In this document: piece by piece, positions 1 through 64,000 of the stretch
Layout of the letters: every line of letters begins with the position of its first letter
How positions within the stretch are numbered: position 1 is the first letter of the stretch
Source of the DNA: Candidatus Doudnabacteria bacterium
GTDB lineage: Bacteria; Patescibacteriota; Doudnabacteria; UBA920
Assembly (NCBI GenBank): GCA_963837465.1
Contig: CAWINB010000004.1
Span: forward strand, 724,393 to 788,392
Direction: 5' to 3'
Length of the DNA stretch: 64,000 bases
Program-made: the position numbers and the translations under genes
Notes under the pieces: model-generated
Told to the model about the DNA's origin: nothing
What the model saw: only the letters and a program-made list of their open reading frames with translations
The model's database searches: none

Positions 1-752
1 CCGGAAATTTTGTACAATTCGTTTTTTGTGATATGCGGACTCCAGACTTTTTGCCAGCCCTTTTTGGCCCGCAGGCTTTGCGAATATTCATTCAGCAGTT
101 CACGGATTAAAGCGCCTTTGGGGGTAAACAAGGGCAGCCCTTTGCCTACCAAGTCGGAAATGGTGAACAAATCCAGTTGTTGCCCAAGTTTTCTGTGGTC
201 GCGTTTTTCCGCTTCGGCAATCATCGCGAGATATTTATCCAGTTCCTCCTTGGTGCCAAAAGCCACGCCGTAAACGCGCGTCAGCATTTTATTTTTTTCG
301 TTGCCGCGCCAGTAGGCGCCGGCGACTTTTGTGAGCTTAAAAGCGTCGGGTTTAATTTCTTTTTTTGGCGACAGCGAGTGGCCGCCTTTGCACAAGTCCA
401 CAAAACCGCCGGAAGTATAAAAAGTCAGGTTTTTGCCGGCGCCGGCTAATTCATCAATCAGTTCAGTCTTGTATTCGTTCCAGGCGAATTGTTTTTTTGC
501 TTCCTCAAGGGAAACTTCCGTGCCTTCAAAAGTCTCCCAGGTGGGTAAAAGTTGCCGCATCTTTTTTTCAATCTTGGGTAAATCTTTGTCCGTAATCGGC
601 GCGGGTAAATCAAAATCCTGGTAAAAGCCGTCGTCTATGGCCGGTCCGATGGCATTTTTGGAGCCGGGATACAGCTGAATTACGGCCGCGGCCAGCAAAT
701 GAGCCAGGGAGTGGCGGATGGGTTCAAGGTTTTTTTGGTTATTGTCGTCCAT
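1..752 (-). CDS. thrS: threonyl-tRNA synthetase, N-terminal part; the gene runs off the window start
   Basis: The minus strand 752->1 translates MDDNNQKNLEPIRHSLAHLLAAAV..., the ThrRS editing-domain signature. ATG is at 750-752 and there is no stop before the window edge. Confidence 0.8.
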   Translation of the reverse strand, partial: MDDNNQKNLEPIRHSLAHLLAAAVIQLYPGSKNAIGPAIDDGFYQDFDLPAPITDKDLPKIEKKMRQLLPTWETFEGTEVSLEEAKKQFAWNEYKTELIDELAGAGKNLTFYTSGGFVDLCKGGHSLSPKKEIKPDAFKLTKVAGAYWRGNEKNKMLTRVYGVAFGTKEELDKYLAMIAEAEKRDHRKLGQQLDLFTISDLVGKGLPLFTPKGALIRELLNEYSQSLRAKKGWQKVWSPHITKNELYKIS

Positions 753-756
753 AATA

Positions 757-1776
757 TTATTCGGTTAATTGATTACGCAAATACGCAAAAATTTGTTTGT
801 GAAGTTTTATAAAATGTTTAAACTGCTTTTTATTTTTAGCCAGTTCTTGGTTGCTGCCAACGTCCACCAAAATAGCGCCGAGCGAACGTTCCAGCAGCAG
901 CGTCAAAATCCGCCGCCGGAAATAACCGTCTTTTTTTACCCCGGGGATGGTTTGATAAATTTTCAGCCAATTGTTGATATATTTTTTTATTTGGCCGGTG
1001 CCGATTGATTCGTCTCTCAACTGCTGCAGGCGCGTGTAAACGTTAAAAGCCAGATCGTAATATTTGGGCTGCCAGCGCCAGAACAGATTGGACAGCAAAA
1101 TATACTGTCCATCTTTGCTGGCTAAAATATCATCCGGTGAAAGATGTCCGTGGCCAAAAACCATTGGGTGGTCGGCTAAAAATTTATCGGCTAAACCCCG
1201 GTAAGCAATCAGTTCATTTTTGTAATCTTTAAAACCGGTGTATTTTTTAAAACGGCACAACTCCGTCCATTTTAGCACGCGGTCAAAGGAAAAATCCAGC
1301 GCTCCAGGGCAGCTTTGTTTTATAAAGGCTTTTTTTACCGCCTTGGCCCGGAATTCCCGGTAAAAATCCGCGAAGATCCGCATATCTTTTTTAACCGCCA
1401 GCCCGTCACCGTAAATTTTTTTTCCGCTGACAAATTCCGAAATAATAAAACCGTATCCTTTGGCTTTGGACCATTTTTGCGACAGGTAGATTTTTGGCAG
1501 CCGTATAACCTTGCTTTTATTTTGTTTTTCAAAATCCGCCATCAAATCGGTTTCATTAACTTCCGGTTTTAGCCCCTGAAGTTTTAAAGCCGCGGGATTG
1601 TCTTTATAAATGCCGCTGTAAATAACACTGCCGACTTTGTTATTATCCAAAATCCTGCCGCGATAAATTTCCCCGCCCACTACGAAACCTGTTTGCCCGC
1701 AGACATCCCTTAAAGCCGCTTTGGCTTGGCCGGCAAAATTTTGGTGGCTGAAATATTTTTCGGTAATTTTGTTCAT
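757..1776 (-). CDS. phosphotransferase-family protein (APH/choline-kinase-like fold), function unknown
   Basis: 339-aa ORF 5 bp upstream of thrS. The motif HGHLSPDDIL...YDLAF resembles the APH-family HGDxHxxN...D catalytic and metal loops. Confidence 0.45.
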   Translation of the reverse strand: MNKITEKYFSHQNFAGQAKAALRDVCGQTGFVVGGEIYRGRILDNNKVGSVIYSGIYKDNPAALKLQGLKPEVNETDLMADFEKQNKSKVIRLPKIYLSQKWSKAKGYGFIISEFVSGKKIYGDGLAVKKDMRIFADFYREFRAKAVKKAFIKQSCPGALDFSFDRVLKWTELCRFKKYTGFKDYKNELIAYRGLADKFLADHPMVFGHGHLSPDDILASKDGQYILLSNLFWRWQPKYYDLAFNVYTRLQQLRDESIGTGQIKKYINNWLKIYQTIPGVKKDGYFRRRILTLLLERSLGAILVDVGSNQELAKNKKQFKHFIKLHKQIFAYLRNQLTE

Positions 1777-1794
1777 AAGTAAGGTGTCATCTCA

Positions 1795-1900
1795 ATCCAA
1801 GGGGAATCCTCGCGCAGGCAATTTGAGATTTATATAAAATTGATTCGATAGTAATCGTTAACTATATATTAATGCTACTGCGCGAGGATTCCCCTTGGAT
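1795..1900. repeat. perfect 23-bp inverted repeat (atccaaggggaatcctcgcgcag / ctgcgcgaggattccccttggat) around a 60-nt AT-rich loop; MITE-like or a structured RNA
   Basis: Seen directly in the sequence. It lies in the 500-bp dnaE-downstream spacer that also holds hairpins at 1921-1962 and 2003-2024. Confidence 0.6.
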
Positions 1901-2224
1901 TAGCGGCATAAAACAAAACCCCGGAATTTAATCACCGATAATCATCAGCGACTAAATTCCGGGGTCCCATTTAGAGACGTTTCCGTCCCAGAATTCCTTC
2001 CAAAATTTTGGAAGGACTTTTCATCAGCCGTGGCCTCTAGAACCAAAGCAGATTTATTGCGATTTGTTTCAAACTCCCCAGGCTGGTAAACCTGGATCGA
2101 TATTTGAGAAACTAAAATTACTATAACAAATAAGCAAACTATTGGCAAGAAGTGTTTTCCACAGGCAAATTGCCGTAACAAAGGCTTTAATTCCTTTGGT
2201 AGCTTCAAGGGAATTCCGAGACTT

Positions 2225-2258
2225 TTTCCGCCGGAGGCGGATCCGCCTCCGGCGGAAA
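2225..2258. repeat. 34-bp perfect GC-rich palindrome, family A (tttccgccggaggcggatccgcctccggcggaaa)
   Basis: Perfect palindrome 27 bp 3' of dnaE. A second, slightly imperfect copy lies inside ahcY at 52346-52381. Confidence 0.8.
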
Positions 2259-2284
2259 CTTTCTACTATCAACTTTCAACTGAC

Positions 2285-5200
2285 CTAATCCACCCCGACC
2301 ATGCCAATCTCATCCACCGATCTCAGCTCCGCCATCAAATCATTATTCATTCCCACCAGGGACTGGGTTTTTATTTTTTTGGCAGAATTCCCGCTGCCTA
2401 TGGACAGGTAAACTTGGGCGTTACCGGGGTATTTTTGTAAAATCCCCTTTATCCTGTTTAAAATTTCCATATTGGCCAGGCTGGACATATGCAGAACCAC
2501 GCTCTTGTTTTTTTCCATTTCCGACAGCGCCATATTGTATAAATCGTCGCCGGGCAGTTCCTTGATTTCGTCCGCGATGAGCTTTAGCTGCTCATCTTTG
2601 TCGCTGAGCCTGCCGGTAATCCGCAGGATTTTGTCATCGCTTAAGAACGGCAAAGCTTTTTCCATAACCTTGGGAAAAACCAAAACTTCCAGGCTGCCGC
2701 CGCCGTCGCCCAGGGTAAAAAAAGCCATAGGGTCGTTTTTACGCGTTAAAGTGCGCTTAAGCCGCGACACAATGCCGCCCAAAGTCAGGTTTAAACCCAC
2801 TTCTTCCAGGGACAAGCTTTTTATGGAGCGCAGCGTGGACAGGACTTTTTTGTGATTATCAAGAGGATGCGCCGAAACGTACATGCCCAAATGCTCTTTT
2901 TCCCAGACCAGTTTTTCTTCTTTGGTGGCGGGCGCCGAGTCCTTTAATTTTAATTTTCCCATTTGCAGGGATTTGCCGAACAGGGAATTTTGCCCGCTGT
3001 TTTGGTTTTTAAAATTTTCGCGGATAAAGTCCAAAATTTCCTCGGTATTATTAAGCAGCCGGCCGCGTTCGCCGTAAGCATCCAGCGCCCCGGCTTTGAC
3101 CAGGGCCTCCCAGGATTTTTTATTGAGATTTTTGGTGTAGGCGCGGGTCAGGAAATCTTCTAGGGACGAGAAAGGCGGCAGGGTAGGATAGAGGGGGCCA
3201 ACCGGGTTACTGTTCCCCAACAGCTCACCCCTAATCCCTATAATCTTGGCTATGACATCCGACCCCAGATTTTTAATCGCGTTAAGCCCAAACCTAATCG
3301 TGCTGTGATCCACCACCGTAAAATCCCCAAGCGATTCGTTAACATCCGGCGGCAGTACGCTGATACCCAAAGCTTTGCACTCCTCCACGGCTTCGTAAAT
3401 TTTTTCCTCGTCGCCGCTTTCCGCGGTCATTAAAGCCGCCATAAATTCCACCGGGTAGTTGGCTTTCATATAGGCCGTCTGGTAACTGACGGTGCTGTAA
3501 GAAGCCGCGTGCGCTTTGCCAAAACCGTAGGCGGCAAAAGGTTCTATTAAGGCGAAAAGTTCCGCCGCCTTTTCGGCGCGCATGCCGCCTTTAACGCAGC
3601 CATCTATGAATTTAATTTTTTGCTTGGTCATTTCCACCGGAATTTTTTTGCCCATGGCTTTGCGGAATTTATCCGCCTCTTCCCAGCTGTAGCCGGCGAT
3701 TTTAATGACAGTCAGCAAGACATCGTCCTGATAAACCAGCAGGCCCAGGCTCCGCTCCAGGTATTCTTTCATCCGGGGGTCAAAATAAGCGATTTTAGAC
3801 GGGTTATGCACGCGCTCTATATATTCGGGAATAATCCCCATGGGGCCCGGACGGTAAAGCGCTATCATGGCCATAATGTCAAAAATATTTTTCGGCTTGA
3901 GTTCTTTCAGATAGCGGGTAATGCCGGAAGACCCCAGCTGGAAAACGCCAAAAGTCAGGCCTTCGGAAAGCATTTTAAAAGTTTTCGCGTCGGGATGCGG
4001 AAGGTTGTAAATATCAATTGTTAAATTATGCCTTTTTTCCACCATTCTGACGGCGGATTCCAGGATGCTGAGGTTGCGAATGCCCAGCAAATCCAGTTTT
4101 ACGACGCCCAGAGCCCCGCTGCCGCCGGAATTCACATCCAGCGCGTACATGTCGTATTGGGTGATAATCCGCTCGCCGTCCGGCTCTTTTTGCAGAGGCA
4201 TGTAGTCGGTTAAGGCGGTGGGGGTTATGACGATTCCGGCGGCGTGCATGGAGGCGTGGCGCGCGCAACCCTCCAGTTTTTTGGCAATGTCCAAAACGCG
4301 TTTGGTTTCCGGGTCACGGTCGTAAATTTCCTTAAGTTCAGGGGTGTTTTGCAAAGCTTTTTCCAGCGTCATTAAAAAGCCCTGCTTTCCCAGAGGAATC
4401 ATTTTGGCAATTTGGTCGCACTTGGAATAAGGGATGGCCAGAGCGCGGCCGACATCCCTGACCGAGGCGCGCGCGGCCATGGTCCCAAAAGTTATAATTT
4501 GCGCGACTTTATCCGGGCCGTATTTTTTTGTGATGTAAACAATTGATTCGTCCCGGCGGTTATCGGCAATATCCAAATCTATATCGGGCGGAGCGGGGCG
4601 GTACATGGTTAAAAAACGCTCAAAGGGCAATTCGTAATATAAAGGGTCGACATTTGTAATGCCCAAAATCCGGCCCACGATGCTGCCGGCGGCGCTTCCT
4701 CTGGTGTTGGTAATAGCGCCGATATTATGGGCGCCCCGCACCACGTCCGCGACCATTAAAAAGTAACTGTCAAAACCTTTTTTGCAGATAATGTTGAGTT
4801 CGTAATCTATGCGGGTTTTAATTTCTTCCGGAATAGCAAGGTGTTCATCAACCCGGCTGTCATCGCGAGGAGCCCCGGAGGAATCCATCGGCGACGAAGC
4901 AATCTTTTCTTCGATGCTTGGATCAGATTGCTTCGGCCGCGCCCGCGATGACACATCTATAGGCTTGCCGTACAGCGGCAATGCTTTTTCATAAGTGACC
5001 TTCCTTAAATAATCCGCCGATGTTGTTCCTTGGGGGATTTCTACTTTTGGAAAGTATCTTTGGTCTGTCAAAATTTCCAAACTGCATAAATCCGCCACTT
5101 TTTGGGTATTTTGCACCGCCTCGGGAATATCGTAAAAAAGTTCCAGCATTCTTTCGCCGGATTTTAAAGACAGGTCATAACCGCGCATGTCCAAACGGTC

Positions 5201-5906
5201 GGCATCGTTTACCGTTCTGCCGGTACCGATGCAGACCATTACGTCCTGCGCTTCGGCATCTTCCGGGTATATATAGTGGCAGTCGGCCGTGGCCACCAGG
5301 TCAAGGTTGTTTTTTTTGGCCAGCGCCATTAATTTTTGGTTGAGCAGTTCTTCTTTAGGGTCGCCGGTTTTGCTGTTGCGCTGGATTTCTATAAACAATT
5401 TTTCCCTGCCGAAAATGTCCAGATATTTTTCCAAAACTTTTTGCGCCTCTTCCTCGGGTTTGCTCATAACCGACCGGGCAATCTCGCCGCGTTGGCAGCC
5501 GGAAAGGCAAATTAAGCCCTCGGCGTGGTTTTTCAGCAAGGCCAAATCTATCCGCGGCTTGTAATAAAATCCCCGCAAATGCGCTTCGGTGGTCAGCTTG
5601 ATTAAATTTTTATAGCCGGCGTCGTTTTGGGCCAGCAGGATTAGATGATGGTAATCGGCGTCAATTCTCCCTTCTTTTTCTTCCATGCCGCGCGGAGCAA
5701 TGTAAGCCTCAACTCCCACAATGGGTTTAACTCCGACTTCCCGGCAGTGATTATAAAATTCAATCGTCCCGTACATGACACCGTGATCCGTTACCGCAAT
5801 GCTGTCCATATCCAGTTCCTTGGCGCGTTCAACAAGCGGCTCGATTTTGCTTAAACCGTCCAGTAATGAATAATGGCTGTGGCAGTGGAGATGGGTGAAT
5901 TTCATT
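2285..5906 (-). CDS. dnaE: DNA polymerase III alpha subunit
   Basis: PHP-domain start MKFTHLHCHSHYSLLDG. The protein is collinear with DnaE along its full length. The ORF could extend to 6010, but the conserved start is at 5906. A roughly 45-aa low-complexity insert precedes the fingers region. Confidence 0.9.
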
Positions 5907-6071
5907 TTAATAGAAGCTGAGGGTGCGGCGCTGAACGCAAAGGCTGTATGTTGGCTCTGTGGTTGCGGCGTTTGTGTCAGCCCCGTTTTCGCAGCTTCCG
6001 CAAACAGCATACCAAAAATCCCCCGACTTTGCTATAATAAAATTGTAAAAAACAAACAAAATCGCGCTATT

Positions 6072-6944
6072 ATGTCGCTGTTAAAAGATAAAATTGAAAT
6101 TGGGATAGAAGAAGTCGAGCTTGAGGCGCAAACAACCCTGGGCCGCTTCCCGCCGTTTTTTAGGTGGGTGTTTATTTTTCTGATTTTGGCGATAATCCCG
6201 GCGTATTATATTGCCAAAGACGTTTCCTGCAGAATTTGGTTGTCCCGTTACGGCCAGGGCGCCATTACAGCCAAGCCGAGCTTTACCAATCCCCAGGCTC
6301 CGCAAATTTCTCCGGTCAGCGTTACCACTTTGGGTTCGGGCCAGTACGCGGCCATTGCCCAAATCAGCAATCCCAACCTGGATTTGTCGCTGGATAAAGT
6401 TCCGTATGAGTTTGATTTCTATAACGCCCAAAAACAGCAAATTTACAGCTACGATGGCGCTTTTTTTCTTTTACCCAACCAGACCAAGTACCTGACAGTG
6501 CCGACATTTTCCCTGCCCGCCCAGATAACTTATGCCAATGCGGCGCTGCCGCAAACCTTGCCCTGGCAAAAACGCCTGCGGATTCCCCAGGTTGCCTTAA
6601 ATACTTCGCTGCCGAGCACGTCAACCCAATTTTCCCCCGAAGCCTTTGTGGTCCAGGGTAATTTTGTAAACAACAGCCCTTACAGCCTGGGCCAGGTGCG
6701 CCTGACTTTTGTGCTGTTTGATACCGGCGGTAAAATCATCGGCGTAAGCCAGCGCGACGAATTCACCGTCGCCCCGTTTGAGACCCGCGCCTACAAGCAG
6801 CTGTGGCCAAATATGACCGTAAATAATCTTGGCCAGGTCCAGGTTACGGCGGATACCGATACGCTGGACCCGAACAATATTTCCATTCCAACGGTGGCTC
6901 CGGGCCCGGCATCGGATTTGAGCCATCCGGGGACCAATCCTTAA
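6072..6944 (+). CDS. hypothetical membrane-anchored protein (one N-terminal TM helix, Pro/Ser/Thr-rich beta-type ectodomain)
   Basis: The ORF starts at MSLLKDKIEIG within the 5895..6944 frame. There is a hydrophobic helix FRWVFIFLILAIIPAYYI and no recognisable family. Confidence 0.5.
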   Translation: MSLLKDKIEIGIEEVELEAQTTLGRFPPFFRWVFIFLILAIIPAYYIAKDVSCRIWLSRYGQGAITAKPSFTNPQAPQISPVSVTTLGSGQYAAIAQISNPNLDLSLDKVPYEFDFYNAQKQQIYSYDGAFFLLPNQTKYLTVPTFSLPAQITYANAALPQTLPWQKRLRIPQVALNTSLPSTSTQFSPEAFVVQGNFVNNSPYSLGQVRLTFVLFDTGGKIIGVSQRDEFTVAPFETRAYKQLWPNMTVNNLGQVQVTADTDTLDPNNISIPTVAPGPASDLSHPGTNP

Positions 6945-7002
6945 TCCTTAATCCTTGACCGGTTGAGGATGGAAATGTTAAAGATAAAGGATTAAGGGTA
7001 AA

Positions 7003-8103
7003 ATGATAAAATTCCTAAACCGTTTTAAATATATAGATATCCCGCTGCTCGTGGCCGTTGTGCTGTTGTCTTTGTCGGGTTCGGCCATTTTATACGCCAC
7101 CACGCTTTCGGAAGACAGCAAGGCGATTTTTTACCGCCAGCTGATTTTTTTCATCCTGGGTTTTGGCGGCTTTTTTTTCTTCAGCTTGTTTGATTATCAC
7201 CGTTTGGCCAAAATAAACCGCATTGTTTACGTGGCCTGCGTTTTGTTGTTGTTTTACGTTTTGGTATTCGGCACCCTTGTCCACGGCGGCCGCCGCTGGC
7301 TGAGCATAGCTTTTTTGGGTTTCCAGCCCGCGGAACTGGTGAAGCTTTCGGTAATTTTGGGTCTGTCGCGCCTGCTGTATTTAAAGCGCGGCCAGATAAA
7401 TTCCTGGAGCACTTTGCTGTGGTCTTTCGCTTATGCTTTTGTGCCCGCGGCGCTGATTTTGGTCCAGCCGGATTTAGGCTCGGCCATAATTATTTTAAGT
7501 CTTTGGATGGGTATAATTTTATTAAGTCCGATTAAAAAAAGGTTTTTGGCCGTACTGTTTATTTTGTTTCTGGTGTTTGTGGGAGCGGGCTGGAAGTTTG
7601 TTTTAAAGCCTTACCAAAAAGACAGGGTTATGGTTTTTATAAATCCGGGATTGGATCCCCAGGGCCGCGGCTACAACGTGGAGCAGGCCACCATTGCCGT
7701 GGGCAGCGGAGAATTTTTTGGCCGCGGCCTGGGCAAAGGCGTGCAAAGCCAGCGCAAATTTTTACCCGAACGCCAGACGGATTTTATTTACGCCGCCGCC
7801 AGCGAGGAAATTGGTTTTTTGGGTTCCTTTACCCTGCTCGGGCTGTATTTTTTCCTGATTTTCCGGCTGCTAAAAATTTTACGGGAAGCCAGGGACGATT
7901 TGGGTATGTATATTTGCGGGGGCGCGCTGTTTTTTTTCTTTTTTCAGGTCTTAATTAACGTTGGGATGAACGTAGGCCTTTTGCCGGTAACCGGCATTCC
8001 TTTGCCGTTTGTTTCGGCCGGCGGCAGTTCCCTGGTGGTAAGCTTGCTTATTTTAGGCATAGCGGAAAATGTCAGTCTGCAGTCCAAGGCTTTGCGGTTT
8101 TAA
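7003..8103 (+). CDS. SEDS-family peptidoglycan glycosyltransferase (FtsW/RodA)
   Basis: Polytopic membrane protein carrying the SEDS motifs VQPDLGSAII, RQTDFIYAAASEEIGFLG and PVTGIPLPFVSAGGSS. Confidence 0.85.
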   Translation: MIKFLNRFKYIDIPLLVAVVLLSLSGSAILYATTLSEDSKAIFYRQLIFFILGFGGFFFFSLFDYHRLAKINRIVYVACVLLLFYVLVFGTLVHGGRRWLSIAFLGFQPAELVKLSVILGLSRLLYLKRGQINSWSTLLWSFAYAFVPAALILVQPDLGSAIIILSLWMGIILLSPIKKRFLAVLFILFLVFVGAGWKFVLKPYQKDRVMVFINPGLDPQGRGYNVEQATIAVGSGEFFGRGLGKGVQSQRKFLPERQTDFIYAAASEEIGFLGSFTLLGLYFFLIFRLLKILREARDDLGMYICGGALFFFFFQVLINVGMNVGLLPVTGIPLPFVSAGGSSLVVSLLILGIAENVSLQSKALRF

Positions 8104-8140
8104 AGGACAATGCTATAATTTAGATGTTCGAATTTACGAA

Positions 8141-8215
8141 TGGAGACGAATCAGCGAGTGTTTATCAATTCGCGGATTCGTGACGATTCGTATATTCGTT
8201 TCAATTCGTAGATTA
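8141..8215. repeat. intergenic repeat family D (core cgattcgtatattcgtttcaattc), copy 1
   Basis: The 24-bp core is identical to 47709-47732. The surrounding acgaat/attcg-rich sequence is also shared. Confidence 0.6.
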
Positions 8216-8224
8216 GAATAGATT

Positions 8225-8599
8225 ATGAAAAATTTTGATTTGAAAAAAATCATTAAGTGGCTGGGGTTTATTTTAAAGTGCCCGGTTTGCGGCAACAAAT
8301 ACAACCTGGACAGGACCAGGATTTTGGAAACCCAGCAGCACGAAGCTTTTAACCAGGCCCGCATTTTAATCCACTCCGACTGCCACAAATGCAAAAGCTC
8401 GGTTATGTTCAACGTGGAGATTTCCGGTCCCGAAGTCTTTAGCGTGGGCGTAATTACAGACCTCACCTCCTCCGACAGCGCCAAGTTCAACAAGCTCCAA
8501 CCCATTGCCGCCAACGAAATTATAGGCATCCATCAGGCCTTAAAGGAATTTAAAGGGGATTTTGTCTCCGGATTTACCCACGTCCCGTCAAAAAATTAG
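8225..8599 (+). CDS. hypothetical zinc-ribbon protein
   Basis: Contains CPVCGN...CHKCKS, two Cys pairs. No other similarity was recognised. Confidence 0.5.
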   Translation: MKNFDLKKIIKWLGFILKCPVCGNKYNLDRTRILETQQHEAFNQARILIHSDCHKCKSSVMFNVEISGPEVFSVGVITDLTSSDSAKFNKLQPIAANEIIGIHQALKEFKGDFVSGFTHVPSKN

Positions 8600-8640
8600 C
8601 TAATTTTTTGACCCAAAGATGTGAGTCCAATAACCGTTGC

Positions 8641-8680
8641 CATCCCGGAATTTTCAGGGCTGTGAAAATATCCGGGATCC
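8641..8680. repeat. 40-bp near-palindromic intergenic element, family C (catcccggaattttcagggctgtgaaaatatccgggatcc)
   Basis: A reverse-complement copy lies at 20768-20809 with only a few differences. Confidence 0.65.
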
Positions 8681-8766
8681 AGAACCAGGCTTATTTACTG
8701 GACCCCGGATCTCGGACGCGCTTGTCCGGGGTGGACACTATAGAGGTTATCGGATTCACATCCAAA

Positions 8767-8794
8767 CCCCCTTGCCAAAAGCAGGGGCTTTTGT
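8767..8794 (+). terminator. putative rho-independent terminator downstream of 8225..8599
   Basis: Stem ccccttgc/gcagggg with one bulge, followed by cttttgtt. Confidence 0.4.
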
Positions 8795-8944
8795 TACAAT
8801 CATCAAACATTAAGATTTTGTGAGTAGGCAAGTAGGCTGTTATTTTGAATTTAATTGGCGATCCATTTTCTATTCTATGGATCCTGAAACAAGTTTAGGA
8901 TGACACTCGGAAGCTGATGGGCAAAGTCATCAAGAAAGATTTAA

Positions 8945-9643
8945 ATGGACAAATTGCAGCTACAAGCGCAGGCGCGCGATTTAAAAACCACCACGCCGGC
9001 CAAGTTGCGCAAAGTCGGCAGATTGCCCGCGGTTTTGTACGGGCATAAGGTGCAAAATGAGAATTTAACCGTAGACGCGCGGGAATTTGACAAGCTGTTA
9101 AAAAAAGCGGGCGAGAGCACGATTGTGGAATTGGTCACGGAAGACGGCAAAACGCATCCTGTTTTGCTCCACGACGTCCAAACCCATTACTTAACCAGCC
9201 AGCCCACGCACGTGGATTTTTACCAGGTCAGCATGACGGAAAAACTCAAAGCCAAAGTGGTTTTGGAATTTACCGGCGAAGCTCCGGCCGTAAAGACTCT
9301 GGGCGGTATTTTGGTCAAGGTTTTAAACGAACTGGAAGTGGAATGTTTACCGGCTGATTTGCCCCACAACATTATAGTTAGCCTGGATATTTTAAAAACT
9401 TTGCAGGACTCCATCCACATTAAAGACTTGGCAATTCCGGCTAAAGTTAAAGTTTTAACTCCCGCCGAGGAACTGGTTATTAAAGTCCAGCCGCCGCGCG
9501 ATGTGGAAGCGGAACTGGCCGCCCCGGTTGTGGAAGATATCAGCAAAGTGGAAGGCGCGGCCGAACAAAAGCCCGATGCCGCTTTAGCTCCCGCGGCCAA
9601 AGACGACAAGAAAAAAGAAGAAAAATCCGCGGAGAAGAAATAA
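8945..9643 (+). CDS. rplY: 50S ribosomal protein L25 (general stress protein Ctc form) with a Lys/Ala-rich C-terminal tail
   Basis: RKVGRLPAVLYGHK...VDFYQV and the L25 beta-barrel are present throughout. Confidence 0.85.
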   Translation: MDKLQLQAQARDLKTTTPAKLRKVGRLPAVLYGHKVQNENLTVDAREFDKLLKKAGESTIVELVTEDGKTHPVLLHDVQTHYLTSQPTHVDFYQVSMTEKLKAKVVLEFTGEAPAVKTLGGILVKVLNELEVECLPADLPHNIIVSLDILKTLQDSIHIKDLAIPAKVKVLTPAEELVIKVQPPRDVEAELAAPVVEDISKVEGAAEQKPDAALAPAAKDDKKKEEKSAEKK

Positions 9644-9748
9644 CATTTTTATTAAACGCTCTGATATTAAATCGGGGCGTTTTTTTGATGTAAATTTTTA
9701 CTTTAAATAAATTAAAGTATATACTTTTAGCAAGGAGGGTCTTATAAA

Positions 9749-10186
9749 ATGAGACTCGCGGCACTCGTGGTTTGTCTTTTCGTTTCTACGGCCGGAGGAG
9801 CGGCCGAGCAGGATAATAACTTTGAAAAGCTCAAAGAAAGGATGCCTTACCCGCCATTTGCCAGGATGGCTAAAATCAGCGGAAATGTAACGTTTGAGGT
9901 TCGGGCAGCAGAAGACGGAAAAGTTGGGATAGCTGTTTTAAATGGCCTCCGGCTTTTAACAGAAACAACTTCAAAAATTATACAAGATAACTGGCCTTCC
10001 AATGAAATCGGGGCTTGGACAGTAACTGTCCATTTCTCTCTGACATTACCAAAACAAACGGAGGGAAACAAGGTAATGAGGTTTCTTAGACGGGCAAGCG
10101 TTACCTTTTGGGTGCTTATTTCCGGAAATTTTTTTACGAAAAAACTTAATCAAAATCGCAATGTTCAAGAAATACGCGTGTTTTGA
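9749..10186 (+). CDS. secreted protein with a TonB-C-like domain
   Basis: A signal peptide is followed by YPPFARMAKISGNVTFEVRAAEDGKV, which matches the TonB C-terminal YPxxAxxxGxEGxVxVxFxVxxxGxV pattern. Confidence 0.4.
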   Translation: MRLAALVVCLFVSTAGGAAEQDNNFEKLKERMPYPPFARMAKISGNVTFEVRAAEDGKVGIAVLNGLRLLTETTSKIIQDNWPSNEIGAWTVTVHFSLTLPKQTEGNKVMRFLRRASVTFWVLISGNFFTKKLNQNRNVQEIRVF

Positions 10187-10325
10187 AATTTTCATTTCAA
10201 CACACACATATCCCTTGAAGCAACTTAACTAGTTAAACCACGATTTTTTGTCTTAATTGTGTTTTAAAAATACAATCTCACGCACCCAAAAGGTAACGCT
10301 CTCCGGAGGCGCACCTGTGCCTCCG

Positions 10326-11171
10326 CTATATATTTTTTATTTCCGCGTAGCGCCACAGATTATTAAAATCATGATAAAATTCAGCACTTGCTTTTGGCAG
10401 GTATTTTTTTTGCCATTTTGTAATCAAAGCTTTGGCTTTTGGATCTATTTCCAAATAAATTTTACCTTTGGGGTTTAAATGGCCAGAAACTTCCCGCAAA
10501 AATCTTTCATAAATATCAAAATCCTTTGTCTCGTCAATCAAAGCGATTTTCGGCTCCCATACTAGATACTTAATACTGGATACATAATACTCTTTTGGCA
10601 CATACGGCAGGTTGGCAATAATTACGTCAAACCTGCCGCCAATGTTTTTAAAAAGGTCCGATTGGATAAATTTTATTTTCACATTGTGGATTTTGGCATT
10701 TTGCTTGGCGACTTTTAAAGCCCCGGACGAAATGTCGGACGCGTAAAATTCAAAACAAGGGCGCCCCTTGCGCCGCGCAAGGGGTGCCCTTGTTAGCAGT
10801 TTCGCGAGGGAAACAGCAACGCACCCGCTGCCGGTGCCTACGTCCAGAATTTTTAGAGGCACTCCGACTTTATGAACTTTAGAAACTTTAAGAACTTTAC
10901 CAACCAATTCTTCCGTCTCCGGCCGCGGAACCAGCGCATCTTTATTAACCTTAAGCCTCAGCCCCATAAAATCCTTATATCCCAAAATATAAGCCACCGG
11001 CTCGCCATTTTCCCCGCGTTTTATCATCCGTGTTAATCTGTCTGTTTGCGTCCGTGTTAGTCTGCGTTCCCCGTTCATATACAAAAACTCTTTTGGCCTT
11101 TTAAGTACATAAGCCAAAAGGAGTTCCGTTTCAGTGTTGTTAACTTTTTTCAAAGCTTCCCGTATCGTCAT
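10326..11171 (-). CDS. prmC: release-factor glutamine N5-methyltransferase PrmC/HemK
   Basis: LDVGTGSGCVAVSLA...NLPYVPKEYY (NPPY-type motif). The gene is adjacent to prfA. A 13-aa insert is encoded by palindrome B. Confidence 0.85.
   Translation of the reverse strand: MTIREALKKVNNTETELLLAYVLKRPKEFLYMNGERRLTRTQTDRLTRMIKRGENGEPVAYILGYKDFMGLRLKVNKDALVPRPETEELVGKVLKVSKVHKVGVPLKILDVGTGSGCVAVSLAKLLTRAPLARRKGRPCFEFYASDISSGALKVAKQNAKIHNVKIKFIQSDLFKNIGGRFDVIIANLPYVPKEYYVSSIKYLVWEPKIALIDETKDFDIYERFLREVSGHLNPKGKIYLEIDPKAKALITKWQKKYLPKASAEFYHDFNNLWRYAEIKNI
10754..10793. repeat. 40-bp GC-rich palindrome, family B (aacaagggcgccccttgcgc | cgcgcaaggggtgcccttgtt), inserted in-frame in prmC
   Basis: One mismatch between arms. 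It sits in an AT-rich coding context and encodes TRAPLARRKGRPC, which is absent from canonical PrmC between the GxGxG loop and the next strand. Confidence 0.75.
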
Positions 11172-11547
11172 TTTGATTAAATTCTTGTCGCAGTTTTTCT
11201 ATAAAGATTTTTTCCTCCGGCGAAAAATGGTTATACCGGACGCCTTTAAAATCGTACGGATTATAACCGGTAATATGACGAAGCCACCTATAAGCGGCTT
11301 CGCGATCAATTTCCATATAGTTTGAATCCGATTTTGATATTTCCTGTTCTATTTTTCTGACATAAAAACTTAGGATCAAAAGTTCTTTATTAGTTAAATT
11401 TTCTAACTCAAAGATGTTATTTATGTATAAACGAGCCCTCGCCAACTTGCGGCTAAATTCACTTTTTCCCTCAAAAGCTTCCTTGTCTAAGGGGTTATCG
11501 CTTTCAATTTCCATTTTTCCATTCGCGTGACCGATTAATTTAACCAT
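11140..11547 (-). CDS. hypothetical protein
   Basis: 135-aa ORF between prfA and prmC. It overlaps the prmC start by about 30 bp. No family recognised. Confidence 0.4.
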   Translation of the reverse strand: MVKLIGHANGKMEIESDNPLDKEAFEGKSEFSRKLARARLYINNIFELENLTNKELLILSFYVRKIEQEISKSDSNYMEIDREAAYRWLRHITGYNPYDFKGVRYNHFSPEEKIFIEKLRQEFNQNDDTGSFEKS

Positions 11548-11556
11548 AGAAAAAAA

Positions 11557-12627
11557 TTATTTTTTTAATGCTTCCTTCTTCGCTTCCAAATCCGCTCTTT
11601 GCAAAGCGTCTATTATATCGGCAAATTTTCCTTCCATTATCAAATTTATCTGGTTGAAGTTTTCGTTTATGCGATGGTCCGTAACTCTATCCTGCGGGAA
11701 GTTGTAGGTGCGGATTTTTTCACTGCGGTCGCCGGTGCCAATTTGCGACTTGGTAAGGTCGCGGACTTTTTTGCTCTCAATCTGTTCGTAATGGGCGGCG
11801 ACTCGCGCGCGGATTACGGCCAGGGCTTTTTCCCTGTTTTGGGCCTGGGAGCGTTCGTCCTGGCATTGGGCGGTTATGCCGGTGGGAATATGCGTAATGC
11901 GGATGGCAGAATAAGTCGTGTTCACCGATTGCCCGCCGTGTCCGCTGGAAGTTGTCGCTTCAATTTTTAAATCTTTGTCCGCGATGGCGTAATCTTTTTC
12001 CTGCAAAATTGGCAAAACCGCCACCGTAATTGTAGATGTATGCACGCGTCCGGATTTTTCCGTATCCGGAACCCTTTGCACGCGGTGCACGCCGGATTCG
12101 TACTTAAGCATTTGGTATGGGTGATGCTCCGCGGAAACCCGTCCGTAAATTTCAAAAATCACTTCTTTGAATCCGCCGGCATCGCTTTTTGACGAAGAAA
12201 CAATGTGCGGTTTAAAGCCAAAACTCTCCGCGAATTTGCCGTAAGCCCTGAACATTTCCGCCGCAAAAAGCGTAGCCTCGTCGCCCCCGGCTCCGGCGCG
12301 GATTTCCACAATCACGTTTTTGTCGTCGTTGGCATCGTGCGGTAGGAGCATCTCTTCAATTTTAGATTTAAGGTCTAAGATTTTTGATTCCAGTCGCCGT
12401 CCTTCGTCCAAAGCCATGCTTTTAATTTCCGCGTCGCTGTCCGTTAAAAGTTTTTGGTTGCCTTCCAGCTCTTTTTCCAGTTTTTCCGCTTCCCGGATTT
12501 TTTCCACAATAGGCATCAGCCGCGCCTGCCTTTTTCCCAACTTGGCCATGTCGAAACCGCCGCCCTGGGACATATCCAGGGTCAGCTGGTTGTATTCGGT
12601 TAGGATTTTTTGAAAAGAAGTTTCCAT
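11557..12627 (-). CDS. prfA: peptide chain release factor 1
   Basis: GGQ motif (SSGHGGQSVNTT) and the RF1-type PxT-region RVPDTEKSGRVHTS. The start is taken at METSFQKIL (12627). Confidence 0.9.
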   Translation of the reverse strand: METSFQKILTEYNQLTLDMSQGGGFDMAKLGKRQARLMPIVEKIREAEKLEKELEGNQKLLTDSDAEIKSMALDEGRRLESKILDLKSKIEEMLLPHDANDDKNVIVEIRAGAGGDEATLFAAEMFRAYGKFAESFGFKPHIVSSSKSDAGGFKEVIFEIYGRVSAEHHPYQMLKYESGVHRVQRVPDTEKSGRVHTSTITVAVLPILQEKDYAIADKDLKIEATTSSGHGGQSVNTTYSAIRITHIPTGITAQCQDERSQAQNREKALAVIRARVAAHYEQIESKKVRDLTKSQIGTGDRSEKIRTYNFPQDRVTDHRINENFNQINLIMEGKFADIIDALQRADLEAKKEALKK

Positions 12628-12644
12628 AATATTACACAGATCAC

Positions 12645-12676
12645 AGATAAGCACAGATTCACAGATTGATTATCCG
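12645..12676. repeat. four direct cacagat repeats spaced 7-10 bp, immediately upstream of prfA
   Basis: cacagat occurs at 12645, 12652, 12662 and 12670. Confidence 0.6.
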
Positions 12677-12758
12677 GTTAGTAAAGTTCTTAGGAAAATT
12701 TCAACTATCCGTTCAGTAATCTGCGTCAATCCGTGATTTGTGGAGCAATTATATTCTA

Positions 12759-12792
12759 TCACAAAAACGCCCCCTTATTACAGAGGGCGTTG
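12759..12792 (-). terminator. putative rho-independent terminator of rpmE
   Basis: On the minus strand, aacgccc...gggcgtt is followed by tttgtgat. Confidence 0.45.
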
Positions 12793-12800
12793 TTAAGCGG

Positions 12801-13064
12801 TTACTTTTTGACAGTCCGGGCTTTGCGTTCTTTTTTCGGCTTTACGGCGGCCTTGATGCCGGCCGCGGCAATGGCGCGCTTTTTGAACTTGTCAATGCTT
12901 CCGGCCGCGTCCAAAAGCTTCTGCTTGCCGGTGTAAAAGGGATGGCACTGGCTGCAGACTTCGGTATGCAAAGCGGTTGCCGTGGAGCCGGTGGTAAAAC
13001 TGGCGCCGCAGGCGCAACTGACAACAACGGCGGTATTAAATTGGGGGTGGATGGCGGGTTTCAT
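12801..13064 (-). CDS. rpmE: 50S ribosomal protein L31 with a Lys-rich C-terminal extension
   Basis: [11 protein letters not shown]...[13 protein letters not shown]...DKFKKR. Confidence 0.85.
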
Positions 13065-13209
13065 GGAATTATATAAAATTAAATATTCAAAATATTTCCA
13101 CTTATTTCGCTATAATTCGTGAAGTATATTTCCGTTTATTTCTAAAATATGATGGAAATAAATAGAAATAAGGAAATATCCGGAAATACAGTTAACATCA
13201 TACAATGCC

Positions 13210-13238
13210 TTGCGTTTTTCGTCAAGCCCTGCTATAAT
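13210..13238 (+). promoter_or_regulatory. sigma70-like promoter for rpsB-tsf (ttgcgt - 17 bp - tataat)
   Basis: Hexamers are at 13210-13215 and 13233-13238. A GC hairpin ggcgccgat/atcggcgc in the leader at about 13380-13405 may be an S2 autoregulatory structure. Confidence 0.45.
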
Positions 13239-13415
13239 TCGGTAGTTACAAATTAATCAAACATATCCCGCATATCTTCCTCACTTTTAGCAATCAGGCC
13301 AAAGGTGCCGCGGGATAGAAGGAAAGGATAGTAGCGTATTCACCATTTATGGGCGGTCTTTGTATCTAAATACTTGGATACTTGGCGCCGATAAATCGGC
13401 GCGCTACATAAAACC

Positions 13416-14150
13416 ATGAAAGACATCACCCTGTTAGACCTGCTTAAAAGCGGGGCGCATTTTGGGCATACCACGTCGCGGTGGAACCCCAAAATGAAGC
13501 CGTATATTTTTACCACCCGCAACGACATCCATATTATAGATTTGGAGCAGACCAAAAAAGCTTTAATTAAAGCGGCGCAGTTTGCCAAAGATTTGGCCGG
13601 CAAAGGCGGCACCATTTTATTTGTCGGCACCAAGCGCCAGTCCAAGGATATTGTTAAAAATACGGCTTCTGCCTGCGGTATGCCGTACATAAACGTACGC
13701 TGGCTCGGCGGCACGTTTACCAATTTTAAAACCATCCAGCGGACCATCCGCAAGCTGGAAAAATTGGAGAGCATGAAAGCGTCCGGCGAACTGGAAAGCC
13801 ATTACACCAAAAAAGAACGGTTGATGGTGGAAAGGGAAATAGAGAAACTGAAGAAATTATTTGAGGGTATCCAGAATATGAAAAAATTGCCGGAAGCGAT
13901 TTTTGTCACGGACGTTAAGCATGACGACATCGCCATCCAGGAAGCCAAAAAAAGCAAAGTAAAAATTATCGGCCTGGTGGATACCAACTGCAGCCCCGAA
14001 GGCCTTGACTTTCCCGTTCCCTGCAACGACGACGCCACTAAAGTCATCGAACTTATGTGCGCCGCCGTTTCCGAAGCCATAACAGAAGGCCGCCAGGCGC
14101 AGACGGTGGTAAAGATTGAAGAGCAAAGCAAAGTTATTGAGCAAAAATAA
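13416..14150 (+). CDS. rpsB: 30S ribosomal protein S2
   Basis: LLKSGAHFGHTTSRWNPKM... The protein is collinear with S2. Confidence 0.95.
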   Translation: MKDITLLDLLKSGAHFGHTTSRWNPKMKPYIFTTRNDIHIIDLEQTKKALIKAAQFAKDLAGKGGTILFVGTKRQSKDIVKNTASACGMPYINVRWLGGTFTNFKTIQRTIRKLEKLESMKASGELESHYTKKERLMVEREIEKLKKLFEGIQNMKKLPEAIFVTDVKHDDIAIQEAKKSKVKIIGLVDTNCSPEGLDFPVPCNDDATKVIELMCAAVSEAITEGRQAQTVVKIEEQSKVIEQK

Positions 14151-14171
14151 ATAAAATTTTATTTAATTCAT

Positions 14172-14765
14172 ATGACACACGATCTCATTAAGGAACTCCG
14201 GGAACTGACCGGAGCCGGTATATTGGAAATTAAAGCCGCGCTGTCCGAAGCTGACAACAATAAAGAAAAGGCCGTGGAAATTTTGCGCAAAAAAGGCGCG
14301 GTTAAGGCCGGCAAAAAAGCGGACCGCGTAGCCAACGAGGGTTTGGTGGAAGCTTACATCCATCCCGGCGGCCGCGTGGGCGTGCTGCTGGAAATTAACT
14401 GCGAAACCGATTTCGTGGCCCGCACCGAAGATTTTAAAACTCTCGCCCGTGACCTGGCTCTGCACATTGCCGCGGCTAACCCTCTGTATGTTTCCATGAC
14501 CGATGTCCCGGCCGAAGTAGTGGAAAAGGAAAAGGAAATTTACAAAGAGCAATCGGCCGCCGGCATAAAGGGCAAGCCCGAAGACATTGTCAATAAAATC
14601 CTGGAAGGTAAAATTGCCAAATATTACGAGGAGGCCTGCTTATTGGAGCAGCCGTTTGCGAAAAACGGGGACTTAAAAGTAAAAGATCTCATTGCCCAGG
14701 CCGTGGGAAAAATGGGCGAGAACGTGGTGGTTAAAAGATTCTCCAGGTTTGTGCTGGGAAATTAA
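14172..14765 (+). CDS. tsf: elongation factor Ts (short form)
   Basis: LRELTGAGILEIKAAL...EINCETDFVAR. It is immediately downstream of rpsB. Confidence 0.9.
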   Translation: MTHDLIKELRELTGAGILEIKAALSEADNNKEKAVEILRKKGAVKAGKKADRVANEGLVEAYIHPGGRVGVLLEINCETDFVARTEDFKTLARDLALHIAAANPLYVSMTDVPAEVVEKEKEIYKEQSAAGIKGKPEDIVNKILEGKIAKYYEEACLLEQPFAKNGDLKVKDLIAQAVGKMGENVVVKRFSRFVLGN

Positions 14766-14812
14766 TTGACCGCGAATTAATTAACTGAGATAATGAAAAT
14801 GCGGATTAATTT

Positions 14813-15700
14813 TTGTCATTTTCGCTCAATTTTTTAATTTTGTCATTTCCTTTTCCCTTGTCCTACCAAATCATCCCCAACGTTATTTTTATTTTTTCCG
14901 TGCTGGCGATTTTGCTTATAATCCTGCGCCGCCTGCCGGATGCCGCCGTCGATTCCACCGAGCCCAGACAGCCGTCCGCCCACACCAACCTGGCCGCCAA
15001 GGGTCTGCCGGTGGAAGCGTTGTCCAAACTCCGCGTTTATTTGCGGCTGTGGTTTAAAAGGGCCTGGAATTTTATTCTAGAGGCCAAGGACTTAAAGCCT
15101 TATTCCGCGGCCGGCTATCAGATGAAAAAGATTTTTGGCGGTAAATTCCCTGGCGCGCAGAAAAGCCCCCAGCCAAAACCCGCGCCGGTAATCTACGATG
15201 TTAAAAACGAAAAATATTACCTGGACATTATTAAATTGCAGCCTAAAAATTTGGCCAATTACGATGGCCTGGGCAGGTTTTATATAGAGCGGGAAAATTT
15301 TAGCGATTCCCGGGATATCTATCTTTATTTAACCAGCCACCAGCCGGCCAATGCCGATTATCACGCCCGTTTGGCTTACTGCCTTTACCAGGTTAAAGAT
15401 TACCAAAAGGCGGCCGAAAGTTATAAACAATCCCTGGCTCTTGATTCCACTCAGCCAAACCGCTATTATAACCTGGCGCTTTGCCAGGAAGCAGCGGGGG
15501 ATTTGGCCAGCTCCGTAACCAGCCTGCAAACCGCGACGCGTTTGGAAAGCGGCAACATTAAGTATTATTTAAGCCTGTCCGCGATTTTGACAAAAACCGG
15601 CAACACCCAAAAAGCCAAAGAAATTTTACAGCAAGCCGCGCGGCTGGATCCGGCTAACGCGACCGTAAAGGAAAAGCTGGCCAGTTTGAATTACAATTAA
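14813..15700 (+). CDS. membrane-anchored TPR-repeat protein
   Basis: An N-terminal TM helix is followed by at least three TPR units (AxxY...A...Y...AL..DP). Confidence 0.6.
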   Translation: MSFSLNFLILSFPFPLSYQIIPNVIFIFSVLAILLIILRRLPDAAVDSTEPRQPSAHTNLAAKGLPVEALSKLRVYLRLWFKRAWNFILEAKDLKPYSAAGYQMKKIFGGKFPGAQKSPQPKPAPVIYDVKNEKYYLDIIKLQPKNLANYDGLGRFYIERENFSDSRDIYLYLTSHQPANADYHARLAYCLYQVKDYQKAAESYKQSLALDSTQPNRYYNLALCQEAAGDLASSVTSLQTATRLESGNIKYYLSLSAILTKTGNTQKAKEILQQAARLDPANATVKEKLASLNYN

Positions 15701-15769
15701 CAATTAACCTCGGCGCCACTGTCGTTAATTGTAAATTGTTAATCGTCAATTATTTGTCCCAACCCCCGC

Positions 15770-15845
15770 GCCGTTGTAGCTCAGTTGGTAGAGCAACTCC
15801 ATGGTAAGGAGTAGGTCATCGGTTCAATTCCGATCAACGGCTCCA
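15770..15845 (+). tRNA. tRNA-Thr (anticodon GGT)
   Basis: Cloverleaf as read: GCCGTTG/CAACGGC acceptor stem, anticodon loop ATGGTAA, T-loop TTCAATT, and an encoded CCA. Confidence 0.85.
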
Positions 15846-17330
15846 GTAACAAACATTTTCATTTTTTTCAAATTTTTTTAGAGATGCGCGAAGCGCATCG
15901 CTCGGTGGAATGGGGCGAAACTCAATTCTGCCATTATGCAGCAAGGGGTTCGAGCCGGAAATTTTCAATGCAATGGATTTTTTGGGGTGCAGTTCGGGCG
16001 AAAGCGTTATTTCGCCCAGTTTTTGTGCGTCTTTTATCCATTCCCGCATCGGTTCGAGCCAAGAAACAGACCCCCTGCGGAGATCGGTGATTTTCTCCTC
16101 CAGCGTCTTCTTATCCGAGAGCAGGCTTGCCTTCTCTCGAAGATATGACTCCCGGTCAATATCTTGGTCTAACAGGGCGGTAAGAAGGCGTTGGAGTTTT
16201 GCCTCAATAGCCAAAACTCGGCCTTTCATCTCTTGGCAGGCATTTGTGGATAACTGGCTATCCTGCTTAGCGTCCTGGTCCGCCATTTTTAAAAGTTCAG
16301 CTGCACCTTCCGGGGGCAGGACAAATTCTTTGAGAGTTTCGTTAAACAATCTGGCCAATGCTGCATCCCGGATGTATGACTGGGAACATTCAGTATTCTT
16401 TTTGGTACAGCGGTAATAGATATAATGATGAACTTTGCCGGAGACTTGCCGCTTGAGTTTGTTCTCGGCGGTAATGCTCCGACCGCACTCGCCGCACTTA
16501 AACAGCCCGCATAAGGGCTGCGACTCGTTCTTAGGCTTTTTATGAGGCCTACCACGGTCTTTAAGGACCGTTTGGACACGGTCAAACAACTTTTTGGTAA
16601 TTATGGCCTCGTGGTTACCTTGGTACAACTCACCGGCATACCAAAAATGACCGTAGTAAAAAGGGTTTGAGAGGATAACCGCCGACCGATCTCTGGGTAT
16701 GGTTTTTCCACCGGTTGTAAAAATTCCATGTTCAGCAAAAAAATTTGATATATCCTCCAAGCGGCTATCGCCTTGGGCGTAAAGTTCAAAAGCGGCCTTT
16801 ACGACTTTTGCTCGCTTGCGGTCAACGGTAACTTTTTTTATTCTGATGTCATTTAAATAGCCCAATGGGGCCAAGCATGGGTAGTCACCACGCCGGACTT
16901 TCTCGTAAAGTCCGCGTTTGGTGTTGGCGCTTAAGTCTAAAATAAACTGATTGGCCATACCGAGTTCAACCGCCATGACAAGAACATTGTCGGTAGGGTA
17001 ATAGCTTCGGTCGTGGGTTTGGACATGTTGAATCCTTCCCTTTTGGAGCATCCAGCTAATCTGGCCACCGTCAATCGGGTTACGGGCAAGGCGATCCAAC
17101 TTCCAGCAAATAATGCCCTGGGCTTCGCCCTGCTCAATCCGGGCTAGCATATCCGCAAACACCGGACGGCCGGGCTTCTGTGCGGATTGCTTTTCAACGA
17201 ACTCTTGGGCAATATGGAGGCCATCCTGGTTTGCTAATGCTCGCAATACAGCAAGCTGGTCATCAATAGACCGAACTTGCTTGTCTTCCACGTCAGTTGA
17301 TTTACGGGCGTAGAGAAAATAGTTTGACAT
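15834..17330 (-). CDS. large serine recombinase (resolvase catalytic domain + recombinase domain + zinc ribbon + coiled coil)
   Basis: YARKSTD...S..DQ catalytic region, a CxxC...CxxC zinc ribbon, and 498 aa in total. The last 4 codons overlap the tRNA-Thr 3' end. Confidence 0.85.
   Translation of the reverse strand: MSNYFLYARKSTDVEDKQVRSIDDQLAVLRALANQDGLHIAQEFVEKQSAQKPGRPVFADMLARIEQGEAQGIICWKLDRLARNPIDGGQISWMLQKGRIQHVQTHDRSYYPTDNVLVMAVELGMANQFILDLSANTKRGLYEKVRRGDYPCLAPLGYLNDIRIKKVTVDRKRAKVVKAAFELYAQGDSRLEDISNFFAEHGIFTTGGKTIPRDRSAVILSNPFYYGHFWYAGELYQGNHEAIITKKLFDRVQTVLKDRGRPHKKPKNESQPLCGLFKCGECGRSITAENKLKRQVSGKVHHYIYYRCTKKNTECSQSYIRDAALARLFNETLKEFVLPPEGAAELLKMADQDAKQDSQLSTNACQEMKGRVLAIEAKLQRLLTALLDQDIDRESYLREKASLLSDKKTLEEKITDLRRGSVSWLEPMREWIKDAQKLGEITLSPELHPKKSIALKISGSNPLLHNGRIEFRPIPPSDALRASLKKFEKNENVCYWSR
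15841..15987. repeat. IR-L: 147-bp segment (tRNA 3' end ctcca + recombinase 3' tail). Its inverted copy is at 19374-19520.
   Basis: Direct comparison of the reverse complement of 19374-19520 with 15841-15987 gives about 6 mismatches over 147 bp. Confidence 0.85.
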
Positions 17331-17418
17331 ATTTTGATTTGGCTTAGTGAATAAAGTTTGCTATCATTATATTGAAATAATAATACACTCAATATAATAC
17401 TATCAAGTTATTGAAATT

Positions 17419-17625
17419 ATGGCAATTCAAAATAACATAGGCGCAAATATTAAAAAGTTAAGGACTATATCGGGGTTATCGCAAGAAGACTTTGCAAAAA
17501 AGTCTGGCGTTAAATATACAACCCTGACAAAGATTGAAAGTGGGGTTATAAAAACTCCCTCGGTTTTAATTATGGCAAAAATTGCAAAGGCTTTAGGTGT
17601 TACGATTGAAAATTTAATAAAATAA
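17419..17625 (+). CDS. XRE-family helix-turn-helix transcriptional regulator
   Basis: LRTISGLSQEDFAKKSGVKYTTLTKIESG. It is transcribed divergently from the recombinase. Confidence 0.8.
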   Translation: MAIQNNIGANIKKLRTISGLSQEDFAKKSGVKYTTLTKIESGVIKTPSVLIMAKIAKALGVTIENLIK

Positions 17626-17637
17626 ATTTGCCCTTTT

Positions 17638-18741
17638 ATGGTGGAAGCGCCTGCGAACAAACAAATATGGTCTAACTCAAATCTATCAGAGGTTTTGCCT
17701 GGTATTGTTTTGCCTTTGGTTTCCAGCACTGTCATTAAAGTTGTGACAGAAGGCTTTGGGACTATCTTTCCCCTCAAAGCACAAGAGGAGATTTTAAAAG
17801 ACTTTAAAGGGAGAATTTATTTTAACGCCACCTTGGTAGAAGATATATTAAAAAAATTATTGGATTTGCATAAAGTCAGCCTTGAACAGATTTTGGGTGG
17901 TGACCAATCGGAATTTGGATTCGGGCAATCCCTAAAGTTTCCAAATAAGATACGCCTCGGAGCTTTTGTTATTAAACAGCTTTTACTTTCTTTTTTCGCC
18001 CAAATATATATTAAAGTTAGGTTTATTTCTTTTCGTAAGCACATTGATAATTATCTGCAAAACATAAAACGGGCTAATACGACCGATGAATTAAACCGAC
18101 AGTTTAGGCATATATCTAACTTTATTAGCAGTTTAGTAAACCCTGCTTTTCAAGCATTATTTTATCCTATTGCATTGCATCTTTTATTTTTAGAACTTTG
18201 TAAAAAATGGCTCGGGGCAGGATTTAACGAGCAGGCGCAAAATTTGCTGGCGGACGGTAAAAGCGACATTGAATTAGTGCACGCAATGGGTATGCTATGG
18301 AACATAAAGGAAGGGATAAGCAAAGACCCAAAATTCAAGCAGGAGTTTTTGGTTTCTTCCAATGCCAATGAGGCTATAAGCGTTCTCCGAAAGAACCAAG
18401 GGGTATATAAAAATTACTGTGATTTTTTGAATAAATTTGGCCAGCGTTGCATTAAGGAAATGGACTTTTCTTTGCCCCGCTGGAATGAAGACCCAACTTT
18501 TATAATTACGCTTATAAAAAAATATATTGAAACTCCCGACGGACAAAGCCCCTTAAAAAATAAAATTTTATTGGAGCAAAAAAATCTGATAGCAGTCAAC
18601 CAAGCTCGTCAGAATTTGTCCTGGTGGAAATATCATCTCTTAATGTTTGTTTTAAAGAAGTCAACTAAAGGATTGAATTTGAGAGAAAGGTGCAAGTTGG
18701 AATCTGGCCACATATTCCAAGTGCTTAGGTCTTTTTTTTAA
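17638..18741 (+). CDS. PEP-utilising-enzyme-family protein fragment (central region; no N-terminal ATP-grasp domain)
   Basis: Weak similarity to the middle part of PEP synthase/rifampicin-phosphotransferase-type enzymes. It continues in the next ORF after an 11-bp gap. Confidence 0.35.
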   Translation: MVEAPANKQIWSNSNLSEVLPGIVLPLVSSTVIKVVTEGFGTIFPLKAQEEILKDFKGRIYFNATLVEDILKKLLDLHKVSLEQILGGDQSEFGFGQSLKFPNKIRLGAFVIKQLLLSFFAQIYIKVRFISFRKHIDNYLQNIKRANTTDELNRQFRHISNFISSLVNPAFQALFYPIALHLLFLELCKKWLGAGFNEQAQNLLADGKSDIELVHAMGMLWNIKEGISKDPKFKQEFLVSSNANEAISVLRKNQGVYKNYCDFLNKFGQRCIKEMDFSLPRWNEDPTFIITLIKKYIETPDGQSPLKNKILLEQKNLIAVNQARQNLSWWKYHLLMFVLKKSTKGLNLRERCKLESGHIFQVLRSFF

Positions 18742-18752
18742 AGCTGGGCGAA

Positions 18753-19319
18753 TTGTGGGATAAAGAAAATTTAATTATAGAACCATCTGACATTTTTTAT
18801 TTTACTGCCTCGGAGCTAAATGGTTTTTTACAAACAAATTCTTTGGGTAATAAAAACCTATTCAATATCGTGGCCGAACGTAAAGCCGAATACCAGCACT
18901 ATGCCAAAATTAGTATGCCCGACAGAATTTTTGGAAATGAATATGACGAGTTTGCAAGTATTAAGGATGTTGCTCAAAAAGACCAGAGCTTGCCAATACA
19001 GAAGGAGCTCAAGGGGGTCGGAATTAGCGGCGGAGTTGTTGTAGGAATTGCACGGGTTCTTATGTCAGAAAATCAAATCTCGGAGATTAAGCCTGGAGAA
19101 ATTTTGGTCACAGACCATACTGACCCTGGTTGGACTCCAGTCTTTGGGGTGATTAAAGGGCTGGTTACCAATGTTGGTGGTCGCTTGTCCCACGCTTCCA
19201 TAGTAGCGAGAGAATACGGACTGCCGGCTGTTATAAGCGTTCCGAATGCCACAAAGATTATTTCAACAGGGCAACATATTTCACTTGATGCTAATAATGG
19301 AACGGTTAAAATTTTATAG
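18753..19319 (+). CDS. PEP-utilising enzyme mobile (phosphohistidine) domain protein
   Basis: VTDHTDPGWTPVFGVIKGLVTNVGGRLSHASIVAREYGLPAVIS is the canonical swivelling His-domain motif. Confidence 0.65.
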   Translation: MWDKENLIIEPSDIFYFTASELNGFLQTNSLGNKNLFNIVAERKAEYQHYAKISMPDRIFGNEYDEFASIKDVAQKDQSLPIQKELKGVGISGGVVVGIARVLMSENQISEIKPGEILVTDHTDPGWTPVFGVIKGLVTNVGGRLSHASIVAREYGLPAVISVPNATKIISTGQHISLDANNGTVKIL

Positions 19320-19373
19320 AATTTTACACAGTAACAATATTTAATTATTTTCTCTGCGTTTGCGCCCTGCGTC

Positions 19374-19520
19374 TCCCCAAAAAATCCATTGCATTGAAAA
19401 TTTCCGGCTCGAACCCCTTGCTAAAAAATGGCAGGATTGAGTTTGACCCCATTCCACCGAGCGATGCGCTTCGCGCATCTCTAAAAAAATTTGAAAAAAA
19501 TGAAAATGTTTGTTACTGGA
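19374..19520. repeat. IR-R: inverted copy of the tRNA-end/recombinase-tail segment
   Basis: See IR-L. The plus strand here encodes ...PKKSIALKISGSNPLLKNGRIEFDPIPPSDALRASLKKFEKNENVCYW. Confidence 0.85.
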
Positions 19521-19545
19521 GAGAGCTGTATGACAAAGTCCGCAC

Positions 19546-19800
19546 CTATTTTATCAAAAACAGGTTCAATCCAAAGATTTTTTGTGCAGCCGATTTTTTG
19601 GGGTGCAGCTCTGCGCTTTGCGTGATTGCGCCCAGTTTTTCTGCGTCTTTTATGAAGTTTTTGACCGGTTCAATCCAAGTTCCCTGGCTCCGCTCCAAAC
19701 GGGCGACTTGCTCGGTCAAAGTCTTCTTTTCCAAGGTCAACTTGTTCTTCTCCTGCCGGTACTGTTCTGGCTCAATATCTTCGGCCAGATAGGGTAACAT
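19546..19800 (-). pseudogene. diverged 3' fragment of a second large serine recombinase gene, in the same orientation as rec1
   Basis: LTLEKKTLTEQVARLERSQGTWIEPVKNFIKDAEKLGAITQSAELHPKKS aligns with rec1 residues about 395-450. It ends prematurely. Confidence 0.6.
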
Positions 19801-19909
19801 TTTATGGGGGTCAACCGAAGCAGGGGTAGTAACAAATTAGGCTGGTCAATTCGTAAATTTTGTAATTGTTCAAAAAAGGTGGTAAAATAAAGGTAAATTT
19901 TAACAAAAT

Positions 19910-20197
19910 ATGGCATTATCCTGGAATGAGATTAAAACCAGAGCGGTAGAGTTTTCCAAAGAGTGGGAAAATGAAACCAGTGAAGACGCCGAGGCCAAAA
20001 GTTTTTGGGACGGCTTTTTTAATGTCTTTGGCATGACCCGCAAACGTCTGGCCAGCTTTGAATTTGAAGTCAAAAAGCGCGGCGGCAACAGCGGCTTTAT
20101 AGATCTATTTTGGCCAGGCACTTTGATTGTTGAACATAAGTCCCGAGGCAAGAACTTAGAAAAGGCTTACGCTCGATTCCCAGCAGCATTTACCTGA
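19910..20197 (+). pseudogene. N-terminal fragment (95 aa) of an MmeI/PglX-type N6-adenine methyltransferase-restriction protein
   Basis: SWNEIKTRAVEFSKEWENETSEDAEAKSFWDGFFNVFG...IDLFWPGTLIVEHKSRGK is the conserved N-terminal domain of MmeI-like/BREX PglX proteins. The ORF stops after 95 aa. Confidence 0.6.
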
Positions 20198-20466
20198 AGA
20201 AAGCTTTGCCAGTGATTATTTATTAGGGCAATTGGCAGGCGTATCTGGAACTTTAAGCTCTGTAACGGCCTCAGGTTATGCAGAAGTAAAATATAGCAAA
20301 TCGGACTGGAGTCCTCCGCAAAATTTTATCTAAATATAGCCTATGACATATTAAAAACCCGCCGGGTTCGCGTGGTCTGTAAAGACTAGAGGCGCAGCGG
20401 GTGTTGATAGTTGAATTATACACTATTTTAACAAAAAGCAACACTGTGTGGATAAGTTAACATAAA

Positions 20467-20634
20467 ATGCTAGAAAATAAGGAAAAATACAATAAACCCC
20501 CATTATCTATTAAGGAACAGATAGAGCTTTTAAAGAGCCGCGGTTGGTTCAATACCTCGCGGCTTGCCGCGATATTGCAAAAAAACCCGGGCATTAATAC
20601 CCCGCTGCTTGCGGCGGGGAACCTTTATTTTTAA
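20467..20634 (+). pseudogene. N-terminal fragment (55 aa) of an Abi_2 (AbiD/AbiF-like) abortive-infection protein
   Basis: MLENKEKYNKPPLSIKEQIELLKSRGWF matches the Abi_2 N-terminus. Confidence 0.45.
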
Positions 20635-20755
20635 AAAGTTAGGCGAGCTTTCGGGGCGGAGTAGAAAATTAGAGGGGATTTATAGGCGGAAGCTGGAGCT
20701 TTTGGAGGAGCTGAAGAAATCGGTTTTGCAGAAGGCTTTTAGGGGAGAGCTGTAA
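20564..20755 (+). pseudogene. C-terminal remnant of a type I R-M specificity subunit (HsdS)
   Basis: Only the last approximately 22 aa (LELLEELKKSVLQKAFRGEL) are recognisable as the conserved HsdS C-terminal helix. Confidence 0.45.
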
Positions 20756-20767
20756 GTCATTAGTACT

Positions 20768-20809
20768 GGATCCCGGATATTTTTAACAGCCCTTAAAAAT
20801 TCCGGGATG
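20768..20809. repeat. family C palindromic element, inverted copy
   Basis: ggatcccggatatttttaacagcccttaaaaattccgggatg matches the reverse complement of 8641-8680. Confidence 0.65.
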
Positions 20810-20900
20810 ACAGCACTGGCCCAGGCTTTGGACAGGTTATTGCCAATGTGTCCAAAATTTAAGGTTTTTTGGACAAATGGGCCTTAATTTAAAGGGTTCT

Positions 20901-20940
20901 TTGACAAGATGTATACAAACTAGTATACTTTGTATACATC
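20901..20940 (+). promoter_or_regulatory. Fic promoter (ttgaca - 17 bp - tatact) embedded in a 33-bp palindrome gatgtatacaaa-ctagtatac-tttgtatacatc
   Basis: Seen directly. The arms are perfect 12-mers. This is the classic autoregulated promoter/operator arrangement. Confidence 0.6.
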
Positions 20941-20962
20941 TTTAAAAAGATAGATACAAAGT

Positions 20963-22108
20963 ATGAAGAAGCAAGAAATTGGTGTTTATATAAAACAGAC
21001 CGAAGGCTTTAAGGCTTTTGTCCCTTATCCTTTTCCACCAAACGGCGGCTTTGACTTTGGCCATGAGATATTAAAGAAAAATGACCAGGCAAGCAGGTTA
21101 CTGGGAAAACTGGATGGCATTACCAAGTTGTTGCCGGATTCAGACTTCTTTTTGCTTATGTATTTAAGAAAGGATGCCGCTTCTTCCAGCCAGATTGAAG
21201 GAACCAGGGCTACCATGATAAATGCCATAGAAGCGGAAGCTAAAGTAAGCGGCAACGTGCCCGCGGACGTAGACGACATTTTGCATTATATAAAAGCCCT
21301 AAACTACGGCATGAAACGGGTGGTTGCGGATGAGTTTCCTGTGTCACTTCGCTTTTTAAGAGAGCTGCATAAAAAACTCATGGACCAAGCCAGGGCAACT
21401 CATTTTTCCGACCCCGGAGAATTCCGCAAAACACAAAATTGGATTGGCGGGAATAAACCAGGCAACGCCAGTTTTGTCCCTCCGCCCGTTTCAGAAATGC
21501 ATCGCGCGTTAAATGACTTGGAAAAATTTATGCATTCGCGGGACGCCACCCTGACGCTAATTAAAGCCGCTCTGCTTCACGCGCAATTTGAAACTATCCA
21601 CCCGTTTTTGGACGGTAATGGCCGCACCGGAAGGATGCTGATAACTTTTTACTTGTGGAAAGAAGGTTTTCTGGAAAAACCCGTTTTGTTCTTGTCTTCC
21701 TACTTCAAAAAATTTCAACAGGTTTATTATCAAAAATTGTTTGGCTACCACCATGGTGAAGTTGAGTTTTGGGTTGATTTTTTTCTGGACGGAGTTATTG
21801 AAATTGCCAACGAAGCCATAGACATTGTAGGAAAAATTACCACTCTCAGAGAACAAGACATGCAAAAAATACAAAAGCTGGGAACTCGCGCCTCGGAAAG
21901 CGCTGCCTCTATTTTACCTAAATTGTACGGACAGCCAATTGTTAATAACGCGTTAGTACAAAAATGGACCGGCTTTACCCGGGCAGGCGCTCAAAGAGTG
22001 ATAGATAGATTTATTAAAATGCGGATTCTTTTGCCTAAAGACCAGGACATAAAATACGGGCAATCTTACGCTTATACAAAATATATTGCCATTTTTGGGA
22101 ATAAGTAG
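20963..22108 (+). CDS. Fic/DOC-family adenylyltransferase (Fic_N + Fic domains)
   Basis: The Fic motif HPFLDGNGRTGRML is present. Confidence 0.85.
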   Translation: MKKQEIGVYIKQTEGFKAFVPYPFPPNGGFDFGHEILKKNDQASRLLGKLDGITKLLPDSDFFLLMYLRKDAASSSQIEGTRATMINAIEAEAKVSGNVPADVDDILHYIKALNYGMKRVVADEFPVSLRFLRELHKKLMDQARATHFSDPGEFRKTQNWIGGNKPGNASFVPPPVSEMHRALNDLEKFMHSRDATLTLIKAALLHAQFETIHPFLDGNGRTGRMLITFYLWKEGFLEKPVLFLSSYFKKFQQVYYQKLFGYHHGEVEFWVDFFLDGVIEIANEAIDIVGKITTLREQDMQKIQKLGTRASESAASILPKLYGQPIVNNALVQKWTGFTRAGAQRVIDRFIKMRILLPKDQDIKYGQSYAYTKYIAIFGNK

Positions 22109-22115
22109 AATTACC

Positions 22116-22442
22116 ATGAACGAAGCCGAAACAAGAGCTGAATATGTTGACCCAAAACTAAAGGCGGGCGGCTGGGGCGAGACCGAAGGATCAAAAGTCC
22201 TGCGGGAATTTCGTATTACCGAAGGGCGTATCCAAGTCGGCGGGGAGCGCGCCAAACCGGAAATTGCCGATTATATTTTGGTTTATAAAAACCAAAAGCT
22301 CGCGGTTATCGAAGCAAAAAAAGAAGACCTTTTGCCAACCGAAGGCGTAGCCCAGGCCATAGCCAGAAATTGTTCCCAGCAGGAGAAGTTTTTAACCCGA
22401 TACTCGCCCCTGTACCTGGCAACACATTTATTGAATTTGTAA
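22116..22442 (+). pseudogene. N-terminal fragment (about 108 aa) of a type I/III restriction endonuclease R subunit
   Basis: MNEAETRAEYVDPKLKAGGWGE...ADYILVYKNQKLAVIEAKK is the conserved HsdR/Res N-terminal nuclease-domain start. The ORF terminates early. Confidence 0.55.
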
Positions 22443-22620
22443 CGAACTACTTGTTCCATAATCTGTGAAAAAACATACTTTCCTTGGTTCATAAAGATAA
22501 TCAAAGGTTAATTCCCTTAATTATCCCATAGCCCAAATTCAAATCGAAAAATATGTTTTTGTCAGATTACGGCTCAATTAAAATCATTTTAAACTTTTAT
22601 TAAAAATTAACCGGACACGA

Positions 22621-22875
22621 GTGATGCGACGGTATCAGTTTACACCAGAGCAAATAAGTCAATATTTTGCTTCAATGGATAGTATCTACACTCAAACCGG
22701 TTTGCCAAAGGTAACCGATTTTACGGAGGATTTTATTTGGGCAAAAAGCGTATGGTCAACAACCAGAATGCAGAGGTATCCAAAATTGCAACAGTGGCGG
22801 TATGATAAATTCAAAAGAATGACTGGTGAATATTTGAACGATAAGTCATTAATAAAAATGGCCTTAGAATTTTAA
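22621..22875 (+). CDS. hypothetical protein
   Basis: 84-aa ORF with no recognisable family. Confidence 0.3.
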   Translation: MMRRYQFTPEQISQYFASMDSIYTQTGLPKVTDFTEDFIWAKSVWSTTRMQRYPKLQQWRYDKFKRMTGEYLNDKSLIKMALEF

Positions 22876-22880
22876 TACTT

Positions 22881-22975
22881 TTTAATTTCTTTTTTGCCTC
22901 CGCGCCCCGCGCCCCCAAAAAATCCTTCGCACTGAAAATTTCCGCGTTGAACCCTTTGCTAAAAAGGGCTGTTGA
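22881..22975. repeat. third, degenerate copy of the recombinase-tail/att-like segment, in the same orientation as IR-R
   Basis: ccccaaaaaatccttcgcactgaaaatttccgcgttgaaccctttgctaaaaa aligns with 19371-19430. The upstream GC-rich run is also shared. Confidence 0.6.
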
Positions 22976-23039
22976 GTTATCCACTTGACGATTTATTTGA
23001 ATGTACGTTATTATGTACGTATCATTAATAATAAAATAT

Positions 23040-23237
23040 ATGCCAAAAATACAAAAGTTTCGGGTGGATATTTGGTTCAATGAGCTTCCCAATAAAATTA
23101 AACTGGGGAGCGTGCGTATTTACGCGGACACCGAGGATATAGCTTTGGGGCTTGCGCGCGCCCATACCGACTACCAGGTCAGCGGGGTGGATGAAACCAT
23201 CTGGCAGGTTAAGGAGCGACAGGTCGTTTACGCTTGA
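23040..23237 (+). CDS. small hypothetical protein, paralogue of 38192..38413
   Basis: Shared pattern F+VxIWF..P.KI.LG...EE.A..LARAHT.Y..SG.D..W...ER. Confidence 0.5.
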   Translation: MPKIQKFRVDIWFNELPNKIKLGSVRIYADTEDIALGLARAHTDYQVSGVDETIWQVKERQVVYA

Positions 23238-23359
23238 CAAGGAACTTGTTTGATTACAGATCCCTCGGCAAGCTCGGGACGGCATGAATGCCGTTTTTGT
23301 CATTTTTTCCGCGCGAGGCGTATCTGCCTACGGCATAATAATTTTCTGTCATTTCTATC

Positions 23360-23722
23360 ATGAATTCCAAAACCACACTATCAATTTCCGAAGCCAGAAA
23401 AAGGATTTTTGAAATCGCGGAAGAAGTCCAAAGACCTGGCGTTTATTATACTTTAACCGATAAGGGCAGGCCCAAAGCGGTAATGGTATCTTTTGACGAA
23501 TACGAATCTTTAATGGAGACTATTGAAGTAACGGGGGAAATGCCTGAACTGGATAAAGATATTAAAGAAGCGCGCGAGGCTTACAAGAGCGGCGAATATA
23601 AAACCTGGACTACTTTGGAAGGTTTGTTAGCCAAGCAAGGTTTTGTTTTGGCGGAAAAAGCAAAAAAACAATATGGCGTTTCTTCTAAGGCTCAATCCAA
23701 ACGCAGAAAAACAATTAAATAA
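23360..23722 (+). CDS. Phd/YefM-family antitoxin
   Basis: N-terminal LSISEARKRIFEIAEEV...KAVMVSFDEYESLMETIE. Confidence 0.75.
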   Translation: MNSKTTLSISEARKRIFEIAEEVQRPGVYYTLTDKGRPKAVMVSFDEYESLMETIEVTGEMPELDKDIKEAREAYKSGEYKTWTTLEGLLAKQGFVLAEKAKKQYGVSSKAQSKRRKTIK

Positions 23723-23927
23723 AATTCCAAATCCTTACAAAGACCGGATTACTGTTACTTTATCCGTAATTGCTGGCAACCCTTGGTTGGGGAAGAAACT
23801 AAAAGGCAAATTTCAAGGTTCTTATTCAGTTAAGGTTTGGCCTTACCGGATTATTTATGATATTTACAAAAATGATTTACTGGTTTTGATAATCAAAATA
23901 AAGCATCGCGGCAATGCTTATGATTAA
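23673..23927 (+). CDS. RelE/ParE-family toxin
   Basis: YRIIYDIYKNDLLVLIIKIKHR C-terminal signature. It overlaps the antitoxin 3' end. Confidence 0.7.
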   Translation: MAFLLRLNPNAEKQLNKIPNPYKDRITVTLSVIAGNPWLGKKLKGKFQGSYSVKVWPYRIIYDIYKNDLLVLIIKIKHRGNAYD

Positions 23928-23936
23928 GGTCCGGCG

Positions 23937-24182
23937 CTAATCACTTATTTTTTTCAGCTCGCTTTGGGTTTTGGCGTGGGCCAGGGCTACCGCAGGGTCC
24001 TTGTGGATGGCGTGGTAGTAATTTTTTTCAAAAGCGCTGCCGTCAGCTTTAGGTTTGAGCAGTTGTTCGCGGTAGGCCAGCATATTGGCGTATTTTTGCG
24101 GACCAGCTTCCTGTTTGCTGTCTAAAAGCTCGTCTATCCCCACCACCAATTCCGAAATTTGCCTCAGCCACGCTGTTGTCAA
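23937..24182 (-). CDS. hypothetical protein
   Basis: 81-aa ORF with no family. Confidence 0.3.
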   Translation of the reverse strand: MTTAWLRQISELVVGIDELLDSKQEAGPQKYANMLAYREQLLKPKADGSAFEKNYYHAIHKDPAVALAHAKTQSELKKISD

Positions 24183-24216
24183 AAATATCCCATTGGGCTA
24201 AAATAAGCTTACTTTT

Positions 24217-25814
24217 ATGCTCAATGAGACCAGGGTTAATTTAAAGCATCTGCTGGAAGACATTCGCGACGCCTATACTTCTCCCCTGGAAGAGGTTATT
24301 TTAACCGAATTGGCTGCCAATGCATTGGACAGCAAGGCTAAGGTTTTACATTTCACGGTGGACGCGGAGCGTAAGTTTTTGCGCTGCGTGGACGACGGCA
24401 ACGGCATGAAGCGGGAGCAACTGAAGAATTACCATAATATCGCGGCTTCCACCAAAACGCGCGGACAGGGCATTGGTTTTGCCGGCGTAGGCGCCAAACT
24501 TTCTTTATTGATTGCCGATAAGGTTGTAACGGAAAGCAAGGGAGGACACGGGACCAAGTCCGCCACGGAATGGCAATTGACCCAAACCTACCGCGCGCCA
24601 TGGAAATTTGTTCCTTATTCCGGGACCGTGCAAACCCCCCGCGGCACTTCCGTTACCATCCATTTTACGGACAGCCGGTCGCGCCTGCTCAGTGAAGATT
24701 TCGTGGAGCAAGCTATTATCCGCCATTTTTATCCGCTGCTTTCCGAACAGTTTTACAATCAGTTTTTAAAATATTTTTATAAAGTTCCCGTCAGTTTTGT
24801 TATTAATGGTCGGCATATTGTTTTGCCGGAAGCCGGGCAGGAAGCGCTGCAACATTGGTTTAAGGTATCGTTGGGAAAAACACGGGCTGCCGCCGGAGTC
24901 GGCTTTTTGGTGCGCGCGGGGATGGGCCAGGCTGGCTGCGGAAGATGCTGGGCAAAAGCGCTGCTGTTTCTTCGCTTTCATCAGGCCTGTGGATTTCCAC
25001 TTTCGGCAAGGTTATTAAAGGCGGTTGGGAGTGGCTGGGTCTTATGCCCAAAAATGCCGCGCAAATTTCCGGCCTGGTGGAAATTCCGGGTATGTCGGAA
25101 ATTTTGACTACCAACAAAAATGATTTTTTAAGCGATGCCAACAGCCTGAAAAAATACTACAAATTCCGCAAGGCCGCGCAGGAGGCGGTGCTGCCGATAC
25201 TGCAGGACATGGGAGAGACGGCTTCTCCCGCCGATATCGCCCCGGAAAAAATTTTGCGTCCTCTTAGCCAGTCTATTACCGGGGCGTTAACGAGCTTGGT
25301 CGGCGATTTTCCCGAGCTGGAAACGTTAATCGGCCAACACCGGACGGAAGCTTTGGGCAGTCCGAGAAAAGAAAAAGATGATAAAAAAATTACGGTTGCC
25401 GAACCCCCGGCGGATTACGGCGGAGATGGGGCCGGGCAGGATTCCGGGAACAGGCCCGATGCCGATCCGGAAGGGGAAAAGTCCGCTCCAACCCCGGCCG
25501 GCATTGCCGATGACTCCAAATCCAAAACAGTCAGGACAAAAACCGCCGGCTTAAAATTGGTGCTGGGGGAAATTGACAACGAAAACGGCGCAATTCTGGG
25601 CCGCGTTATGGAGGATACCCTGACGGTAAACACCGCGCATCCTGCCTGGAAAAAAGCAAAACAAAAAGGCTTGGAAGAATACCATATAGTAATTACGGTA
25701 GCGTCGGTCCTTTCCCAGTTTTTGGAAAGCGAAAAGAACCCGCGGGACTTCTTAAACCGCCTGCTCATAGCGTGGGCAGCTGAAAGTGAAAAAATGGCGG
25801 GAAAATTATTTTAA
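24217..25814 (+). pseudogene. GHKL (HATPase_c, MORC/MutL-like) ATPase, about 530 aa, split by a frameshift near 24900-24945
   Basis: Bergerat-fold motifs ELAANALD (N-box), DDGNGM and GQGIGFAGVGAKLS are present. The reading frame changes from the 24217 frame to the 24945 frame. The tail of frame 1 is nonsense-like. Confidence 0.6.
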
Positions 25815-26238
25815 TATGCCGTTTATTTCTTTTTTAAAATTTTATAATGACCTGGGCCTGAAAGAGATGCGCAGTTTCGCCGTTCCCAGCGGCGCTTTTG
25901 GGGTGCCCATCGGAGAGTACGATCTATTGGAAAATTATTGCGATGAAAGGGGATGCGATTGCCGCAAAGTTATGGTAAATATCATCTCGGTAGAAAACGA
26001 CTCGGTGAAAATTTGGGCCACAATCCATTTTGGCTGGGAAAATCCGTCTTATTATCACGAATACTTTTCAAAAGACATTGCTATTGCCCAAAAAATGTCC
26101 GGTTCGTATCTGGAGCCGCTTGGCGAGCAATCCAAACACGCGCCGCGATTTTTGGGAATCTGGGCGCAAATAATACGAGACGAAAATTATGTGGAACGTT
26201 TGAAAAGACATTATAAACTGTTTAAGGAAAAAATTTAA
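25786..26238 (+). CDS. hypothetical protein
   Basis: 150-aa ORF (possible start MPFISFL at 25816) with no family. Confidence 0.35.
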   Translation: MKKWRENYFNMPFISFLKFYNDLGLKEMRSFAVPSGAFGVPIGEYDLLENYCDERGCDCRKVMVNIISVENDSVKIWATIHFGWENPSYYHEYFSKDIAIAQKMSGSYLEPLGEQSKHAPRFLGIWAQIIRDENYVERLKRHYKLFKEKI

Positions 26239-26263
26239 GCGACCCAATTAAATTTATACATTT

Positions 26264-26473
26264 ATGCTCAAAAATAAAAAAATAAAAGTCAGCGGCAAAA
26301 GCAAAGACATAATAATCCCGGCGCGTATAGCCGACGAGTCCGAATGGGCGAAACTCCTGAAACAAAAACAAGACCCAAAAAAATCCGCCTCCCCAAAAAC
26401 CCCGGTAAAAGGCTTCAAGCTCAGCGACGGCAGGCAGGTTACGCATAACTTACGGAGAAGGATGGGGAGATAG
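26264..26473 (+). CDS. small basic hypothetical protein
   Basis: 69 aa, Lys-rich. Confidence 0.3.
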   Translation: MLKNKKIKVSGKSKDIIIPARIADESEWAKLLKQKQDPKKSASPKTPVKGFKLSDGRQVTHNLRRRMGR

Positions 26474-26522
26474 CATAAAAGATAAAAAAGTAGTAAAATA
26501 AGCCTAAGAAAGGCTTATTTTT

Positions 26523-28064
26523 ATGGCTACAAAAACTAAAAATGGTACATCGGCAAACATAGGTTTTGAAGAAAAGCTTTGGGCCACAGCGGATAAAATG
26601 CGCAACAATATGGACCCGGCCGAATATAAGCACGTTATTCTGGGGCTTATATTTTTAAAGTATATTTCCGACTCTTTTGAAGAACTCTATCAAAAGTTAA
26701 AAACTGATTCTGAATCCGATCCGGAAGATAAAGACGAGTATTTGGCGGAAAACGTTTTTTGGGTGCCGCAGGAGGCACGCTGGAACTATTTACAGGATAA
26801 CGCCAAAAAGCCCGGTATCGGCACTTTGGTAGATGGGGCTATGGTCGCCATTGAAAAAGAAAACCCCACGCTTCGGGGCGTGCTGCCAAAAATTTACGCG
26901 CGCCCGGACCTGGACAAAACCAGGCTCGGTGAAATAATAGATTTAATGAGTTCCCTTGGCCTGGGGGATAACGAAAGTAAGGCTAAGGATTTGTTGGGCC
27001 GGGTATATGAATATTTCATCGGCCGCTTTGCCAGCGCCGAGGGTAAGGGTGGCGGAGAATTTTTTACTCCGCGGTCTGTTGTAAAATTACTGGTGGGAAT
27101 GATTGAGCCTTATAAAGGCAGAATTTATGATCCCTGCTGCGGCAGTGGTGGTATGTTTGTGCAGAGCGAGAAATTTGTGGAAGCGAACGACGGCCGCAAA
27201 GGGGATATTGCGGTGTACGGACAGGAGTTAAATCCTACTACCTGGCGCTTGTGTAAAATGAACCTGGCTATTCGCGGTATAGAAGGAAATATCGGGTCGC
27301 AGCATGCCGATTCGTTCCATAATGACCAGCACAAAGACTTAAAAGCGGATTTTATCTTGGCCAATCCGCCATTTAATATCAGCGATTGGGGAGGGGAGCG
27401 CTTGCGCGATGATGTCCGCTGGCAATACGGCGTGCCGCCAACCGGTAACGCCAACTATGCCTGGATTCAGCATATGGTTTACCATCTTGCTCCAACCGGT
27501 ATAGCCGGTTTTGTTATGGCTAATGGCAGTCTTTCTTCCAATACTTCCGGCGAAGGTGAAATTAGAAAAAATTTAATAGAAAAAGGTTTGGTCGATTGTA
27601 TTGTAGCCATGCCCAGCCAACTTTTTTATACCACACAAATTCCGGCCTGTTTGTGGTTTGTGTCCCGCGACCGTTACGATCACAAATTCCGCAACCGCCA
27701 CGACGAAATACTGTTTATAGACGCCCGTAAAATGGGCGCTATGGTTAGCCGCAAAAACCGCGAATTTGCCGCGGAAGATTTAAACAAAATCACCGGTACC
27801 TACCACAACTGGCGCAACGTCAACGGTAAATACCAGGACGTAAAAGGCTTCTGCAAAGCCGCCAAAATTACGGAAGTGGAAAAAGCCGGCTTCGTCCTAA
27901 CCCCCGGCCGCTATGTTGGCTCGGAAATTGTGGAAGAAGACGATGAAGTCTTTGGAGAAAAAATGAAGCGATTGACCACGGAACTATCAAGCCAATTTAA
28001 GGAATCTAAAGAGCTGGAAGAAAGAATAAAGAAAAATTTGGATTCAATAGGGTTTAAAATATAA
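26523..28064 (+). CDS. hsdM: type I restriction-modification system methyltransferase subunit
   Basis: HsdM N-terminal domain, the motif [13 protein letters not shown], and the FxGxG AdoMet region. Confidence 0.9.
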
Positions 28065-28071
28065 ATAGCAT

Positions 28072-28713
28072 ATGTTGATATTTATTGACGAATCCGGGGA
28101 TCCTGGGTTAAAACTTGGTGAAGGTTCAAGTAAATATTTTACTGTGGCTTTAGTAGTGTTTGAGGAAAATGATGAAGCGCTTGCTTGCGACCAAAAGATT
28201 GAATTGTTCAAGCGAGAATTGGGATGGAAGCCAAAAAGCGAATTTCATTTTAAAAATAACTCAGACAGAGTCCGCAAAGGCTTTTTGCAGGCAGTCGCGC
28301 CGTACAATTTTTTTTATTATGGAATTGTTTTAAACAAAGACCCTAAAAAGTTATGGGGCGAAGGATTTAAGGACAAGCAATCCTTTTACAAATACGCTTG
28401 CGGCCTGGTTTTTGAAAATGCAAAACCCAAACTTACAGAAGCAACAGTTATTATTGATGCCAGCGGCAGTTTGGATTTTAAAAATCAGCTGACTAAATAC
28501 CTGCGCCGCAAATTTAATGAGCAAGGAAATTCAGGTTCTAAAATAATCAAAAATGTAAAGATGCAACGCTCGGAAAGTAATAATTTATTGCAGCTGGCGG
28601 ATTATATTGCAGGCGTAATTAACCGCTCAATCAATAACACTAAAAAATACTCCGGCGATTACAGAAAGCTTATAGCTCACAGGGAGATAAGGGTACAAAT
28701 TTGGCCAAATTAA
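28072..28713 (+). CDS. DUF3800-family protein embedded between hsdM and hsdS
   Basis: N-terminal IFIDESGD and C-terminal LLQLADYIAG signatures. It starts 8 bp after the hsdM stop. Confidence 0.6.
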   Translation: MLIFIDESGDPGLKLGEGSSKYFTVALVVFEENDEALACDQKIELFKRELGWKPKSEFHFKNNSDRVRKGFLQAVAPYNFFYYGIVLNKDPKKLWGEGFKDKQSFYKYACGLVFENAKPKLTEATVIIDASGSLDFKNQLTKYLRRKFNEQGNSGSKIIKNVKMQRSESNNLLQLADYIAGVINRSINNTKKYSGDYRKLIAHREIRVQIWPN

Positions 28714-28886
28714 AACTTCCGACCCTATCCCTTGCGGGAACGCGGCGATAAACGCCACAGTTCAGATCGGAAGCGATTCCATTGTTATTATATCTGACTA
28801 TTAACCTTTGTCAAGAACTGTTAAGACTTGTTAAGCAATTATTCCCTTAATAACAAAAAAAGCCTATAATTAAGGCACTATAATTA

Positions 28887-28914
28887 CCGCAAAATGCCTA
28901 AAGGCATTTTGCGG
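28887..28914. promoter_or_regulatory. perfect 12-bp-stem hairpin ccgcaaaatgcc-taaa-ggcattttgcgg in the hsdM-DUF3800 / downstream-operon spacer
   Basis: Seen directly. It is preceded by tataat-like boxes (cctataattaagg, cactataatta). Confidence 0.45.
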
Positions 28915-28927
28915 TCAAAAACCAGTT

Positions 28928-29257
28928 TTGTCAAACAAGTTTATGAAAAAAGGCTCAAAAAAAGAACTGGAAATTAGCGCGAAAGATCTAAAAACCATTT
29001 TTGGCAAAGACTATAAAAAATTCCAGACAAAAATACTCACCAACTGTTTTTGTATGAACTGCGCAGATAAAAAAGCAAACGCAACAATAATAAACTATAA
29101 AATAATCCTCAACCCCCTAAACGACCTAACCCTCCTCGGCTCCTGCAAAACCTGCGGCTCCAGAATTAACCGATATGTGGAGACTGGGGAAGTGAAGGGG
29201 TATGCGGGAAGGATTAAAAAAATAAGAAAAACATATGACGACTCTGGAAAAAATTAA
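28928..29257 (+). CDS. hypothetical zinc-ribbon protein
   Basis: Contains CFCMNC...CKTCG. It is translationally coupled to downstream ORFs. Confidence 0.4.
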   Translation: MSNKFMKKGSKKELEISAKDLKTIFGKDYKKFQTKILTNCFCMNCADKKANATIINYKIILNPLNDLTLLGSCKTCGSRINRYVETGEVKGYAGRIKKIRKTYDDSGKN

Positions 29258-29552
29258 TCTATGGCAGGCCATATTTACCGGTGTGGCAGTTTTGGTTGCC
29301 GGTGTTGCAACTTATTTGGCTTATAAAATTGGCAAAAAACAGAATAAAATAAATGAGATTGCTTTAAGTATTACCAATTTTGTAGAAATATTTTTGATGC
29401 CGCAACAGGTAATTCTAGAAAATGAACTTAAAGAAAGAATTATCAAATGGAGCATTCTTAATAAAAAATGTCAGCTCTTATCCAATATACTTAAACGAAT
29501 ACAGTCTCAACGGGCTGAAAAATCACGTGGGGAGCAGTGCGATACCAAATGA
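29235..29552 (+). CDS. hypothetical single-TM protein
   Basis: TM helix AIFTGVAVLVAGVATYLAY. Its 3' part overlaps the next ORF in another frame (possible frameshift or overlap). Confidence 0.3.
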   Translation: MTTLEKINLWQAIFTGVAVLVAGVATYLAYKIGKKQNKINEIALSITNFVEIFLMPQQVILENELKERIIKWSILNKKCQLLSNILKRIQSQRAEKSRGEQCDTK

Positions 29553-29724
29553 TTTAGACAGTTGGTATACGGTCCCAATCCCCGAAGATGTACAAACTAA
29601 AGGCGAATTTTCTTTGATCGTTGAATTTGAAGACTACTTGGGTAAAAAATACAAGGCGGAAGGTTTTGGAATTTTTAGAGGCACAGGCTGGGAAATAAAA
29701 TCCAAAAAGAGAATTGAAATATGA
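29422..29724 (+). CDS. hypothetical protein
   Basis: 100 aa, ending 3 bp into hsdS. Confidence 0.3.
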   Translation: MNLKKELSNGAFLIKNVSSYPIYLNEYSLNGLKNHVGSSAIPNDLDSWYTVPIPEDVQTKGEFSLIVEFEDYLGKKYKAEGFGIFRGTGWEIKSKKRIEI

Positions 29725-30980
29725 AACAAATCACTACAAAATTCAAACAAACCGAAATCGGCCTTGTTCCGGAAGAATGGGATGTTTTAAAGGTGTCTGA
29801 TGTTGCAGTGGTGGATGAAGAAGTTATTTCAAAAAATGATAATTTTAGCGAAATTCAGTACTTGGACGTTGCGGCAACAGATCAAGGACAGGTACTAGAA
29901 GTTCAAAAACTAAATCTAGCAGATGCTCCAAGTCGTGCCAAAAGAAAAGTCAAAGACAATGACATTTTAATATCCACAGTAAGGCCAAATTTAAAACATT
30001 ATACTTTTATTAAAAAAGCGCCAAATAATCTAGTGGCTTCTACTGGTTATGCGGTAATAAGTTCAAAAAAAGCAGATCCAAGATATTTATATTACGCTTT
30101 AACAACAGAAGAATTTACAGAATTTCTTGGAAGAATTGCGGATAGCCATACTTCGACTTATCCAGCAATTAATCCAGATGTGATCGAAAACGCTTTAATA
30201 GCAGTACCATCAATAACCGAACAAAAACAAATCGCGGAGATTCTTTGTTCTTTGGACGACAAAATAGAACTGAACCGCAGAATGAATAAAACTTTAGAAG
30301 CAATCGGACAGGCAATTTTTAAACGGTGGTTTGTGGATTTTGAATTCCCAAACGAACAAAGCAAACCTTACAAATCGTCGGGTGGGGAAATGGTAGAAAG
30401 CGAATTGGGTGAAATTCCGAAAAATTGGAATGTTGGAAAGCTAAGTGATATTGCTAATATAATTATGGGCCAATCGCCAAAATCTAAATATTATAATAGC
30501 AATAAAGAAGGTTTGCCGTTTTATCAAGGCGCAACGGATTTTGGAGATCGTTTTCCTACTGAGCGTGTCTATTGCATAAAAAATAGCAGGGTTGCAGAAG
30601 AAAATGATATATTGATGAGTGTTCGCGCTCCTGTAGGGAGAATTAATGTTGCAAACGGCAAACTATCCTTAGGAAGAGGAGTTTGCGCAATGCGCAGCAA
30701 AATTGGAAGTCAGTCACATTTATTGTATTTATTAAAAGTGTTTTTCCATACAGAAGATATTATAGGCGATGGCTCAGTTTTTGCTTCTGTAGCGCGCGAT
30801 GAGCTTTCAAAAATACCGGTTATAGTACCCCCACAAGAGATTGTTAATTTATTTGAAAGAATTACCGGGCAGACGGATAGACAATATGAACTACTAGCAA
30901 AAGAGAATACTAACTTATCCCAAATCCGAGACTCGCTTTTGCCTCGGTTGATGAGTGGAAAAATTAGAGTAATTATATGA
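29721..30980 (+). CDS. hsdS: type I restriction-modification system specificity subunit (two target-recognition domains)
   Basis: Duplicated TRD architecture with conserved spacer helices and a C-terminal ...LPRLMSGKIRV. Confidence 0.85.
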   Translation: MKQITTKFKQTEIGLVPEEWDVLKVSDVAVVDEEVISKNDNFSEIQYLDVAATDQGQVLEVQKLNLADAPSRAKRKVKDNDILISTVRPNLKHYTFIKKAPNNLVASTGYAVISSKKADPRYLYYALTTEEFTEFLGRIADSHTSTYPAINPDVIENALIAVPSITEQKQIAEILCSLDDKIELNRRMNKTLEAIGQAIFKRWFVDFEFPNEQSKPYKSSGGEMVESELGEIPKNWNVGKLSDIANIIMGQSPKSKYYNSNKEGLPFYQGATDFGDRFPTERVYCIKNSRVAEENDILMSVRAPVGRINVANGKLSLGRGVCAMRSKIGSQSHLLYLLKVFFHTEDIIGDGSVFASVARDELSKIPVIVPPQEIVNLFERITGQTDRQYELLAKENTNLSQIRDSLLPRLMSGKIRVII

Positions 30981-31732
30981 TTAGACTTGTTGTGAATTTA
31001 ACATTTTTAGAAAAAATTAAATCTGGGGATTTTCTGACTTTTTTTGCGGTTGTCCTCGCATATCTTGCTTATTCAAAATCAATAAATGATAAATATGAAT
31101 CTTGGCGGTCATTGCTTTTATCTCTCAAGGCTGATTTAGAAAGCCAATCTGCATGGCTGTCTTCTGAATATAAAGAAGAAACTTATAAAGATAAGACTGC
31201 TTTTTCTCCTAGAAAAATTATTTTCCCCCTCTCGTTTAAATCGTTAGAAGAAATAATAAGTCGTGGCGCTAGCGATTTTAATTTTTCGGAAAAATTTATA
31301 AAAAATATTTCAATTTTTGATGAAAGAATAGAAACATTTAACAAGCTCCTTGAACAGCAGAGGCTGAATGTAACTGCAAATCCTGTATTAACACATAATT
31401 TGGTAGAAATTTTGGATTCAAATGGGGCTTGTGATTGCGCCACAACTTATGATAATTTTTTTCAATCTATTGAGAATATGAAGGTTTCTCAGCCGGATTG
31501 TTATGCTTTAGCCAAAAGAATACACTCAATTAATAGGATTATACATATCAACATCATATCAAACGAGGACGACGAAAGCGGCCTGCACTATCTATACAAA
31601 TATTTGTTAAATGAAGTACAAAATAAGCTTTCTAATCTAGAAAAATCTAAGCCGTGGCATTTAAGGTATAAATGGCCGCTATTGATTCTTGGATGCGTTT
31701 TGTTTATTCTTATTGAATCGTTACTAAAATAA
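30977..31732 (+). CDS. hypothetical membrane protein (TM helices at both ends) embedded between hsdS and hsdR
   Basis: 251 aa. It overlaps the hsdS stop by 4 bp and ends 4 bp before hsdR. Confidence 0.45.
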   Translation: MIRLVVNLTFLEKIKSGDFLTFFAVVLAYLAYSKSINDKYESWRSLLLSLKADLESQSAWLSSEYKEETYKDKTAFSPRKIIFPLSFKSLEEIISRGASDFNFSEKFIKNISIFDERIETFNKLLEQQRLNVTANPVLTHNLVEILDSNGACDCATTYDNFFQSIENMKVSQPDCYALAKRIHSINRIIHINIISNEDDESGLHYLYKYLLNEVQNKLSNLEKSKPWHLRYKWPLLILGCVLFILIESLLK

Positions 31733-31735
31733 TAT

Positions 31736-34700
31736 ATGTCAACTTACAAATATACCGAATCAGATTTTGAAGAAGCAACATTGGAATGGCTCCAAGAGCT
31801 TGGTTTTAATATTGCTTTTGGGCCGGATTTAGCGCCGGAGGGGGAGAGTGCGGAGAGGGAAAGTTATGGGGATGTGGTTTTGGTGGGGAGGCTTAGGGCG
31901 GCTGTTGAACGGATTAATCCTGGGGTGCCGGAAGCGGCTAGGAATGATGCTGTGGAGAAGGTTTTGGGTTTGCCCTGGATGAAGCCGAACTTGATGGGGG
32001 TGAATGAGATTTTCCATAAATGGTTGGCGGAAGGGGTGGATGTTACGGTAAAGGAGAAGGATGGTTTTGTGCGGGGAGATAAAGTTTATTTAATAGATGA
32101 GAAAAATTTAAAGAATAACGACTGGTTAGCGGTTAACCAGTTTACGGTTATAGAAAATAACAATAATCGGCGCCCGGATGTTGTGGCTTTTGTGAATGGG
32201 TTGCCGCTGGCAGTTTTTGAGTTAAAAAATCCGGCTAATCCGAATGCTCCAATTGGGGATGCTTTTAACCAGATTCAGACTTACAAAAAAGAAATTCCAT
32301 CTTTATTTGCTTATAACGAACTGTGCGTAATTAGCGACGGAGTGGAAGCTAAGCTCGGCAGCTTTGGCGCGGATTTGGATAGGTTTATGAAGTGGCGGAC
32401 AATAAACGGCGGAGACGTAGAGCCAAAGTCGCGGCCGGAAATGGAAGTTTTGCTTCGCGGGGTGTTTGAAAAACAAAGATTTTTGGATATCGTTAAAAAC
32501 TTTATAGTTTTTGAGGCAACGGAAAAAGAAACCATAAAAAAACTGGCAGCTTACCACCAGTATTATGCCGTGAACAAGGCCCTGCAAAAAACCGTGGAAG
32601 CTACAGCCGAAAATGGCGACAGGCGTTGCGGTGTGGTTTGGCACACACAAGGGTCGGGGAAAAGCTTGAGTATGGTATTTTATGCCGGAAAAGTTATTCA
32701 GACTTTAAACAATCCAACTATAGTTGTGCTAACTGACAGGAATGACTTAGACGGCCAATTGTTTGATGTGTTCGGCAAGTGCAAAGAGCTGCTGCGTCAA
32801 ACCCCGGTGCAGGCGGAAAGCAGGGCGAATTTAAAGGACTTGTTAAAAGTCGCTTCCGGGGGCGTAGTGTTTACAACTATCCAGAAATTTTTTCCGGATA
32901 ACAACGCGCAACAACATCCATTACTTTCTGACAGAAAAAACATTGTAGTAATCGCGGACGAAGCGCACAGAAGCCAGTACGACTTCATAGACGGCTTTGC
33001 CCGGCATACGCGCGACGCTTTGCCCAATGCCAGCTTTATTGGCTTTACCGGCACGCCCATTGAACACACCGACGCCAATACCCGCGCCGTGTTTGGTGAA
33101 TATATAGACATTTACGATATTGCCCGCGCGGTGGAAGACCATGCCACCGTGCCAATTTACTACGAGGCCCGTTTGGCCAAAATAGATTTACCGCCATCGG
33201 AAAAGCCAAAAATAGACAGCGAGTTTGAAGAAATAACCGAAGGCGAAGAAACAGAAAAGGTAGAAAAACTAAAAAGCAAATGGGCGCGGTTTGAAGCTAT
33301 GATTGGCGCGGAAAAAAGAATTCAGCTGATAGCCAAAGACATTGTAGAGCATTTTGAAAACCGTTTGGGAGTTATAGACGGCAAGGGAATGGTTGTTGCC
33401 ATGAGCAGGCGGATTGCTGTTGAGCTGTACGAAGAAATCATCAAACTAAGGCCTCAGTGGGCAACTGCCGACGACCAAACCGGCTTTTTAAAAGTAGTTA
33501 TAACCGGTTCCGCGGCGGACCCGGCAAACTTTCAGCCGCATATTCGCGCCAAACCCGAGCGGGAAAAAATGGGCGACAGAATGCGCGACCCAAAAAACGA
33601 ATTAAAATTGGTAATTGTGCGCGATATGTGGCTAACGGGTTTTGACGTGCCCAGCATGCACACCATGTACATAGACAAACCTATGAAAGGCCACGGCCTT
33701 ATGCAGGCCATTGCCCGAGTCAACAGAATTTACAAAGACAAACAAGGCGGCTTGGTAGTGGATTATTTAGGAATTGCCCAGCAGCTTAAAGAAGCAATGG
33801 CAGATTATACCGACAGCGAGCGCGAAGCGCCAACTATACCGCAGGAAGAAGCGGTAAGTATACTGCTGGAAAAGTATGAAGTCATAAAAGGCTTATTCCA
33901 CGGCTTTGATTACTCCAAATATTTTACCGGCACTAAAGCCAGTCAAAACCAGGTTATGGTTGCGGCGGTGGATTTTATCTTAAAGCCGCAAGATGGCAAA
34001 AAAAGATTTCTGCAGTCCGCGCGGGAACTGTCTTTTGCTTTTTCGCTTTCCGTTCCAAATGATCAGGCTTTAAAAATTCGCGACCAGGTTGCTTTTTTCC
34101 AGGCCGTACGCGGCTATTTGATTAAACTGGAAAGCGGCGGCGGTCTCGGCGGCCCCACGCGGCACGATTACGACATGGCCATTAAACAAATAGTGGCCAA
34201 TGCCATAACCTCCACCGAAGTTATAGACGTTTTTACCGTGGCCGGTTTAAAACGTCCGGACATTTCTATCTTATCCGACGAATTTTTGGAAGAAGTAAAA
34301 AATCTCGAACACAAAAATTTGGCTTTGGAACTTTTAAAGAAACTCCTCAACAACGAAATTCTAACTTTGCAGAAAAAGCATTTGGTAAAATCACGCCTAT
34401 TTTCCCAAATGCTGGAGGAAACATTAAGGAAATATCAAAACCAAACTATAGAATCCGCGCAGGTTATTGCCGAACTCATTGAGCTGGCCAAAAAAATTCG
34501 TGCCGACCAGAACAGGGGAGTGGATTTAAAGCTTTCCGATGACGAAGTTGCTTTTTATGACGCCCTGGCTGATAATGAAAGCGCGCAGGAATTAGGGGAC
34601 GAAACCCTAAAACAAATTGCCCGGGAGCTGGTCCAATTATTGCGGAAAAATACCACCATAGACTGGACGCTTAAAGAAAGCATTCAGGCAAAGCTTAGGG

Positions 34701-34873
34701 TGATGGTCAAAAAACTTTTACGCAAATACCAATATCCTCCAGACAAGCAGGAAAGCGCTGCGAAGTTGGTTTTGGAACAAGCGGAAATTTTATGCAAAGA
34801 TTGGGACGGAGAAGAATTGCCAAAATACAGCTATCATTTTGTGAAAGAAGAAAGAGCTCTTTATAACTCATAA
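31736..34873 (+). CDS. hsdR: type I restriction enzyme R subunit
   Basis: SF2 helicase motifs ([23 protein letters not shown]), an N-terminal nuclease domain, and 1045 aa in total. Confidence 0.9.
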
Positions 34874-34880
34874 ATAGCTT

Positions 34881-35144
34881 ATGAACAAATACGAGCGTAT
34901 TCCCGAATATGTTTTAGATCTTCACGGGTTTACTACCAGGGAGGCTAAGGAGGTTTTGGATGATATTGTAGAGGAGGGTAGGTTTAGGCATATCCGGGTT
35001 ATTACCGGCAAAGGGACTTTTCGGGAGACCGGGCCGGTGATGAGGAATTTTGTGGAGGGGTATTTGAGGCGGCACGAAATTAGGTTTGAGACGGCTAAGC
35101 TTTATAATGGCGGCGATGGCGCGCTTGAAGTTTACTTTGAATAA
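34881..35144 (+). CDS. Smr-domain protein
   Basis: LDLHGFTTREAKEVL...IRVITGKG. Confidence 0.55.
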   Translation: MNKYERIPEYVLDLHGFTTREAKEVLDDIVEEGRFRHIRVITGKGTFRETGPVMRNFVEGYLRRHEIRFETAKLYNGGDGALEVYFE

Positions 35145-35157
35145 TCGGAATATTTTT

Positions 35158-35352
35158 ATGAACGGACAAAACAGGGAAGATGTACGAATTGGCCTGACTG
35201 TGGATATTGCGCTTAAGCAGGATCAGGGAAGCGGAAAATTAACCCGTGGTATTATAGCGGACATTTTAACCAACTCCGGTTTTCATCCGCATGGAATTAA
35301 AGTAAGGCTGGAGGGCGGCGAGGTCGGCAGGATCCAAAATATTTTAAAGTAA
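35158..35352 (+). CDS. YwbE-family small protein
   Basis: MNGQNREDVRIGLTVDIALKQDQGSGKLTRGII...HPHGIKVRL matches the YwbE signature. Confidence 0.55.
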   Translation: MNGQNREDVRIGLTVDIALKQDQGSGKLTRGIIADILTNSGFHPHGIKVRLEGGEVGRIQNILK

Positions 35353-35354
35353 TT

Positions 35355-36599
35355 ATGGAAACAAAAATAATTCAAACCAAGGTTTGTATAGCCGGCGGGG
35401 GACCGGCCGGAGTTTGCTTAGGCTATCTTTTGGCGCGGGCGGGGATTGAAGTTGTGGTTTTGGAAAAATGGCCGGATTTTTTTAGGGATTTTCGGGGCGA
35501 TACTATCCATCCGTCTACAATGGAAGTTTTGGGGGAGCTGGGGCTTTTGGAGGAGTTTTTAAAGCTGCCGCATAATGAAGTGAAAAAGATATTTGGCATT
35601 ATCGGCGGCCAGGAAGTACAGATGGCGGACTTTACGCATTTAAAAGTCCGTTGTCCTTTTGTGGCGCTGATCCCGCAGTGGGATTTTTTAAATTTTATCG
35701 CAGGGCATGGGCGGAAGTATCCTCAGTTTAAGCTGATGATGGAAACAGAGGCCGTGGATATTATAGATGAAAACGGAATAATCGTCGGCGCGCGCGCGAA
35801 ATCCAAAACCGGGGAGCTGGAAATTCGGGCGGAATTGGTGGTTGGCGCCGACGGTCGGCATTCCATAGTGCGGGAAAAAAGCGGACTTGCCGCCAGGGAG
35901 CTTGGCGTACCCATAGATGTTTTGTGGTTTAAGCTCACCCGGCTGGCATCGGATCCTGAGCAATCCATGGGAAACGCGGACCGCGGCAGGCTTATGGTAA
36001 TGCTGGACAGGGGCGATTATTGGCAATGCGCGTTCGTGATTAAAAAAGGCGCACTCGGAGAATTTAAAAATTCGGGTTTGCGGGCTTTTCGCCGGGATGT
36101 GGAAAAGTTGGTGCCGTTTTTGGCCGGCCGTATGGAAGAAATTAAAGATTGGGACCAGGTTAAATTGCTCAGCGTAACCGTGGACCATTTGCAAAAATGG
36201 TACAAACCGGGACTGGTTTGCATTGGTGACTCGGCGCACGCTATGTCGCCGATTGGGGGAGTCGGGATTAACCTGGCCATTCAGGACGCGGTGGCGGCCG
36301 CTAATATTTTAATTCCAAAATTTAAGCAGGGAAGCGTTGAATCAAAAGATTTGGCTGCCATACAAAAACGCCGGCAAAGCCCGACGCTCAAAACCCAAAA
36401 GCTGCAGTTGTTTTTGCAAAATCATATTATCAGCAGAGTTTTGGATTCCGAGCGGCATATAAATCTACCCCTGTTTTTCAGGATCCTCCGGCGTTTTCCT
36501 TACTTAACCCGTTTTCCTGCCCGGGCTTTGGGCCTGGGATTTCGCGCTGAACACGTCAATTATTTAAGTTATTACGCGGGGGCGGAAAAACCATTATGA
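35355..36599 (+). CDS. FAD-dependent (group A flavin) monooxygenase
   Basis: N-terminal GGGPAGVCLGYLLARAG Rossmann motif, plus DGRHSIVRE and GDSAHAMSPIGG motifs. Confidence 0.7.
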   Translation: METKIIQTKVCIAGGGPAGVCLGYLLARAGIEVVVLEKWPDFFRDFRGDTIHPSTMEVLGELGLLEEFLKLPHNEVKKIFGIIGGQEVQMADFTHLKVRCPFVALIPQWDFLNFIAGHGRKYPQFKLMMETEAVDIIDENGIIVGARAKSKTGELEIRAELVVGADGRHSIVREKSGLAARELGVPIDVLWFKLTRLASDPEQSMGNADRGRLMVMLDRGDYWQCAFVIKKGALGEFKNSGLRAFRRDVEKLVPFLAGRMEEIKDWDQVKLLSVTVDHLQKWYKPGLVCIGDSAHAMSPIGGVGINLAIQDAVAAANILIPKFKQGSVESKDLAAIQKRRQSPTLKTQKLQLFLQNHIISRVLDSERHINLPLFFRILRRFPYLTRFPARALGLGFRAEHVNYLSYYAGAEKPL

Positions 36600-37366
36600 A
36601 AAAACCAACAACTTCCTGGGGCAAAGTAGCCGGGTGGTATGACAAACTTTTGGAAGATAATAGTGAAAGTTACCAGGAAAAATTAATTAAGCCCAATTTA
36701 TTGCGGATGTTGGGTATTAAGCCCGGGCAGCAGGTTTTGGATGTGGGCTGCGGCCAGGGGTTTTTTGGGCGGGCCATGGCGGCGGAGGGTGCTGTAGTAG
36801 TGGGTATAGATGTAGCGGGCGAACTTGTAAAAATAGCCAAGGGCAACGCCGGCGGAAATGAAACTTATTTAACAATGTCGGCGGAAAAAATGAGCGGCCT
36901 TGTGGCCGGGCGGTTTGACGCGGCTGTTTGCGTGCTGGCTTTGCAGAACATTAAAAATTTTCAGGCCGCGATTTTGGAAATCGCCCGTGTGTTAAAAAAA
37001 GGCGGACGGTGCCTGCTTGTGCTGAACCATCCGGCGTTTAGGGTACCCACGGCTTCTTCCTGGGGTTATGACCAAGGCAAAAATATCCAATACCGCCGCG
37101 TGGATAAATATTTGTCCGAAATTGCCCAGGCGGTTGATATGACGCAGGGCGAAAAAAACCCAAAAAACAAAAAATTTACGTATTCTTTCCATCGGCCGCT
37201 GCAGCTGCATTTTAAAACTTTTGCCAAGGCCGGTTTTTGCGTCCTTCGCTTGGAGGAGTGGACCTCCCACAAAACCAGCGACAAAGGACCCCGTAAAATC
37301 GCGGAAGACATGGCTCGCTATGAGATACCATTGTTCATGGCTTTGGAATTAAGCAAGATATTTTAA
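36596..37366 (+). CDS. class I SAM-dependent methyltransferase
   Basis: VLDVGCGQGFFG motif I. It overlaps the monooxygenase stop by 4 bp. Confidence 0.7.
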   Translation: MKKPTTSWGKVAGWYDKLLEDNSESYQEKLIKPNLLRMLGIKPGQQVLDVGCGQGFFGRAMAAEGAVVVGIDVAGELVKIAKGNAGGNETYLTMSAEKMSGLVAGRFDAAVCVLALQNIKNFQAAILEIARVLKKGGRCLLVLNHPAFRVPTASSWGYDQGKNIQYRRVDKYLSEIAQAVDMTQGEKNPKNKKFTYSFHRPLQLHFKTFAKAGFCVLRLEEWTSHKTSDKGPRKIAEDMARYEIPLFMALELSKIF

Positions 37367-37459
37367 AAAGTTACTTATATATAAGTAGTTTTCTGTGGAT
37401 AACTTATGAGAAATATATAAATAAAGCAGTAAATACGGCATTTTACAAAAAGTGAACGA

Positions 37460-38164
37460 ATGTTCATAATTAAAGCAGGGTTCATTATTAATGCCGAGAA
37501 AATGTCTATTCCGAATCTTCATAAAATTGAACAGCCCCGCGAACGTCTGCAAAAATACGGTATGGGCAGATTATCCAATCCACAGCTTTTGGCTGTTATG
37601 CTGGGTAGCGGCGTAAAGGGGAAAAATGTTCTGGATTTGTCCGCGGGAATTTTCAGGCAGTTTAAGGACAACAGGCTGGCCAATGCCAGCTTGCCGGAGC
37701 TGGAAAAAGTCTACGGGCTTGGGCCGGCCAAGGCTTGTGAAATTGTGGCATGCTTTGAGCTCGGCAGGCGCCTGCTTAAAGACAAACAGGTGCAGTTGCT
37801 GCTTTCGCCCCGGGAAGTATGGCAGCAGCTGTCCGACATCCGCGCCAGTAAAAAAGAACACTTCGTGGTTTTTTTCTTGGACACGCAAAGTCAGCTGGTT
37901 AAAAGGGAAATAATCACCATAGGCACTCTTAATTCCAGTTTAATTCATCCACGGGAAATTTTTGAGCCGGCTATTAAGCATTTGGCTTCCCATATTATTA
38001 TTGCCCATAACCATCCATCCGGCAGTCTTGAGCCGAGTCCGGAGGACATTAGCGTCACCAAAAGGCTGGCCGATATAGGACGGCTCCTGGATATGGAAGT
38101 TATGGATCATGTTATCGTTACTTTAAAAGGTTATGTCAGTTTTAAGGAAAAGAATTTGCTGTAA
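37460..38164 (+). CDS. radC: RadC-like JAB-domain protein
   Basis: HNHPSGSLEPSPEDI (JAMM motif) and an N-terminal HhH region. An alternative start is at 37505. Confidence 0.8.
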   Translation: MFIIKAGFIINAEKMSIPNLHKIEQPRERLQKYGMGRLSNPQLLAVMLGSGVKGKNVLDLSAGIFRQFKDNRLANASLPELEKVYGLGPAKACEIVACFELGRRLLKDKQVQLLLSPREVWQQLSDIRASKKEHFVVFFLDTQSQLVKREIITIGTLNSSLIHPREIFEPAIKHLASHIIIAHNHPSGSLEPSPEDISVTKRLADIGRLLDMEVMDHVIVTLKGYVSFKEKNLL

Positions 38165-38191
38165 GTTGTAATTGAAATCTGTTTTAAAAAT

Positions 38192-38413
38192 ATGCAGAAT
38201 GTATTTACCAAAAATTTTCGCGTCCAGATTTGGTTTGACGCGCCGCCTGACAAAATTTTGCTGGGAACAATATCGCTTTGCGCCCAGGATGAGGAATCGG
38301 CCATGAGGCTGGCCCGCGCGCACACCAGTTATTGTCAGTCCGGAACCGATAACATAAACTGGACACTGGAAGAACGGGGCAGGCTCTATATATGTTTGGG
38401 CAAAGCGGTTTAA
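38192..38413 (+). CDS. small hypothetical protein, paralogue of 23040..23237
   Basis: See 23040..23237. Confidence 0.5.
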   Translation: MQNVFTKNFRVQIWFDAPPDKILLGTISLCAQDEESAMRLARAHTSYCQSGTDNINWTLEERGRLYICLGKAV

Positions 38414-38422
38414 AATTAATTA

Positions 38423-40402
38423 TTGTTTGCTATGGACGACCAGCAAAAGCCAAAGTTTGGCATGGCCGAGCTGCGCAAAACTTATCCACGCGCGGGCATG
38501 AAATGGGATAAGGAAGAAGATCAAAGGTTGCAAAGGCTTTATATTGATCATCGCGAAAGCGCGAGCGGGGATTTTGAAGTTTTTGTCAGGGGTTTATCCC
38601 GGCAATTCGGCCGCGCTGCCGGCGGGCTTAAAGCCAGGCTGGCTATGCATTTTGACGATGTTCCCGGCTGGGATTACGGCCGGGATCAATTTAGGGCTGA
38701 GGAGTTAAATAAACGCACGGAGGAAGCGTTGCCCTCGCTTCATGACGAATTGCTTAAAACCGAATATCAGCGGTACGTTAAAAATAAGGACCAAACTTAC
38801 CATGCTTTTTTAAAGCAGTTGTCCGCGCGTTTAGGCGGAGTAAAAGGCGAGCTTATCCGTAACCGATTGGAGCAGCTGGCAGGTATGGTTCAAAAGTATG
38901 GCCGGGAAGATATCGGTTTCAGTACTCCGGCATCGCGGCTTGCCGGCCGCAAAGGAAGCGAAATCCCGCGGTTGGATATCAGCGGCAATTCTTTGGCCCA
39001 GGAGGCTTTGCGTCTGATGAACGAAACCTCCCAAAATCTTTTCCTAACCGGCGAAGCCGGCACCGGCAAATCCACGCTTTTAAACTATTTCCGCAAAACG
39101 GCCAAAAAGAACGTTGTAGTCTTGGCGCCCACAGGCGTGGCCGCGCTGAACGTGGAAGGCCAGACCATCCATTCATTCTGCGCTTTTGGCCCGGACATTA
39201 CCCCGCGAAAGGTAAAAAAATTGTCGCCCTGGTCGGCCAAAAAAAAACTTCTGGAAAAACTCAACACCATAGTTATAGATGAAATTTCCATGGTCCGCGC
39301 CGATTTGCTTGACTGCGTGGATAAATTTTTGCGTTTGAACGGCTTAACCAACCAACAGCCTTTTGGCGGCTATCAAATGGTCTTTATCGGCGACCTGTAC
39401 CAGTTGCCGCCTGTGGATAAAGATTTTGGCGCAGGTGATGGTTTAATAAAAGAATACAACAGCCCCTATTTTTTTGAAGCAAGAGCCTTTAAAAGTTCGG
39501 TTTTTGAGTTTATTGAGCTAAAAACCATTTATCGCCAAAAAGACCGGGTGTTTAAGGACTTGCTTAATGCCGTGCGCAATAACGCGGCAACCTCGGAACA
39601 TTTAACTTTGCTGAACCGTCGCGCTTTGGACGAAGGCGAAAAATTTACTTTTGAAGAATTTGCCATTTATCTCACTCCTCACAATGCCAGGGCTCGGCAA
39701 ATAAATAATTTTTTCCTGGAACGCGTACAATCGCCCGTAAAAGTTTATATGGGTACCGTTAAGGGAAGTTTTGAAGGTCGGGAACTGCCCACGGACTTGG
39801 AACTGAACGTTAAATCCGGAGCCCAGGTTATGATGCTTAACAACGACAGCCGCAGGCGGTGGGTTAACGGGACAATGGGAAAAATTGTCAGGGTGGAAAA
39901 GTCTGTGGCGGAGAATGATAGTAATAATCGGGACAATAATTACTATAGCAAGGATGATAATTTTATTATAGGAGATGAAGCTGTGGCCGACAGATTTATT
40001 GTCCCAAAAGATGATAGCGACACAAGCTCAAGTCCGGACGTCATTGTTATAGAGCTGGAAACGGGTTAGACGGTGTATGTTGAGCCACATACCTGGGAAA
40101 TGTTTAAATTTATTTTGGATAAAGACACACAAAGCGTAGACAGCGAGGCAACCGGAACTTTTAGCCAGTATCCTTTTAAGCTGGCCTGGGCGGTTACCAT
40201 CCACAAAGCCCAGGGCAAAACTTTTGATAAGGTTTATGTGGACCTTTCAACCGGCACTTTTGCCCACGGACAGCTTTATGTCGCCCTTTCCCGCTGCCGC
40301 ACGCTGGAAGGCTTGTATCTGAAGCGCCCCATTGCTTCCCGGGACATAATTTTAGACGACCGCATAGTCAAATTTTTGGAAAGTTTTACGGCTCCAAATT
40401 GA
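38423..40402 (+). pseudogene. Pif1/RecD-like helicase with a roughly 200-aa N-terminal extension, interrupted by an in-frame TAG at 40067-40069
   Basis: Walker A GEAGTGKST, DEISM and GDLYQLPPV motifs lie upstream of the stop. [13 protein letters not shown] and LYVALSRCR lie downstream in the same frame. Conservation continues across the stop. Confidence 0.65.
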
Positions 40403-40486
40403 AATTAAAAACCAATTTTATAAGGGGCTCACGATTTATAAAAATGTAAGTAAATTTTATAAGTTTGGCTTATCCACAAGCAAAAT

Positions 40487-40519
40487 TTGACATATGGTGA
40501 ACGCTGGTTTACTATAATA
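40487..40519 (+). promoter_or_regulatory. strong sigma70-like promoter (ttgaca ... tactataat) with a roughly 120-nt GC-structured leader before 40639
   Basis: Hexamers were seen directly. The leader contains nested complementary segments (cagcaa...ttgctg, ctgcgg...tcgcag). Confidence 0.4.
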
Positions 40520-40638
40520 AAGTAGATGTCCTCGGAACTTTGCCCGGGGTTTACAGCAACTCCTTTGCGGTCTGCGGTTCATACCTCGCAGTTTGCTGAG
40601 GGGGCAATTGATTTAAAATATTATTATCGCGAGAAAAA

Positions 40639-41439
40639 ATGAAAAATTTTTATTATTTAGCAACTGTTTTTGGTGTTTTGATGTTCCTGGGCATACCTGG
40701 CAGAAGCTTGGCTGCGGGACAAAAAACTTTAACCGGCACGGTAACCGGTATAAGCCCAAGCGGTATTGGGTTTACAAACAGCACGGCCGCTACTTACACT
40801 GCCGAACTTGGCTCCGCGGTTCTGTCGCGCAAGAACGGCGCGGCTATGCAATTTTCCGATATCATTGTCGGCGACAAGGTGCAAGTCACCGGTGTATTGT
40901 GGCCGGACAACAGCATGAATGCTGTAAATTTTAAAGACCTGTCTTTGTATGCCCACAACAGCAGCTTTAGCGGAAAAATTATCGGCATAAATCCCATCGA
41001 CTTAAGTTTTATAATCCAAAACAAGCAGCAGGGCATCCAGACCGTGCTTACAAATAATTTTACCTCCTTTAGTAAAAACGGCAGCTTGGCCGCTTTTGGC
41101 GATCTTGCGCTAGGCATGGGAACAACGGTAAAAGCGATGTGGGACCGGAATCCTGATACCCTGACGGCTACGCGAGTGCAGGGCAGTTTCCGCCTGATTG
41201 ACATTTATTTTACCGGCAACCTGTCTATAAAAAACGGCAACAGCATAACCGTGGTGGGAAACGGCAATGTACTTTATGGAGTGGACACCACTAACGCCCA
41301 ACTGGAAAATAAAAACGGCAAAGCGGCGGTTTTGGCCCGTTACAACGTCGGAGACATCGTAAAAGTTTGGGGTAAGCATTTGTCCGGAAGCGTGCGGGTA
41401 ACCGGCTCTTTGGTCAAAGACTCCTCGGTTTTAAATTAA
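40639..41439 (+). CDS. secreted hypothetical protein (signal peptide, Gly/Ser/Thr/Asn-rich beta domain)
   Basis: N-terminal signal peptide. It shares a short beta-domain pattern with 42807.. and 47773.. Confidence 0.5.
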   Translation: MKNFYYLATVFGVLMFLGIPGRSLAAGQKTLTGTVTGISPSGIGFTNSTAATYTAELGSAVLSRKNGAAMQFSDIIVGDKVQVTGVLWPDNSMNAVNFKDLSLYAHNSSFSGKIIGINPIDLSFIIQNKQQGIQTVLTNNFTSFSKNGSLAAFGDLALGMGTTVKAMWDRNPDTLTATRVQGSFRLIDIYFTGNLSIKNGNSITVVGNGNVLYGVDTTNAQLENKNGKAAVLARYNVGDIVKVWGKHLSGSVRVTGSLVKDSSVLN

Positions 41440-41560
41440 GAACCTGTTTGAAAAATAATTTGCGGGCGGAATCGCGGCAATTTCCGGCAGATTGGCGCAA
41501 ATAAATTTTGATGTTTAACCTAAGTTAAAAGGAATAATTTTTTGCGGCAGGATGCCGAAT
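41440..41560 (+). mobile_element. MITE-like element E1 (left TIR gaacctgtttgaaaaat; right end degenerate)
   Basis: About 120 bp nearly identical to the reverse complement of 58635-58757. It starts at the stop codon of 40639..41439. Confidence 0.7.
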
Positions 41561-41644
41561 TTAAATTAATGGAGCACTAGCCAAATATTTAAGCGGCAGG
41601 ATATTTATCCTGAAATTGCGGCATAAAATAAAAATCCTCTAAGG

Positions 41645-41673
41645 TTGAGCGTTGCGCGCGCAGGTGGTATAGT
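41645..41673 (+). promoter_or_regulatory. sigma70-like promoter (ttgagc - 17 bp - tatagt) for the ECF sigma operon
   Basis: Seen directly, 8 bp upstream of the ATG at 41681. Confidence 0.4.
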
Positions 41674-41680
41674 ATTAGTT

Positions 41681-42271
41681 ATGCAGGAATTTACAGATGC
41701 CGAACTCGTAGTTAAGTACCTAAAAGGGGATAGTGCGGCACTGGATAGTCTCATCCAGCGCCATTTCAGGCAAGTATTCCTTTTTGCCAAAAGCTACGTT
41801 AAGGAAGACCAGCAGGCCGAGGACATTACCCAGGAGGTTTTTGTCAAGCTTTGGAAAAACATAAAAAAATTTGATCTCAATAAAAAGTTCACAACCTGGC
41901 TGCTGCAAATAACCAAAAATACCTGCATAGACTATTTGCGCAAAACCAAAAAATTGGTGGCGGCGCAAACTCTGGATGAGGACGTTATGCGGGATAATCT
42001 GGAAAAGATTACCGATCCGGCTCCGCTCCCCGAGGAACTGCTGGATTCCCAGGGCTTTGCCGACCAGCTGGATTCGGCCATCGCGACCCTGCCGGAATCT
42101 TATGCCTTGGTAGTCAGGCTCCATTTACAGCAAGATTTGACTTTTCAGGAAATTTCCGAGGTTTTAAGCCAGCCTCTTAACACAATCAAAAGCCGTTACA
42201 GGCGGGCTCTGCTGGGAATTAGAGGTAATTTGGGCGTAAATAAAGCCCCGAGCGCACCTAAAGTGCCTTAA
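41681..42271 (+). CDS. ECF-subfamily RNA polymerase sigma factor
   Basis: Region 2 (ITQEVFVKLWKN...FTTWLLQITKN) and region 4 (LTFQEISEVLSQPLNTIKSR). Confidence 0.85.
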   Translation: MQEFTDAELVVKYLKGDSAALDSLIQRHFRQVFLFAKSYVKEDQQAEDITQEVFVKLWKNIKKFDLNKKFTTWLLQITKNTCIDYLRKTKKLVAAQTLDEDVMRDNLEKITDPAPLPEELLDSQGFADQLDSAIATLPESYALVVRLHLQQDLTFQEISEVLSQPLNTIKSRYRRALLGIRGNLGVNKAPSAPKVP

Positions 42272-42308
42272 ATCACGTATTAATTTTGAGTTAATTATTA
42301 TCTTTTTT

Positions 42309-42770
42309 ATGGAAATTCGGGAAAGCGGTAAAAATCAAACAATTTTGGAAGTAGCCTTAAAAGGTCGGTTGCAAAAAAACGATTTACGGGATTTTTCCGG
42401 CTATTTATTTTATAAAATTTTGAACCGCATCCACTACGAGCAGCAGCTGAAAAGTTTAAAGCCCAAACTCTGGGCCGCGGTTAGTGTGCTCATTGCCAGT
42501 GTGGCTGTTCTGATTGTGGCCGCCGATGTTTCGTTTAGGGCTTTCGCTCAAGCCCCTGTTTTAAGGTTTATAACTTTAAGTTTTACCGATTTCGGCCAAG
42601 TCGCCGCCAATTGGCAGGATTACGCTTTTTCCATTCTGGAAAGTTTGCCTTTGGGCGCCATGGCTTTTTTGCTGTCCGCCTGTCTTGCCACTATTCTACT
42701 TTTTGATTTCAGTACCCACCAGTGGTCCAATTTTCGTAAACTTTTGCATGGTCACCAAGGTCCGCGTTAA
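42309..42770 (+). CDS. putative membrane anti-sigma factor
   Basis: Lies immediately downstream of the ECF sigma. It has a single TM helix. The call is by position only. Confidence 0.4.
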   Translation: MEIRESGKNQTILEVALKGRLQKNDLRDFSGYLFYKILNRIHYEQQLKSLKPKLWAAVSVLIASVAVLIVAADVSFRAFAQAPVLRFITLSFTDFGQVAANWQDYAFSILESLPLGAMAFLLSACLATILLFDFSTHQWSNFRKLLHGHQGPR

Positions 42771-42806
42771 CCTTAAAATAGGCTTTAAGCAACCCAAGCT
42801 GAATAT

Positions 42807-43331
42807 TTGCAAATTATGGAAAATTTTAAAACAGATACGGCCAACTCAAGCGGTTCACCCGTGGTAGACAACGCAGCAACAGCCTCCAAAAGCCAGTTTT
42901 CGGGCCATCAACACTCCAGGCTTTTTAAGTGGATAGTAGGCACGCTGCTTGAGCTTATTATTGTACTGGGAGTTTTTGCCCTTGGCGTTCAGGTGGGATT
43001 TCATAAGGCCGGTTTTACATATTCCTGGATAAATAATTATCCCAATAATTTTGGAGGCTCACGGCCGCCGGTAAAGCTTCCCAGCAGCAGCGAATTTTTA
43101 AACGCCCACGGGTTATTTGGCACTATTTTAAGCACAGGCCAAAATACTTTAATTGTAAAAGACGACGATAATAACGAAAAAACTGTTGTGGTTCCCGCAA
43201 ACGCCGTTCTTCGGGAAAACTTCCAGGACATCCATTCTTCGGACTTAAAGACCGGTCAGCAGATAATAGTCATAGGCAGTCCCGACAATCAGGGCCGCAT
43301 TGACGCTAAGTTTATAAGAGTCCTGAACTAA
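42807..43331 (+). CDS. hypothetical membrane-anchored protein
   Basis: A TM helix is followed by a beta domain similar to 47773... Confidence 0.4.
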   Translation: MQIMENFKTDTANSSGSPVVDNAATASKSQFSGHQHSRLFKWIVGTLLELIIVLGVFALGVQVGFHKAGFTYSWINNYPNNFGGSRPPVKLPSSSEFLNAHGLFGTILSTGQNTLIVKDDDNNEKTVVVPANAVLRENFQDIHSSDLKTGQQIIVIGSPDNQGRIDAKFIRVLN

Positions 43332-43494
43332 GAGCCTGTTTTAAAAATACTTCGGGCCGCGATTTAAGAATTTTGGCCAAAATCCCAAAAAAATTGTTCC
43401 GCTTAACTTAGGAGGTTAAATATTAAAATTTGTTTTTAAATTTTGTCTCAAAACTCTTAAATTCCGCCCGCGGATTATTTTTCAAATAAATTCT
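43332..43494 (-). mobile_element. MITE-like element E2 (complete; TIRs gagcctgttttaaaaata / ttatttttcaaataaattc), opposite orientation to E1
   Basis: Its reverse complement begins gaatttatttgaaaaataatccgcgggcggaat, matching the E1 start. It starts 1 bp after the stop of 42807..43331. Confidence 0.7.
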
Positions 43495-43595
43495 AAATCA
43501 GTTATCCCGGAATTTCCCTATCTCAACAAATATTTTAAAATTATTTTTAAAAAGAGGTTTTAAACAACAAGTCTAAAAGCCCGATCGTAACAATT

Positions 43596-45332
43596 ATGAA
43601 AGATTTTTTTAAATCGCTTTTCACCAATAAAAAAAGACTGGCAATTTTTATAATTTTAATTCTGGCCGCGGGCTACTTTATTTACAGGCATTATTCCGCC
43701 AAAGCCTCGCCGGTATCCTATTTAACCGCCCAGGCTTCCGACCAGACTATTATCAGCTCGGTATCCGGCACCGGTCAGGTTTCGGAAGACCGCGATGTAG
43801 ATATTACCCCGCAAACATCAGGACAACTGACCGCGGTAGATGTTACCCAGGGGCAGCAGGTTAAAGCCGGACAGACTATCGCGGTTGTAGACGAAACCAA
43901 TAATACCATTGCCTTAAACCAGGCCAGAGCGTCTGTTGCCAGCGCCCAGGCCAACTATGACCAGGTTCTGGCCGGCAGCACTTCTCAGGCTATAGAGTTG
44001 GCGCAACTGGCAGTCGCTGCCGATCAGGAAGCCGTTACCACCGCCAGCACCAGCCTTCAAACCACCAAACAACAGGATGCTACCAACGTAGCCAATGCCC
44101 TGACAAATCTTTTAAATTCCTCTCCCTCAGCCATGGCTTCCAATACCAATATTGGCACCGGAACGGTCAATATTACAGGTAACTACACCGGTACCCAGCA
44201 AGGTACATATACCATACAGATTTACAGCACCGGTTCTGGCAAACAGTTTGACTATACCGGTCTTGAAAGCGGTACGGGAGTAATCAGCAGCGTGCCGCAG
44301 CCTTTAGGCACAAAAGGTTTGTATGTTGCCTTTACCGGCCAGCCGATTGATACTGATACCTGGACCGTTTCCATCCCCAATACTTTAGCGTCCAACTACA
44401 CGGCTAATTACAATGCTTACCAAACAGCCTTAACCAGCCAAGCCAACGATATTACGACTGCCCAAAACCAAATTGTATCCGCCCAAAATAAATTGCAGCA
44501 GGACGAAGTTAATTTACAGGTTCAGCAGCAACCGCCTACCAACCAGGCCGTGGAAAGCGCTAAAGCCTCCTTAATTCAGGCTCAGGCCCAGTTGCAGGAT
44601 GCTCAAATTACATATAATAATAATATTTTAAAAGCGCCCTTTGACGGTGAAGTTGCTCAGCTAAATAACCAAGTCGGCGACCAAGTAAGCGCTTCCACCG
44701 ACGTGGCGGTAATGGTTACCAATCAATCGGTAGCTATAATCCCATTAAATGAGGTTGATGTGGCAAATGTCCAGCTCGGGGATAAAGTCAGCATGACTTT
44801 TGACGCCGTTACGAACCTGACAATTACCGGTACCGTAGTGGAAATAGACAATATAGGTACCGTTAGCCAAGGGGTGGTAAGCTATAATGTAAAAATTACT
44901 TTTGATACCGAAGATCCTCGCGTTAAGTCGGGCATGAGTGTTTCCGCTTCCATAATTACCAACATAGCGGCTGATGTTCTCTCGGTCCCCAGTACGGCTA
45001 TTCAAATCCAGGGGACAAACAGCTATGTGGAAGTTTTAACTTCCGGCGATACGACTCCGGCGGTTAGCGGTCAAGGTGTAACTTCCAAAGTAGCCCCCAC
45101 AAACGTAGTGGTGCAAACAGGGGTTACCGATGATACCAATACCCAGATTACCGGAGGTAACCTGAAAGTCGGTGATACGGTGGTAACGCAAACTATTAAT
45201 CCTACGGCTACCAAATCGGCTGCCAGTTCAGCCACCAGCGCTTTGCGCCTTGGGGGCGGAGGCGGAGGCTTTGGCGGCGGCGGAGGCGGGGGAGCCGTCA
45301 GAGTTACCACGGGAGCGGCCGGGGCAAGATAA
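43596..45332 (+). CDS. HlyD/MacA-type periplasmic adaptor (membrane fusion protein) with a long Thr/Gln-rich insert and a Gly-rich C-terminus
   Basis: N-terminal TM anchor, a biotinyl-lipoyl-like motif, and LKAPFDGEVAQLNNQVGDQVS beta-barrel motifs. Confidence 0.7.
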   Translation: MKDFFKSLFTNKKRLAIFIILILAAGYFIYRHYSAKASPVSYLTAQASDQTIISSVSGTGQVSEDRDVDITPQTSGQLTAVDVTQGQQVKAGQTIAVVDETNNTIALNQARASVASAQANYDQVLAGSTSQAIELAQLAVAADQEAVTTASTSLQTTKQQDATNVANALTNLLNSSPSAMASNTNIGTGTVNITGNYTGTQQGTYTIQIYSTGSGKQFDYTGLESGTGVISSVPQPLGTKGLYVAFTGQPIDTDTWTVSIPNTLASNYTANYNAYQTALTSQANDITTAQNQIVSAQNKLQQDEVNLQVQQQPPTNQAVESAKASLIQAQAQLQDAQITYNNNILKAPFDGEVAQLNNQVGDQVSASTDVAVMVTNQSVAIIPLNEVDVANVQLGDKVSMTFDAVTNLTITGTVVEIDNIGTVSQGVVSYNVKITFDTEDPRVKSGMSVSASIITNIAADVLSVPSTAIQIQGTNSYVEVLTSGDTTPAVSGQGVTSKVAPTNVVVQTGVTDDTNTQITGGNLKVGDTVVTQTINPTATKSAASSATSALRLGGGGGGFGGGGGGGAVRVTTGAAGAR

Positions 45333-45418
45333 AGTAAGTAATTGAACAAAATTGACATGATTGAACAAAATTGACAAGAGTGTCAGCAATTAATCTTTTA
45401 AATCATGTCAATTAGTCT

Positions 45419-46141
45419 ATGATTGAAATCCAGAATGTCACCAAAACTTATAAAAGCGGGGATAACGAAACCACCGCGCTCAAGGGCGTCAGTTTTACAG
45501 TGAAGGACGGGGAGTTTGTGGCTATTATGGGTCCTTCCGGCAGCGGCAAGTCCACGCTTATGCATATTATCGGCGCGCTGGATAATCCGACCTCCGGCAA
45601 ATACCTGCTCGACGGCCGCGATGTTTCCACTATGAGCGAACAGGAGCTTGGTAATATCCGCAAAGACCACATAGGTTTTGTTTTTCAGGCTTTTAACCTT
45701 CTTCCGAGGACTACTGTTTTGCGCAATGTGGAGTTGCCTCTTATGTACGCCGAGGTGCCTAAAGCGCAGAGGGAACAACTGGCCAAAAAAGCGCTGCTCG
45801 CGGCCGGAATGAGCGAAGACAGATTTTCCCACTATTCCAACCAGCTTTCCGGCGGCCAGATGCAAAGAGTGGCCATTGCCCGCGCTTTGGTAAATAACCC
45901 TTCCCTAATTTTGGCCGATGAACCAACCGGCAACCTTGATACCAAAACAGGGGAAATAGTTTTGGGAACTTTTCAAAAATTAAATCGCGAAGGCCACACG
46001 GTTGTTTTAATTACCCATGAGCGCGACGTGGCTGAGCACGCGCAAAAAATCATACTTCTCCGCGACGGCCTTATAGTTAAGGAAGAGACCGCGCACCGGC
46101 AAAAAGCCGCCAGTCCGGATCAGGTCAATGATATTATTTAA
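45419..46141 (+). CDS. ABC transporter ATP-binding protein (MacB/LolD family)
   Basis: Walker [10 protein letters not shown], the signature [15 protein letters not shown], and Walker [12 protein letters not shown]. Confidence 0.9.
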
Positions 46142-46208
46142 TAATTTCAAATTCCAAATATCAAATTTTAAATGACGGACAAATGTTAAATTTTTGAAAT
46201 TTAAGCCT

Positions 46209-46362
46209 TAGAAGCTGTTTAAAAAGTCATTTGGGCCGCAATTCCGGAATGTTTGGCGCCTTGCCGAAAAAAATTTTTCCGCTTAGCTTTAGGCTAAACG
46301 TCAAAATTTGTTTCCGTCAATCCGCGCAAAATTCTGTAATTTCGCCTACAAAGCACTTTTTA
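46209..46362 (-). mobile_element. MITE-like element E3 (diverged; TIRs agaagctgtttaaaaagtc / gactttttaaacatcttct)
   Basis: The internal sequence aligns with E4 (ccgcttagctttaggctaaacgtcaaaatttgtttccg...). It lies between the macB ATPase and the permease. Confidence 0.6.
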
Positions 46363-46417
46363 AACATCTTCTTAGGATTTTATTTGAAATTTGTAATTGG
46401 AAATTTGAAATTCCCCC

Positions 46418-47648
46418 ATGCTTACAAAAGATTTGATGGAAGAAACATATTGGGCACTTTCCGCCAATAAAGTGCGGTCATTTTTGACAATTTTAGGCAT
46501 TGTTATTGGAGTTGCCTCGGTGATAGCCATGATAGCCGTAGGGCAGGGCTCCCAAAGCAGCATCCAAAACAGCATCCAGTCCGCCGGAGCCAATTTGTTA
46601 ACAATTAGTCCCGGAGCCCAGGTGGGAGTTGGGGTTACGGTAAGCTCCGGTCGTGGCAGCGCCCAGACCTTGCTGCAAACCGACGCCACCGCCATTACCC
46701 AAAATGTGCCGCTGGTTTCCGCCGTATCTCCGGAATTTAGCGGGCGTTACCAGGTCACGGCAAAAGGCACCAACACCAACACCAGCGTAATTGGTGTTTT
46801 ACCGGCCTACCTACAGGTTCACAACGTGCAGATTCAGGAAGGCAGCTTTATTACCGCCGAGCAAAATACCCAGTTGGCCAGAGTTGTGGTTTTGGGCCCG
46901 ACGGCGCGCGACGATTTATTCGGCGTGGGAGCGGAAGCCGTAGGCCAGACAATAATAATTAAAAGCGAAGAGTTTAAAGTTATCGGTATAACAGTTTCCA
47001 AGGGCGGCACCGGTTTTAACAATCCGGATGACGCGATTTACAGCGCCTTTATCAACGGTGCAGCATTTTTTAGCCGGGGATACCACAGGTTATCTCACGA
47101 GTATCGCCGTCCAGGTTCAAAATCAGAGTGATATGGACGCGGCGCAAAACGAGATAACCACCCTCCTGCTGCAACGGCACAATATTTCAAACCCGACCAA
47201 CGCGGACTTTAGTATTGTCAATCAGGCCGATATTGTGGCATCCGCTTCCACCGTTACCAATACTTTTACCATACTTTTGGCTTCGGTGGCGGGAATTTCC
47301 CTGTTGGTGGGCGGTATTGGCATCATGAATATGATGCTGACTACTGTAACCGAACGTACCCGGGAAATCGGCTTGCGCAAAGCTATCGGCGCGCAAAAAA
47401 CCGATATTACCAAGCAATTTTTGAGCGAAGCCGTTATGCTGACTTTTTTGGGCGGAATGATAGGTATTGTACTGGGGTGGCTGATTACCTTGGCTGTAAC
47501 TTATTTTGCCAATATCGCGACCCAAGTTTCGTATTCATCCATCCTTTTGGCTTTTGGGGTTTCCGCGGCCATTGGTATAATTTTTGGCTATTACCCTTCC
47601 AGAAGGGCGGCTGCCTTAAATCCGATTGAGGCGCTGAGGTATGAATAA
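46418..47648 (+). pseudogene. ABC transporter permease (MacB/FtsX family) with a +1 frameshift in a T6 run at 47066-47071
   Basis: Frame a ends ...DDAIYSAFINGAAF. Removing one T gives ...AFLAGDTTGYLTSIAVQV, continuing into the FtsX domain (frame of 47028..47648). Confidence 0.7.
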
Positions 47649-47654
47649 TAAATC

Positions 47655-47740
47655 TAATCAACGAATTGAAACGAATATACGAATGCCTACGAATTCGCAG
47701 ATTCGCAACGATTCGTATATTCGTTTCAATTCATAAATTC
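47655..47740. repeat. intergenic repeat family D, copy 2, forming an internal 23-bp inverted repeat
   Basis: cgaattgaaacgaatatacgaat ... attcgtatattcgtttcaattc. The right arm is identical to 8188-8211. Confidence 0.6.
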
Positions 47741-47772
47741 GATACATTAATAATTAAAAGTAATAACAAAAT

Positions 47773-48222
47773 ATGACAAGCAAGCAAATTGTTACATTGG
47801 TGGTTGTTGCCGTTGTTTTTGGCGGCGGAGGTTTTTTTGGAGGGGTAAAGTATCAGGAGTCTAAAACCCCGACGGTGGCCGCGAGGACCGGAGCCGGAGC
47901 CGGAGCCGCGGGCGGCTTTGCCGGCCGAAGGACAGGGGGCGGCGGCAGCGCCGCGAGTTTTGTCAGCGGTCAGGTATTAAGTGTAACCAGCAACACCATA
48001 ACGGTCAAAAATATGGCCGGAGGTTCAGAGATTGTGATTTTAGCGCCCTCTACCCAGTACAGAAAAGCCGTGGACGGAACGGTATCAGATGTTACCGTGG
48101 GCAGCCAGGTTACGGTAACCGGCAATACCGATTCCACCGGCAGTCTAACAGCGCAAAGCGTGCAAATAAGAACAGGTACTTCCACGCCGCCTTCCATGAT
48201 GCCGATGATTCCGGCTAAATAA
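47773..48222 (+). CDS. hypothetical membrane-anchored Gly-rich protein
   Basis: TM helix followed by a GGGG run and a beta domain. Confidence 0.4.
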   Translation: MTSKQIVTLVVVAVVFGGGGFFGGVKYQESKTPTVAARTGAGAGAAGGFAGRRTGGGGSAASFVSGQVLSVTSNTITVKNMAGGSEIVILAPSTQYRKAVDGTVSDVTVGSQVTVTGNTDSTGSLTAQSVQIRTGTSTPPSMMPMIPAK

Positions 48223-48337
48223 AAATCTTGCCGTAAGTTTTGCCTTAAAGGCTGTCTGAAAAGATTTATTTCCGCCCAATTTAAGAATTTCGCGACGAAA
48301 ACGATTTCCACACAGCCTCTTAACCAATCAGCCAAAA

Positions 48338-48366
48338 CCCGTACCGATTGTTTCGGTACGGGTTTT
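48338..48366 (+). terminator. rho-independent terminator (cccgtaccg-attgttt-cggtacggg-tttt)
   Basis: Perfect 9-bp stem followed by a T-run. Confidence 0.6.
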
Positions 48367-48400
48367 AAAGTCGGGCTGAAATTGTGGTAGAATAAAGCAT

Positions 48401-48886
48401 ATGAAAAATTTTAACAATTCCACTCCCGGACTTATCAGCAAAATAATCCAGCCGGGCCTTTTGGGACTTATGGACGGTTCGGTATCAACACTTGCTCCGC
48501 TGTTTGCCACGGCTTTTGCCACCCACAGTCCGCGTATTGCTTTTTTGGTCGGACTTTCGGCCGCGGCCGGCGCCGGTATCAGCATGGCTTTTGCAGAGGG
48601 GCTTTCCGACGACGGCGTCATTACCGGCCGCGGCCACCCGCTAATCCGGGGCAGTATTGTGGGCGGTATGACTTTTATAGGCGGCATTTTTCACACGCTG
48701 CCGTTTTTGCTTTCCAATCTGCACTCAGCTTTGTATCTGGCCTATCTGGTCGTAGGTTTGGAATTGGTTGTTATCGCCTTTATTCGCTACTACTACCTAA
48801 AAACCAGCTTCTGGCTGTCTTGCCTCCAGGTCATCGTAGGCGGCGGCCTGGTATTTTTAGCCGGATATTTAATAGGGCAGAGTTGA
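48401..48886 (+). CDS. VIT1/CCC1-like (DUF125) membrane protein
   Basis: LGLMDGSVSTLAPLFA and ISMAFAEGLSD patterns. The length is short for this family. Confidence 0.4.
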   Translation: MKNFNNSTPGLISKIIQPGLLGLMDGSVSTLAPLFATAFATHSPRIAFLVGLSAAAGAGISMAFAEGLSDDGVITGRGHPLIRGSIVGGMTFIGGIFHTLPFLLSNLHSALYLAYLVVGLELVVIAFIRYYYLKTSFWLSCLQVIVGGGLVFLAGYLIGQS

Positions 48887-48937
48887 TATTTTTACCCAAA
48901 ACTGGTAAAATTATCAAAGTAAAAATTAAATAAATTC

Positions 48938-49024
48938 GGGCAGGTACTCAAGCGGTCAACGAGGACTGACTGTAAATCAGTTGGCTTTACGCCTTCATAG
49001 GTTCGAATCCTATCCTGCCCACCA
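48938..49024 (+). tRNA. tRNA-Tyr (anticodon GTA), class II with a long variable arm
   Basis: GGGCAGG/CCTGCCC acceptor stem, anticodon loop CTGTAAA, T-loop TTCGAAT, and an encoded CCA. Confidence 0.8.
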
Positions 49025-50475
49025 TTGAAAAATTTCCAGCTTTTTTGGCGATTCCGCTATTAGCTGATAAGGTTGTTTGAGCTGAAAACATTGTGTGTTA
49101 CCATCTTGGAGCTTAAGGTTCCAAAGTAACTTTTTCAGCAATTCAAACTTTTTAGCGTTATCGCCGGAAAGATAATCAAAACTAGCAGAATTGGCCTGTA
49201 AGAAGGCCTTTTTTGTTTGTTCCAAAGTTGCCAACTGTTGTTCGGGAGTAATCTTGCCTAAATCGGAAATCTGCTTTGTGATAGTTTCCACATCCTGCTT
49301 CAGAGATAAAATTTTAGGCTTGAGCGTTTCTTTCATATCGGGGTCAGAGGAAATCATCTCAATTAGGTTTGCGAGTTTGCCTTGAGCCGTTTTAAGCTGT
49401 TTGGCCAGTTCTGATTTTTTGTCATCAGTTGAACCGCCCTGTTTTAGGATTTTATGCTTGGCCGCTTCGTAAGCCATTTCCATTTCATTGATGTCAAACT
49501 GAACATTGCTAAAAACTTTAGCCACTAACTCATCGTTGCCTTATCCCTTAAATATTTTCTGTGCTGTTCACAATTTCCTTTGCCATTGGTGCAGTACCAA
49601 TAAATGTGGCCTTTTTTAGTTGTTGCTGTTAAAGCACAACCACAAGAAAAGCAATTCATAAAACCTCTTAATGGAAAAAAGTGTTTTTGGGCTTTGGGGT
49701 GATGTTTGCCGTTTAAGACATCTTGGACATTATCAAACAGGGTTTTGCTGATTAATGGCGGATGATTGCCGGGGTAAAGCTGGCCGTTACTCCGCATTGT
49801 GCCATAGTAAAATGGCTGGGTTAAGATTTTATGCAATAAGGCTTTGCTGACTTTAAAGCCCTCTCTAGTGTTTAAGCCCTGCTTTTCTAAAATTTCATTA
49901 ACCTGCTTAAGAGAATAGCCGCCGGTAGCGTAAAGTTCAAAGGCTTGTTTAACTAATGAACCTCTAATGGGGTCAATTTCTTTTAGCTTGGTAATTTTGT
50001 TATCAATGTAACCCAAGGGGGAGCGGTTCGGCCATTCACCCCTTTCTAATTTGGTGCGGTTGCCACGCTTCACATTTTTGGACAGGTCGATGCTGTATTG
50101 TGCGGCCATACTAAACTCCACGCCGGAAACCAAAACATTGTCTTCGGGATAGTAAGTTTTTTCGGGAGTGATTATTTTACCGATTATTCCAGTTTGCAAT
50201 AGCCATTTAATTTTACCCTCGTCAATGGGGTTTCTGGCGAGCCGGTCAAGTTTCCAAACCAAAACCACAGAGCCAGGGTTACGCTCAATTAAACTTACAA
50301 GCTTTGCAAATTCAGGACGGCCGGGTTTTCTTGCCGACATACTTTCGGTAAAACTTTTATCAACAGCAATATTTTGTTTTTCCGCAAAAGCCGCCAACTC
50401 CTTTTCTTGGCTCTCAATGGAAAGCACCTGATGATAGGAATCTTCGGACGAATGAACAATGGGGACATGACCCAT
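49010..50475 (-). pseudogene. second large serine recombinase, split by a frameshift at about 49525
   Basis: 49525..50475 encodes the catalytic + recombinase + zinc-ribbon region. It lacks the conserved N-terminal Y/R residues, and its start codon lies inside an IS hairpin. 49010..49525 encodes the coiled-coil C-terminal region in another frame. The 3' end overlaps tRNA-Tyr, the same layout as at tRNA-Thr. Confidence 0.7.
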
Positions 50476-51203
50476 TGTTTTGGCTTAATTATTGTTTAAA
50501 AGGCCTTCCCGGCTGTCTAAGGGTATAGCCTAAATCATATCTGTCGACTTGTTTGCCAACCCAAGCCTCACTGCCAAAAGGCCTGCTTTTTTCAACCGAA
50601 GTCCTAATGTTATCAAGCTGTGTTTTTGCTAATGGGTGATTAACCAAGCTTAAATAATTCTTTGGTATTTCTATGGGCCAAGGCATTAAAATCTTCTTAG
50701 CCAATTCGGAATTCTTTAATCTTAAACACAAACTGCTCCAAGGCCAATCCTCGGCGTTTTTTACCATTTTGGCTCGAAGGGCATTGGCTTCTACATATTT
50801 TGCCAGTTGTATAAAATATTCATCTTTTTCAACCAAAAAAGACTTGAATCGGCCCTGAAATAAATGCCCCGTCCCCACCGTACCGTGTTTTGTGTGCCAT
50901 CGCTGGGTTGTTTTTTGGGTAAACTTACCAAAAAATCCACCCATATCCCCATTAGCTTTAGGCCTGACTACAAAATGCCAATGATTAGACATTATGCAAA
51001 AAGCAAAGATGTCTATGGGAATTAACTCCAATGTTTCCACTAAGGATTTTACCACGCCTTGGAAATCTTTGTCGGATTTAAATATATCCCAACGGGCGTT
51101 GGATCTATTTATGACATGAAAAATCTGATCGGCTATGTCCAGCCGCGGTTGTCTAGCCATTGCTAAAGTATAACATAAAAAAATTAATGGGTCATGTCCC
51201 CAT
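50458..51203 (-). mobile_element. IS200/IS605-family (RAYT-like) element bounded by 19-nt hairpin ends aatggggacatgacccatt / aatgggtcatgtccccatt
   Basis: The two ends are exact reverse complements, and each is an imperfect hairpin. These are subterminal-hairpin ends, not TIRs. Confidence 0.65.
50489..51160 (-). CDS. tnpA: IS200-like / REP-associated tyrosine transposase (HUH Y1)
   Basis: IMSNHWHFVV (HuH) and GHLFQGRFKS...YVEANALRA (catalytic Tyr region). 223 aa. Confidence 0.75.
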   Translation of the reverse strand: MARQPRLDIADQIFHVINRSNARWDIFKSDKDFQGVVKSLVETLELIPIDIFAFCIMSNHWHFVVRPKANGDMGGFFGKFTQKTTQRWHTKHGTVGTGHLFQGRFKSFLVEKDEYFIQLAKYVEANALRAKMVKNAEDWPWSSLCLRLKNSELAKKILMPWPIEIPKNYLSLVNHPLAKTQLDNIRTSVEKSRPFGSEAWVGKQVDRYDLGYTLRQPGRPFKQ

Positions 51204-51207
51204 TCAT

Positions 51208-52494
51208 TTAAGTCCCTTCCTGCCAGCTGGCCAAATATTTTTGCTGGGCTGGTGTTAGTACGTCTATTTTAACTCCAAGTGCCGCTAATTTTAGCCGGGA
51301 AACTTTTTCGTCTATTTCTTTTGGTACGTTGTAGACTTTATTTTCCAGGGTTTTGTAATTTTTGGCCAGCCACCGGCAGGTTAGGGCTTGGTCGGCAAAG
51401 GACATATCCATAACCGCCGCCGGGTGGCCTTCGGCCGCGGCCAGGTTCATCAGCCGTCCTTCGGCAATCAAAAATATTTTTCGCCCATTCTTCATACTAA
51501 ATTCCTGCAAGTTGTCCCTGACGAGCTGACAGCTGACAGCTGACAGCTTTAAGCTTGCTATATCAATCTCCACATTAAAATGCCCGCTGTTGCCTAAAAT
51601 CGCGCCATCTTTCATTAGTTTAAAATGCGCGGCGGTTAAAACGTCTTTGTCTCCCGTGGCCGTTAAAAAAATGTCTCCGATTTTTGCCGCTTGCGCCATT
51701 GGCATAACTTCAAAGCCGTCCATGGCCGCCTGTAAAGCCGGCAGGGGATCAACTTCAGTCACTATCACCCTGGCCCCTAAACCCTTACCCCTTAGCGCCA
51801 TTCCCTTGCCGCAATAACCGTAACCGGCGACCACTAAAATTTTTCCGGCTAACAGGATATTGGTGGCGCGCAATAAACCGTCCATGGTGGATTGCCCGGT
51901 ACCGTAATAGTTGTCGAACATATGCTTGGTCGGCGTATCGTTAACCGCCACTATCGGGTACTTAAGCGCGCCGTCTTTGGCCATAGCCCTGAGCCTGATT
52001 ACTCCGGTCGTGGTTTCTTCCTGTCCCGCCCGGACAGTTTTAAGAAGTTCGGAGCGATCCGAATGGATAAGTGAAATTAAATCCGCGCCATCGTCAATGG
52101 TAATGTCGGGCTTAAAATCCAGGACATCGTTTAAAGCTTTGTAATAGTCTTTATGATTGATTCCGCGCCAGGCAAAAACGTGGATTTTATGTTCTGCCAG
52201 CGCGGCGGCCACGTCATCCTGGGTAGAAAGGGGATTACTGCCGCACAGCGCGACATTCGCGCCTCCGGCCACCAGCGCCTTCATTAACACCGCGGTTTCT
52301 TTGGTCACGTGCAGGCAACAGGCAATATTTAAATTTTTTCCGCCGGAGGCGGATCCGCCTTTGGCGGAAAACGGTTGTTGCTGTTTAAAATCGGCTGTTA
52401 TGGACCGCAGTACTGGCATTTCCCGCTCGGCTAAGTCTATGTTGGCGCGCCCCTTGGCGGCCAGCTTTTGATTCTTGACCTGAAAACTTTTCAT
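51208..52494 (-). CDS. ahcY: adenosylhomocysteinase
   Basis: Collinear with SAH hydrolase, including the NAD-binding GYGxxGKG region. It contains a roughly 10-aa Gly/Ser insert encoded by palindrome A' and a (gctgaca)3 tract. Confidence 0.9.
   Translation of the reverse strand: MKSFQVKNQKLAAKGRANIDLAEREMPVLRSITADFKQQQPFSAKGGSASGGKNLNIACCLHVTKETAVLMKALVAGGANVALCGSNPLSTQDDVAAALAEHKIHVFAWRGINHKDYYKALNDVLDFKPDITIDDGADLISLIHSDRSELLKTVRAGQEETTTGVIRLRAMAKDGALKYPIVAVNDTPTKHMFDNYYGTGQSTMDGLLRATNILLAGKILVVAGYGYCGKGMALRGKGLGARVIVTEVDPLPALQAAMDGFEVMPMAQAAKIGDIFLTATGDKDVLTAAHFKLMKDGAILGNSGHFNVEIDIASLKLSAVSCQLVRDNLQEFSMKNGRKIFLIAEGRLMNLAAAEGHPAAVMDMSFADQALTCRWLAKNYKTLENKVYNVPKEIDEKVSRLKLAALGVKIDVLTPAQQKYLASWQEGT
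51524..51547. repeat. heptanucleotide tandem repeat (gctgaca)x3 inside ahcY
   Basis: Seen directly. It encodes SAVSCQL and is in-frame because 21 bp is a multiple of 3. Confidence 0.6.
52346..52381. repeat. family A GC-rich palindrome, second copy, in-frame inside ahcY
   Basis: ttttccgccggaggcggatccgcctttggcggaaaa compared with 2225-2258. It encodes the SAKGGSASGG-type insert absent from canonical AhcY. Confidence 0.75.
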
Positions 52495-52539
52495 CGGAAA
52501 TTTTTGTTAATTAGTTAGACCTGTTTTAAAAACAGGCTC

Positions 52540-53025
52540 TTAAGCATTAAACCCGGAAATTTTAACCTTATAATTATATTCGTGGATAATAGTAATTACA
52601 AACAGGATGTCAAGCGCGGTCAGAATCTCCAAAAACAAGGAATGATTCATGGCGATACGGTAAATTTGATAAACAATAAAAGACAAAAGAACTCCGATGG
52701 CTATTAAGTAAGCCTGGAGTTTTTGCTTCCACAGGCCCCAGACCAAACAAAGGTTTATAAGGCCGTGAGCCAAAATGTAAAAACCGGCGAATATCCTGGT
52801 CTCCACGGTCAGGTGCTGGATGTAGCGGTAAGAGTAGTCAAAAAAAAAGTCGGTCGGATCTTTGGAAAACTCACCCCTGGAGACCCGGATTAAAAAAGAG
52901 CGCAAAATAGCAGACTGGACAAACAGCAGCAAAAGGCCGCTTGTGGTCTCAATAAGTCCGGTAAGCGATTTAACGCATACTCCAATGAAAAAAAAATCGT
53001 GCCAGTATTTTTCCGATAACTTCAT
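52540..53025 (-). CDS. hypothetical polytopic membrane protein
   Basis: Four predicted TM helices. The start is taken at MKLSEKYW. Confidence 0.4.
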   Translation of the reverse strand: MKLSEKYWHDFFFIGVCVKSLTGLIETTSGLLLLFVQSAILRSFLIRVSRGEFSKDPTDFFFDYSYRYIQHLTVETRIFAGFYILAHGLINLCLVWGLWKQKLQAYLIAIGVLLSFIVYQIYRIAMNHSLFLEILTALDILFVITIIHEYNYKVKISGFNA

Positions 53026-53213
53026 GTGTTTAGTATAACAAAAACGGCAGTCAATAACAAGCGGCAAGGCTTTATTTTTGGCGGAAAAAAATAAATTTTG
53101 GCGGATTTAAGCAGGCGGTAGTTTTTTGTGAATTCTGAAACAATTCAAGAACTTTTTGCGTACTATGATTGCCGGACAAATTCAAATACATCCAAAGAAG
53201 AAAGGCCATAAAT

Positions 53214-54158
53214 ATGAAAACAATTTTAAAACTGACTTTTTTGACAGCTATAGTGACGTTGCTATCCGGTGTTTTAATCCAACCTTCGCTGGTCGCGGCG
53301 GCTGCTTTACCGACTGCGCCTAATTCGGGCGCTGGCGCCAGCGCTTCCTACAACTGGGCCGGCTACACGGCCACCGGCGCTGACTTCACAGCGGTTAACG
53401 GAAGTTGGATGGTGCCTGAGGCTACCGCGGCCAGCAACAGTAATTTGTCGGCGGATGCCACCTGGATAGGCATCGGCGGCATCAGCGGCAATGATTTAAT
53501 CCAGGTCGGTACCCAAGCCATTTTTAGCAACGGCCAGGCTACCTACCAAACTTGGTATGAACTTTTACCGAATGCTTCACAAAATATTGCCATGACGGTG
53601 AATCCCGGCGACTTTATTACCGCTTCGTTAAACGAGCAGGCCGCCAATCAATGGAGCGTGTCCTTGCGCGACAATACCACAGGACAAAATTTCCAAACCG
53701 TGGTCAGCTACAACTCTTCGCGGTCCTCGGCGGAATGGGTGGAAGAAATGCCTACCCAAACCGGCAGCGGTTTTATCCCCCTGGATAATTTCGGCGCGGC
53801 GCAATTCAGCAATTCTTCGGCCGTGGAAAACGGCAACCTTGAAAACCTTTCAGCCTTAAATGCCCAGCCTTTGACAATGCTGACCACAACCAGCCAGGCT
53901 TTGGCGACGGTTTCTGCCATAGGCAGCGATGGCGCGAGCTTTACGGTAACCAGGACCGGCGTGGCGGCGGCTTCCGGTGTTGGCGGATTTGGCGGAGGGC
54001 GCGGTGGTTATCGCAGAGTCGGCCGCGGCGCCCAGGGTTTTGGTTCCATGCCGGGCCCGCAGTCCCAGCCCCCATCGATAAGAAGTTTTTCCCGTTTTAG
54101 GTTCCATTCTCTCCAAAGACAAAACTTCGGCTATTCATATTTTTTCCTGATCAAATAG
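53214..54158 (+). CDS. secreted peptidase G1 (eqolisin/scytalidoglutamic peptidase) family protein with a Gly/Arg-rich tail
   Basis: SYNWAGY, ATWIGIGG, LIQVGTQ and QTWYELLP match the G1 SxNWAG / WVGIDG / LQTG / WYEWYP pattern. A signal peptide is present. Confidence 0.6.
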   Translation: MKTILKLTFLTAIVTLLSGVLIQPSLVAAAALPTAPNSGAGASASYNWAGYTATGADFTAVNGSWMVPEATAASNSNLSADATWIGIGGISGNDLIQVGTQAIFSNGQATYQTWYELLPNASQNIAMTVNPGDFITASLNEQAANQWSVSLRDNTTGQNFQTVVSYNSSRSSAEWVEEMPTQTGSGFIPLDNFGAAQFSNSSAVENGNLENLSALNAQPLTMLTTTSQALATVSAIGSDGASFTVTRTGVAAASGVGGFGGGRGGYRRVGRGAQGFGSMPGPQSQPPSIRSFSRFRFHSLQRQNFGYSYFFLIK

Positions 54159-54170
54159 AATTTTTACGCG

Positions 54171-54204
54171 CCCCCGCTTTTATTTAAGGCGGGGGTGTTT
54201 TGTC
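54171..54204 (+). terminator. rho-independent terminator (cgcccccgc...gcgggggtg + tttt)
   Basis: Seen directly after the peptidase gene. Confidence 0.65.
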
Positions 54205-54418
54205 GTAGTTAGACGATCCCGGGACCTGACGGAGTCCGGGACAGGTTTGCGGGCCTATAAATCGGCTAACCATACTACCCGCTAAATCAATTTTTATCAG
54301 ATTAAAATTCGCGATACGGGCTTTGTATATTTGATTATTTTGTGGCATAATATTTACATACAGCGTGAAATGATGGGTATCGTAAAAAGCTTAATCCGGA
54401 CAAAAATAAACAGTAATT

Positions 54419-55642
54419 ATGGGCCAGAAACAAAAACTGATCTTCCCCGAAAATTTCTTGTGGGGCGCGGCGATTTCAACTCACCAAACAGAAGGCGGTA
54501 ATGCCAATAACGATTGGTGGGCTTTTGAGCATAGCGCCGGGCGTGAGAAAGACCTGCGCCGGGAAAACAAAAACCCGGAAGATTATTACAGCGGCGCGGC
54601 CTGCGATTTTTATAATCGGTACGAAGAGGATTTCGACCTCGCCAGTCAACTGCGCCACAATACCGTCCGTTTCGGGGTTGAGTGGTCCAGGGTAGAGCCC
54701 CGGGAAGGCTTTTTTGACGAGGCCGCGCTTGATCATTATGAAAAAATGCTGCAGGCGGCCCAAGTACGGGGGCTGACCGTGTTTTTGACTTTGCACCATT
54801 ATGCCAACCCCTTGTGGTTCGCGGACAGGGGGGCTTTCACAAAAAAAGAAAATGTCGATTATTTTGTCCGTTACGCCAAAACCATTGCCGCGCGGCTTGG
54901 TCAATACGTGGATTTTTGGCTTACAATCAACGAGCCGAAAGTCTACACATTTTTTTCCTACGCGGTCGGCACCTATCCTCCGCGCAAGAGGAACCTGTGG
55001 CTTGCCGCCGCCGTGGCGCATAATCTTATCCGGGCTCACAACAGGTCGGCGCGGGAACTGAAAAACCTTACAGCTAAGCCGGTCAGCATGGCTTTCCAGC
55101 TTTCGGATATCCAGCCCAAAAGCATCCTGAGCCGGCCGCTAATAGGCATGCTTAATTATTTTGTTAATGATTATTTTCTCAGCCGCACAATAGACCATTG
55201 CGATTTTATCGGCGTCAATTATTATTTTCACCATCACGTGGGTTGGTTTGGAGAGCGGAAGATGAGCAAAAGCGAACATGAAAAAAACGACCTTGATTGG
55301 GGCATACACCCCGAGGGCATTGAAAGGGTCCTGATGCGCCTGCATAAAAAATATAACAAACCAATGTATATTACGGAAAACGGCATTGCTGACGCCAAAG
55401 ACAATAAACGCGAGAAGTTTATTGTTAATCATTTGGCGCACATCCATAAAGCCATCCAGCAGGGCGCCGATGTCCAAGCCTATTTGTATTGGTCGCTTAC
55501 AGACAACTTTGAGTGGCTGTACGGGTTTGGTCCGCGTTTTGGGCTTATTGAAATTGATCGTGAGGATGGGCTTAAGCGCGCGGCGCGTCCCAGCGCCCTG
55601 AAGTTCGCGGAAATCTGCAAAAATAATTATTTGGAATATTAA
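54419..55642 (+). CDS. glycoside hydrolase family 1 beta-glucosidase
   Basis: FLWGAAISTHQTEGG, TINEP and YITENG catalytic motifs. Confidence 0.9.
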   Translation: MGQKQKLIFPENFLWGAAISTHQTEGGNANNDWWAFEHSAGREKDLRRENKNPEDYYSGAACDFYNRYEEDFDLASQLRHNTVRFGVEWSRVEPREGFFDEAALDHYEKMLQAAQVRGLTVFLTLHHYANPLWFADRGAFTKKENVDYFVRYAKTIAARLGQYVDFWLTINEPKVYTFFSYAVGTYPPRKRNLWLAAAVAHNLIRAHNRSARELKNLTAKPVSMAFQLSDIQPKSILSRPLIGMLNYFVNDYFLSRTIDHCDFIGVNYYFHHHVGWFGERKMSKSEHEKNDLDWGIHPEGIERVLMRLHKKYNKPMYITENGIADAKDNKREKFIVNHLAHIHKAIQQGADVQAYLYWSLTDNFEWLYGFGPRFGLIEIDREDGLKRAARPSALKFAEICKNNYLEY

Positions 55643-56526
55643 TGCTTATCCTGCTGATCATTCTACAATATTTTGTCCTTTCCACGCTGGACATTTCGGA
55701 TAAATTTTTAATCAGCAAAAGGAAGGTTGAGCCGCTGAGCTATACTTTTTATACCGTGGTATTCGGTATTCTGCTGGCTGTGATTTGGCCCTGGGTTTAC
55801 GCGTCGCTGCCGTTATCCTCCGTAATTTTGGATATGGGAGCCGGTGTTTGGTTTACGCTGGCCGCGCTTGTATTTTACACTACGCTGGCCGAGGGGGAAG
55901 TCAGCCGCGTGGTGCCCTTTGTTTATGGGATAGTGCCGGTTTTTGATATTGCGTTCCAGGCCATTTTTAGGATCAGCGATCTCCATGTCCAGCAGGCGGC
56001 CGCGCTGTGCCTGCTTATTCCCGGGGCCTTGTTGTTGACTTACAAGCGGGGCAAATTTTTGGGCAGGCATGTGGCCATGAAAGTTCTGGCCGCGGGGATG
56101 ATTAGCAGTTACAATCTTTTATGGCACTTTAGCTCCCAAACCGGACCCGTGCTTAACAGCCTTATCTGGAACCGCGTCGGCGCCACTGTAATAGCGCTAA
56201 GCTTTTTGCTGGTTCCGGGGGTTCAAAAGCGGATTTTTACCGTTAAGCATGTCAAACAGAAAAAAAATACATCCGTGGTTTTTCTTATCAAGCAGTTTGT
56301 CGGCGGCCTGAACTTTACCTTTATGAGTTTCCTTTATTCCGCCGGATCGGTCCCGATTGTAGACGGGCTGCAGGGTTTCAGGTATTTGTTCTTACTGGCA
56401 GGCAGCTTGTTTTTAAGCAAAAAACACAAACATATTGTTGAAGAAGACGTTAATCATCGGGAAGTTTGGCAGAAAACTTTTGCCATTGGGTTGATTTTTT
56501 TGGGAACCTTGATTTTATTTTTGTAG
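55642..56526 (+). CDS. hypothetical polytopic membrane protein
   Basis: About 8 TM helices. No family assigned. Confidence 0.4.
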   Translation: MLILLIILQYFVLSTLDISDKFLISKRKVEPLSYTFYTVVFGILLAVIWPWVYASLPLSSVILDMGAGVWFTLAALVFYTTLAEGEVSRVVPFVYGIVPVFDIAFQAIFRISDLHVQQAAALCLLIPGALLLTYKRGKFLGRHVAMKVLAAGMISSYNLLWHFSSQTGPVLNSLIWNRVGATVIALSFLLVPGVQKRIFTVKHVKQKKNTSVVFLIKQFVGGLNFTFMSFLYSAGSVPIVDGLQGFRYLFLLAGSLFLSKKHKHIVEEDVNHREVWQKTFAIGLIFLGTLILFL

Positions 56527-56546
56527 CGGGAAATTAACCAAACCAG

Positions 56547-57548
56547 ATGAAGTGGCTTAAAAGAATTATTATTTGCGTTGGGATTGTCGCCCTGGTTTTA
56601 TGGTTGCTGGCCCTTAATGCCGGCCCTAAAGCTAAAACCATCCAGTACGGCGTAACTTTCAGCGTGCCTTACGCCCAAAGTTTGGGGCTGAACTGGCAAG
56701 CAGCATACGCAGCGACGCTGACGGATCTTAACGTAAAACTTTTGCGCATACCGGTCTATTGGGATGAAGTGGAAACCAGCCCCAACCACTACGATTTTTC
56801 CGACATTGATTTCATGCTTAATCTCGCCGCGCAAAACCACGCCCAGGTTATTTTGGCGGTGGGCAAGCGCCTGCCGCGCTGGCCGGAATGCCACGAGCCG
56901 GACTGGGCCGGAAAGCTTTCCGTCGGCGATGAACAGGCCGCCCAGCTTTCTTATATGGAAACCACGGTCCAGCGTTACTACAATAACTCCGTCGTTACAA
57001 CCTGGCAGGTGGAAAACGAGCCTTATGTTTCCAGTTTCGGGCCGTGCCCGCCTCTTGACCAAAGTTTTTTTGACGCGGAAATCGCCGCGGTCAGGAGCAT
57101 CGATCCGTCCCGCCCGGTTTTGGTTACGGACAGCGGCGAACTGAACTGGTGGATACACGCCAGCTCCCGCGGAGATGAATTCGGCACGACTTTTTACCGC
57201 TATGTTTACTCCGACGTTTTGCGCCGTTATTGGACAAATTTTTATTTTCTGCCGTTTGTCTATAGAATAAAAGCAGGTATAATAAGGTTACTGCATCCGG
57301 GCAAGTCTGTGATGATAGCGGAACTTGAGGCCGAACCCTGGACGACCAACGGCATTACCAGCACGCCTATAAACGAGCAGTTCCAGACAATGAGCCTGAG
57401 TCACTTTAAGACCATAACTTCGCTGGCCGCGCAAACGGGTTTTTCCCCGCAGTATTTATGGGGCGTGGAGTGGTGGTACTGGATGAAAACGACCCAGAAC
57501 CACCCGGAGTTTTGGGAAACGGCTAAGCAGCTGATAAATAAAAAGTAA
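56547..57548 (+). CDS. glycoside hydrolase, clan GH-A TIM-barrel (GH5-like)
   Basis: N-terminal TM/signal, WQVENEP (acid/base) and IAELEAEPW (nucleophile) motifs. Confidence 0.5.
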   Translation: MKWLKRIIICVGIVALVLWLLALNAGPKAKTIQYGVTFSVPYAQSLGLNWQAAYAATLTDLNVKLLRIPVYWDEVETSPNHYDFSDIDFMLNLAAQNHAQVILAVGKRLPRWPECHEPDWAGKLSVGDEQAAQLSYMETTVQRYYNNSVVTTWQVENEPYVSSFGPCPPLDQSFFDAEIAAVRSIDPSRPVLVTDSGELNWWIHASSRGDEFGTTFYRYVYSDVLRRYWTNFYFLPFVYRIKAGIIRLLHPGKSVMIAELEAEPWTTNGITSTPINEQFQTMSLSHFKTITSLAAQTGFSPQYLWGVEWWYWMKTTQNHPEFWETAKQLINKK

Positions 57549-57615
57549 TATCCATAAATATCCCAATATTCTTAAAATTTAAGATAGCGGGATATTAATG
57601 ACGACAATTTAAATT

Positions 57616-58386
57616 ATGGCAAATATTATTGGTTTGGATATAGGCGGGACAAAAATCAGCGGTGTTGTCTGGGACGGCAAAAAAGTTATTGAGGAATTGA
57701 CGATTGTTACGCCGAAAAATTTGTTTGAATTTGAAAAAAATGTTTTAAAATTGGCCGATTTTCTGTCGGCCAGCAGGAACATCCGCGGAATAGGCGTCGG
57801 CGTTGCCGGAAAGGTGGATCCCAAAAGCGGAGTCGTGGCATATTCGCCCAACATTAAATTCGTTCAGGATTTGCGATTAACAAAGCTTTTTAAGCTTAAG
57901 GGCTTTAACAAAGTCAAAATCGACAATGACTCAAAATGTTTTACCAGGGCGGAGGCGTTGCTGGGGCAGGGACGCGGCCGGGCTACTCTTGTCTGCGTTA
58001 CTTTGGGCACGGGCATTGGCGGCGGCTTGGCGGCGGCAGGGCAGGTCTATGGCGGAGCTAATTTTGCCGCCGGCGAATTCGGCCATATGATTTACGGCGG
58101 CAATCAGACTTTTGAACGGCTCTACCAGCAGGCGCGCGACAGCCATGACGATGCCGCCCTCGCGGAAATAATCGGCTCCTTGCTGACAAATATTTATCGC
58201 GTTGTCGATCCCGAAACTATAGTACTTGGAGGGGGCGTGGTTTTCGATCGCGAACGGAATTTTTTAAAACGGGCCGCGGCTGTTTGCGCCAAAAACCTGG
58301 CTTCTTATAAAATCAAGGCCGATAATATTAAAATATCTAAATTAAAACACGCCGGCGCGGTGGGCGCGGCGTTATTGGTAAAATAA
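57616..58386 (+). CDS. ROK-family sugar kinase (glucokinase-like)
   Basis: GLDIGGTKISGVV and the GxGxGGG / ExGH pattern. Confidence 0.75.
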   Translation: MANIIGLDIGGTKISGVVWDGKKVIEELTIVTPKNLFEFEKNVLKLADFLSASRNIRGIGVGVAGKVDPKSGVVAYSPNIKFVQDLRLTKLFKLKGFNKVKIDNDSKCFTRAEALLGQGRGRATLVCVTLGTGIGGGLAAAGQVYGGANFAAGEFGHMIYGGNQTFERLYQQARDSHDDAALAEIIGSLLTNIYRVVDPETIVLGGGVVFDRERNFLKRAAAVCAKNLASYKIKADNIKISKLKHAGAVGAALLVK

Positions 58387-58460
58387 TTGACTCAAAATTT
58401 GGCATAATAAAGCGCGGCCGCGCTTTATTATGCCAAGCATTTAACAAAAAAATAAAAGCC

Positions 58461-58583
58461 ATGAAAAAAATACTTTTTTCTTTAATTCTAATATCTCTTT
58501 TGGCCGCCGGCTGCGCCAGGGTGACTTTACGGCAAAATGTTCCCACGGTTCCCAAAGAGTCTTACGAACAGCTGCCGCAGTAA
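58461..58583 (+). CDS. small lipoprotein (40 aa)
   Basis: MKKILFSLILISLLAAGC is a signal peptide plus lipobox. It falls below the ORF-track size cut-off. Confidence 0.4.
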   Translation: MKKILFSLILISLLAAGCARVTLRQNVPTVPKESYEQLPQ

Positions 58584-58597
58584 TAACGGGGTATTAA

Positions 58598-58757
58598 GAA
58601 CCTGTTTTAAAAATCTTTATGGCTGAAGCAGCGGAATTTCGGCATCCTGCCGCAAAAAATTATTCCTTTTAACTTAGGTTAAACATCAAAATTTATTTGC
58701 GCCAATCTGCCGGAAATTGCCGCGATTCCGCCCGCAAATTATTTTTAAAATAGGTTC
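58598..58757 (-). mobile_element. MITE-like element E4 (complete; 17-bp TIRs gaacctgttttaaaaat / atttttaaaataggttc)
   Basis: The TIRs are perfect apart from 1 mismatch. The internal sequence is nearly identical to E1 in reverse complement. It abuts the scpB stop codon. Confidence 0.75.
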
Positions 58758-59479
58758 TAGATATTATCTTCTTCTTCGTCGTCGCTATCCTCTTCTTCAT
58801 CATCAATATCATCTTCTGCCGTCTCTTCGGCCGCGACTTCTTTTGGTTCCCGGCTTTCGATGTTCGGTAAACCAACTTCTGTAACCGCTGAAGCTTGCTG
58901 ACTTTTTGTTTCCAAAGCTTGCTCCAAAACGCCGTTATTTTCTAATGCCGGGGTTTGGGGCAGTTTTATTTGTCCCACAAGTTTTTCAAATTCCGGGAGT
59001 TCGCTTACCGAAGCCATGCCCATGTGCATCAGAAATTCCGTGGTTGTTTGGTACAAAAAACTTCTGTTGTCCGCCGGATTGGGGGTTTTTTCAATCATCC
59101 CTCTTATGAGCAGGTTGCGCAGGCTGTATTGGGAATTTACGCCGCGGATGGCCTCGATTTCCGCCTTGGAAATAGGCTGGCGGTAGGCAATAATGGCAAG
59201 AACTTCCACTGTCGCGTCCGTGAGTTTCTCGCGCAGTTCCGCGTTCAGGAAATTTTTTACGCGGGTGGAATTTTTACCGCTGGTGGATAATTGGTATTCG
59301 CCGCCGTTTTCCAGCAAAATAACGCCGGAATTTTTTTTGGCTTCCGCTATGCTGCCCAGCGCGAGTGTTACGGACCCGCTGTCAACCTCCAAAATCTTTG
59401 CCAAGTCTTTGGCCTTTAAAGGGCGCGCCGAGACAAACAGCAGCGATTCCAGAATTGAAGCTAATTGTTCCTGTTCCAT
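58757..59479 (-). CDS. scpB: segregation and condensation protein B with an acidic C-terminal tail
   Basis: ILESLLFVSARPL...winged-helix pattern. It lies downstream of scpA. Confidence 0.8.
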   Translation of the reverse strand: MEQEQLASILESLLFVSARPLKAKDLAKILEVDSGSVTLALGSIAEAKKNSGVILLENGGEYQLSTSGKNSTRVKNFLNAELREKLTDATVEVLAIIAYRQPISKAEIEAIRGVNSQYSLRNLLIRGMIEKTPNPADNRSFLYQTTTEFLMHMGMASVSELPEFEKLVGQIKLPQTPALENNGVLEQALETKSQQASAVTEVGLPNIESREPKEVAAEETAEDDIDDEEEDSDDEEEDNI

Positions 59480-59700
59480 AAAATAAATATGCCGATAATT
59501 ATTAAAATTCCAGCGTAAACTAAAATGGCGGATTTGCGTCCCAGTATGGCCTTAAGGTCATTTTTTCCGGTGGACGCGGGTTTGACCCATTTGTTTTCAA
59601 CCAACCATCCCAAAGTAGGGGCATAAAATTTATCAAAGGCCAAACCTGAATAAATAAGCCCGGCCAGGATGAAAAGCGATCCAATGATGGTTTTGCTCAT
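59461..59700 (-). CDS. small hypothetical membrane protein
   Basis: Two TM helices. It overlaps scpB by 19 bp. Confidence 0.35.
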   Translation of the reverse strand: MSKTIIGSLFILAGLIYSGLAFDKFYAPTLGWLVENKWVKPASTGKNDLKAILGRKSAILVYAGILIIIGIFILWNRNN

Positions 59701-59747
59701 AAAATAAATTACACGGATATACCGATTGGATCAGGATTCGCGGATGT

Positions 59748-60509
59748 TTACGGATTCCTGTTTTCGCCGGCTGCCGGTATTCCAACGCTGACACTTTCCG
59801 CCGCATCAGATTGACGCTTCTTGATAATCACATCCGCGAACAGAGTTTCCTGGTCGGCGACGAATATTTTTTGCTTGATAAGCTCAAGCAGCGCCAAAAA
59901 AGTTATAATTATTTCACCTTTATTTTTGGCGGTCTTGAGCAAATCGCTGAGCCTGGTTTCTATTTTATCTCCCAGCGACTGCCGCAAGTGGTCAATTTTT
60001 TCCTGAATGGAAACGGCTTCCTTGAGTTTGGCTTTGGGCAGCGCGTCCAGTTCTTTTAGTCCGTTTAATACCGTTAAGATGCGGTTGTGGAGTAGTTTGG
60101 CGTTAACGGAAGGGTCGGGATAAAAACTGATTTTTTGCTCAAAGGTTACAGCGCGTAAAAAACCCTGTTTTCTTTTGTTGTCCAGAGTTTTCAGATATTT
60201 TCCGACTTCCTTAAACTGTTTATACAAAAGCAGTTTGGCTTCCAAATCAAAAGCCGCGTCTTCTTCCTCGGGCTCGATTTCCAAAGTCGGCAAAATGGCT
60301 TTGGATTTTATGACCAGGAGTTTGGCGGCTATGGATAAATAATCGGCCAGGGTAGTCGGGTCAACTTTTTCCAGCTGTTTTAAATACCGCAAAAACTGCT
60401 CCGTGACTTCCGCCAGCGCGATTTGCGTAATATCCAGCTGCCGCTGTTCTATCAGCGAAAGCAATAGGTCAAGCGGGCCTTCAAATTGTCGCACTTTCGC
60501 GTGAAGCAT
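59748..60509 (-). CDS. scpA: segregation and condensation protein A
   Basis: FEGPLDLLLSLIEQRQLDITQIALAEVTEQFL. Confidence 0.85.
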   Translation of the reverse strand: MLHAKVRQFEGPLDLLLSLIEQRQLDITQIALAEVTEQFLRYLKQLEKVDPTTLADYLSIAAKLLVIKSKAILPTLEIEPEEEDAAFDLEAKLLLYKQFKEVGKYLKTLDNKRKQGFLRAVTFEQKISFYPDPSVNAKLLHNRILTVLNGLKELDALPKAKLKEAVSIQEKIDHLRQSLGDKIETRLSDLLKTAKNKGEIIITFLALLELIKQKIFVADQETLFADVIIKKRQSDAAESVSVGIPAAGENRNP

Positions 60510-60512
60510 AAG

Positions 60513-61028
60513 TTATTTTTTTGCCCTGGAGAACGAGCCTTTTATCGGCCTGACAAGTTTTTCAAAATCCTTAAGGGCGATTTCCACGCTGTCGGTGTAA
60601 GTGCCGGCGCTGGCTATCATTTTTTTTGCCCGGGACATTGTTTTGTCCAGTAATGTTTGGATATTGTATTCGGAGCCAAAGGGGTGCAATAAGCCAATCC
60701 TGGTTTTTAAATGTTTGGTAATGTCTTTTTCATTTGCCATGCTGACTTTTTTTGCCTTTAAGGCTTTTTTGATTCCTGAAAAATCCACATATTTTCCCGC
60801 GGGCAAAACTATTAAAACAAAATCTTTATCCGCCTTAACCAAAACCACCTTGGCAATCCCGCCAAGCTTTTTTTTGGTCGTCGCGCCTACATCATAGGCC
60901 GTAAAAACCACTTTGTGGGCCAAAATTTTGTATTTGACTTTGGCGGCGTCGAGTAATTTAGTGACCTTGGTTTCGAGCTTTTTTACAATAATCTTTTTCG
61001 TTTTTTTTACCGTTTTTTTCTTTGGCAT
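60513..61028 (-). CDS. YbaK/ProX-like aminoacyl-tRNA deacylase domain protein with a Lys-rich N-terminus
   Basis: KILAHKVVFTAYDV...VVLVKADKDFVLIVLPAGKYVDF...HPFG pattern. It lies upstream of aspS. Confidence 0.55.
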   Translation of the reverse strand: MPKKKTVKKTKKIIVKKLETKVTKLLDAAKVKYKILAHKVVFTAYDVGATTKKKLGGIAKVVLVKADKDFVLIVLPAGKYVDFSGIKKALKAKKVSMANEKDITKHLKTRIGLLHPFGSEYNIQTLLDKTMSRAKKMIASAGTYTDSVEIALKDFEKLVRPIKGSFSRAKK

Positions 61029-61231
61029 GGGTATTTCAGTCGCCTAATTTTTTTAAAAGTTATTTTCAAGCTTTCCCCGTCCATAGTCGTAACCGTTTCC
61101 AGGTTTTTAATTTCCGCGAGCAAGTTTTGGTTGTCCGCTCCAAATAATTTATAGCGATGACCAATTTGTATGTCTCTGCCAAATATTGCCGGGAAATAAA
61201 TTTTATTTCACCTATTTTAATTTCTCCCAGT

Positions 61232-63073
61232 TCATTTTTCCTTAGTTTTTGGTATATCCAGCTTAATATGCAGCTCCTTAAGCTGTTTTTCTTCCACCGT
61301 TCCCGGCGCGCCCATCATTACGTCTTCGGCGCTGCCGTTTTTGGGGAAGGCGATGACTTCGCGGATGTTGGGTTCGTTTTCAAGCAGCATCAGCAAGCGG
61401 TCAATTCCCGGCGCGAAACCGCCGTGGGGCGGCGCGCCGTATTCAAAGGCGCGGATCATGCCGCCGAATTTTTCATCCACCACGTCTTTGCTGTAGCCGA
61501 CAATCTCAAAAGCCTTGTACATAATTTCCGGCTTGTAGTTGCGGATGGCGCCGCTGGAAAGTTCCAGGCCGTTGGCGATGATGTCGTATTGATAAGCCCG
61601 GACATCCAAAGGATCCTGGGTATTTAAGGCTTCCAAACCGCCCTGCGGCATGGAAAAAGGATTGTGCGTAAAATCCACGTTGCCGTCTTTATTCATTTCG
61701 TACATGGGAAAATCCGTAATCCAGGCCCAGGCCATAAGCCCCGGATCTTTTAAGCCAAAAACATCGCCAAGTTTGTCGCGCAGTTTGCCCAGAATTTTGT
61801 TGACAATGGCTTTTTGGTCCGCGCCAAAGAAAATAATATCACCTGCTTGAAGGTTTGTTTTCGCGAGGATGGCCGAGAGTTCCTTCTCTGAAAGGAACTT
61901 TAAAATGGGCGATTTGGGATTAAACACAGCTCCGCTTTCATCGGATTTTAACCAATGAGGCAAGTCATCCACAGGCGCGGTTTCAGCAGGCTCCGCTATA
62001 ATATAAGCTAGGCCGCCCGCGCCTTCCTTTTTAACCATTTCAGTTAGTTCATCTATTTGCGAACGGGTTAACCTGGCGCCGTCCCGGCAGCAAATGGCTT
62101 TTACGCAGCCCCCGTTTTTTATGGCGCCGCCGAAAACGGAAAATTTGGTATCCCGCAGGTCGTCGGTCAAATTTACCAGTTTCATTTCAAAACGCAAATC
62201 CGGGCGGTCGCTGCCGTAAAGTTCCATGGCCTCCAAAAACGGGATGCGCGGAAACGGTTTTTGCATGCATTTTTTTCCGGCAAAGTCTTCGGTCAGTTTA
62301 ATGAACAGGGGCTCCAGTTCGTTAAACACGGTTTCGTCTTTGTCGGCAAAGGCAATTTCCAAATCCAGTTGGTAGAATTCGCCGGGCGAGCGGTCGGCCC
62401 TTGGATCTTCATCGCGGAAACACGGGGCGATTTGGAAATATTTTGGCACGCCGGCGACCATCAGCAGCTGTTTAAATTGCTGGGGCGCCTGCGGCAACGC
62501 GTAAAATTTTCCCGGATGCAGGCGCGAAGGCACCAAAAAGTCCCGCGCGCCTTCAGGCGAGCTGCTGGTTAAAATCGGCGTGGTAATTTCTATAAAACCC
62601 TGTGCGTCCATCCAGTCGCGGATGAATTTAATCATCCTGTGGCGCTTGACAAGCATCTTTTGCATCTTGTCGCGACGCAGATCTAAAAATCTGTACTTGA
62701 GCCGCAACTCCTCGTTTATTGCCTGCTCTTCGCTGCGCGCGATTTGAAACGGCAGGGGCTTGGAAGAATTTAAAATACTGATGGAAGAGGTAAAAATTTC
62801 CACGCCGCCGGTCGGGATACCGGGGTTTTTTGTGGCTTCCGATCGCTCTATGATTTTGCCCGTTACTTTAAGCACAAACTCGTCGCGGCATTTTTCCGCG
62901 GCGGCGAAAGCTTCCTTGTTTTCCGGATGAATGGACAGCTGTACAATGCCGGTATGGTCCCTTAAATCGATAAAAATAACGCCTCCGTGGTCGCGCCGGG
63001 AATTAACCCAGCCCGAAACCGAGACGTCGCGCCCGATTTTTTCGGGTGTTTCTGAAGATAACGTTCGTTGCAT
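61232..63073 (-). CDS. aspS: aspartyl-tRNA synthetase
   Basis: Class II motifs [20 protein letters not shown] and [13 protein letters not shown]. The start is taken at [12 protein letters not shown]. Confidence 0.95.
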
Positions 63074-63201
63074 TTTGGCTTTCCCTCCGCGTCCCGCCCA
63101 ATCCCGCGACAAGCTTATTGGGCCGCAGAGTTTGCCCTCATTTGATAAATAGTCGGCAGGGCAGTTAATGTTTGCGGTTATTTTAACAAAAATCCGCGTT
63201 T

Positions 63202-63840
63202 TTGCCAAATCATTTTTTTTTGAATATAATGGCTAAGCTTGAAACAGTAACAGAAATAAAAATGCTTAAAAAGATAGTTTTAGACCTTGAGACCCAGAAA
63301 TCTTTCCAGGATGTGGGCGGCCGCGGAAAAAACCATTTATTAAAAGTCAGCGTGGCCGTGATTTACGATTATTCCACGGACAAATATTCGGCGTTTGAGG
63401 AACACGAGCTGCCTAAACTGGCGCCAATCTTACAGACCGCCGATGAGATTATCGGCTACAATATTAAAGATTTTGATTTTGAAGTCATTCAGCCGTATTT
63501 GAACTTTAACATCAACGAAGTGCCGTACCTTGACTTGCTCAGTGAAATTGAAAAAGTTTTGCGCCATCGTATAAAGCTGGAACTGGTGGCGCAGGGGACT
63601 TTGGGCGGCGGCAAGTCCGGCAGCGGCCTGGAGGCTATTTTGTATTACCAGAACGGCCGGATGGATTTGCTGAAAAAATACTGCCAGGACGACGTAAAAA
63701 TTACCAAACAAATTTACGATTACGCCCTAAAAAACGGCAAACTGCTGTATAAAGATTTTTTTAAAACCAAAGAAATAGCGCTTAAGATAAAAGAAGCCGT
63801 GCCGCGTATGGGTGTGCAGCATCAAGCGCCGCTTTTTTAA
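63202..63840 (+). CDS. DEDD-family 3'-5' exonuclease
   Basis: Exo I-like KIVLDLETQ and Exo III-like [13 protein letters not shown]. Alternative starts are at 63229 and 63262. Confidence 0.45.
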
Positions 63841-64000
63841 ATAGGTTCTGACAAGAATGACGAAAATTACGAAAATTAAAACTGCGGTTTATTTTTGCTC
63901 ATTTTTGCTGATTTTTTTATTTTTTGCCATTTTCCTTGCGCTTGTTTTTTCCGGCGGATTAATTTTGCCCCAAACTTTCCATATCGGATTTTTGGCCATC

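Follow-up and report, generated by a model that had tools for sequence, protein, structure and literature searches.

A single-base frameshift in the gene for an uncharacterised GHL-type ATPase beside a type I restriction–modification locus of Candidatus Doudnabacteria

Introduction

An S5-type transducer following the ATP-binding domain is the mark of the MutL/Hsp90/topoisomerase/MORC subgroup of GHKL ATPases. Within this subgroup, the MORCs are defined by a GHKL + S5 module, by the S5 motif GhXhhpXXRhl and by operons of the restriction–modification (R-M) type that include helicases, methylases and endonucleases (Iyer, Abhiman and Aravind 2008, PMC2292703). A further point of comparison is the type I-D Shedu protein VcSduA, a single polypeptide of sporadic distribution in which an N-terminal GHKL ATPase is followed by a clamp-like middle region and a distinct C-terminal domain (PMC12137116).

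The gene studied here lies in a stretch of 64,000 nucleotides from a Candidatus Doudnabacteria bacterium (GCA_963837465.1 CAWINB010000004.1:724393-788392), hereafter the window. The original prediction, made from the sequence, was of a frameshifted, MORC-like GHKL ATPase immediately upstream of a type I R-M locus and possibly its partner. The protein possesses the subgroup's S5-type transducer and resembles VcSduA in being a sporadically distributed single polypeptide of the same general layout; it differs from VcSduA in that Pfam finds neither a DUF4263 nor a PD-(D/E)xK nuclease domain. We estimate at about 85% the probability that positions 24217–25814 represent a single gene, broken by the loss of one G, for a stand-alone GHL-type ATPase of 532 residues from an uncharacterised family, in which a GHKL ATP-binding domain is followed by a transducer, a linker and a C-terminal domain, and that the adjacent type I R-M system does not include this gene.

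Results

Reading frames and the site of the shift

Both overlapping ORFs of the original prediction are present with precisely the limits that it gave: 24217..25107 in frame 1 (296 aa) and 24945..25814 in frame 3 (289 aa). Frame 3 is open already upstream, from 24864. When the two frames were joined and searched against 5.8 billion proteins, more than 2,392 matches were obtained, the best of which had 68% identity across 100% of the query. The full-length matches were approximately 500–555 aa long (typically ∼525 aa), were intact and aligned from end to end. Those with a named source were almost all from Patescibacteria and were labelled 'ATP-binding protein' or 'hypothetical protein'. Because intact homologues span 100% of the joined protein, the ORFs are parts of one frameshifted GHKL ATPase gene and not two unrelated genes. 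The first ORF is itself on record as a 296-aa protein, in one 868,218-bp contig only.

Alignment with the homologues located the shift. Frame 1 tracks them through ...GVGFLVRAG, the last codon of which is GGG at 24919–24921, and frame 3 tracks them from GAT GGG CCA GGC TGG (DGPGWL; DGPGWLRKMLG) onward. The DNA at the break reads GTG CGC GCG GGG ATG GGC CAG, and the shift, which had been placed between about 24900 and 24945, maps to the GGGG run at 24918–24921. Addition of one G to this run yields LVRAGDGPGWLRKMLG, equal in length to the homologues' LVKAGTEPGWLQKILG; locally, the repaired LVRAGDGPGWL and the homologues' LVKAGTEPGWL are also of equal length. The repaired gene contains no other stops or shifts and encodes 532 aa. 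The parts of the gene and the other features of the window are listed in Table 1.

Table 1. Location of the ATPase gene, its parts and other features in the window
Feature	Position	Strand	Remarks
HsdR N-terminal fragment	22086..22442		PF04313, 9.4e-7
N-terminal remnant of IS4-type transposase	22283..22504	−	DUF4372, 2.7e-16; overlaps the HsdR fragment
Phd/YefM–ParE pair	23360..23927	+	directly upstream of the ATPase gene
Promoter-like site TTGTCA-17-TAAAAT	24176..24204	+	10/12 consensus matches; 13 nt 5' of the start codon; consensus match only
5' part of the gene, frame 1, codons 1–235	24217..24921	+	Bergerat (GHKL) ATP-binding domain (~residues 1–190) and first transducer strands
GGGG run, site of the single-base loss	24918..24921	+	one added G restores the frame; run not conserved in homologues
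Rest of the transducer (S5-like) domain, frame 3, residues 236–335	24921..25220	+	near-MORC motif G257-LWISTFGK265-VI; invariant LTTNK301 loop
Premature frame-1 stop codon	25105..25107	+	literal product 296 aa = 235 native + 61 out-of-frame residues
Helical segment, then variable, charged, low-confidence linker, residues 336–424	25221..25487	+	pLDDT <50 at 386–423; no conservation
C-terminal alpha/beta domain, residues 425–532, and stop codon	25488..25814	+	N472 and H475 invariant across the family
140-aa ORF	25816..26238	+	ATG start; on record as P0121; conserved hypothetical protein, CDERGCDC motif
Terminator-like palindromic hairpin	26495..26521		between the 69-aa ORF and hsdM
DUF3800 gene	28072..28713	+	1.5e-15; between hsdM and hsdS; PADLOC candidate model PDC-M04A, 1.3e-8
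ORFs of 109, 105 and 100 aa	28928..29724	+	three frames, overlaps of 23 and 131 nt; in the DUF3800–hsdS interval
251-aa ORF	30977..31732	+	between hsdS and hsdR; 4-nt overlap with the hsdS stop; no Pfam or PADLOC match
HlyD-like adaptor	43596..45332		intact
ABC ATPase	45419..46141		intact
MacB-like ABC permease, split	46418..47648	+	46418..47131 MacB_PCD, 5.8e-41; 47028..47648 FtsX, 3.9e-23

Domain architecture and conserved residues

The Bergerat-fold motifs noticed in the original prediction are real. Pfam HATPase_c_3 matched residues 26–124 with 43 bits against a cut-off of 25 (E = 5.9e-11), and HATPase_c scored 32.2 bits against a cut-off of 26.4. Invariance was judged over 76 family members, reaching down to 38% identity. 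By this measure, E31, N35 and D38 of the N box (ExxxNxxD) are invariant and kept in the window, as are the DxGxG motif (D59-D-G61-N-G63) and the lid residues G85-I-G87-F-A-G90-V-G92; the glycine lid spans residues 83–92. Neither the second ORF nor the two ORFs that follow the gene had a Pfam match.

An AlphaFold model built from 62 sequences had a mean pLDDT of 78.9, with high values to approximately residue 335. The solved structures of MORC3, TRAP1/Hsp90 and MutL matched the protein about equally well. Structures that contain only an ATP-binding domain aligned across just 133–159 residues, indicating that the protein combines an ATP-binding domain with an S5-type transducer. Invariant residues of the transducer include G257, S261, G264, K265, G270, W271, W273, T298, K301, R318 and K319; of the basic ones, K265, K301, R318 and K319, one might reach the nucleotide. 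A profile of the transducer (residues 186–340) had 0 matches in the PDB at E ≤ 10.

The roughly 290 residues that had been described as an unassigned C-terminal region are not one block; they comprise most of the transducer, the linker and the C-terminal domain. This last domain bears a weak likeness to the YbeY and zincin folds, and N472 and H475 are its only residues invariant across the family. It contains no HExxH, no YbeY-type H3xH5xH and no convincing H-N-H pattern, and zincin or HNH activity is accordingly not proposed for it.

Distribution of the family and its partner gene

In a scan of one genome per species, 397 of 185,579 genomes carried a relative. The best 80 loci, numbered L001–L080, were used for the neighbourhood work. 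L001–L042 are mostly from Patescibacteria and share 42–68% identity with the window's protein; L043–L080 come mainly from other phyla, among them Omnitrophota, Chloroflexota and Thermotogota, with one archaeal bin, and their identity is mostly 38–46%. An exhaustive HMMER search of 1.84 billion cluster representatives returned 229 clusters (50% identity) at E ≤ 1e-30. Full-length members are 490–560 aa long and none of the matches listed is longer than 574 aa, which gives no hint of added fused domains. At one locus, L079 (7756–9260), the gene starts in frame 1 and continues in frame 3; the switch falls within residues 387–461, inside the variable linker.

Searches of 72,556 plasmids, 50,697 phages and 2.9 million IMG/VR contigs brought up no relative, and on this basis an origin from a mobile element was rejected. 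PHROGs gave one weak match, to a family of unknown function. The gene is thus chromosomal, rare, phylogenetically scattered and unstable in position, and its profile is that of an accessory, laterally moving gene, unlike that of a housekeeping chaperone. Overall, the family is uniform in length, sporadic and commonest in Patescibacteria, and databases describe it only as 'ATP-binding protein'.

In the more distant relatives, the gene for a protein of approximately 149 aa overlaps the stop codon of the ATPase gene, mostly by 4 nt (e.g. L049 9527–9976; also L042). An HMM of this partner detected it at 26 loci from L042 on, at none of L001–L041 and nowhere in the window. The partner contains an HTH-like stretch, FArDlGvSESSIkKIisFRKRF, and had no significant match in Pfam, PDB or PHROG.

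Two ORFs had been predicted immediately downstream of the window's ATPase gene. Both exist; the first starts at ATG 25816 and not, as predicted, at 25786. This 140-aa ORF (150 aa when taken as 25786..26238) was considered as the equivalent of the 149-aa partner and rejected, since the window contains no match to the partner HMM. The ORF has a separate family of approximately 95 hypothetical proteins, two of which have a SEC-C motif, and its relatives occur in unrelated contexts, beside SMC and beside GroES/EL.

Genomic neighbourhood

The ATPase gene is part of a mosaic island that comprises a Fic gene, the HsdR fragment with the insertion-sequence remnant, the Phd/ParE pair, the ATPase gene itself, two small ORFs and the type I R-M locus with its DUF3800 insert. 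The G+C content of the ATPase gene is 51%, that of the window 45% and that of the hsdS region 36%. The 140-aa ORF starts 2 nt beyond the stop codon of the ATPase gene, which leaves room for co-transcription of that gene with those downstream. Promoter-like and terminator-like sites are no commoner here than in shuffled sequence.

We compared 13 window proteins with the 80 loci using tblastn. The search yielded three weak methylase-domain matches and the Phd/ParE pair in L003, and nothing else; apart from those three matches, no counterparts of hsdM, hsdS, hsdR, DUF3800, the 140-aa ORF or the 69-aa ORF were found beside the 80 loci. All-against-all clustering of 893 flanking proteins brought out no neighbour that is conserved across the Patescibacteria clade. 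When the 150 flanking proteins closest to the gene in this clade were classified with Pfam, no family occurred more than 4 times, and R-M methylases accounted for 2 of the 150. Intact orthologues with the same neighbours had been proposed as a check on the locus: intact ones do exist, and at the 80 loci they do not share the window's R-M neighbours beyond the three weak methylase-domain matches.

Some neighbours do recur infrequently. Fic was present at 4 loci, as well as in the window and on P0003's contig, and a PIF1-like helicase was present at 6 loci, adjacent to the ATPase gene in 3; AbiEii, toxin–antitoxin pairs and conjugation genes are also among these neighbours. Directly upstream of the ATPase gene, the window and L003 (6683–7295) share the Phd/YefM–ParE pair, with 45% identity for each protein. 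L003 is a Doudnabacteria locus whose ATPase has 64% identity to that of the window. The genes downstream differ, and this is the only local synteny seen.

Several other features of the island were recorded. Between 24000 and 34000, G+C content varies from ∼51% in the ATPase gene to ∼47% in hsdM, ∼36% from DUF3800 through hsdS and the 251-aa ORF, and 42–48% in hsdR, which suggests an island built from separately acquired pieces. Upstream of the ATPase gene, an older restriction gene, of which the HsdR fragment is left, was apparently destroyed by an insertion sequence that later decayed itself. The DUF3800 gene may be an accessory defence gene inside the type I R-M locus. The 109-, 105- and 100-aa ORFs that follow it had no significant family match and may represent a further decayed gene or small genes of unknown kind.

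Comparison with MORC, Hsp90, MutL and other GHKL proteins

The label 'MORC-like' was apt in part. The GHKL + S5 module is present, and the window contains a near match to the S5 motif, GLWISTFGKVI; a relaxed form of the motif, allowing K for R and a small residue at position 5, occurs in 67 of the 76 members. However, the strict motif occurs in 0 of 76, this family having K in place of R and S at a hydrophobic position, and Foldseek and sequence comparisons favour Hsp90. The protein matched neither MORC sequences nor the Pfam MORC S5 model, and, unlike MORC and paraMORC proteins, the family has no conserved linkage to helicases, methylases or endonucleases. We consider it quite unlikely that the protein is a MORC/paraMORC-type accessory ATPase acting together with the neighbouring type I R-M system, the role suggested by the original prediction. 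Besides the motif, Hsp90 and MutL match the protein as well as or better than MORC on other measures. R-M genes do not recur beside the relatives, as the methylase count and the want of hsdM, hsdS or hsdR counterparts beyond three weak methylase-domain matches attest; L003, the closest syntenic relative, has Phd/ParE upstream and not R-M genes; the ATPase gene and the R-M genes differ in G+C content; and a terminator-like hairpin stands between them. The adjacency looks like a coincidence and not a partnership, and is best read as that of two accessory modules sharing an island.

Several results point towards Hsp90, and a housekeeping, Hsp90/HtpG-like chaperone of Patescibacteria, as opposed to an accessory or conflict gene, is the reading that they would favour. 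The top 50 Foldseek matches are all of the Hsp90 family, some of the alignments covering the N-terminal, middle and C-terminal domains; in searches with the family sequence profile, Hsp90/GRP94 N-domains ranked first (E ∼5e-6), and the HtpG model is also among the best sequence matches. DnaJ and Hsp70 lie a few kb away in one relative's contig. Nevertheless, such a chaperone is unlikely: the score against the HtpG equivalog model NF003555 is 27.8 bits against a cut-off of 371, and against NF010683 it is 16 against 455. The gene is carried by very few species-representative genomes, whereas Hsp90 is near-universal, and its position in the genome varies. The ATPase's translational coupling to a small HTH-like protein in other phyla is also unlike the arrangement of a chaperone. 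The protein also differs from HtpG, TRAP1 and GRP94 in being approximately 100 residues shorter, in having its charged linker before the C-terminal domain and not after the N-domain, and in possessing a middle region without sequence similarity to any solved structure.

The MutL N-terminal ATPase (LN40) is also a poor match in sequence, with 20.4 bits against a cut-off of 180 for TIGR00585 and 19.3 against 391 for NF000951, and the family differs from it in having no MutL C-terminal endonuclease/dimerisation domain and no MutS/MutH context. The score against the curated model of the BbrUII restriction enzyme was far under its threshold. PADLOC-DB 2.0 gave no significant match, only TmtA at E = 2e-5 over residues 31–100, the region of the generic ATP-binding motifs. 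Since neither the strict MORC motif nor MORC-type operons were found, and since the HtpG, MutL and BbrUII models score far below threshold, the family is a separate branch of GHL ATPases, like MutL, Hsp90 and MORC in outline and a member of none of them.

Origin of the frameshift

The lesion is the only one in the gene. At positions at least 95% conserved among 75 other members, the window's protein keeps 86 of 86 residues, 54 of 54 on the N-terminal side of the shift and 32 of 32 on the C-terminal side. Both sides show the same identity to the nearest relatives, at a level within the range found among those relatives. A single lesion in a protein that keeps every conserved position is either very recent or an assembly error, the two options that the original prediction had correctly named as 'freshly inactivated or mis-assembled'. 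JGI metagenomes, scanned for the exact pattern with GGGG or GGGGG allowed, yielded neither an intact nor a shifted allele from elsewhere.

A second gene of the window, the MacB-like ABC permease, is also split. It is accompanied by the intact HlyD-like adaptor and ABC ATPase genes, and its junction lies near 47042–47050 (tac a gcg cct), outside any homopolymer. The second frameshift tilts the balance slightly toward an artefact; because it is not in a homopolymer, a simple homopolymer-error model fails to cover both lesions. Further candidate frameshifts elsewhere in the window, among them prfA/prmC and a sigma factor, were rejected, as these overlapping pairs in different frames are separate intact genes.

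From the sequence, an assembly or sequencing indel appears slightly likelier than a real, very recent mutation. Two single-lesion frameshifts in approximately 60 genes suggest indel errors, and the permease is split among intact operon partners. A genuine, very recent pseudogene, in an organism that truly has GGGG and is losing the ATPase from such an island, is nonetheless a serious contender at somewhat under even odds. Accessory genes undergo rapid turnover, and decay in the same island is real, as the HsdR fragment and the transposase remnant overlapping it demonstrate. Moreover, one other relative, L079, changes frame too. Against a pseudogene stand the solitary lesion and the intact conserved positions; the count of two lesions in some 60 genes is fitted equally well by indel errors and by decay. 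A programmed shift, in which slippage during translation or transcription, or phase variation of the G run, would give short and full-length products, is very improbable. The shift is located in a short homopolymer and its direction fits a −1 slip, but the site contains no X XXY YYZ heptamer. Four G are far fewer than in the usual tracts at phase-variable loci. None of the 14 homologues inspected at the DNA level has the run, which is therefore not a conserved slippery site, and 79 of the 80 homologue loci are single uninterrupted ORFs, L079 being the exception.

Discussion

These data have immediate consequences for annotation. The two ORFs call for annotation as a single gene carrying a one-base frameshift at 24918–24921, and the ATPase gene should not be counted within the type I R-M system. 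Two frameshifts per 64 kb are also a warning on the indel quality of the assembly. The case is an ordinary one for the window; its modest side interest is the undescribed family of GHL ATPases to which the gene belongs.

By analogy with MutL, Hsp90 and MORC, the intact protein would be a homodimer formed via the C-terminal domain. The N box and glycine lid would bind ATP and the N-terminal domains would close into a clamp, with a basic residue of the transducer completing the ATPase site; the candidate is K301 in the invariant LTTNK loop and the alternative is K265. The target of the closed clamp would be DNA or a client protein. The literal 296-aa product keeps the ATP-binding fold and should be inactive, because it is without the transducer lysines and everything C-terminal to them.

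We infer a dimeric clamp, driven by ATP, whose role is accessory and perhaps linked to conflict. More tentatively, and with the odds clearly against it, the family could be an unrecognised anti-phage or anti-mobile-element system built on an Hsp90/MORC-like clamp with a degenerate zincin/YbeY-like C-terminal domain. Such a system would be solitary in Patescibacteria and coupled to an HTH-like protein in Omnitrophota, Chloroflexota, Thermotogota and one archaeon, and the window would hold a freshly disabled or mis-sequenced copy within a defence island.

The family is compact and uniform, with 229 clusters and 397 genomes, and curated resources say only 'ATP-binding protein' of it. It has the full engine of the MutL/Hsp90/MORC type, a C-terminal domain of its own and a small partner that is a fixed companion outside Patescibacteria. 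Should the family prove to be a defence or regulatory system, it would represent another use of the GHL clamp and would be among the few accessory functions that can be assigned in Patescibacteria genomes.

Follow-up and report, generated by a model that had tools for sequence, protein, structure and literature searches.

A single in-frame TAG codon, probably a recent nonsense mutation, interrupts a Pif1-family helicase gene in a Doudnabacteria genome

Within a 64,000-nucleotide stretch of Doudnabacteria DNA (the window), a Patescibacterial Pif1 helicase is probably inactivated by a recent single-base nonsense mutation that replaced the codon for Glu546 with TAG; we put the probability of this reading at about 0.7. 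When positions 38423-40402 are translated in one frame, the 660 codons contain one internal stop, the TAG at 40067-40069, and the residues upstream of it read ...VIVIELETG (also given as ...SSSPDVIVIELETG). A preliminary description of this DNA had seen here a single isolated stop inside an intact, conserved helicase. This was borne out, as homology to 23, and then to 107, full-length relatives crosses the TAG. The interrupted frame consists of the following parts:

38432-40066, plus strand: 5' helicase piece, an open reading frame of 545 codons with the N-terminal module, domains 1A and 1B, the first half of 2A and most of 2B
40067-40069, plus strand: in-frame TAG, which replaces a conserved glutamate codon and is also present in the Logan contig L001
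40070-40402, plus strand: 3' helicase piece of 110 codons (to 40399) and a TGA, with the rest of 2B, the second half of 2A and UvrD_C_2

The first possible start codon is the TTG at 38423, but the true start is probably the ATG at 38432 (MDDQQ...), which we prefer because it agrees with the N-termini of homologues and with the 545-aa database protein P0001, to which the 5' open reading frame is identical. This frame identifies the protein as a member of the Pif1 family of SF1B helicases, its score for Pfam PIF1 (PF05970) being above the gathering cut-off (107.6 bits versus 25.9, E 9.1e-31, residues 198-335); further P-loop families are also matched. The 110-aa 3' piece matches Pfam UvrD_C_2 (PF13538) with 34.4 bits versus a cut-off of 27.4. 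It contains two possible restart codons, GTG at 40073 and ATG at 40100. The 100-aa product that begins at the latter is the database protein P0121, on record in NCBI, ENA and Logan, and the gene callers' products in all three copies are 545 aa and 100 aa long.

Thousands of relatives turned up when 5.8 billion proteins were searched. The sole 100% match is the 545-aa truncated protein, from an 868,218-bp contig; among full-length relatives, identity reaches 67% at most, a level that we considered too low for a dN/dS test. The best full-length relatives (57-67% identity, 630-750 aa) cover 98-100% of the query with the stop bridged, including its N-terminal region, and carry the labels 'Candidatus Doudnabacteria', 'Patescibacteria group' and 'ATP-dependent DNA helicase PIF1'. 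The sense codon to be expected under the TAG, which the preliminary description had proposed to read from orthologues, is one for glutamate: the column holds Glu in 97 of 107 full-length homologues, Asp in 5, Gln in 4 and Lys in 1, and the DNA of three orthologous loci (L002, L003 and L004) has GAA at this position. With glutamate expected, and GAG as the intermediate, TAG is a single G-to-T transversion away. Orthologues that end at the same site had been named as an outcome that would speak against an interrupted gene, and none of the 107 homologues does so. In an alignment with 23 homologues, all invariant columns on either side of the TAG are kept in the window sequence, and the gene contains no other lesion. 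Since no other decay is visible in the gene, the lesion appears to be recent.

These observations suggest the following course of events. The gene encodes a Pif1-family (SF1B, 5'-3') DNA helicase of a Patescibacteria (CPR) bacterium, and the name Doudnabacteria is attached to its nearest relatives. Intact proteins of the clade, of about 640-680 aa, comprise a lineage-specific N-terminal Myb/homeodomain-like tandem, a Pif1 core that is most like Sulfurihydrogenibium and Deferribacter Pif1, and a disordered acidic 2B loop of variable length. One substitution would then have turned the conserved Glu codon 546 (GAG; GAA in relatives) into TAG, ending translation in the middle of 2B, and the outcome would be a pseudogene of recent origin or else a loss-of-function allele that has reached fixation in the population sampled. 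Apart from a possible read error or mixed population, discussed below, two points weigh against this model. An undamaged 3' piece is equally what an intact gene, or continuing selection on this piece, would produce. Moreover, no intact conspecific allele was found in the protein collection, in which each fragment is alone in its 90% cluster and the nearest full-length protein is the 67% identical one, or in JGI metagenomes, which were scanned for the exact pattern with N at the mutated base. The gene resembles ordinary bacterial nonsense pseudogenes in having one stop that is absent in relatives, an otherwise intact reading frame and normal stop decoding, and in our assembly-level data nothing distinguishes it from them.

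The consequences of the stop for the protein can be judged from the positions of the helicase motifs, three of which are listed here:

39050-39073, plus strand: Walker A / motif I, GEAGTGKS, residues 207-214, invariant columns
40190-40225, plus strand: motif V, downstream of the stop, invariant columns
40274-40300, plus strand: motif VI, LYVALSRCR, downstream of the stop, invariant columns

Walker B / motif II (DEISMVRADLLD, residues 283-294) and the Pif1 signature between motifs II and III (DKFLRLNG...PFGGYQMVFIGDLYQLPPV) are also present, and both are invariant or nearly so. Motifs V and VI are perfectly conserved but lie 3' of the TAG and are therefore separated from motifs I-IV, whereas a single polypeptide carries all of them in 107 of 107 homologues. 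In a phmmer search of the PDB, the best match was Sulfurihydrogenibium Pif1 (SsPif1, 8bns, E 3.9e-134), followed by Deferribacter Pif1 (8BNV and 8BNX, 2e-114) and then by Pif1 from Bacteroides, Thermus, yeast and human. The AlphaFold model of an intact orthologue, P0002, which is 67% identical to the window copy, has a pLDDT of 84.8 and superimposes on 8bns with a TM-score of 0.88 (E 4.9e-47); on this orthologue, the Pif1 fold (1A/1B/2A/2B-SH3/C-terminal domain) was recognized. The glutamate column lies in a turn between the 2B SH3-like strands 542-547 and 552-555 of the model. In Pif1 helicases, 2B is an insertion within RecA domain 2A, and motifs IV-VI reside in 2A (PMC9964779). As the stop falls in the middle of 2B, translation ends before the last part of 2B, before motifs V and VI in the second half of 2A and before UvrD_C_2, all of which are missing from the 545-aa product. 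From the mechanism of SF1 helicases, we infer that a product missing motifs V and VI and UvrD_C_2 would be inactive as an ATPase and helicase, incapable of productive ATP hydrolysis or translocation. For the intact protein of the clade, ATP-dependent 5'-3' unwinding, the activity assigned to the Pif1 family, is predicted from the sequence.

Among characterized proteins, SsPif1 (Sulfurihydrogenibium sp., 8BNS) and DdPif1 (Deferribacter desulfuricans, 8BNV/8BNX) are the closest bacterial Pif1s. In Foldseek, their cores are 45% and 42% identical to P0002, with TM-scores to its model of 0.88 and 0.86, and the order of domains (1A/1B/2A/2B/UvrD_C_2) and motifs I-VI are shared with the present clade. 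The accessory parts are different. SsPif1 and DdPif1 have a C-terminal WYL domain (PMC9964779) and an N-terminal tail of only about 20 aa, whereas proteins of this clade have no WYL domain and an N-terminal module of about 160 aa. SsPif1 also lacks an insert in 2B, which in this clade is disordered and 12-105 aa long, and the window copy is, in addition, cut by the TAG. The Bacteroides sp. Pif1 (BaPif1/BsPif1; 5FHD, 5FTB) shares the SF1B core (E about 6e-78, TM 0.85) and the protruding hairpin of the 2B SH3 domain, but unlike the proteins of this clade it has neither an accessory N-terminal module nor an acidic insert, so that the similarity is confined to the core.

Three explanations for the TAG had been put forward in the preliminary description: a nonsense mutation, which we favour, a sequencing or assembly error, which is weakened by an identical contig from another assembly, and readthrough, for which we find no support. 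The contig in question (L001, 11,600 bp) stems from the Logan assembly of run ERR10755945. It encodes the exact 545-aa product and is 100% identical to positions 29456-41053 of the window over 11,598 bases, the TAG included. Because a second assembler gave the same TAG, an artefact specific to one assembler is unlikely at the level of this comparison between assemblies; the Logan contig may derive from the run that also underlies the deposited assembly, and a read error of a systematic kind, or a population of mixed genotypes, is compatible with the agreement. The TAG could then stem from an error in sequencing or in the consensus, or from a minority allele prevailing in the consensus, in an organism that actually has GAG and an intact helicase. 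Such an error would need only one base change from GAG, it would account for a gene that is flawless elsewhere and keeps its invariant residues on both sides of the TAG, and the genome is a metagenome-derived 868-kb contig. We nevertheless consider this explanation unlikely, as the independent Logan assembly has the same base and no differences across the 11.6-kb contig, and the lesion is a substitution rather than a homopolymer indel. Frameshift-type breaks were also sought with Pfam in neighbouring gene pairs, and none was confirmed: three neighbour pairs overlap out of frame, and both reading frames have Pfam matches in one of the three.

Whether UAG acts as a stop codon in this organism can be judged from the window itself. 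Its 69 non-overlapping open reading frames of at least 80 aa end in TAA (42), TGA (15) or TAG (12), confirming the earlier remark that TAG is a genuine stop elsewhere. UAG is read by release factor RF1, and a gene for this factor lies in the window, with a gene for the PrmC methyltransferase downstream of it:

11557-12654, minus strand: prfA (RF1), NF001859 423.8 bits versus a cut-off of 400, PxT (PDT) and GGQ present

The only tRNA genes in the window are those for Thr(GGT) and Tyr(GTA); no tRNA-CUA was found in these 64 kb of the 868-kb genome. Production of a full-length protein by programmed readthrough, a suppressor tRNA or codon reassignment would fit the continuation of in-frame conservation beyond the stop, and the base after the stop is an A (context UAG-A). 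The use of TAG to terminate 12 of the 69 reading frames, the RF1 with intact PxT and GGQ and the lack of a tRNA-CUA in the window all speak against decoding as sense. The stop is, furthermore, unique to this genome (0 of 107 homologues), and since it is confined to this genome, selection for a recoding site is not visible. On the strength of the TAG usage, the RF1 gene and missing tRNA-CUA in the window, and the lack of conservation of the stop, we rejected recoding or readthrough, to which we assign next to no probability. The TAG looks like a routine loss of function in one metagenome-assembled genome, and the locus is better annotated as a pseudogene or split gene than as a case of recoding.

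A gene that is split but still working would also leave both pieces undamaged. Here, the 545-aa piece and a restarted piece of 100-109 aa, beginning at GTG 40073 or ATG 40100, would reassemble into an active helicase. Termination-reinitiation over such distances is known in bacteria, and the in-frame GTG at 40073 lies just 4 nt past the stop. The lack of decay in the 3' piece and the location of the break, in a surface turn beside a disordered loop, are also what one would expect of a tolerated split. Yet none of the 107 homologues is split here or nearby, and both the SH3-like 2B domain and RecA domain 2A would have to be divided over two chains. Nor do the internal starts have the A/T-rich leaders that are typical of the window's genes: a Shine-Dalgarno-like motif precedes 4 of 40 genes in the window and A/T-rich leaders most of them, but neither GTG 40073 nor ATG 40100 has such a leader. 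Reassembly of this kind strikes us as quite improbable.

The nonsense-mutation reading concerns the 3' part of the gene; its 5' part encodes a module that had been described as a novel domain of about 200 residues. The description holds insofar as no Pfam family covers it. In the window sequence, the N-terminal region has no match to a Pfam family or to Myb, and at E-values up to 10 only a chance match to DnaG_cat_HB appeared. However, the region is common to more than 100 homologues, and a Myb/homeodomain-like fold is recognizable in it. Conservation over some 160-190 residues extends to more than 90 homologues, W25, L33, Y37, R61 and Y82 being invariant and E29, D30, F48, F51, F59 and R69 nearly so. 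The AlphaFold model of the module (pLDDT 85.9) consists of two three-helix bundles, residues 27-73 and 102-150, and a long helix (82-99) that links them:

38489-38665, plus strand: Myb/SANT-like three-helix repeat 1, residues ~20-78, conserved W25, E29, D30, L33, Y37, F48, R61 and R69
38723-38896, plus strand: three-helix repeat 2, residues ~98-155, diverged duplicate of repeat 1, helices 102-118, 123-133 and 139-150

Aligned with hhalign, the profiles of the two repeats match with a probability of 96.8% (E 2.4e-10), which indicates that the module arose by internal duplication. The fold is that of a three-helix bundle with a helix-turn-helix, closest to Myb and homeodomain, whereas a significant sequence match to Myb/SANT was not obtained. 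The profile of the module gave nine weak matches in the PDB, five of them Myb chains (E 0.16-4.5). Among 30 clade members, 10 match PF00249 (Myb_DNA-binding; best E 0.005) and 9 match PF13921 (Myb_DNA-bind_6; best E 0.00057), counts that are defined by E-value and not by scores relative to curated cut-offs. With the Myb/SANT and homeodomain DNA-binding domains of c-Myb (R1-R3), Rap1, Reb1, SNAPC4 and the Timeless DBD, the module shares the W-x3-EED-x2-L-x3-Y start. Unlike Myb, its sequence matches stay under the curated thresholds, its second and third Trp are replaced by Phe or other residues, and repeat 2 lacks the first Trp as well. The aromatic residues (W25, F48/F51 and F59 in the corresponding helices of repeat 1; Y112/Y115 and F126 in repeat 2) form a pattern that is Myb-like, but not canonical. 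Taking the model and these features together, the module is a tandem Myb/SANT-like (homeodomain-fold) module, and we infer that it serves as a DNA-binding or targeting element.

The distribution of the module is narrow: in 1.84 billion representatives, phmmer gave matches in only 17 clusters, of which 15 have proteins of less than 500 aa. The 964-aa protein P0136 matches the module only at its residues 744-775, and the search establishes no other architecture. A scan of genome contigs gave, among the matches listed, mainly core-only Pif1s from many phyla, the source genome not being one of them. None of the few papers that our literature search yielded connects Pif1 to Patescibacteria or to an N-terminus resembling Myb. 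We therefore regard the arrangement as modestly new, a Myb-like tandem that is absent from Pfam being placed at the N-terminus of a Patescibacteria Pif1 core and taking the place of the WYL domain. If the module binds DNA, it would provide a new recruitment route for bacterial Pif1, a family whose in vivo roles are largely unknown (PMC9964779). One can go further and imagine that a little helicase, full-length or in two pieces, is still made by leaky termination or by reinitiation at GTG 40073, so that the stop throttles the expression of a Pif1 that the Myb-like module targets to specific dsDNA sites. This would be a bacterial parallel to the eukaryotic Myb-type telomere and fork-barrier proteins that act with Pif1, but we consider it a long shot, and continue to favour loss of function by a nonsense mutation.

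The low-complexity segment just before the stop had been called unusual. It is not, when the clade is considered:

39902-40039, plus strand: Asp/Asn/Ser-rich low-complexity insert, residues ~491-536, in a loop of the 2B SH3-like domain

The insert aligns to a gap in SsPif1, in which residues 313 and 314 are contiguous. The segment that separates WVNGTMGK from ELETG measures between 12 and 105 aa in the 107 homologues (median 49), and the 56 residues found here are typical. Glu, Ser, Asp and Gly are frequent in this segment across homologues, and in the orthologue model it is predicted to be disordered (pLDDT below 50). The insert is a clade-wide hypervariable loop, unrelated to the stop.

Finally, the helicase gene had been noted for its position next to a gene of the RadC family, which is indeed directly upstream:

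37460-38164, plus strand: RadC family gene, immediately upstream of the helicase gene, Pfam RadC E 5.8e-41, NCBIfam PRK00024 223.9 bits versus 180

The proximity amounts to loose local synteny only. RadC occurs within 6 kb of the helicase in two (L002 and L003) of five distinct other loci that have the module, but not in L004/L005, L006 or L007, and we rejected a functional RadC-Pif1 system on this ground. For comparison, RadC is near 4 of about 80 core-only Pif1 loci among the matches listed. Membership in a defence system was likewise rejected, since PADLOC matches were partial and generic: the SF1B core partially matched much longer proteins, and there was nothing for RadC, the 73-aa open reading frame or DUF5666. 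DUF5666 and a UbiE-like methyltransferase recur in L003, in a different order. The neighbourhood of the helicase is a variable region, which also collects toxin-antitoxin genes.

The toxin-antitoxin and Fic/RhuM genes (Phd/ParE, PemK, Fic) that surround the intact Pif1-family helicase in the orthologous loci L002, L003 and L004 lie in the following regions.

L002 9459-10074
L003 8913-9275
L004 4985-5992 and 7989-8387

The arrangement suggests a variable neighbourhood, rich in mobile elements. In the window itself, a small ORF lies between the RadC gene and the helicase; the gene calls on the Logan contig include it.

38192-38413, 73-aa ORF

It has no match in Pfam or PADLOC, and no similarity to the 81-aa ORF that occupies the equivalent position in L002.

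Eight close relatives of the helicase core (P0078, P0089, P0092, P0102-P0105 and P0110; 575-596 aa) share 63-69% identity with the query over about 72% of its length, and the Myb-like N-terminus remains unaligned in all of them, even though the proteins are longer than the helicase core. They may carry a different accessory domain. Only once does the N-terminal module find a match within a much larger protein, P0136 (964 aa), where three stretches at residues 744-775 are matched with an E-value of 2e-5. The Myb-like repeat may have a second context in this protein.

The GC content of the window reaches its minimum at 28-32 kb (0.364-0.366, versus about 0.45 elsewhere). Type I restriction-modification genes overlap this lowest-GC stretch, and the region from 28000 to 34873 looks like an acquired island.

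29721-30980, HsdS, type I restriction-modification gene
30977-31732, 251-aa ORF between HsdS and HsdR, grouped with the type I restriction-modification genes
31736-34873, HsdR, type I restriction-modification gene

A Fic/DOC gene elsewhere in the window is overlapped, out of frame, by a downstream ORF.

20963-22108, Fic/DOC protein
22086-22442, 118-aa ORF

As the sole match of this ORF is limited to a fragment of the HSDR_N domain, it may be the remnant of a second HsdR gene.

Between 10326 and 12654, an ORF without a Pfam match separates prfA from prmC, with which it overlaps by 32 nt.

11557-12654, minus strand, prfA (RF1), first in the arrangement
11140-11547, minus strand, 135-aa ORF
10326-11171, minus strand, prmC, last in the arrangement

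Among 40 gene starts in the window, most leaders are A/T-rich and four contain a Shine-Dalgarno-like motif; translation initiation in the source genome appears to be largely Shine-Dalgarno-independent.

Follow-up and report, generated by a model that had tools for sequence, protein, structure and literature searches.

A ~160-bp MITE-like hairpin element family with a conserved centre in Doudnabacteria-like CPR bacteria

A stretch of 64,000 nt from a Candidatus Doudnabacteria contig (CAWINB010000004.1; here referred to as the window) contains four related sequences of about 160 bp, E1 to E4, and raises the question of whether these sequences are mobile DNA, host terminators, or structured RNAs. 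We found that E1 to E4 belong to a previously undescribed family of ~160-bp non-coding hairpin elements in Doudnabacteria-like CPR bacteria and are a fresh example of a well-known type of mobile DNA, i.e. the MITE, with an unusually conserved centre. The genomes of CPR bacteria (Patescibacteria) are tiny, tightly packed, and thought to be poor in repetitive DNA; in the literature that we searched for MITEs in these bacteria and for the core sequence of the element, there was no description of the former and nothing relevant to the latter.

Window copies and their relatives

Relatives of E1 to E4 in public data fall into three subfamilies, A, B, and C, each of ~160 bp and all in Doudnabacteria-like CPR genomes; the window copies are of type A. 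The element is an imperfect palindrome over its whole length, composed of ~18-nt TIRs (consensus RRACYTGTT.TWWAAWW), two complementary arms, and a ~40-nt central core (AAAATTTTTCCGCTTAACTTAGGTTAAACATCAAAATTT). The end-to-end span is 157-162 bp in all copies, and in most of them no stop-free run exceeds ~30 codons, leaving no coding capacity. Full copies have TIRs at both ends, and the TIR helix is 93% paired (18 copies; alignment columns 7-24 with 157-174). Copies are multiple per genome, with four in the window, three in L019, and at least six in one Doudnabacteria MAG (8-kb pieces). Within the window, the TIR 17-mer has 11 matches with ≤3 mismatches compared with 0.97 expected by chance, and all 11 are located between 38 and 64 kb. 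Each full window copy folds into a single rod-like hairpin; for E4, for which folding had been proposed as a check, the fold has −57 kcal/mol and z = −7.7.

All four copies were found where the original prediction had placed them. E4 (58598-58757, plus strand) is a full copy of 160 bp with 17-nt TIRs that have one mismatch, and it is flanked by TAA (58595-58597) and TAG (58758-58760). Its left end is located 14 bp past a 40-aa ORF, and its last base, the C at 58757, is the G of the minus-strand ScpB stop codon TAG. E1 (41440-41562, minus strand) had been described as nearly identical to E4 over about 120 bp, and this holds for 124 nt with 98% identity (41439-41562 versus 58635-58758); however, the two are inverted relative to each other, and E1 is truncated: it retains a single TIR, the adjoining arm, the core, and some of the other arm, but neither the final ~37 nt nor the second TIR. 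Beside E1, the TAA at 41437-41439 serves both as the flanking TWA triplet and as the stop codon of the ORF at 40639-41439. E2 (43332-43493, plus strand) is a full but decayed copy of 162 bp flanked by TAA at 43329-43331, which is the stop codon of the ORF at 42807-43331, and TAA at 43494-43496. E3 (46211-46371, plus strand) is also full-length, with 161 bp and a TTA on either side (46208-46210 and 46372-46374). Its location is the spacer between the MacB ATPase gene and the permease gene, where it occupies the tip of an older palindrome (46143-46208/46376-46412) and starts 67 bp past the nearest real stop codon (gene end at 46141). As predicted, E2 and E3 have diverged (about 65-70% identity to E4) yet keep both ends.

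The window also contains shorter sequences with TIR-like parts. A back-to-back TIR pair at 52518-52539, previously read as an excision footprint or a minimal element, is real and consists of two TIR stubs (GACCTGTTTTAAAAACAGGCTC) between TTA (52515-52517) and TTA (52540-52542), the latter of which is the TAA stop codon of the minus-strand DUF2127 gene (52540-53067). Because this 22-bp pair retains the TTA duplication, it fits an internally deleted minimal element; it has no counterpart in the same spacer of L028. Two proposed solo TIRs and a proposed degenerate fragment are individually not significant (nhmmer E = 0.4-2). The TIR-like 17-mers at 38175-38191 (plus strand; two mismatches; immediately before the ATG at 38192) and 63832-63848 (minus strand; three mismatches; overlapping the stop codon of the ORF at 63202-63840) may be remnants or chance matches, and the TIR-then-ATG order of the former recurs in L002. 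The fragment at 48249-48318, downstream of a DUF5666 gene, is a possible 70-nt derivative with TIR-like ends (AGGCTGT...ACAGCCT) and of uncertain membership (nhmmer E = 0.41); L019 carries a full copy near, not at, the equivalent position. Just downstream of E2, weak matches at 43538-43575, singly not significant, are possible right-end remnants (type-A-like AAATTATTTTTAAAAAGAGGTTT and type-B-like AAACAACAAGTCTAA).

Core-pattern scans identified nine genome loci and 12 metagenome loci, and nhmmer added copies that were not picked by the core pattern (L019 b and c, L006a, and L003b); most foreign copies were fetched with the core as bait, and the sampling is biased in this respect. A pattern match in L011 (Pacearchaeota) has no arms and was rejected as a chance match. 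BLAST searches with E4 against plasmid and phage collections gave no match, the core-pattern scan found none in IMG/VR viral contigs, and Rfam 15 gave no match for the whole window at the gathering threshold or for the element regions at E ≤ 10.

Target-site duplications and empty orthologous sites

The idea that the family is MITE-like was part of the original prediction, and the family now has a mobile signature: the same TIRs delimit the copies in other genomes, the flanks show 3-bp target-site duplications, orthologous sites are empty, and a relative carries copies at other sites. Type A elements (ends GA...TC) duplicate TWA and type B elements (ends AGAC...GTCT) duplicate ANT, with the element ends set 1 nt apart in the two types, a choice made to fit the duplications. 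In type B, six of the nine copies have perfect direct repeats of 3 bp that vary among copies (AAT, ATT, and AGT), compared with a chance expectation of ~0.03 per copy, which is our own estimate from the flank base composition. Type A duplications are perfect in only about 4 of 11 copies; E2 has TAA/TAA, E3, L019c, and the minimal element have TTA/TTA, and E4 has TAA/TAG. All four type C copies have TAT/TAT, which is neither TWA nor ANT and is indistinguishable from the element's own ends.

We rejected a TA duplication of the IS630-like or Correia type, because the 3-bp model holds in six of nine type B copies, which the TA model does not predict. Moreover, ANT together with the A and the T that terminate the TIRs accounts for the TA..TA flanks of type B, and type C fails the TA model. 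Correia elements of Neisseria are whole-length hairpins of ~100-155 bp that are bounded by TIRs, carry a central functional IHF site, and are frequent at gene ends and in operons, and to our knowledge they have no autonomous partner. The present family resembles them in size, TIR-bounded hairpin, a putative functional site in the centre, and gene-end and operon placement, and the window and the fetched loci likewise showed no autonomous partner; by contrast, Correia elements duplicate TA (2 bp) rather than 3 bp and are unrelated in sequence, and the core described here, read by eye, matches the IHF consensus (WATCAANNNNTTR) only partly.

In relatives, the E2 site is a spacer of 35 bp and the E3 site one of 5 bp, neither of which contains an element. 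Specifically, the E2 site is empty in L024, L027, and L028, and the E3 site is empty in L024, where 5 bp separate the ATPase gene from the permease gene. The E4 site is empty in L031, with 6 bp between the genes for ScpB and ROK; because ScpB relatives lack a conserved C-terminal tail, the comparison at this site is one of presence and absence only and does not extend to the ancestral ScpB stop codon. Among the syntenic relatives L024-L029 (86-93% ATPase identity), no copy is present in 20 kb. L019 has its three copies at other sites, and the L019c site is empty in L027. We conclude that the family has transposed recently in Doudnabacteria.

These observations bear directly on the case that the original prediction had named as its refutation, i.e. 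a vertically inherited host terminator or intergenic regulatory hairpin without mobility. The intergenic location, the frequent position at gene 3' ends, and the strong hairpin would suit such a function; however, the empty sites and the duplications already contradict it, comparable places in relatives have intrinsic terminators of the ordinary kind, and copies are also found beside gene starts and inside an operon. The suggested role as terminators did not find support either: the element ends in ...AAAATAGGTTC without a T-run after the stem, and the scan returned 12 terminator-like sites compared with 12.0 expected, none of them at element ends. Scans for promoter or terminator function showed no enrichment. 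Altogether, we regard this explanation as scarcely credible.

PIF/Harbinger elements are reported to duplicate TWA, and the Pangu group and the IS5 elements of bacteria ANT; all of them belong to a single DDE superfamily (PMC4482050). Because both triplets are thus reported for elements of this kind, we prefer an IS5/PHIS-type reading and consider it likely that the elements are non-autonomous MITEs of Doudnabacteria-like CPR bacteria that are moved in trans by such a transposase. An IS5/PIF-Harbinger (PHIS) DDE transposase encoded elsewhere would bind both ends, excise the element, and insert it at an AT-rich triplet by a 3-bp staggered cut, which would duplicate TWA in type A and ANT in type B. 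Both type A (TAA/TTA) and type B (AAT/ATT/AGT) conform to this pattern. The family is like Tourist-like MITEs and PHIS elements in being small, non-coding, TIR-bounded, and AT-rich with 3-bp duplications of the reported TWA and ANT types (PMC4482050); it is unlike them in its CPR host, in a centre that is more conserved than the TIRs, in its fixed length of ~160 bp, and in that the transposase was not found in the window or the fetched loci, and we infer the probable superfamily from the duplications alone. A Pfam scan of 30 window ORFs gave no DDE transposase, and no fetched locus has extra TIR pairs indicative of an autonomous copy. The one IS seen, an IS3-family element in L028, was rejected as a partner, as the sequence at its end (TGACAGGTACCCC...) has no relation to the MITE TIR. 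The Pfam scan also revealed two large serine recombinases beside tRNA genes in the window.

Placement at stop codons

The elements were originally described as always starting right after stop codons. This is true of E1, E2, and one end of E4 (three of the four window copies) and of ~8 of 24 copies over all loci. Many copies are located in 3' UTRs or inside operons, some adjoin gene starts, and copies whose flanking genes are co-directional are split 6:6 in their orientation to these genes. The proposed target preference for stop-codon regions nevertheless stands in a sharper form, in which the target is TWA, a triplet of which TAA stop codons are one instance. Upon insertion into a TAA stop codon, TAA would remain ahead of the element; alternatively, TA would remain and the first G of the element would complete a TAG. 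In both outcomes, the end of the gene would be unchanged. With spacers of 5-35 bp, insertions into stop codons would be among the few that are survivable. We therefore suggest that the placement at stop codons arises because TAA itself is the target and is duplicated, or because TA plus the G of the element rebuilds TAG. For a mobile element that colonises a genome almost without intergenic space, this would amount to a testable rule: enter the stop codon and rebuild it.

Conserved core and strand asymmetry

The ~40-nt core is 90-97% identical across the family; between subfamilies, its identity is 90-93% compared with 41-75% for the TIRs and 39-61% for the arms, although arms and TIRs are still complementary. 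This is the reverse of the ordinary MITE pattern. The hairpin covaries over its whole length, with 94% of cells paired compared with 77% in shuffles and 25 pairs changed on both sides; the apical stem changes from TTAAC/GTTAA to TTAGC/GCTAA, while the 4-nt loop is free to vary. When each copy was folded on both strands, the same strand folded better in 22 of 22 copies (mean of 12.7 kcal/mol), although these copies represent few independent lineages through shared ancestry. The favoured strand has 100 G.U pairs compared with 44 and purine-rich arms in every copy; this asymmetry is seen only per copy, since by our count the consensus pairs alone have no bias (21 G.U versus 18 C.A). Neither the whole-length covariation nor the strand asymmetry is predicted by cut-and-paste transposition of double-stranded DNA.

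A covarying hairpin with a conserved apex and strand polarity, together with the missing DDE partner, could instead point to an element of the REPIN or IS200/IS605 kind, moved as single-stranded DNA by an HUH (Y1, RAYT-type) transposase that recognises the hairpin. REPINs and BIMEs, which are moved by RAYT, are intergenic hairpin repeats with compensatory changes and polarity, and the present elements are like them in these respects. However, Y1 transposases produce no target-site duplication and their substrates have subterminal hairpins, while variable 3-bp direct repeats flank the present copies, true TIRs form their ends, and the 30 window ORFs examined with Pfam include neither a Y1 nor a RAYT gene. 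Accordingly, we consider this route very unlikely.

A second alternative is that the element functions chiefly as a structured RNA or as a hairpin to which a protein binds. One specific strand would be transcribed and fold into a ~160-nt rod, and its conserved apex, a purine-rich internal loop plus a 5-bp stem, would be a binding site for a host protein or have a role in the processing or stability of mRNA; mobility would be only the means of spread. The core conservation relative to the arms, the covarying apical stem with its free loop, the strand preference, and the many copies in 3' UTRs or operons all speak for it. On the other hand, the 6:6 orientation does not fit, the corresponding sites in close relatives are without the element, Rfam gives no match even at E ≤ 10, no promoter- or terminator-like signal is tied to the element, and the 22 copies reduce to few lineages. 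Moreover, older copies decay in core and arms: E2 folds with −36 kcal/mol compared with −57 kcal/mol for E4 and has an insertion and substitutions in its core, which argues against host-level selection on each copy. On balance, we find this alternative improbable. Nevertheless, the strand asymmetry leaves room for a discrete small RNA, which the element may give rise to.

Returning to a MITE moved in trans, we infer that the core is a cis-acting site for mobilisation, e.g. for a DNA-bending protein that would pair the ends of a short element. The apex also contains a purine-rich internal loop with tandem G.A/A.G flanked by G.U pairs, and we tentatively raise the rather unlikely option that the 40-nt apex is a functional module carried by the MITE, i.e. 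a strand-specific hairpin read as RNA or single-stranded DNA by a protein of the host or the element. If so, this would account for the shared core, the 160-bp length, and the strand polarity despite diverged ends and target triplets, and the family would amount to a mobile hairpin with a regulatory or architectural role, not to plain junk DNA. The core and the strand polarity are leads towards either a cis-acting site or a function as RNA, which would be of more interest than the element itself.

A similar combination of features is known from the ERIC/IRU elements of enterobacteria, ~127-bp whole-length imperfect palindromes that are found in transcribed intergenic regions in both orientations and keep structure more than sequence; for ERIC, neither a clear signature of TIRs with duplications nor comparable insertion polymorphism is known to have been demonstrated. 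The Doudnabacteria family is like ERIC in being a whole-length, intergenic palindrome in both orientations with structure kept more than sequence, but the sequences and hosts are unrelated. Finally, copies break short-read assemblies and place strong hairpins in operons and are, therefore, relevant to the quality of MAGs and possibly to gene expression; a Logan contig of another assembly breaks inside the element.

Members of the family in the window and in other genomes

The four copies of a MITE-like element that the original prediction placed in the window are borne out by its sequence. E4 (58598-58757) is a full copy with 17-nt terminal inverted repeats (TIRs) that carry one mismatch. Over 124 nt, E1 (41439-41562) and 58635-58758 are 98% complementary, so that E1 represents E4 in inverted orientation, without the final ~37 nt and the second TIR. 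E2 (43332-43493) and E3 (46211-46371) align colinearly with E4 at ~65-70% identity. The TIR 17-mer occurs 11 times at ≤3 mismatches, compared with 0.97 occurrences expected, and all lie within 38-64 kb of the window, where a central 22-mer is restricted to E1-E4. The element has no coding capacity. Full copies are imperfect palindromes from one end to the other, and each folds as one rod, with predicted folding energies of −57.3 kcal/mol for E4 (z = −7.7), −52.1 kcal/mol for E3, and −36.1 kcal/mol for the decayed E2.

Scanning one genome per species for the conserved centre of the element (the core), we found nine true loci: one Candidatus Doudnabacteria MAG contributes five, MAGs labelled Saccharibacteria three, and an unclassified MAG one; a tenth match, in a Pacearchaeota genome, was a chance match. 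The metagenome scan added twelve loci. Named homologues of window proteins are from Doudnabacteria or Patescibacteria. A profile made from 18 copies was used to search these loci and the window; in the window, only E1-E4 scored significantly, and in the loci it recovered four copies that the core pattern had not selected (L019 b and c, L006a, and L003b). The copies fall into three subfamilies: type A comprises the window copies, L004, L005, L008, L013, L014, and L019; type B comprises those of the Doudnabacteria MAG, L006, and L015, with L003b as a more divergent B-like copy (B2); and type C comprises the Ga0213870 loci. All copies are 157-162 bp from end to end. Between subfamilies, identity is 90-93% in the 44-column core, 41-75% in the TIRs, and 39-61% in the complementary arms between them, a contrast that is partly built in because the core served as bait. 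The core is also retained in the four copies found without bait, which differ in it solely at the 4-nt apical loop (TTAG, TTCG, TCCG, TATG, TGAA).

Searches of Rfam, of plasmid, phage, and IMG/VR collections, and of the literature gave no match to the element, and a terminator scan ruled out an intrinsic terminator. The family resembles Tourist/IS5-type MITEs in its way of working, and Correia and ERIC elements in its habit, i.e., whole-length hairpins, positions at gene ends or within operons, and a functional centre. A Correia/IS630-type assignment is ruled out by the lack of the TA duplication, and a REPIN by the target-site duplications and TIRs. To judge from the literature searched, no MITE family had been characterised before in CPR bacteria; the points of interest of this one are the logic of its insertion into stop codons and a conserved, strand-polar core that a plain MITE does not account for.

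Mobility, target sites, and stop codons

The element family is mobile. With the ends set at AGAC...GTCT for type B and at GA...TC for type A (160 bp in length in both cases), six of the nine type B copies have perfect 3-bp direct repeats whose sequence varies by copy (AAT, ATT, AGT), and TAT flanks all four type C copies. Among type A, the flanks are TAA/TAA for E2, TTA/TTA for E3, L019c, and a minimal element consisting of two back-to-back TIRs (22 bp, 52518-52539), and TAA/TAG for E4; those of the remaining copies are imperfect, mostly still TWA. A model with TA duplication does not predict the 3-bp repeats of type B and fails for type C. The contigs L024-L029, whose MacB ATPases are 86-93% identical, share synteny with window positions 41.6-54 kb and have no copy within 20 kb. 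In L024, the E2 site is an empty 35-bp spacer, and the empty E3 site leaves 5 bp between the ATPase and permease genes; at the E4 site in L031, ScpB and ROK are separated by 6 bp, compared with 370 bp in the window. Three copies lie elsewhere in L019, which is also syntenic, and L027, a close relative of L019, is empty at one of these positions. One Logan contig, in which ScpB is identical, breaks off within the element, a behaviour typical of repeats in short-read assemblies.

Duplication of 3 bp that vary in sequence implies a staggered cut and thus points to a DDE-type transposase. TWA is duplicated by PIF/Harbinger and ANT by the Pangu group and bacterial IS5, all of one superfamily (PMC4482050), and types A (TWA) and B (ANT) show these two reported patterns. 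This match points to mobilisation by a putative IS5/PHIS-type transposase. No such transposase is present among the 30 window ORFs scanned, and no retrieved locus contains additional TIR pairs. The sole insertion sequence met, an IS3-family element with rve and HTH_Tnp_1 ORFs (3-1180 of L028, from a genome closely related to that of the window), was rejected as a partner, its end (TGACAGGTACCCC...) being unrelated to the MITE.

According to the original prediction, the copies always follow stop codons. E1 and E2 do begin directly 3′ of a TAA stop; E3, however, lies 67 bp past the ATPase stop. At its right end, E4 completes the stop of ScpB: the flanking sequence ends in TA, to which the first element base adds the G of TAG. 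On the left, E4 lies 14 bp past a 40-aa ORF. For E2, the left TAA of the duplication also serves as the stop of ORF 42807-43331, and E2 therefore inserted into the stop codon itself, duplicating it; the minimal element has the same arrangement with the stop of the DUF2127 gene. A stop codon lies ≤5 nt from an end in ~8 of 24 copies, so that "often" replaces "always", and a start codon lies within ~65 bp in ~10 of 24. We suggest that a TWA/ANT target preference may combine with purifying selection in a genome where spacers range from a few bp to some tens of bp; insertions by which the stop is restored would be among the few harmless ones.

Paired arms and strand polarity of the core

Arm complementarity is maintained along the full element and across subfamilies. 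At 48 consensus pairs, 94.3% are paired, compared with 77.5% in shuffles and 33-57% with the partners slid; both sides have changed at 25 pairs, including in the apical stem (TTAAC/GTTAA to TTAGC/GCTAA), and the covariation score is 0.448 versus 0.166. Despite diverged ends and target triplets, core sequence and element length (160 bp) are conserved. The strand with AAATTTTGATGTTTAACCTAAGTTAAGCGGAAAAATTTT gives the better RNA fold in each of the 22 copies (mean difference, 12.7 kcal/mol). This holds for the core alone (−9.2 versus −3.3 kcal/mol) and for the arms alone in 19 of 21 copies; the favoured strand has 100 G·U pairs versus 44, and its arms are purine-rich in every copy. From its sequence, we read the "internal loop" of the core on this strand as a possible stack of U·G, G-C, U·G, A·G, and G·A. 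A plain MITE does not explain the hairpin covariation, the conservation of core and length, and the strand asymmetry.

The orientation relative to co-directional neighbour genes is 6:6 and old copies, such as E2, have decayed in core and arms alike; together with the absence from close relatives, this argues against each copy having a function in the host. Rather, we favour a constraint that acts when the element moves. Our leading suggestion, held with fairly low confidence, is that an architectural or transposase protein would bind the core as a cis site and so allow the two ends of the 160-bp DNA to come together. Given the strand asymmetry of folding, the element may also act as a single strand, either RNA or ssDNA.

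Genes and repeats around the elements

The MacB permease 3′ of E3 (46418-47648) consists of two overlapping ORFs with a frameshift near 47040, while its L024 orthologue is a single protein of 409 aa, to which the two halves are 89% and 84% identical; the split reflects either a pseudogene or an error in assembly. Intergenic palindromes unrelated to the element occur at 47641-47754 and at 46143-46208 and 46376-46412 of the window, and near 10730-10820 in L027/L028. One, with 54-nt arms, separates the permease gene from the DUF5666 gene; E3 is inserted at the apex of another, outer palindrome, and relatives have hairpins of AAGGATT heptamer repeats in the same ATPase-permease spacer. Each of two DUF5666 genes (40639-41439 and 47773-48222) is followed by an element or an element-like palindrome, i.e., E1 and a 70-nt palindrome (48249-48318), and in L019 a full copy also lies 3′ of a DUF5666 orthologue, at a different position. 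In two different genomes, solo type A TIRs (..CTGTTTTAAAAAT) lie directly 5′ of the ATG of unrelated genes, at 38175-38194 of the window and ~3995-4014 of L002 (minus strand). Between ROK and E4, the 40-aa ORF (58461-58583) has a lipoprotein-like signal (MKKILFSLILISLLAAGC...), and a perfect hairpin (58401-58435) lies 3′ of ROK; L031 has neither.

Window positions 15770-35000 are probably an integrated island, in which GC drops to 36%; the half of the window containing it has no MITE copies. It starts with tRNA-Thr (15770-15845) and a large serine recombinase (15834-17330, minus strand), followed by Fic (20963-22108), a HATPase protein (24217-25107), and a type I restriction-modification system (hsdM, 26523-28064; hsdS, 29721-30980; hsdR, 31736-34873), with a DUF3800 gene (28072-28713) and the Rfam DUF3800-IX RNA (28711-28774, minus strand) between hsdM and hsdS. 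Within 48938-51204, a second large serine recombinase (49525-50475, minus strand) comes after tRNA-Tyr, and 41-nt inverted repeats (50458-50498 and 51164-51204) flank ORF 50489-51160; the syntenic L024 and L028 have a P-type ATPase in place of this content.

Follow-up and report, generated by a model that had tools for sequence, protein, structure and literature searches.

Remains of an integrative element at tRNA-Tyr in a Candidatus Doudnabacteria genome: 4527 bp replaced by a 747-bp TIRtron, most likely through cleavage of its TIRs by an HUH enzyme

The window analysed here is a stretch of 64,000 nucleotides from a Candidatus Doudnabacteria (CPR/Patescibacteria) genome. A gene for tRNA-Tyr (GTA), predicted by ARAGORN at 48938..49024 on the + strand (Rfam RF00005, 58 bits), is followed by a split gene for a serine recombinase, by a transposase gene between inverted repeats, and by the host gene ahcY, which encodes S-adenosylhomocysteine hydrolase (51208..52494, - strand; Pfam AdoHcyase). 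The recombinase comprises two ORFs on the minus strand, at 49525-50475 (316 aa) and 49010-49525 (171 aa). The end of the latter overlaps, in antisense, the last 15 nt of the tRNA, including the encoded CCA. The initial annotation had described this as a second tRNA-anchored recombinase with the same layout as that at the tRNA-Thr locus, and the overlap of the 3′ ends at 49010-49024 bears this out.

The 316-aa ORF has matches in Pfam to the domains Resolvase (6.8e-18), Recombinase (4.9e-16), and Zn_ribbon_recom (9.8e-5). For the 171-aa ORF, the alignment with P0123, a full-length relative, has no gaps and covers P0123 residues 319-489 (52% identity), and tblastn with residues 316-494 of P0123 as the query gives a match at 49534-48998. 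Compared with an intact orthologue, P0241, the 171-aa part is 76% identical, and the 316-aa part is 87% identical to residues 10-345, with the homology beginning at codon 9. The order of domains that characterizes the large serine recombinase (LSR) family, i.e., resolvase catalytic domain, Recombinase, zinc ribbon, and coiled-coil C-terminal region, is present. Judged by these alignments, the two ORFs together are one LSR, which terminates within the 3′ end of tRNA-Tyr. Its N-terminal segment (Resolvase, Recombinase, zinc ribbon) extends over 49525..50454 on the - strand, as delimited by Pfam and by the junction alignment with P0241; its C-terminal segment (coiled coil and C-terminal region) extends over 49010..49539 on the same strand and ends in FQWWAG and a stop codon inside the tRNA. 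As in large serine integrases of the Bxb1, phiC31, CcrAB, and XisF type, the Resolvase, Recombinase, zinc ribbon, and coiled-coil regions follow one another in order, the active-site motif Y-x-R-x-S...Q is accompanied by LDRLAR, and the gene is at one end of a small element (in the intact orthologue). Unlike those integrases, the clade to which this LSR belongs is anchored at tRNA 3′ ends, the ORF ending inside the tRNA in a fixed frame, and its representative in the window is a pseudogene.

There are two lesions in the LSR gene, the first of which is at the N-terminus. Full-length relatives all begin M-K-x-I-I-Y-C-R-[KR]-S-S-E-D in the alignment, but where they have Y-C-R-[KR]-S-S the LSR in the window reads P-I-V-H-S-S, i.e., the active site is incomplete. 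Codons 1-8 are gone, including those for the conserved Tyr6 and Arg8, in whose places there are Pro and Val. PMC12884075 describes Arg8 as a residue of the active pocket of serine integrases. The loss of catalytic residues that had been proposed thus holds for Tyr6 and Arg8, whereas the nucleophile serine (Ser10 in intact relatives) and the LDRLARN motif have been kept. As had also been noticed, the first codons of the 316-aa ORF lie within the neighbouring repeat: the ATG at 50475 and the codons for MGHVPI are inside the 19-mer at 50458-50476. A tblastn search found no N-terminal fragment of the LSR elsewhere in the 64-kb window.

The second lesion is a frameshift. In a DNA alignment with L188, the contig that carries P0241, one base is missing at 49539..49540, where the window has GATAAG-GCAACG and the intact orthologue has GATGAGTCCGCC. 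A frameshift had been placed at 49525, which is the point where the two ORFs abut; the loss of one base relative to the orthologue is real in the alignment, but its position is 49539/49540. Apart from the truncation and the frameshift, the LSR has no stop codons. It is a member of the family by descent, yet a pseudogene, and the integrase is probably inactive. A second gene with a changed reading frame, encoding a MacB/FtsX permease, is located 2.5 kb away (~47041-47046), and its orthologue in L188 is intact. Since this second frameshifted gene is so close, indel errors in the assembly are possible, and the missing base at 49539/49540 could be such an error of assembly or sequencing, in which case the LSR would have a single lesion, the N-terminal truncation. 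The Logan assembly L001 (ERR10755945) is perhaps not independent of the reads from which the source assembly was made. However, L001 lacks the identical base and departs from the window by a single SNP in ~2.75 kb, and the site is outside any long homopolymer; an error is considered unlikely. It is scarcely conceivable that the LSR still works, starting at the ATG in the repeat and passing the frameshift by programmed slippage. The in-frame ATG does open the 316-aa ORF, the nucleophile serine and LDRLARN are preserved, and further stop codons are lacking. But the two residues lost to Pro and Val are near-invariant in the family, the gene is split at this point in 0 of 111 full-length relatives, there is no slippery heptamer at the frameshift site, and the element that would have to be excised is already gone.

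The unit between the LSR and ahcY is 747 bp long (746 bp in the initial annotation) and consists of 19-nt inverted repeats (TIRs) on both sides of an ORF of 223 aa with a Y1_Tnp domain. The TIR on the 3′ side of this gene, tnpA, is AATGGGGACATGACCCATT (50458..50476, + strand), from which the chimeric recombinase ORF has its ATG and the codons for MGHVPI; the TIR on the 5′ side (51186..51204, - strand) is its exact reverse complement. At up to 3 mismatches, the 19-mer has these two matches in the 64 kb and no others, with 0.03 expected by chance. The TIRs are perfect over 19 bp and are separated from the tnpA ORF by 25 nt on its upstream and 12 nt on its downstream side. Each can form a 6-bp stem with a 7-nt loop, a weak fold of -3.8 and -3.4 kcal/mol, respectively. 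The ends had been described as exact reverse complements that form hairpins, which is correct, and as subterminal hairpins rather than TIRs, which is not, as identical sequences in inverted orientation constitute a perfect 19-bp TIR. The tnpA gene (50489..51160, - strand; Pfam Y1_Tnp, 1.8e-11) is apparently intact and encodes a RAYT-like (TIRYT) transposase of the HUH/Y1 type. A consensus scan predicted a promoter-like site at 51167..51195 (- strand), with a -35 box, ATGACC, inside the TIR and an extended -10 box, TG-TATACT; relatives have a TGTGATATAAT-like box at the matching position, and the site would serve as the tnpA promoter. The 5′-side TIR, together with the run of seven T that follows, also resembles an intrinsic terminator right after ahcY. 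That ahcY follows directly was already apparent: 3 nt separate its stop codon (51208-51210) from the repeat. At the other end, three junction bases (50455..50457; AAC on the + strand, GTT as a Val codon of the chimeric ORF) are unmatched in L188, which has CGC. AAC precedes several dispersed copies of the TIR, and these three bases may conceivably be an outward extension of it.

The class of the transposase can be read from both its sequence and its predicted fold. TnpA matches the NCBIfam model REP_Tyr_transpos (NF047646) over the whole 146-position profile with 66.1 bits, which is below the cut-off of 80. A phmmer search of PDB sequences gave 4ER8, the RAYT of E. coli, as the sole match. The AlphaFold model of TnpA has a pLDDT of 91, and in Foldseek its best match is again 4ER8 (E 1.9e-9; TM, normalized to the target, 0.73), as against 8e-6 or worse for the TnpA proteins of ISDra2, IS608, and IS200. 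The HUH and tyrosine motifs that had been proposed are real, as H60-W-H62 and Y122 are invariant across an alignment of 17 TnpA homologues. There is a C-terminal extension of ~100 aa; this part of the protein (H143-214) is conserved and helical, with pLDDT >90, and a Pfam search up to E 10 matched its 92 C-terminal residues to neither HTH nor DnaA_C. Within the 747-bp unit, no ORF has the size of a tnpB. By tblastn, the 64-kb window has a single tnpA, and an identical protein is encoded on one large contig; another tblastn match, at 26880-27197, is weak, falls inside a type I R-M methyltransferase gene and was rejected as spurious. On these grounds the transposase is classified as RAYT-like, and its architecture and GGGGACA motif fit the TIRtron/TIRYT class. 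The initial annotation had called the unit IS200/IS605-type, which does not agree with identical inverted ends, the lack of tnpB, and the better matches to the RAYT model and 4ER8.

TIRtrons have been described as RAYT-like genes flanked by TIRs that share the consensus GGGGWSAS, the TIR families occurring as single, dimeric, and grouped copies (Di Nocera, De Gregorio and Rocco 2013, PMC3733652). TIRYT stands for TIR-associated tyrosine transposase, and has been equated with TnpAY1 subclass 2.1, which comprises long proteins (Quentin et al. 2018, PMC6006769). The unit in the window resembles these in having a RAYT-like HUH/Y1 gene between inverted repeats at short, fixed distances, in a protein that has a C-terminal extension and is longer than the E. 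coli RAYT, and in a gene found in one copy per contig or population; some genomes also have TIRs apart from the gene, singly, as dimers, or in groups. The TIR core begins with GGGGACA, compared with the published GGGGWSAS; the motif GGGGACAT fits at 7 of 8 positions, whereas in Aminicenantes-type doublets the partner unit, GGGGACAC, fits fully. The unit differs in its host, as PMC3733652 and PMC6006769 name phyla other than CPR/Patescibacteria, in its fully self-complementary TIR (6-bp stem) with 7 of the 8 motif positions, in a C-terminal part without a detectable Pfam DnaA_C or HTH, and in its position exactly at a 4.5-kb loss, which is not described in those two papers.

The REPtron/RAYT system, represented by E. 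coli TnpA_REP (4ER8), provides the best sequence and fold match, and likewise has a gene in one copy (here, per contig or population) with palindromic repeats in inverted orientation on both sides; in related genomes, inverted TIRs paired across a short spacer are reminiscent of REPINs. However, the score of TnpA is 66 bits against the cut-off of 80, the 19-nt palindrome is short, folds weakly (~-4 kcal/mol), and lacks the GTAG/CGTC tag, there are up to 7 TIR copies per MAG (in an exact-match scan) rather than hundreds, and the locus of the gene changes between lineages. A GTAG or CGTC tag at one foot of the palindrome is part of the definition in PMC3733652; none was found beside any TIR copy, A or G prevailing in the 5′ flanks and T in the 3′ flanks.

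In 12 of 12 related loci (TnpA 62-100% identical), there is one + and one - copy of the TIR around tnpA, and the pair are exact reverse complements in every distinct locus that was read in detail. The sequence of the TIR varies by lineage and includes a compensatory change from AATGGG/CCCATT to AACGGG/CCCGTT. Each relative has one TIR-tnpA-TIR unit, and the gene neighbourhood of the unit differs from lineage to lineage. In 10 contigs, which come from several samples, the unit of P0027 occupies one fixed site. Copies of the TIR also occur away from tnpA. An exact-match scan of one genome per species gave 109 matches, spread over 93 stretches and concentrated in CPR genomes, with no more than 7 per MAG; the dispersed copies are solo or form inverted doublets 10-50 nt apart, and a tnpA homologue is present in only 8 of the 93 stretches. 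The source contig of 868 kb is absent among the matches listed (80 of the 93 stretches). The hairpin is thus found beyond this locus, as had been anticipated: it flanks the tnpA of every relative and is dispersed in related genomes. Two assignments of neighbouring genes, of the ORF after the TIRtron in L004 as an RHS fragment and of the L052 cargo as HicAB, were dropped, as Pfam gave no support.

An uninterrupted relative at tRNA-Tyr is present in L188, a syntenic contig of Candidatus Doudnabacteria, in which P0241 (489 aa) is intact and likewise overlaps tRNA-Tyr (11456-11542). The order of genes in the window (PepA4, DUF2127, ahcY, LSR, tRNA-Tyr, g145, FtsX, ABC) is the same in L188, with 75% identity for ahcY and 87% for the LSR. 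Between ahcY and the start of the LSR, L188 has ~4.5 kb with the genes g135 (Pro_CA_2-like), g96, g257, g64, and g295, the last being a rolling-circle Rep gene (REP_ORF2-G2P at 2.8e-14). None of the five has a counterpart in the 64-kb window. As g135 is downstream of ahcY in a closer relative, L108, as well, g135 is a host gene that has been lost. Homology between the window and L188 ends at the ahcY stop codon and restarts at LSR codon 9. From the ahcY stop to LSR codon 8 there are 4527 bp in L188, which correspond to 753 bp in the window, and the two breakpoints are no more than 3 nt from the outer ends of the TIRs. No TIR occurs in L188-L191; the TIRtron of the same MAG is on another contig (L056/L002). 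As 4527 bp have given way to 753 bp, the alignment identifies the event as a replacement of ~4.5 kb, including a host gene, rather than a simple insertion. An insertion into the gene had been assumed, but the 5′ part of the recombinase is not found beyond the unit. The accompanying suggestion that the rest of the integrated element has gone is confirmed by the direct comparison with the intact locus. Since L188 is not a close strain, the ancestral content of the replaced interval is deduced from an orthologous locus.

A search for the far boundary of the element, in the form of a directly repeated 3′ end of tRNA-Tyr, found no such repeat in the window, L188, or L106. Serine integrases do not need a long repeat, and the result fits with this. 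The 3′ end of tnpA matches a sequence upstream of the intact integrase at 16/19 positions, which was attributed to chance in AT-rich DNA; the tnpA bases in question encode the conserved C-terminus of TnpA. The cargo genes of two other family members, L106 and L107, have no homologues in the window. A scan of metagenome contigs based on ahcY yielded no empty site for comparison: in L108, L109, and L110 the downstream regions differ or end early. In L110, tRNA-Tyr adjoins ahcY, the relative orientation of the two being reversed.

The explanation preferred, with a probability of about 0.8, is that this locus is the wreck of an integrative element at tRNA-Tyr in which 4527 bp were replaced by the 747-bp TIRtron, most likely via cleavage of the TIRs by the HUH enzyme. 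A small integrative element would once have occupied the 3′ end of tRNA-Tyr in this genome, and its LSR survives as a pseudogene with its stop codon still anchored in the tRNA. The interval from LSR codon 8 back to the stop codon of ahcY, which in L188 holds the Pro_CA_2-like host gene and the cargo, including Rep, has been replaced by the TIRtron, most likely by an HUH enzyme that cuts and rejoins DNA at the TIRs. As to the order of steps, the DNA between two target sites may have been replaced in one step, or the unit may have inserted first, with a deletion adjacent to its ends afterwards. As both breakpoints are so close to the outer TIR ends, cleavage and rejoining at the TIRs by the HUH enzyme is the most likely cause, and it is this coincidence that points to the TIRYT enzyme as responsible for the deletion. 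One mobile element has erased another, and every part is of a known kind.

Could the unit instead be a classical IS200/IS605 insertion, i.e., a Y1 element with subterminal hairpins that entered codon 8 of the recombinase by peel-and-paste? The Pfam Y1_Tnp domain is named ‘Transposase IS200 like’, the HUH/Y1 core fold with His-hydrophobic-His and a catalytic Tyr is shared, the TnpA proteins of ISDra2, IS608, and IS200 are among the structural neighbours, the ends can form hairpins, and a target-site duplication is not obvious. However, the left and right ends of IS200/IS605 elements are different hairpins on the same strand, whereas both ends here are one sequence in inverted orientation, and the orientation of the ends already contradicts this explanation. 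Furthermore, the unit lacks tnpB, its protein is longer (223 aa with the ~100-aa C-terminal extension), the RAYT model and 4ER8 outscore any IS200/IS605 transposase, there is one copy per contig or population rather than multiple full elements, and an insertion accounts neither for the absence of the 5′ part of the recombinase beyond the unit nor for the missing 4.5 kb. Such an insertion is very improbable.

A less improbable, though still doubtful, alternative is that the unit is passive, domesticated, and single-copy, and that the 4.5 kb were lost by deletion or recombination by the host (between dispersed TIRs, or in the course of reductive decay) that trimmed both sides. In PMC5581495, RAYT-type genes are described as generally single-copy and thought not to copy themselves. 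The unit of P0027 being fixed at one site is in keeping with this, CPR genomes are streamlined, and the dispersed TIRs in relatives could act as substrates for recombination. But it is unlikely that two independent unguided deletions would both have stopped ≤3 nt from the outer ends of the TIRs, and the orthologous locus has no TIR at which homologous recombination could have taken place. The unit is at a different locus in every lineage examined, which implies that it moves. Moreover, recombination between TIR copies is itself dependent on TIRs and overlaps with the preferred explanation of enzymatic TIR cleavage.

RAYT and TIRYT genes are usually regarded as single-copy and vertically inherited, moving only their short repeats. 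To our knowledge, their arrival at new loci and its effects on adjacent DNA are poorly documented. The two Doudnabacteria genomes provide a before-and-after pair, with an intact tRNA-Tyr element in one and 4.5 kb replaced by a TIRtron in the other. As the replacement is precise, from TIR end to TIR end, rearrangement directed to the ends by this class of enzyme becomes testable. TIRtrons and their dispersed repeats are now extended to CPR/Patescibacteria. A more general proposal, which we put forward tentatively and consider improbable as a whole, is that the TIRtron is self-moving rather than domesticated, the HUH enzyme joining two TIR ends to two targets so that integration replaces the DNA between, linked with a CPR-wide clade of serine integrases that use tRNA-based att sites. 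On this view, a resident element integrated at the tRNA would have been wiped out here along with a host gene. If this were true, the locus would be a natural record of self-mobilisation in the RAYT family, and of conflict between mobile elements in a minimal CPR genome.

On this linked reading, the LSR belongs to a CPR-wide clade in which coding sequences stop within the 3′ ends of tRNAs, always in one frame, and att sites based on tRNAs would be the implication. Full-text searches of the literature turned up no description of tRNA-targeting serine integrases in CPR, or of such att sites, which is no proof of novelty. This clade of tRNA-overlapping integrases may help to predict where att sites lie in CPR bacteria that have not been cultured. 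In annotation, the two ‘recombinase’ ORFs (316 and 171 aa) are best named as one pseudogene, and the ‘IS200-like transposase’ as a RAYT-like or TIRYT gene.

ARAGORN identified two tRNA genes in the window, tRNA-Thr (15770-15845) and tRNA-Tyr(GTA) (48938-49024), and the latter call is backed by Rfam. At tRNA-Tyr, a large serine recombinase (LSR) is encoded on the minus strand by two abutting open reading frames (ORFs): one of 316 aa (49525-50475) with Resolvase, Recombinase and zinc-ribbon domains, and one of 171 aa (49010-49525), which gives a gapless alignment with a full-length relative at residues 319-489 of the latter. The two ORFs are a single LSR gene, divided by a change of frame. The stop codon lies 15 nt within the 3′ end of the tRNA, and the initial annotation was right that the layout at tRNA-Thr is the same, as an intact paralogue there (Rec1; 498 aa, 42% identical) also terminates inside the tRNA. 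About 2400 LSR homologues, mostly of 485-510 aa, come from Candidatus Doudnabacteria and Parcubacteria. In an alignment of 12 full-length sequences (11 database relatives and Rec1), all 12 start M-K-x-I-I-Y-C-R-[KR]-S-S-E-D...QVLSIESQ. The start of the window LSR reads M-G-H-V-P-I-V-H-S-S-E-D, so that the conserved Tyr6 and Arg8 have been lost, which agrees with the earlier claim of missing Y..R residues; Arg8 is one of the active-pocket residues in serine integrases (PMC12884075). Both the nucleophile serine and the LDRLARN motif are retained. By descent, the protein is a large serine integrase, but two functional features are missing: its active site is incomplete and its frame is interrupted.

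The altered start of the LSR coincides with one end of a second mobile unit. The 19-mer AATGGGGACATGACCCATT is present at 50458-50476 and recurs as its exact reverse complement at 51186-51204; the window holds just these two copies, with no others at up to 3 mismatches in the 64 kb (chance expectation, 0.03). The ATG and first six codons of the 316-aa ORF lie inside the copy at 50458-50476, as had been noted from the sequence. Each 19-mer can fold weakly (-3.8 and -3.4 kcal/mol) into a 6-bp stem with a 7-nt loop, and the sequence starts with GGGGACAT, which matches GGGGWSAS at 7 of 8 positions. Between the two copies is a 223-aa ORF with a Y1_Tnp domain (TnpA), and the ahcY stop codon lies 3 nt past the second copy. 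Consensus scans predict a promoter-like site for tnpA with its -35 hexamer inside the upstream terminal inverted repeat (TIR), and this TIR with the T7 run that follows it resembles a terminator directly after ahcY.

The only match to TnpA in a PDB sequence search was E. coli TnpA_REP (4ER8), to whose HUH motif and catalytic tyrosine the NHWH motif and Y122 of TnpA align. H60, H62 and Y122 are invariant across 17 homologues with identities down to 44%, in accord with the earlier reading of the gene as an HUH/Y transposase. The best fold match of an AlphaFold model (pLDDT 91, pTM 0.89) is also 4ER8, the complex of a REP-associated tyrosine transposase (RAYT) with a REP hairpin (E 1.9e-9, TM 0.73); ISDra2, IS608, IS200 and other IS200/IS605-type transposases match at 8e-6 or worse. 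The predicted fold is that of RAYTs, while the match to the NCBIfam RAYT model spans the whole profile at 66 bits, below the cut-off of 80, and the GTAG tag is lacking.

The unit had been annotated as an IS200/IS605-type insertion with subterminal hairpins rather than TIRs. This identity is rejected: IS200/IS605 ends are two different hairpins on one strand, whereas the ends of the window unit are one sequence in inverted orientation, which is the architecture of REPtrons and TIRtrons. RAYT-like genes with flanking TIRs were named TIRYT, and the units TIRtrons, by Di Nocera et al. (PMC3733652), who found GGGGWSAS to be common to many TIRs, and TIR copies to occur in some genomes as singles, dimers and groups. 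Quentin et al. equate TIRYT/TIRtrons with TnpAY1 subclass 2.1, the proteins of which are long and have a C-terminal domain (PMC6006769). The description that best suits the window unit is that of TIRtron/TIRYT, although the motif and C-terminal HTH are only partly verified. The TIRtron itself is a known class, for which we found no description from the host phylum (CPR/Patescibacteria).

An exact-sequence cluster look-up yielded an intact 489-aa member of the 90% cluster of the window LSR (P0241, MDR3643319.1) from Candidatus Doudnabacteria MAG_CO250. The locus of this orthologue, L188, is syntenic with the window (Peptidase_A4, DUF2127, ahcY, LSR, tRNA-Tyr, a 145-aa gene, FtsX, ABC), with order and orientation alike. 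Between ahcY and the LSR, L188 has a Pro_CA_2-like gene (g135), small ORFs, a 257-aa gene and a gene for a 295-aa protein with a REP_ORF2-G2P domain (rolling-circle replication; 2.8e-14), none of which found a match anywhere in the 64-kb window. As g135 also comes after ahcY in a closer relative (L108), it is a host gene; the integrative element at tRNA-Tyr comprises the LSR, the rolling-circle Rep gene and a few small genes. In the DNA alignment, homology ends at the ahcY stop codon and restarts at LSR codon 9 (CGT to CAT), such that 4527 bp of L188 (5498-10024) correspond to 753 bp of the window (50455-51207), namely the 747-bp repeat-bounded unit and 3 bases per side. The initial annotation had inferred that the rest of the integrated element is gone and that ahcY adjoins, and this interval bears it out. 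The window lacks the element cargo, the host gene next to it and LSR codons 1-8, and has the TIRtron exactly there instead, both breakpoints lying no more than 3 nt from the outer TIR ends. The parts are ordinary but the event is instructive. With L188, the locus documents precisely the states before and after a replacement with TIRs as its bounds, in which another mobile element was destroyed.

The L188 genome does not come from a close strain (ahcY 75% identical), and the content of the interval lost in the window lineage is therefore presumed from L188; g135 comes after ahcY in two relatives, which lends support. Across the locus (window 49010-52494 against L188 4244-11470), the recombinase is 87% identical, ahcY 75%, DUF2127 58% and Peptidase_A4 60%. 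Because the LSR is more alike than the backbone, separate acquisition in the two lineages is possible; the identities suggest either horizontal exchange of the element or independent integrations into one and the same tRNA-Tyr site. In L110 (5890-7848; ahcY 77% identical), tRNA-Tyr lies 625 nt downstream of ahcY, co-oriented and with no recombinase behind it; the ahcY-tRNA-Tyr linkage predates the element, and the orientation changed in one lineage.

HUH/Y1 enzymes in RAYTs and IS200/IS605 transposases cut and rejoin single-stranded DNA beside hairpins, and the TIRtron enzyme probably made both joins. A single event may have linked the TIR ends to a pair of sites separated by 4.5 kb, or insertion may have come first, followed by an end-adjacent deletion; both routes are possible. 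At two other TIRtron loci, the junctions abut ORFs that may be truncated: in L002, a P-loop fragment of 47 aa continues into the upstream TIR, matching only the first ~30 positions of NTPase profiles (all below cut-offs), and in L004 an ORF starts at an ATG inside the downstream TIR, as in the window. This small sample (L002, L004 and the window) hints that the TIRtron often arrives with loss of adjacent DNA.

The LSR gene is also split by a frameshift, as had been reported, at a site other than the ~49525 proposed: alignment with L188 places one missing base at 49539/49540. The pseudogene is 87% identical to its intact orthologue in the N-terminal part and 76% in the C-terminal part, with no stops beyond the two lesions, so inactivation is not ancient. 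The frameshift recurs in L001, the Logan assembly of ERR10755945 (one SNP over ~2.75 kb), yet its reads may not be independent of the source assembly. A MacB/FtsX-type permease gene 2.5 kb from the LSR (46418-47648) is likewise two overlapping ORFs, with a frame change near 47041-47046, and is a single 409-aa gene in L188; this split reflects a second pseudogene or else an indel introduced in assembly, and an assembly error is therefore possible for the LSR frameshift too. The N-terminal truncation is independent of it.

Twelve loci with TnpA 62-100% identical to that of the window each have exactly one plus and one minus core GGGGACATGACCC flanking the gene. In those read in detail (window/L001, L002, L003/L004, L005/L006, L007/L012), the downstream TIR is the exact reverse complement of the upstream TIR. 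The TIRs vary by lineage (AAT...ATT, ATT...ATT, AAC...GTT, AAT...GTT), the AAC...GTT form being a compensatory change of a stem pair. Neighbourhoods differ throughout (ahcY and LSR in the window; ABC transporter, arginase, Fic or LytR elsewhere), yet the TIRtron of one relative occupies an unchanged site in ten contigs, which come from several samples. In the MAG that has the intact integrase locus, the TIRtron lies on a different contig (L056, the same as L002), and no TIR-like sequence (up to 4 mismatches) was found in L188-L191. The unit thus changes locus over evolutionary time and is stable within populations. A TIR pair can also bracket other or degraded cargo: in L052 (392-1142) it surrounds ~700 bp with ORFs of 122 and 69 aa, neither of them a transposase gene nor matched in Pfam, and in L076 (361-569) only the first 44 tnpA codons, an internal-deletion derivative.

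A scan of one genome per species with AWYGGGGACATGACCCRTT gave 109 matches in 93 stretches, against our own chance estimate of a few dozen collection-wide (35 bits, 596 Gb, both strands). The hairpin is thus not unique, and the refuting condition set in the initial annotation does not apply in this respect; for the source genome, the search covered the 64-kb window with its two copies. Matches cluster instead in CPR genomes of small size, with up to 7 per MAG, and in Aminicenantes. Only 8 of the 93 stretches have a tnpA homologue; the others have solo copies, many of them directly behind genes, and inverted doublets with 10-50 nt between the copies (L036, L047, L059, L060, L067, L079), which resemble REPINs. 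Many copies are preceded 5′ by "stuttered" partial left halves, e.g. AAAAAACGGGGACATG... repeated (L005 ~2890-2960; L016 ~4325-4370; L063 ~7830-7918; L076 300-360), which look like abortive or repeated joining at that end. Aminicenantes and some other MAGs (L014, L019, L023, L024, L028, L039, L049, L050, L057, L089 and others) carry a related doublet, GGGGACATGACCCATTTCTC..GAAATGGGATCGTGTCCCC, with the same core and a diverged inverted partner, GGGGACAC, which matches GGGGWSAS fully. The repeat family spans distant phyla.

Elsewhere in the window, a weak TnpA tblastn match in a 513-aa ORF (26523-28064; by eye a candidate type I restriction-modification methyltransferase, HsdM) was spurious, and the ORF has no bearing on the TIRtron. 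Upstream of the tRNA-Thr recombinase is a divergent 68-aa ORF (17419-17625), by eye an XRE-type HTH candidate, and at 17638-19319 follow two ORFs of 367 and 188 aa, each in its own frame, by eye a PEP-utilising enzyme candidate; they may represent one gene, split, where the tRNA-Thr element has its edge.

The tRNA-overlapping serine integrases may merit separate study. In this CPR clade of LSRs, the ORF always runs antisense into the tRNA 3′ end (Thr, Tyr or Gln) in one fixed frame (window 15834-15845 and 49010-49024; L106 11453-11467; L107 ~11456-11481; L188 11456-11470), such that the encoded CCA contributes Trp to the protein and the T-arm contributes D/E-S/L-N. A T-arm-derived tail is present in 51 of 111 full-length homologues, compared with 1% of internal control windows, and a further 25 stop inside the acceptor stem. 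The far side of the elements is not marked by a long direct repeat of the tRNA end. In L107 (10001-13981), recombinase P0131 terminates within a 3′ fragment of tRNA-Gln and the complete tRNA-Gln lies 2.4 kb beyond, with a 235-aa ORF and an IS3-type transposase (HTH_Tnp_1 and rve) between, an arrangement suggestive of tandem or secondary insertion at one tRNA.
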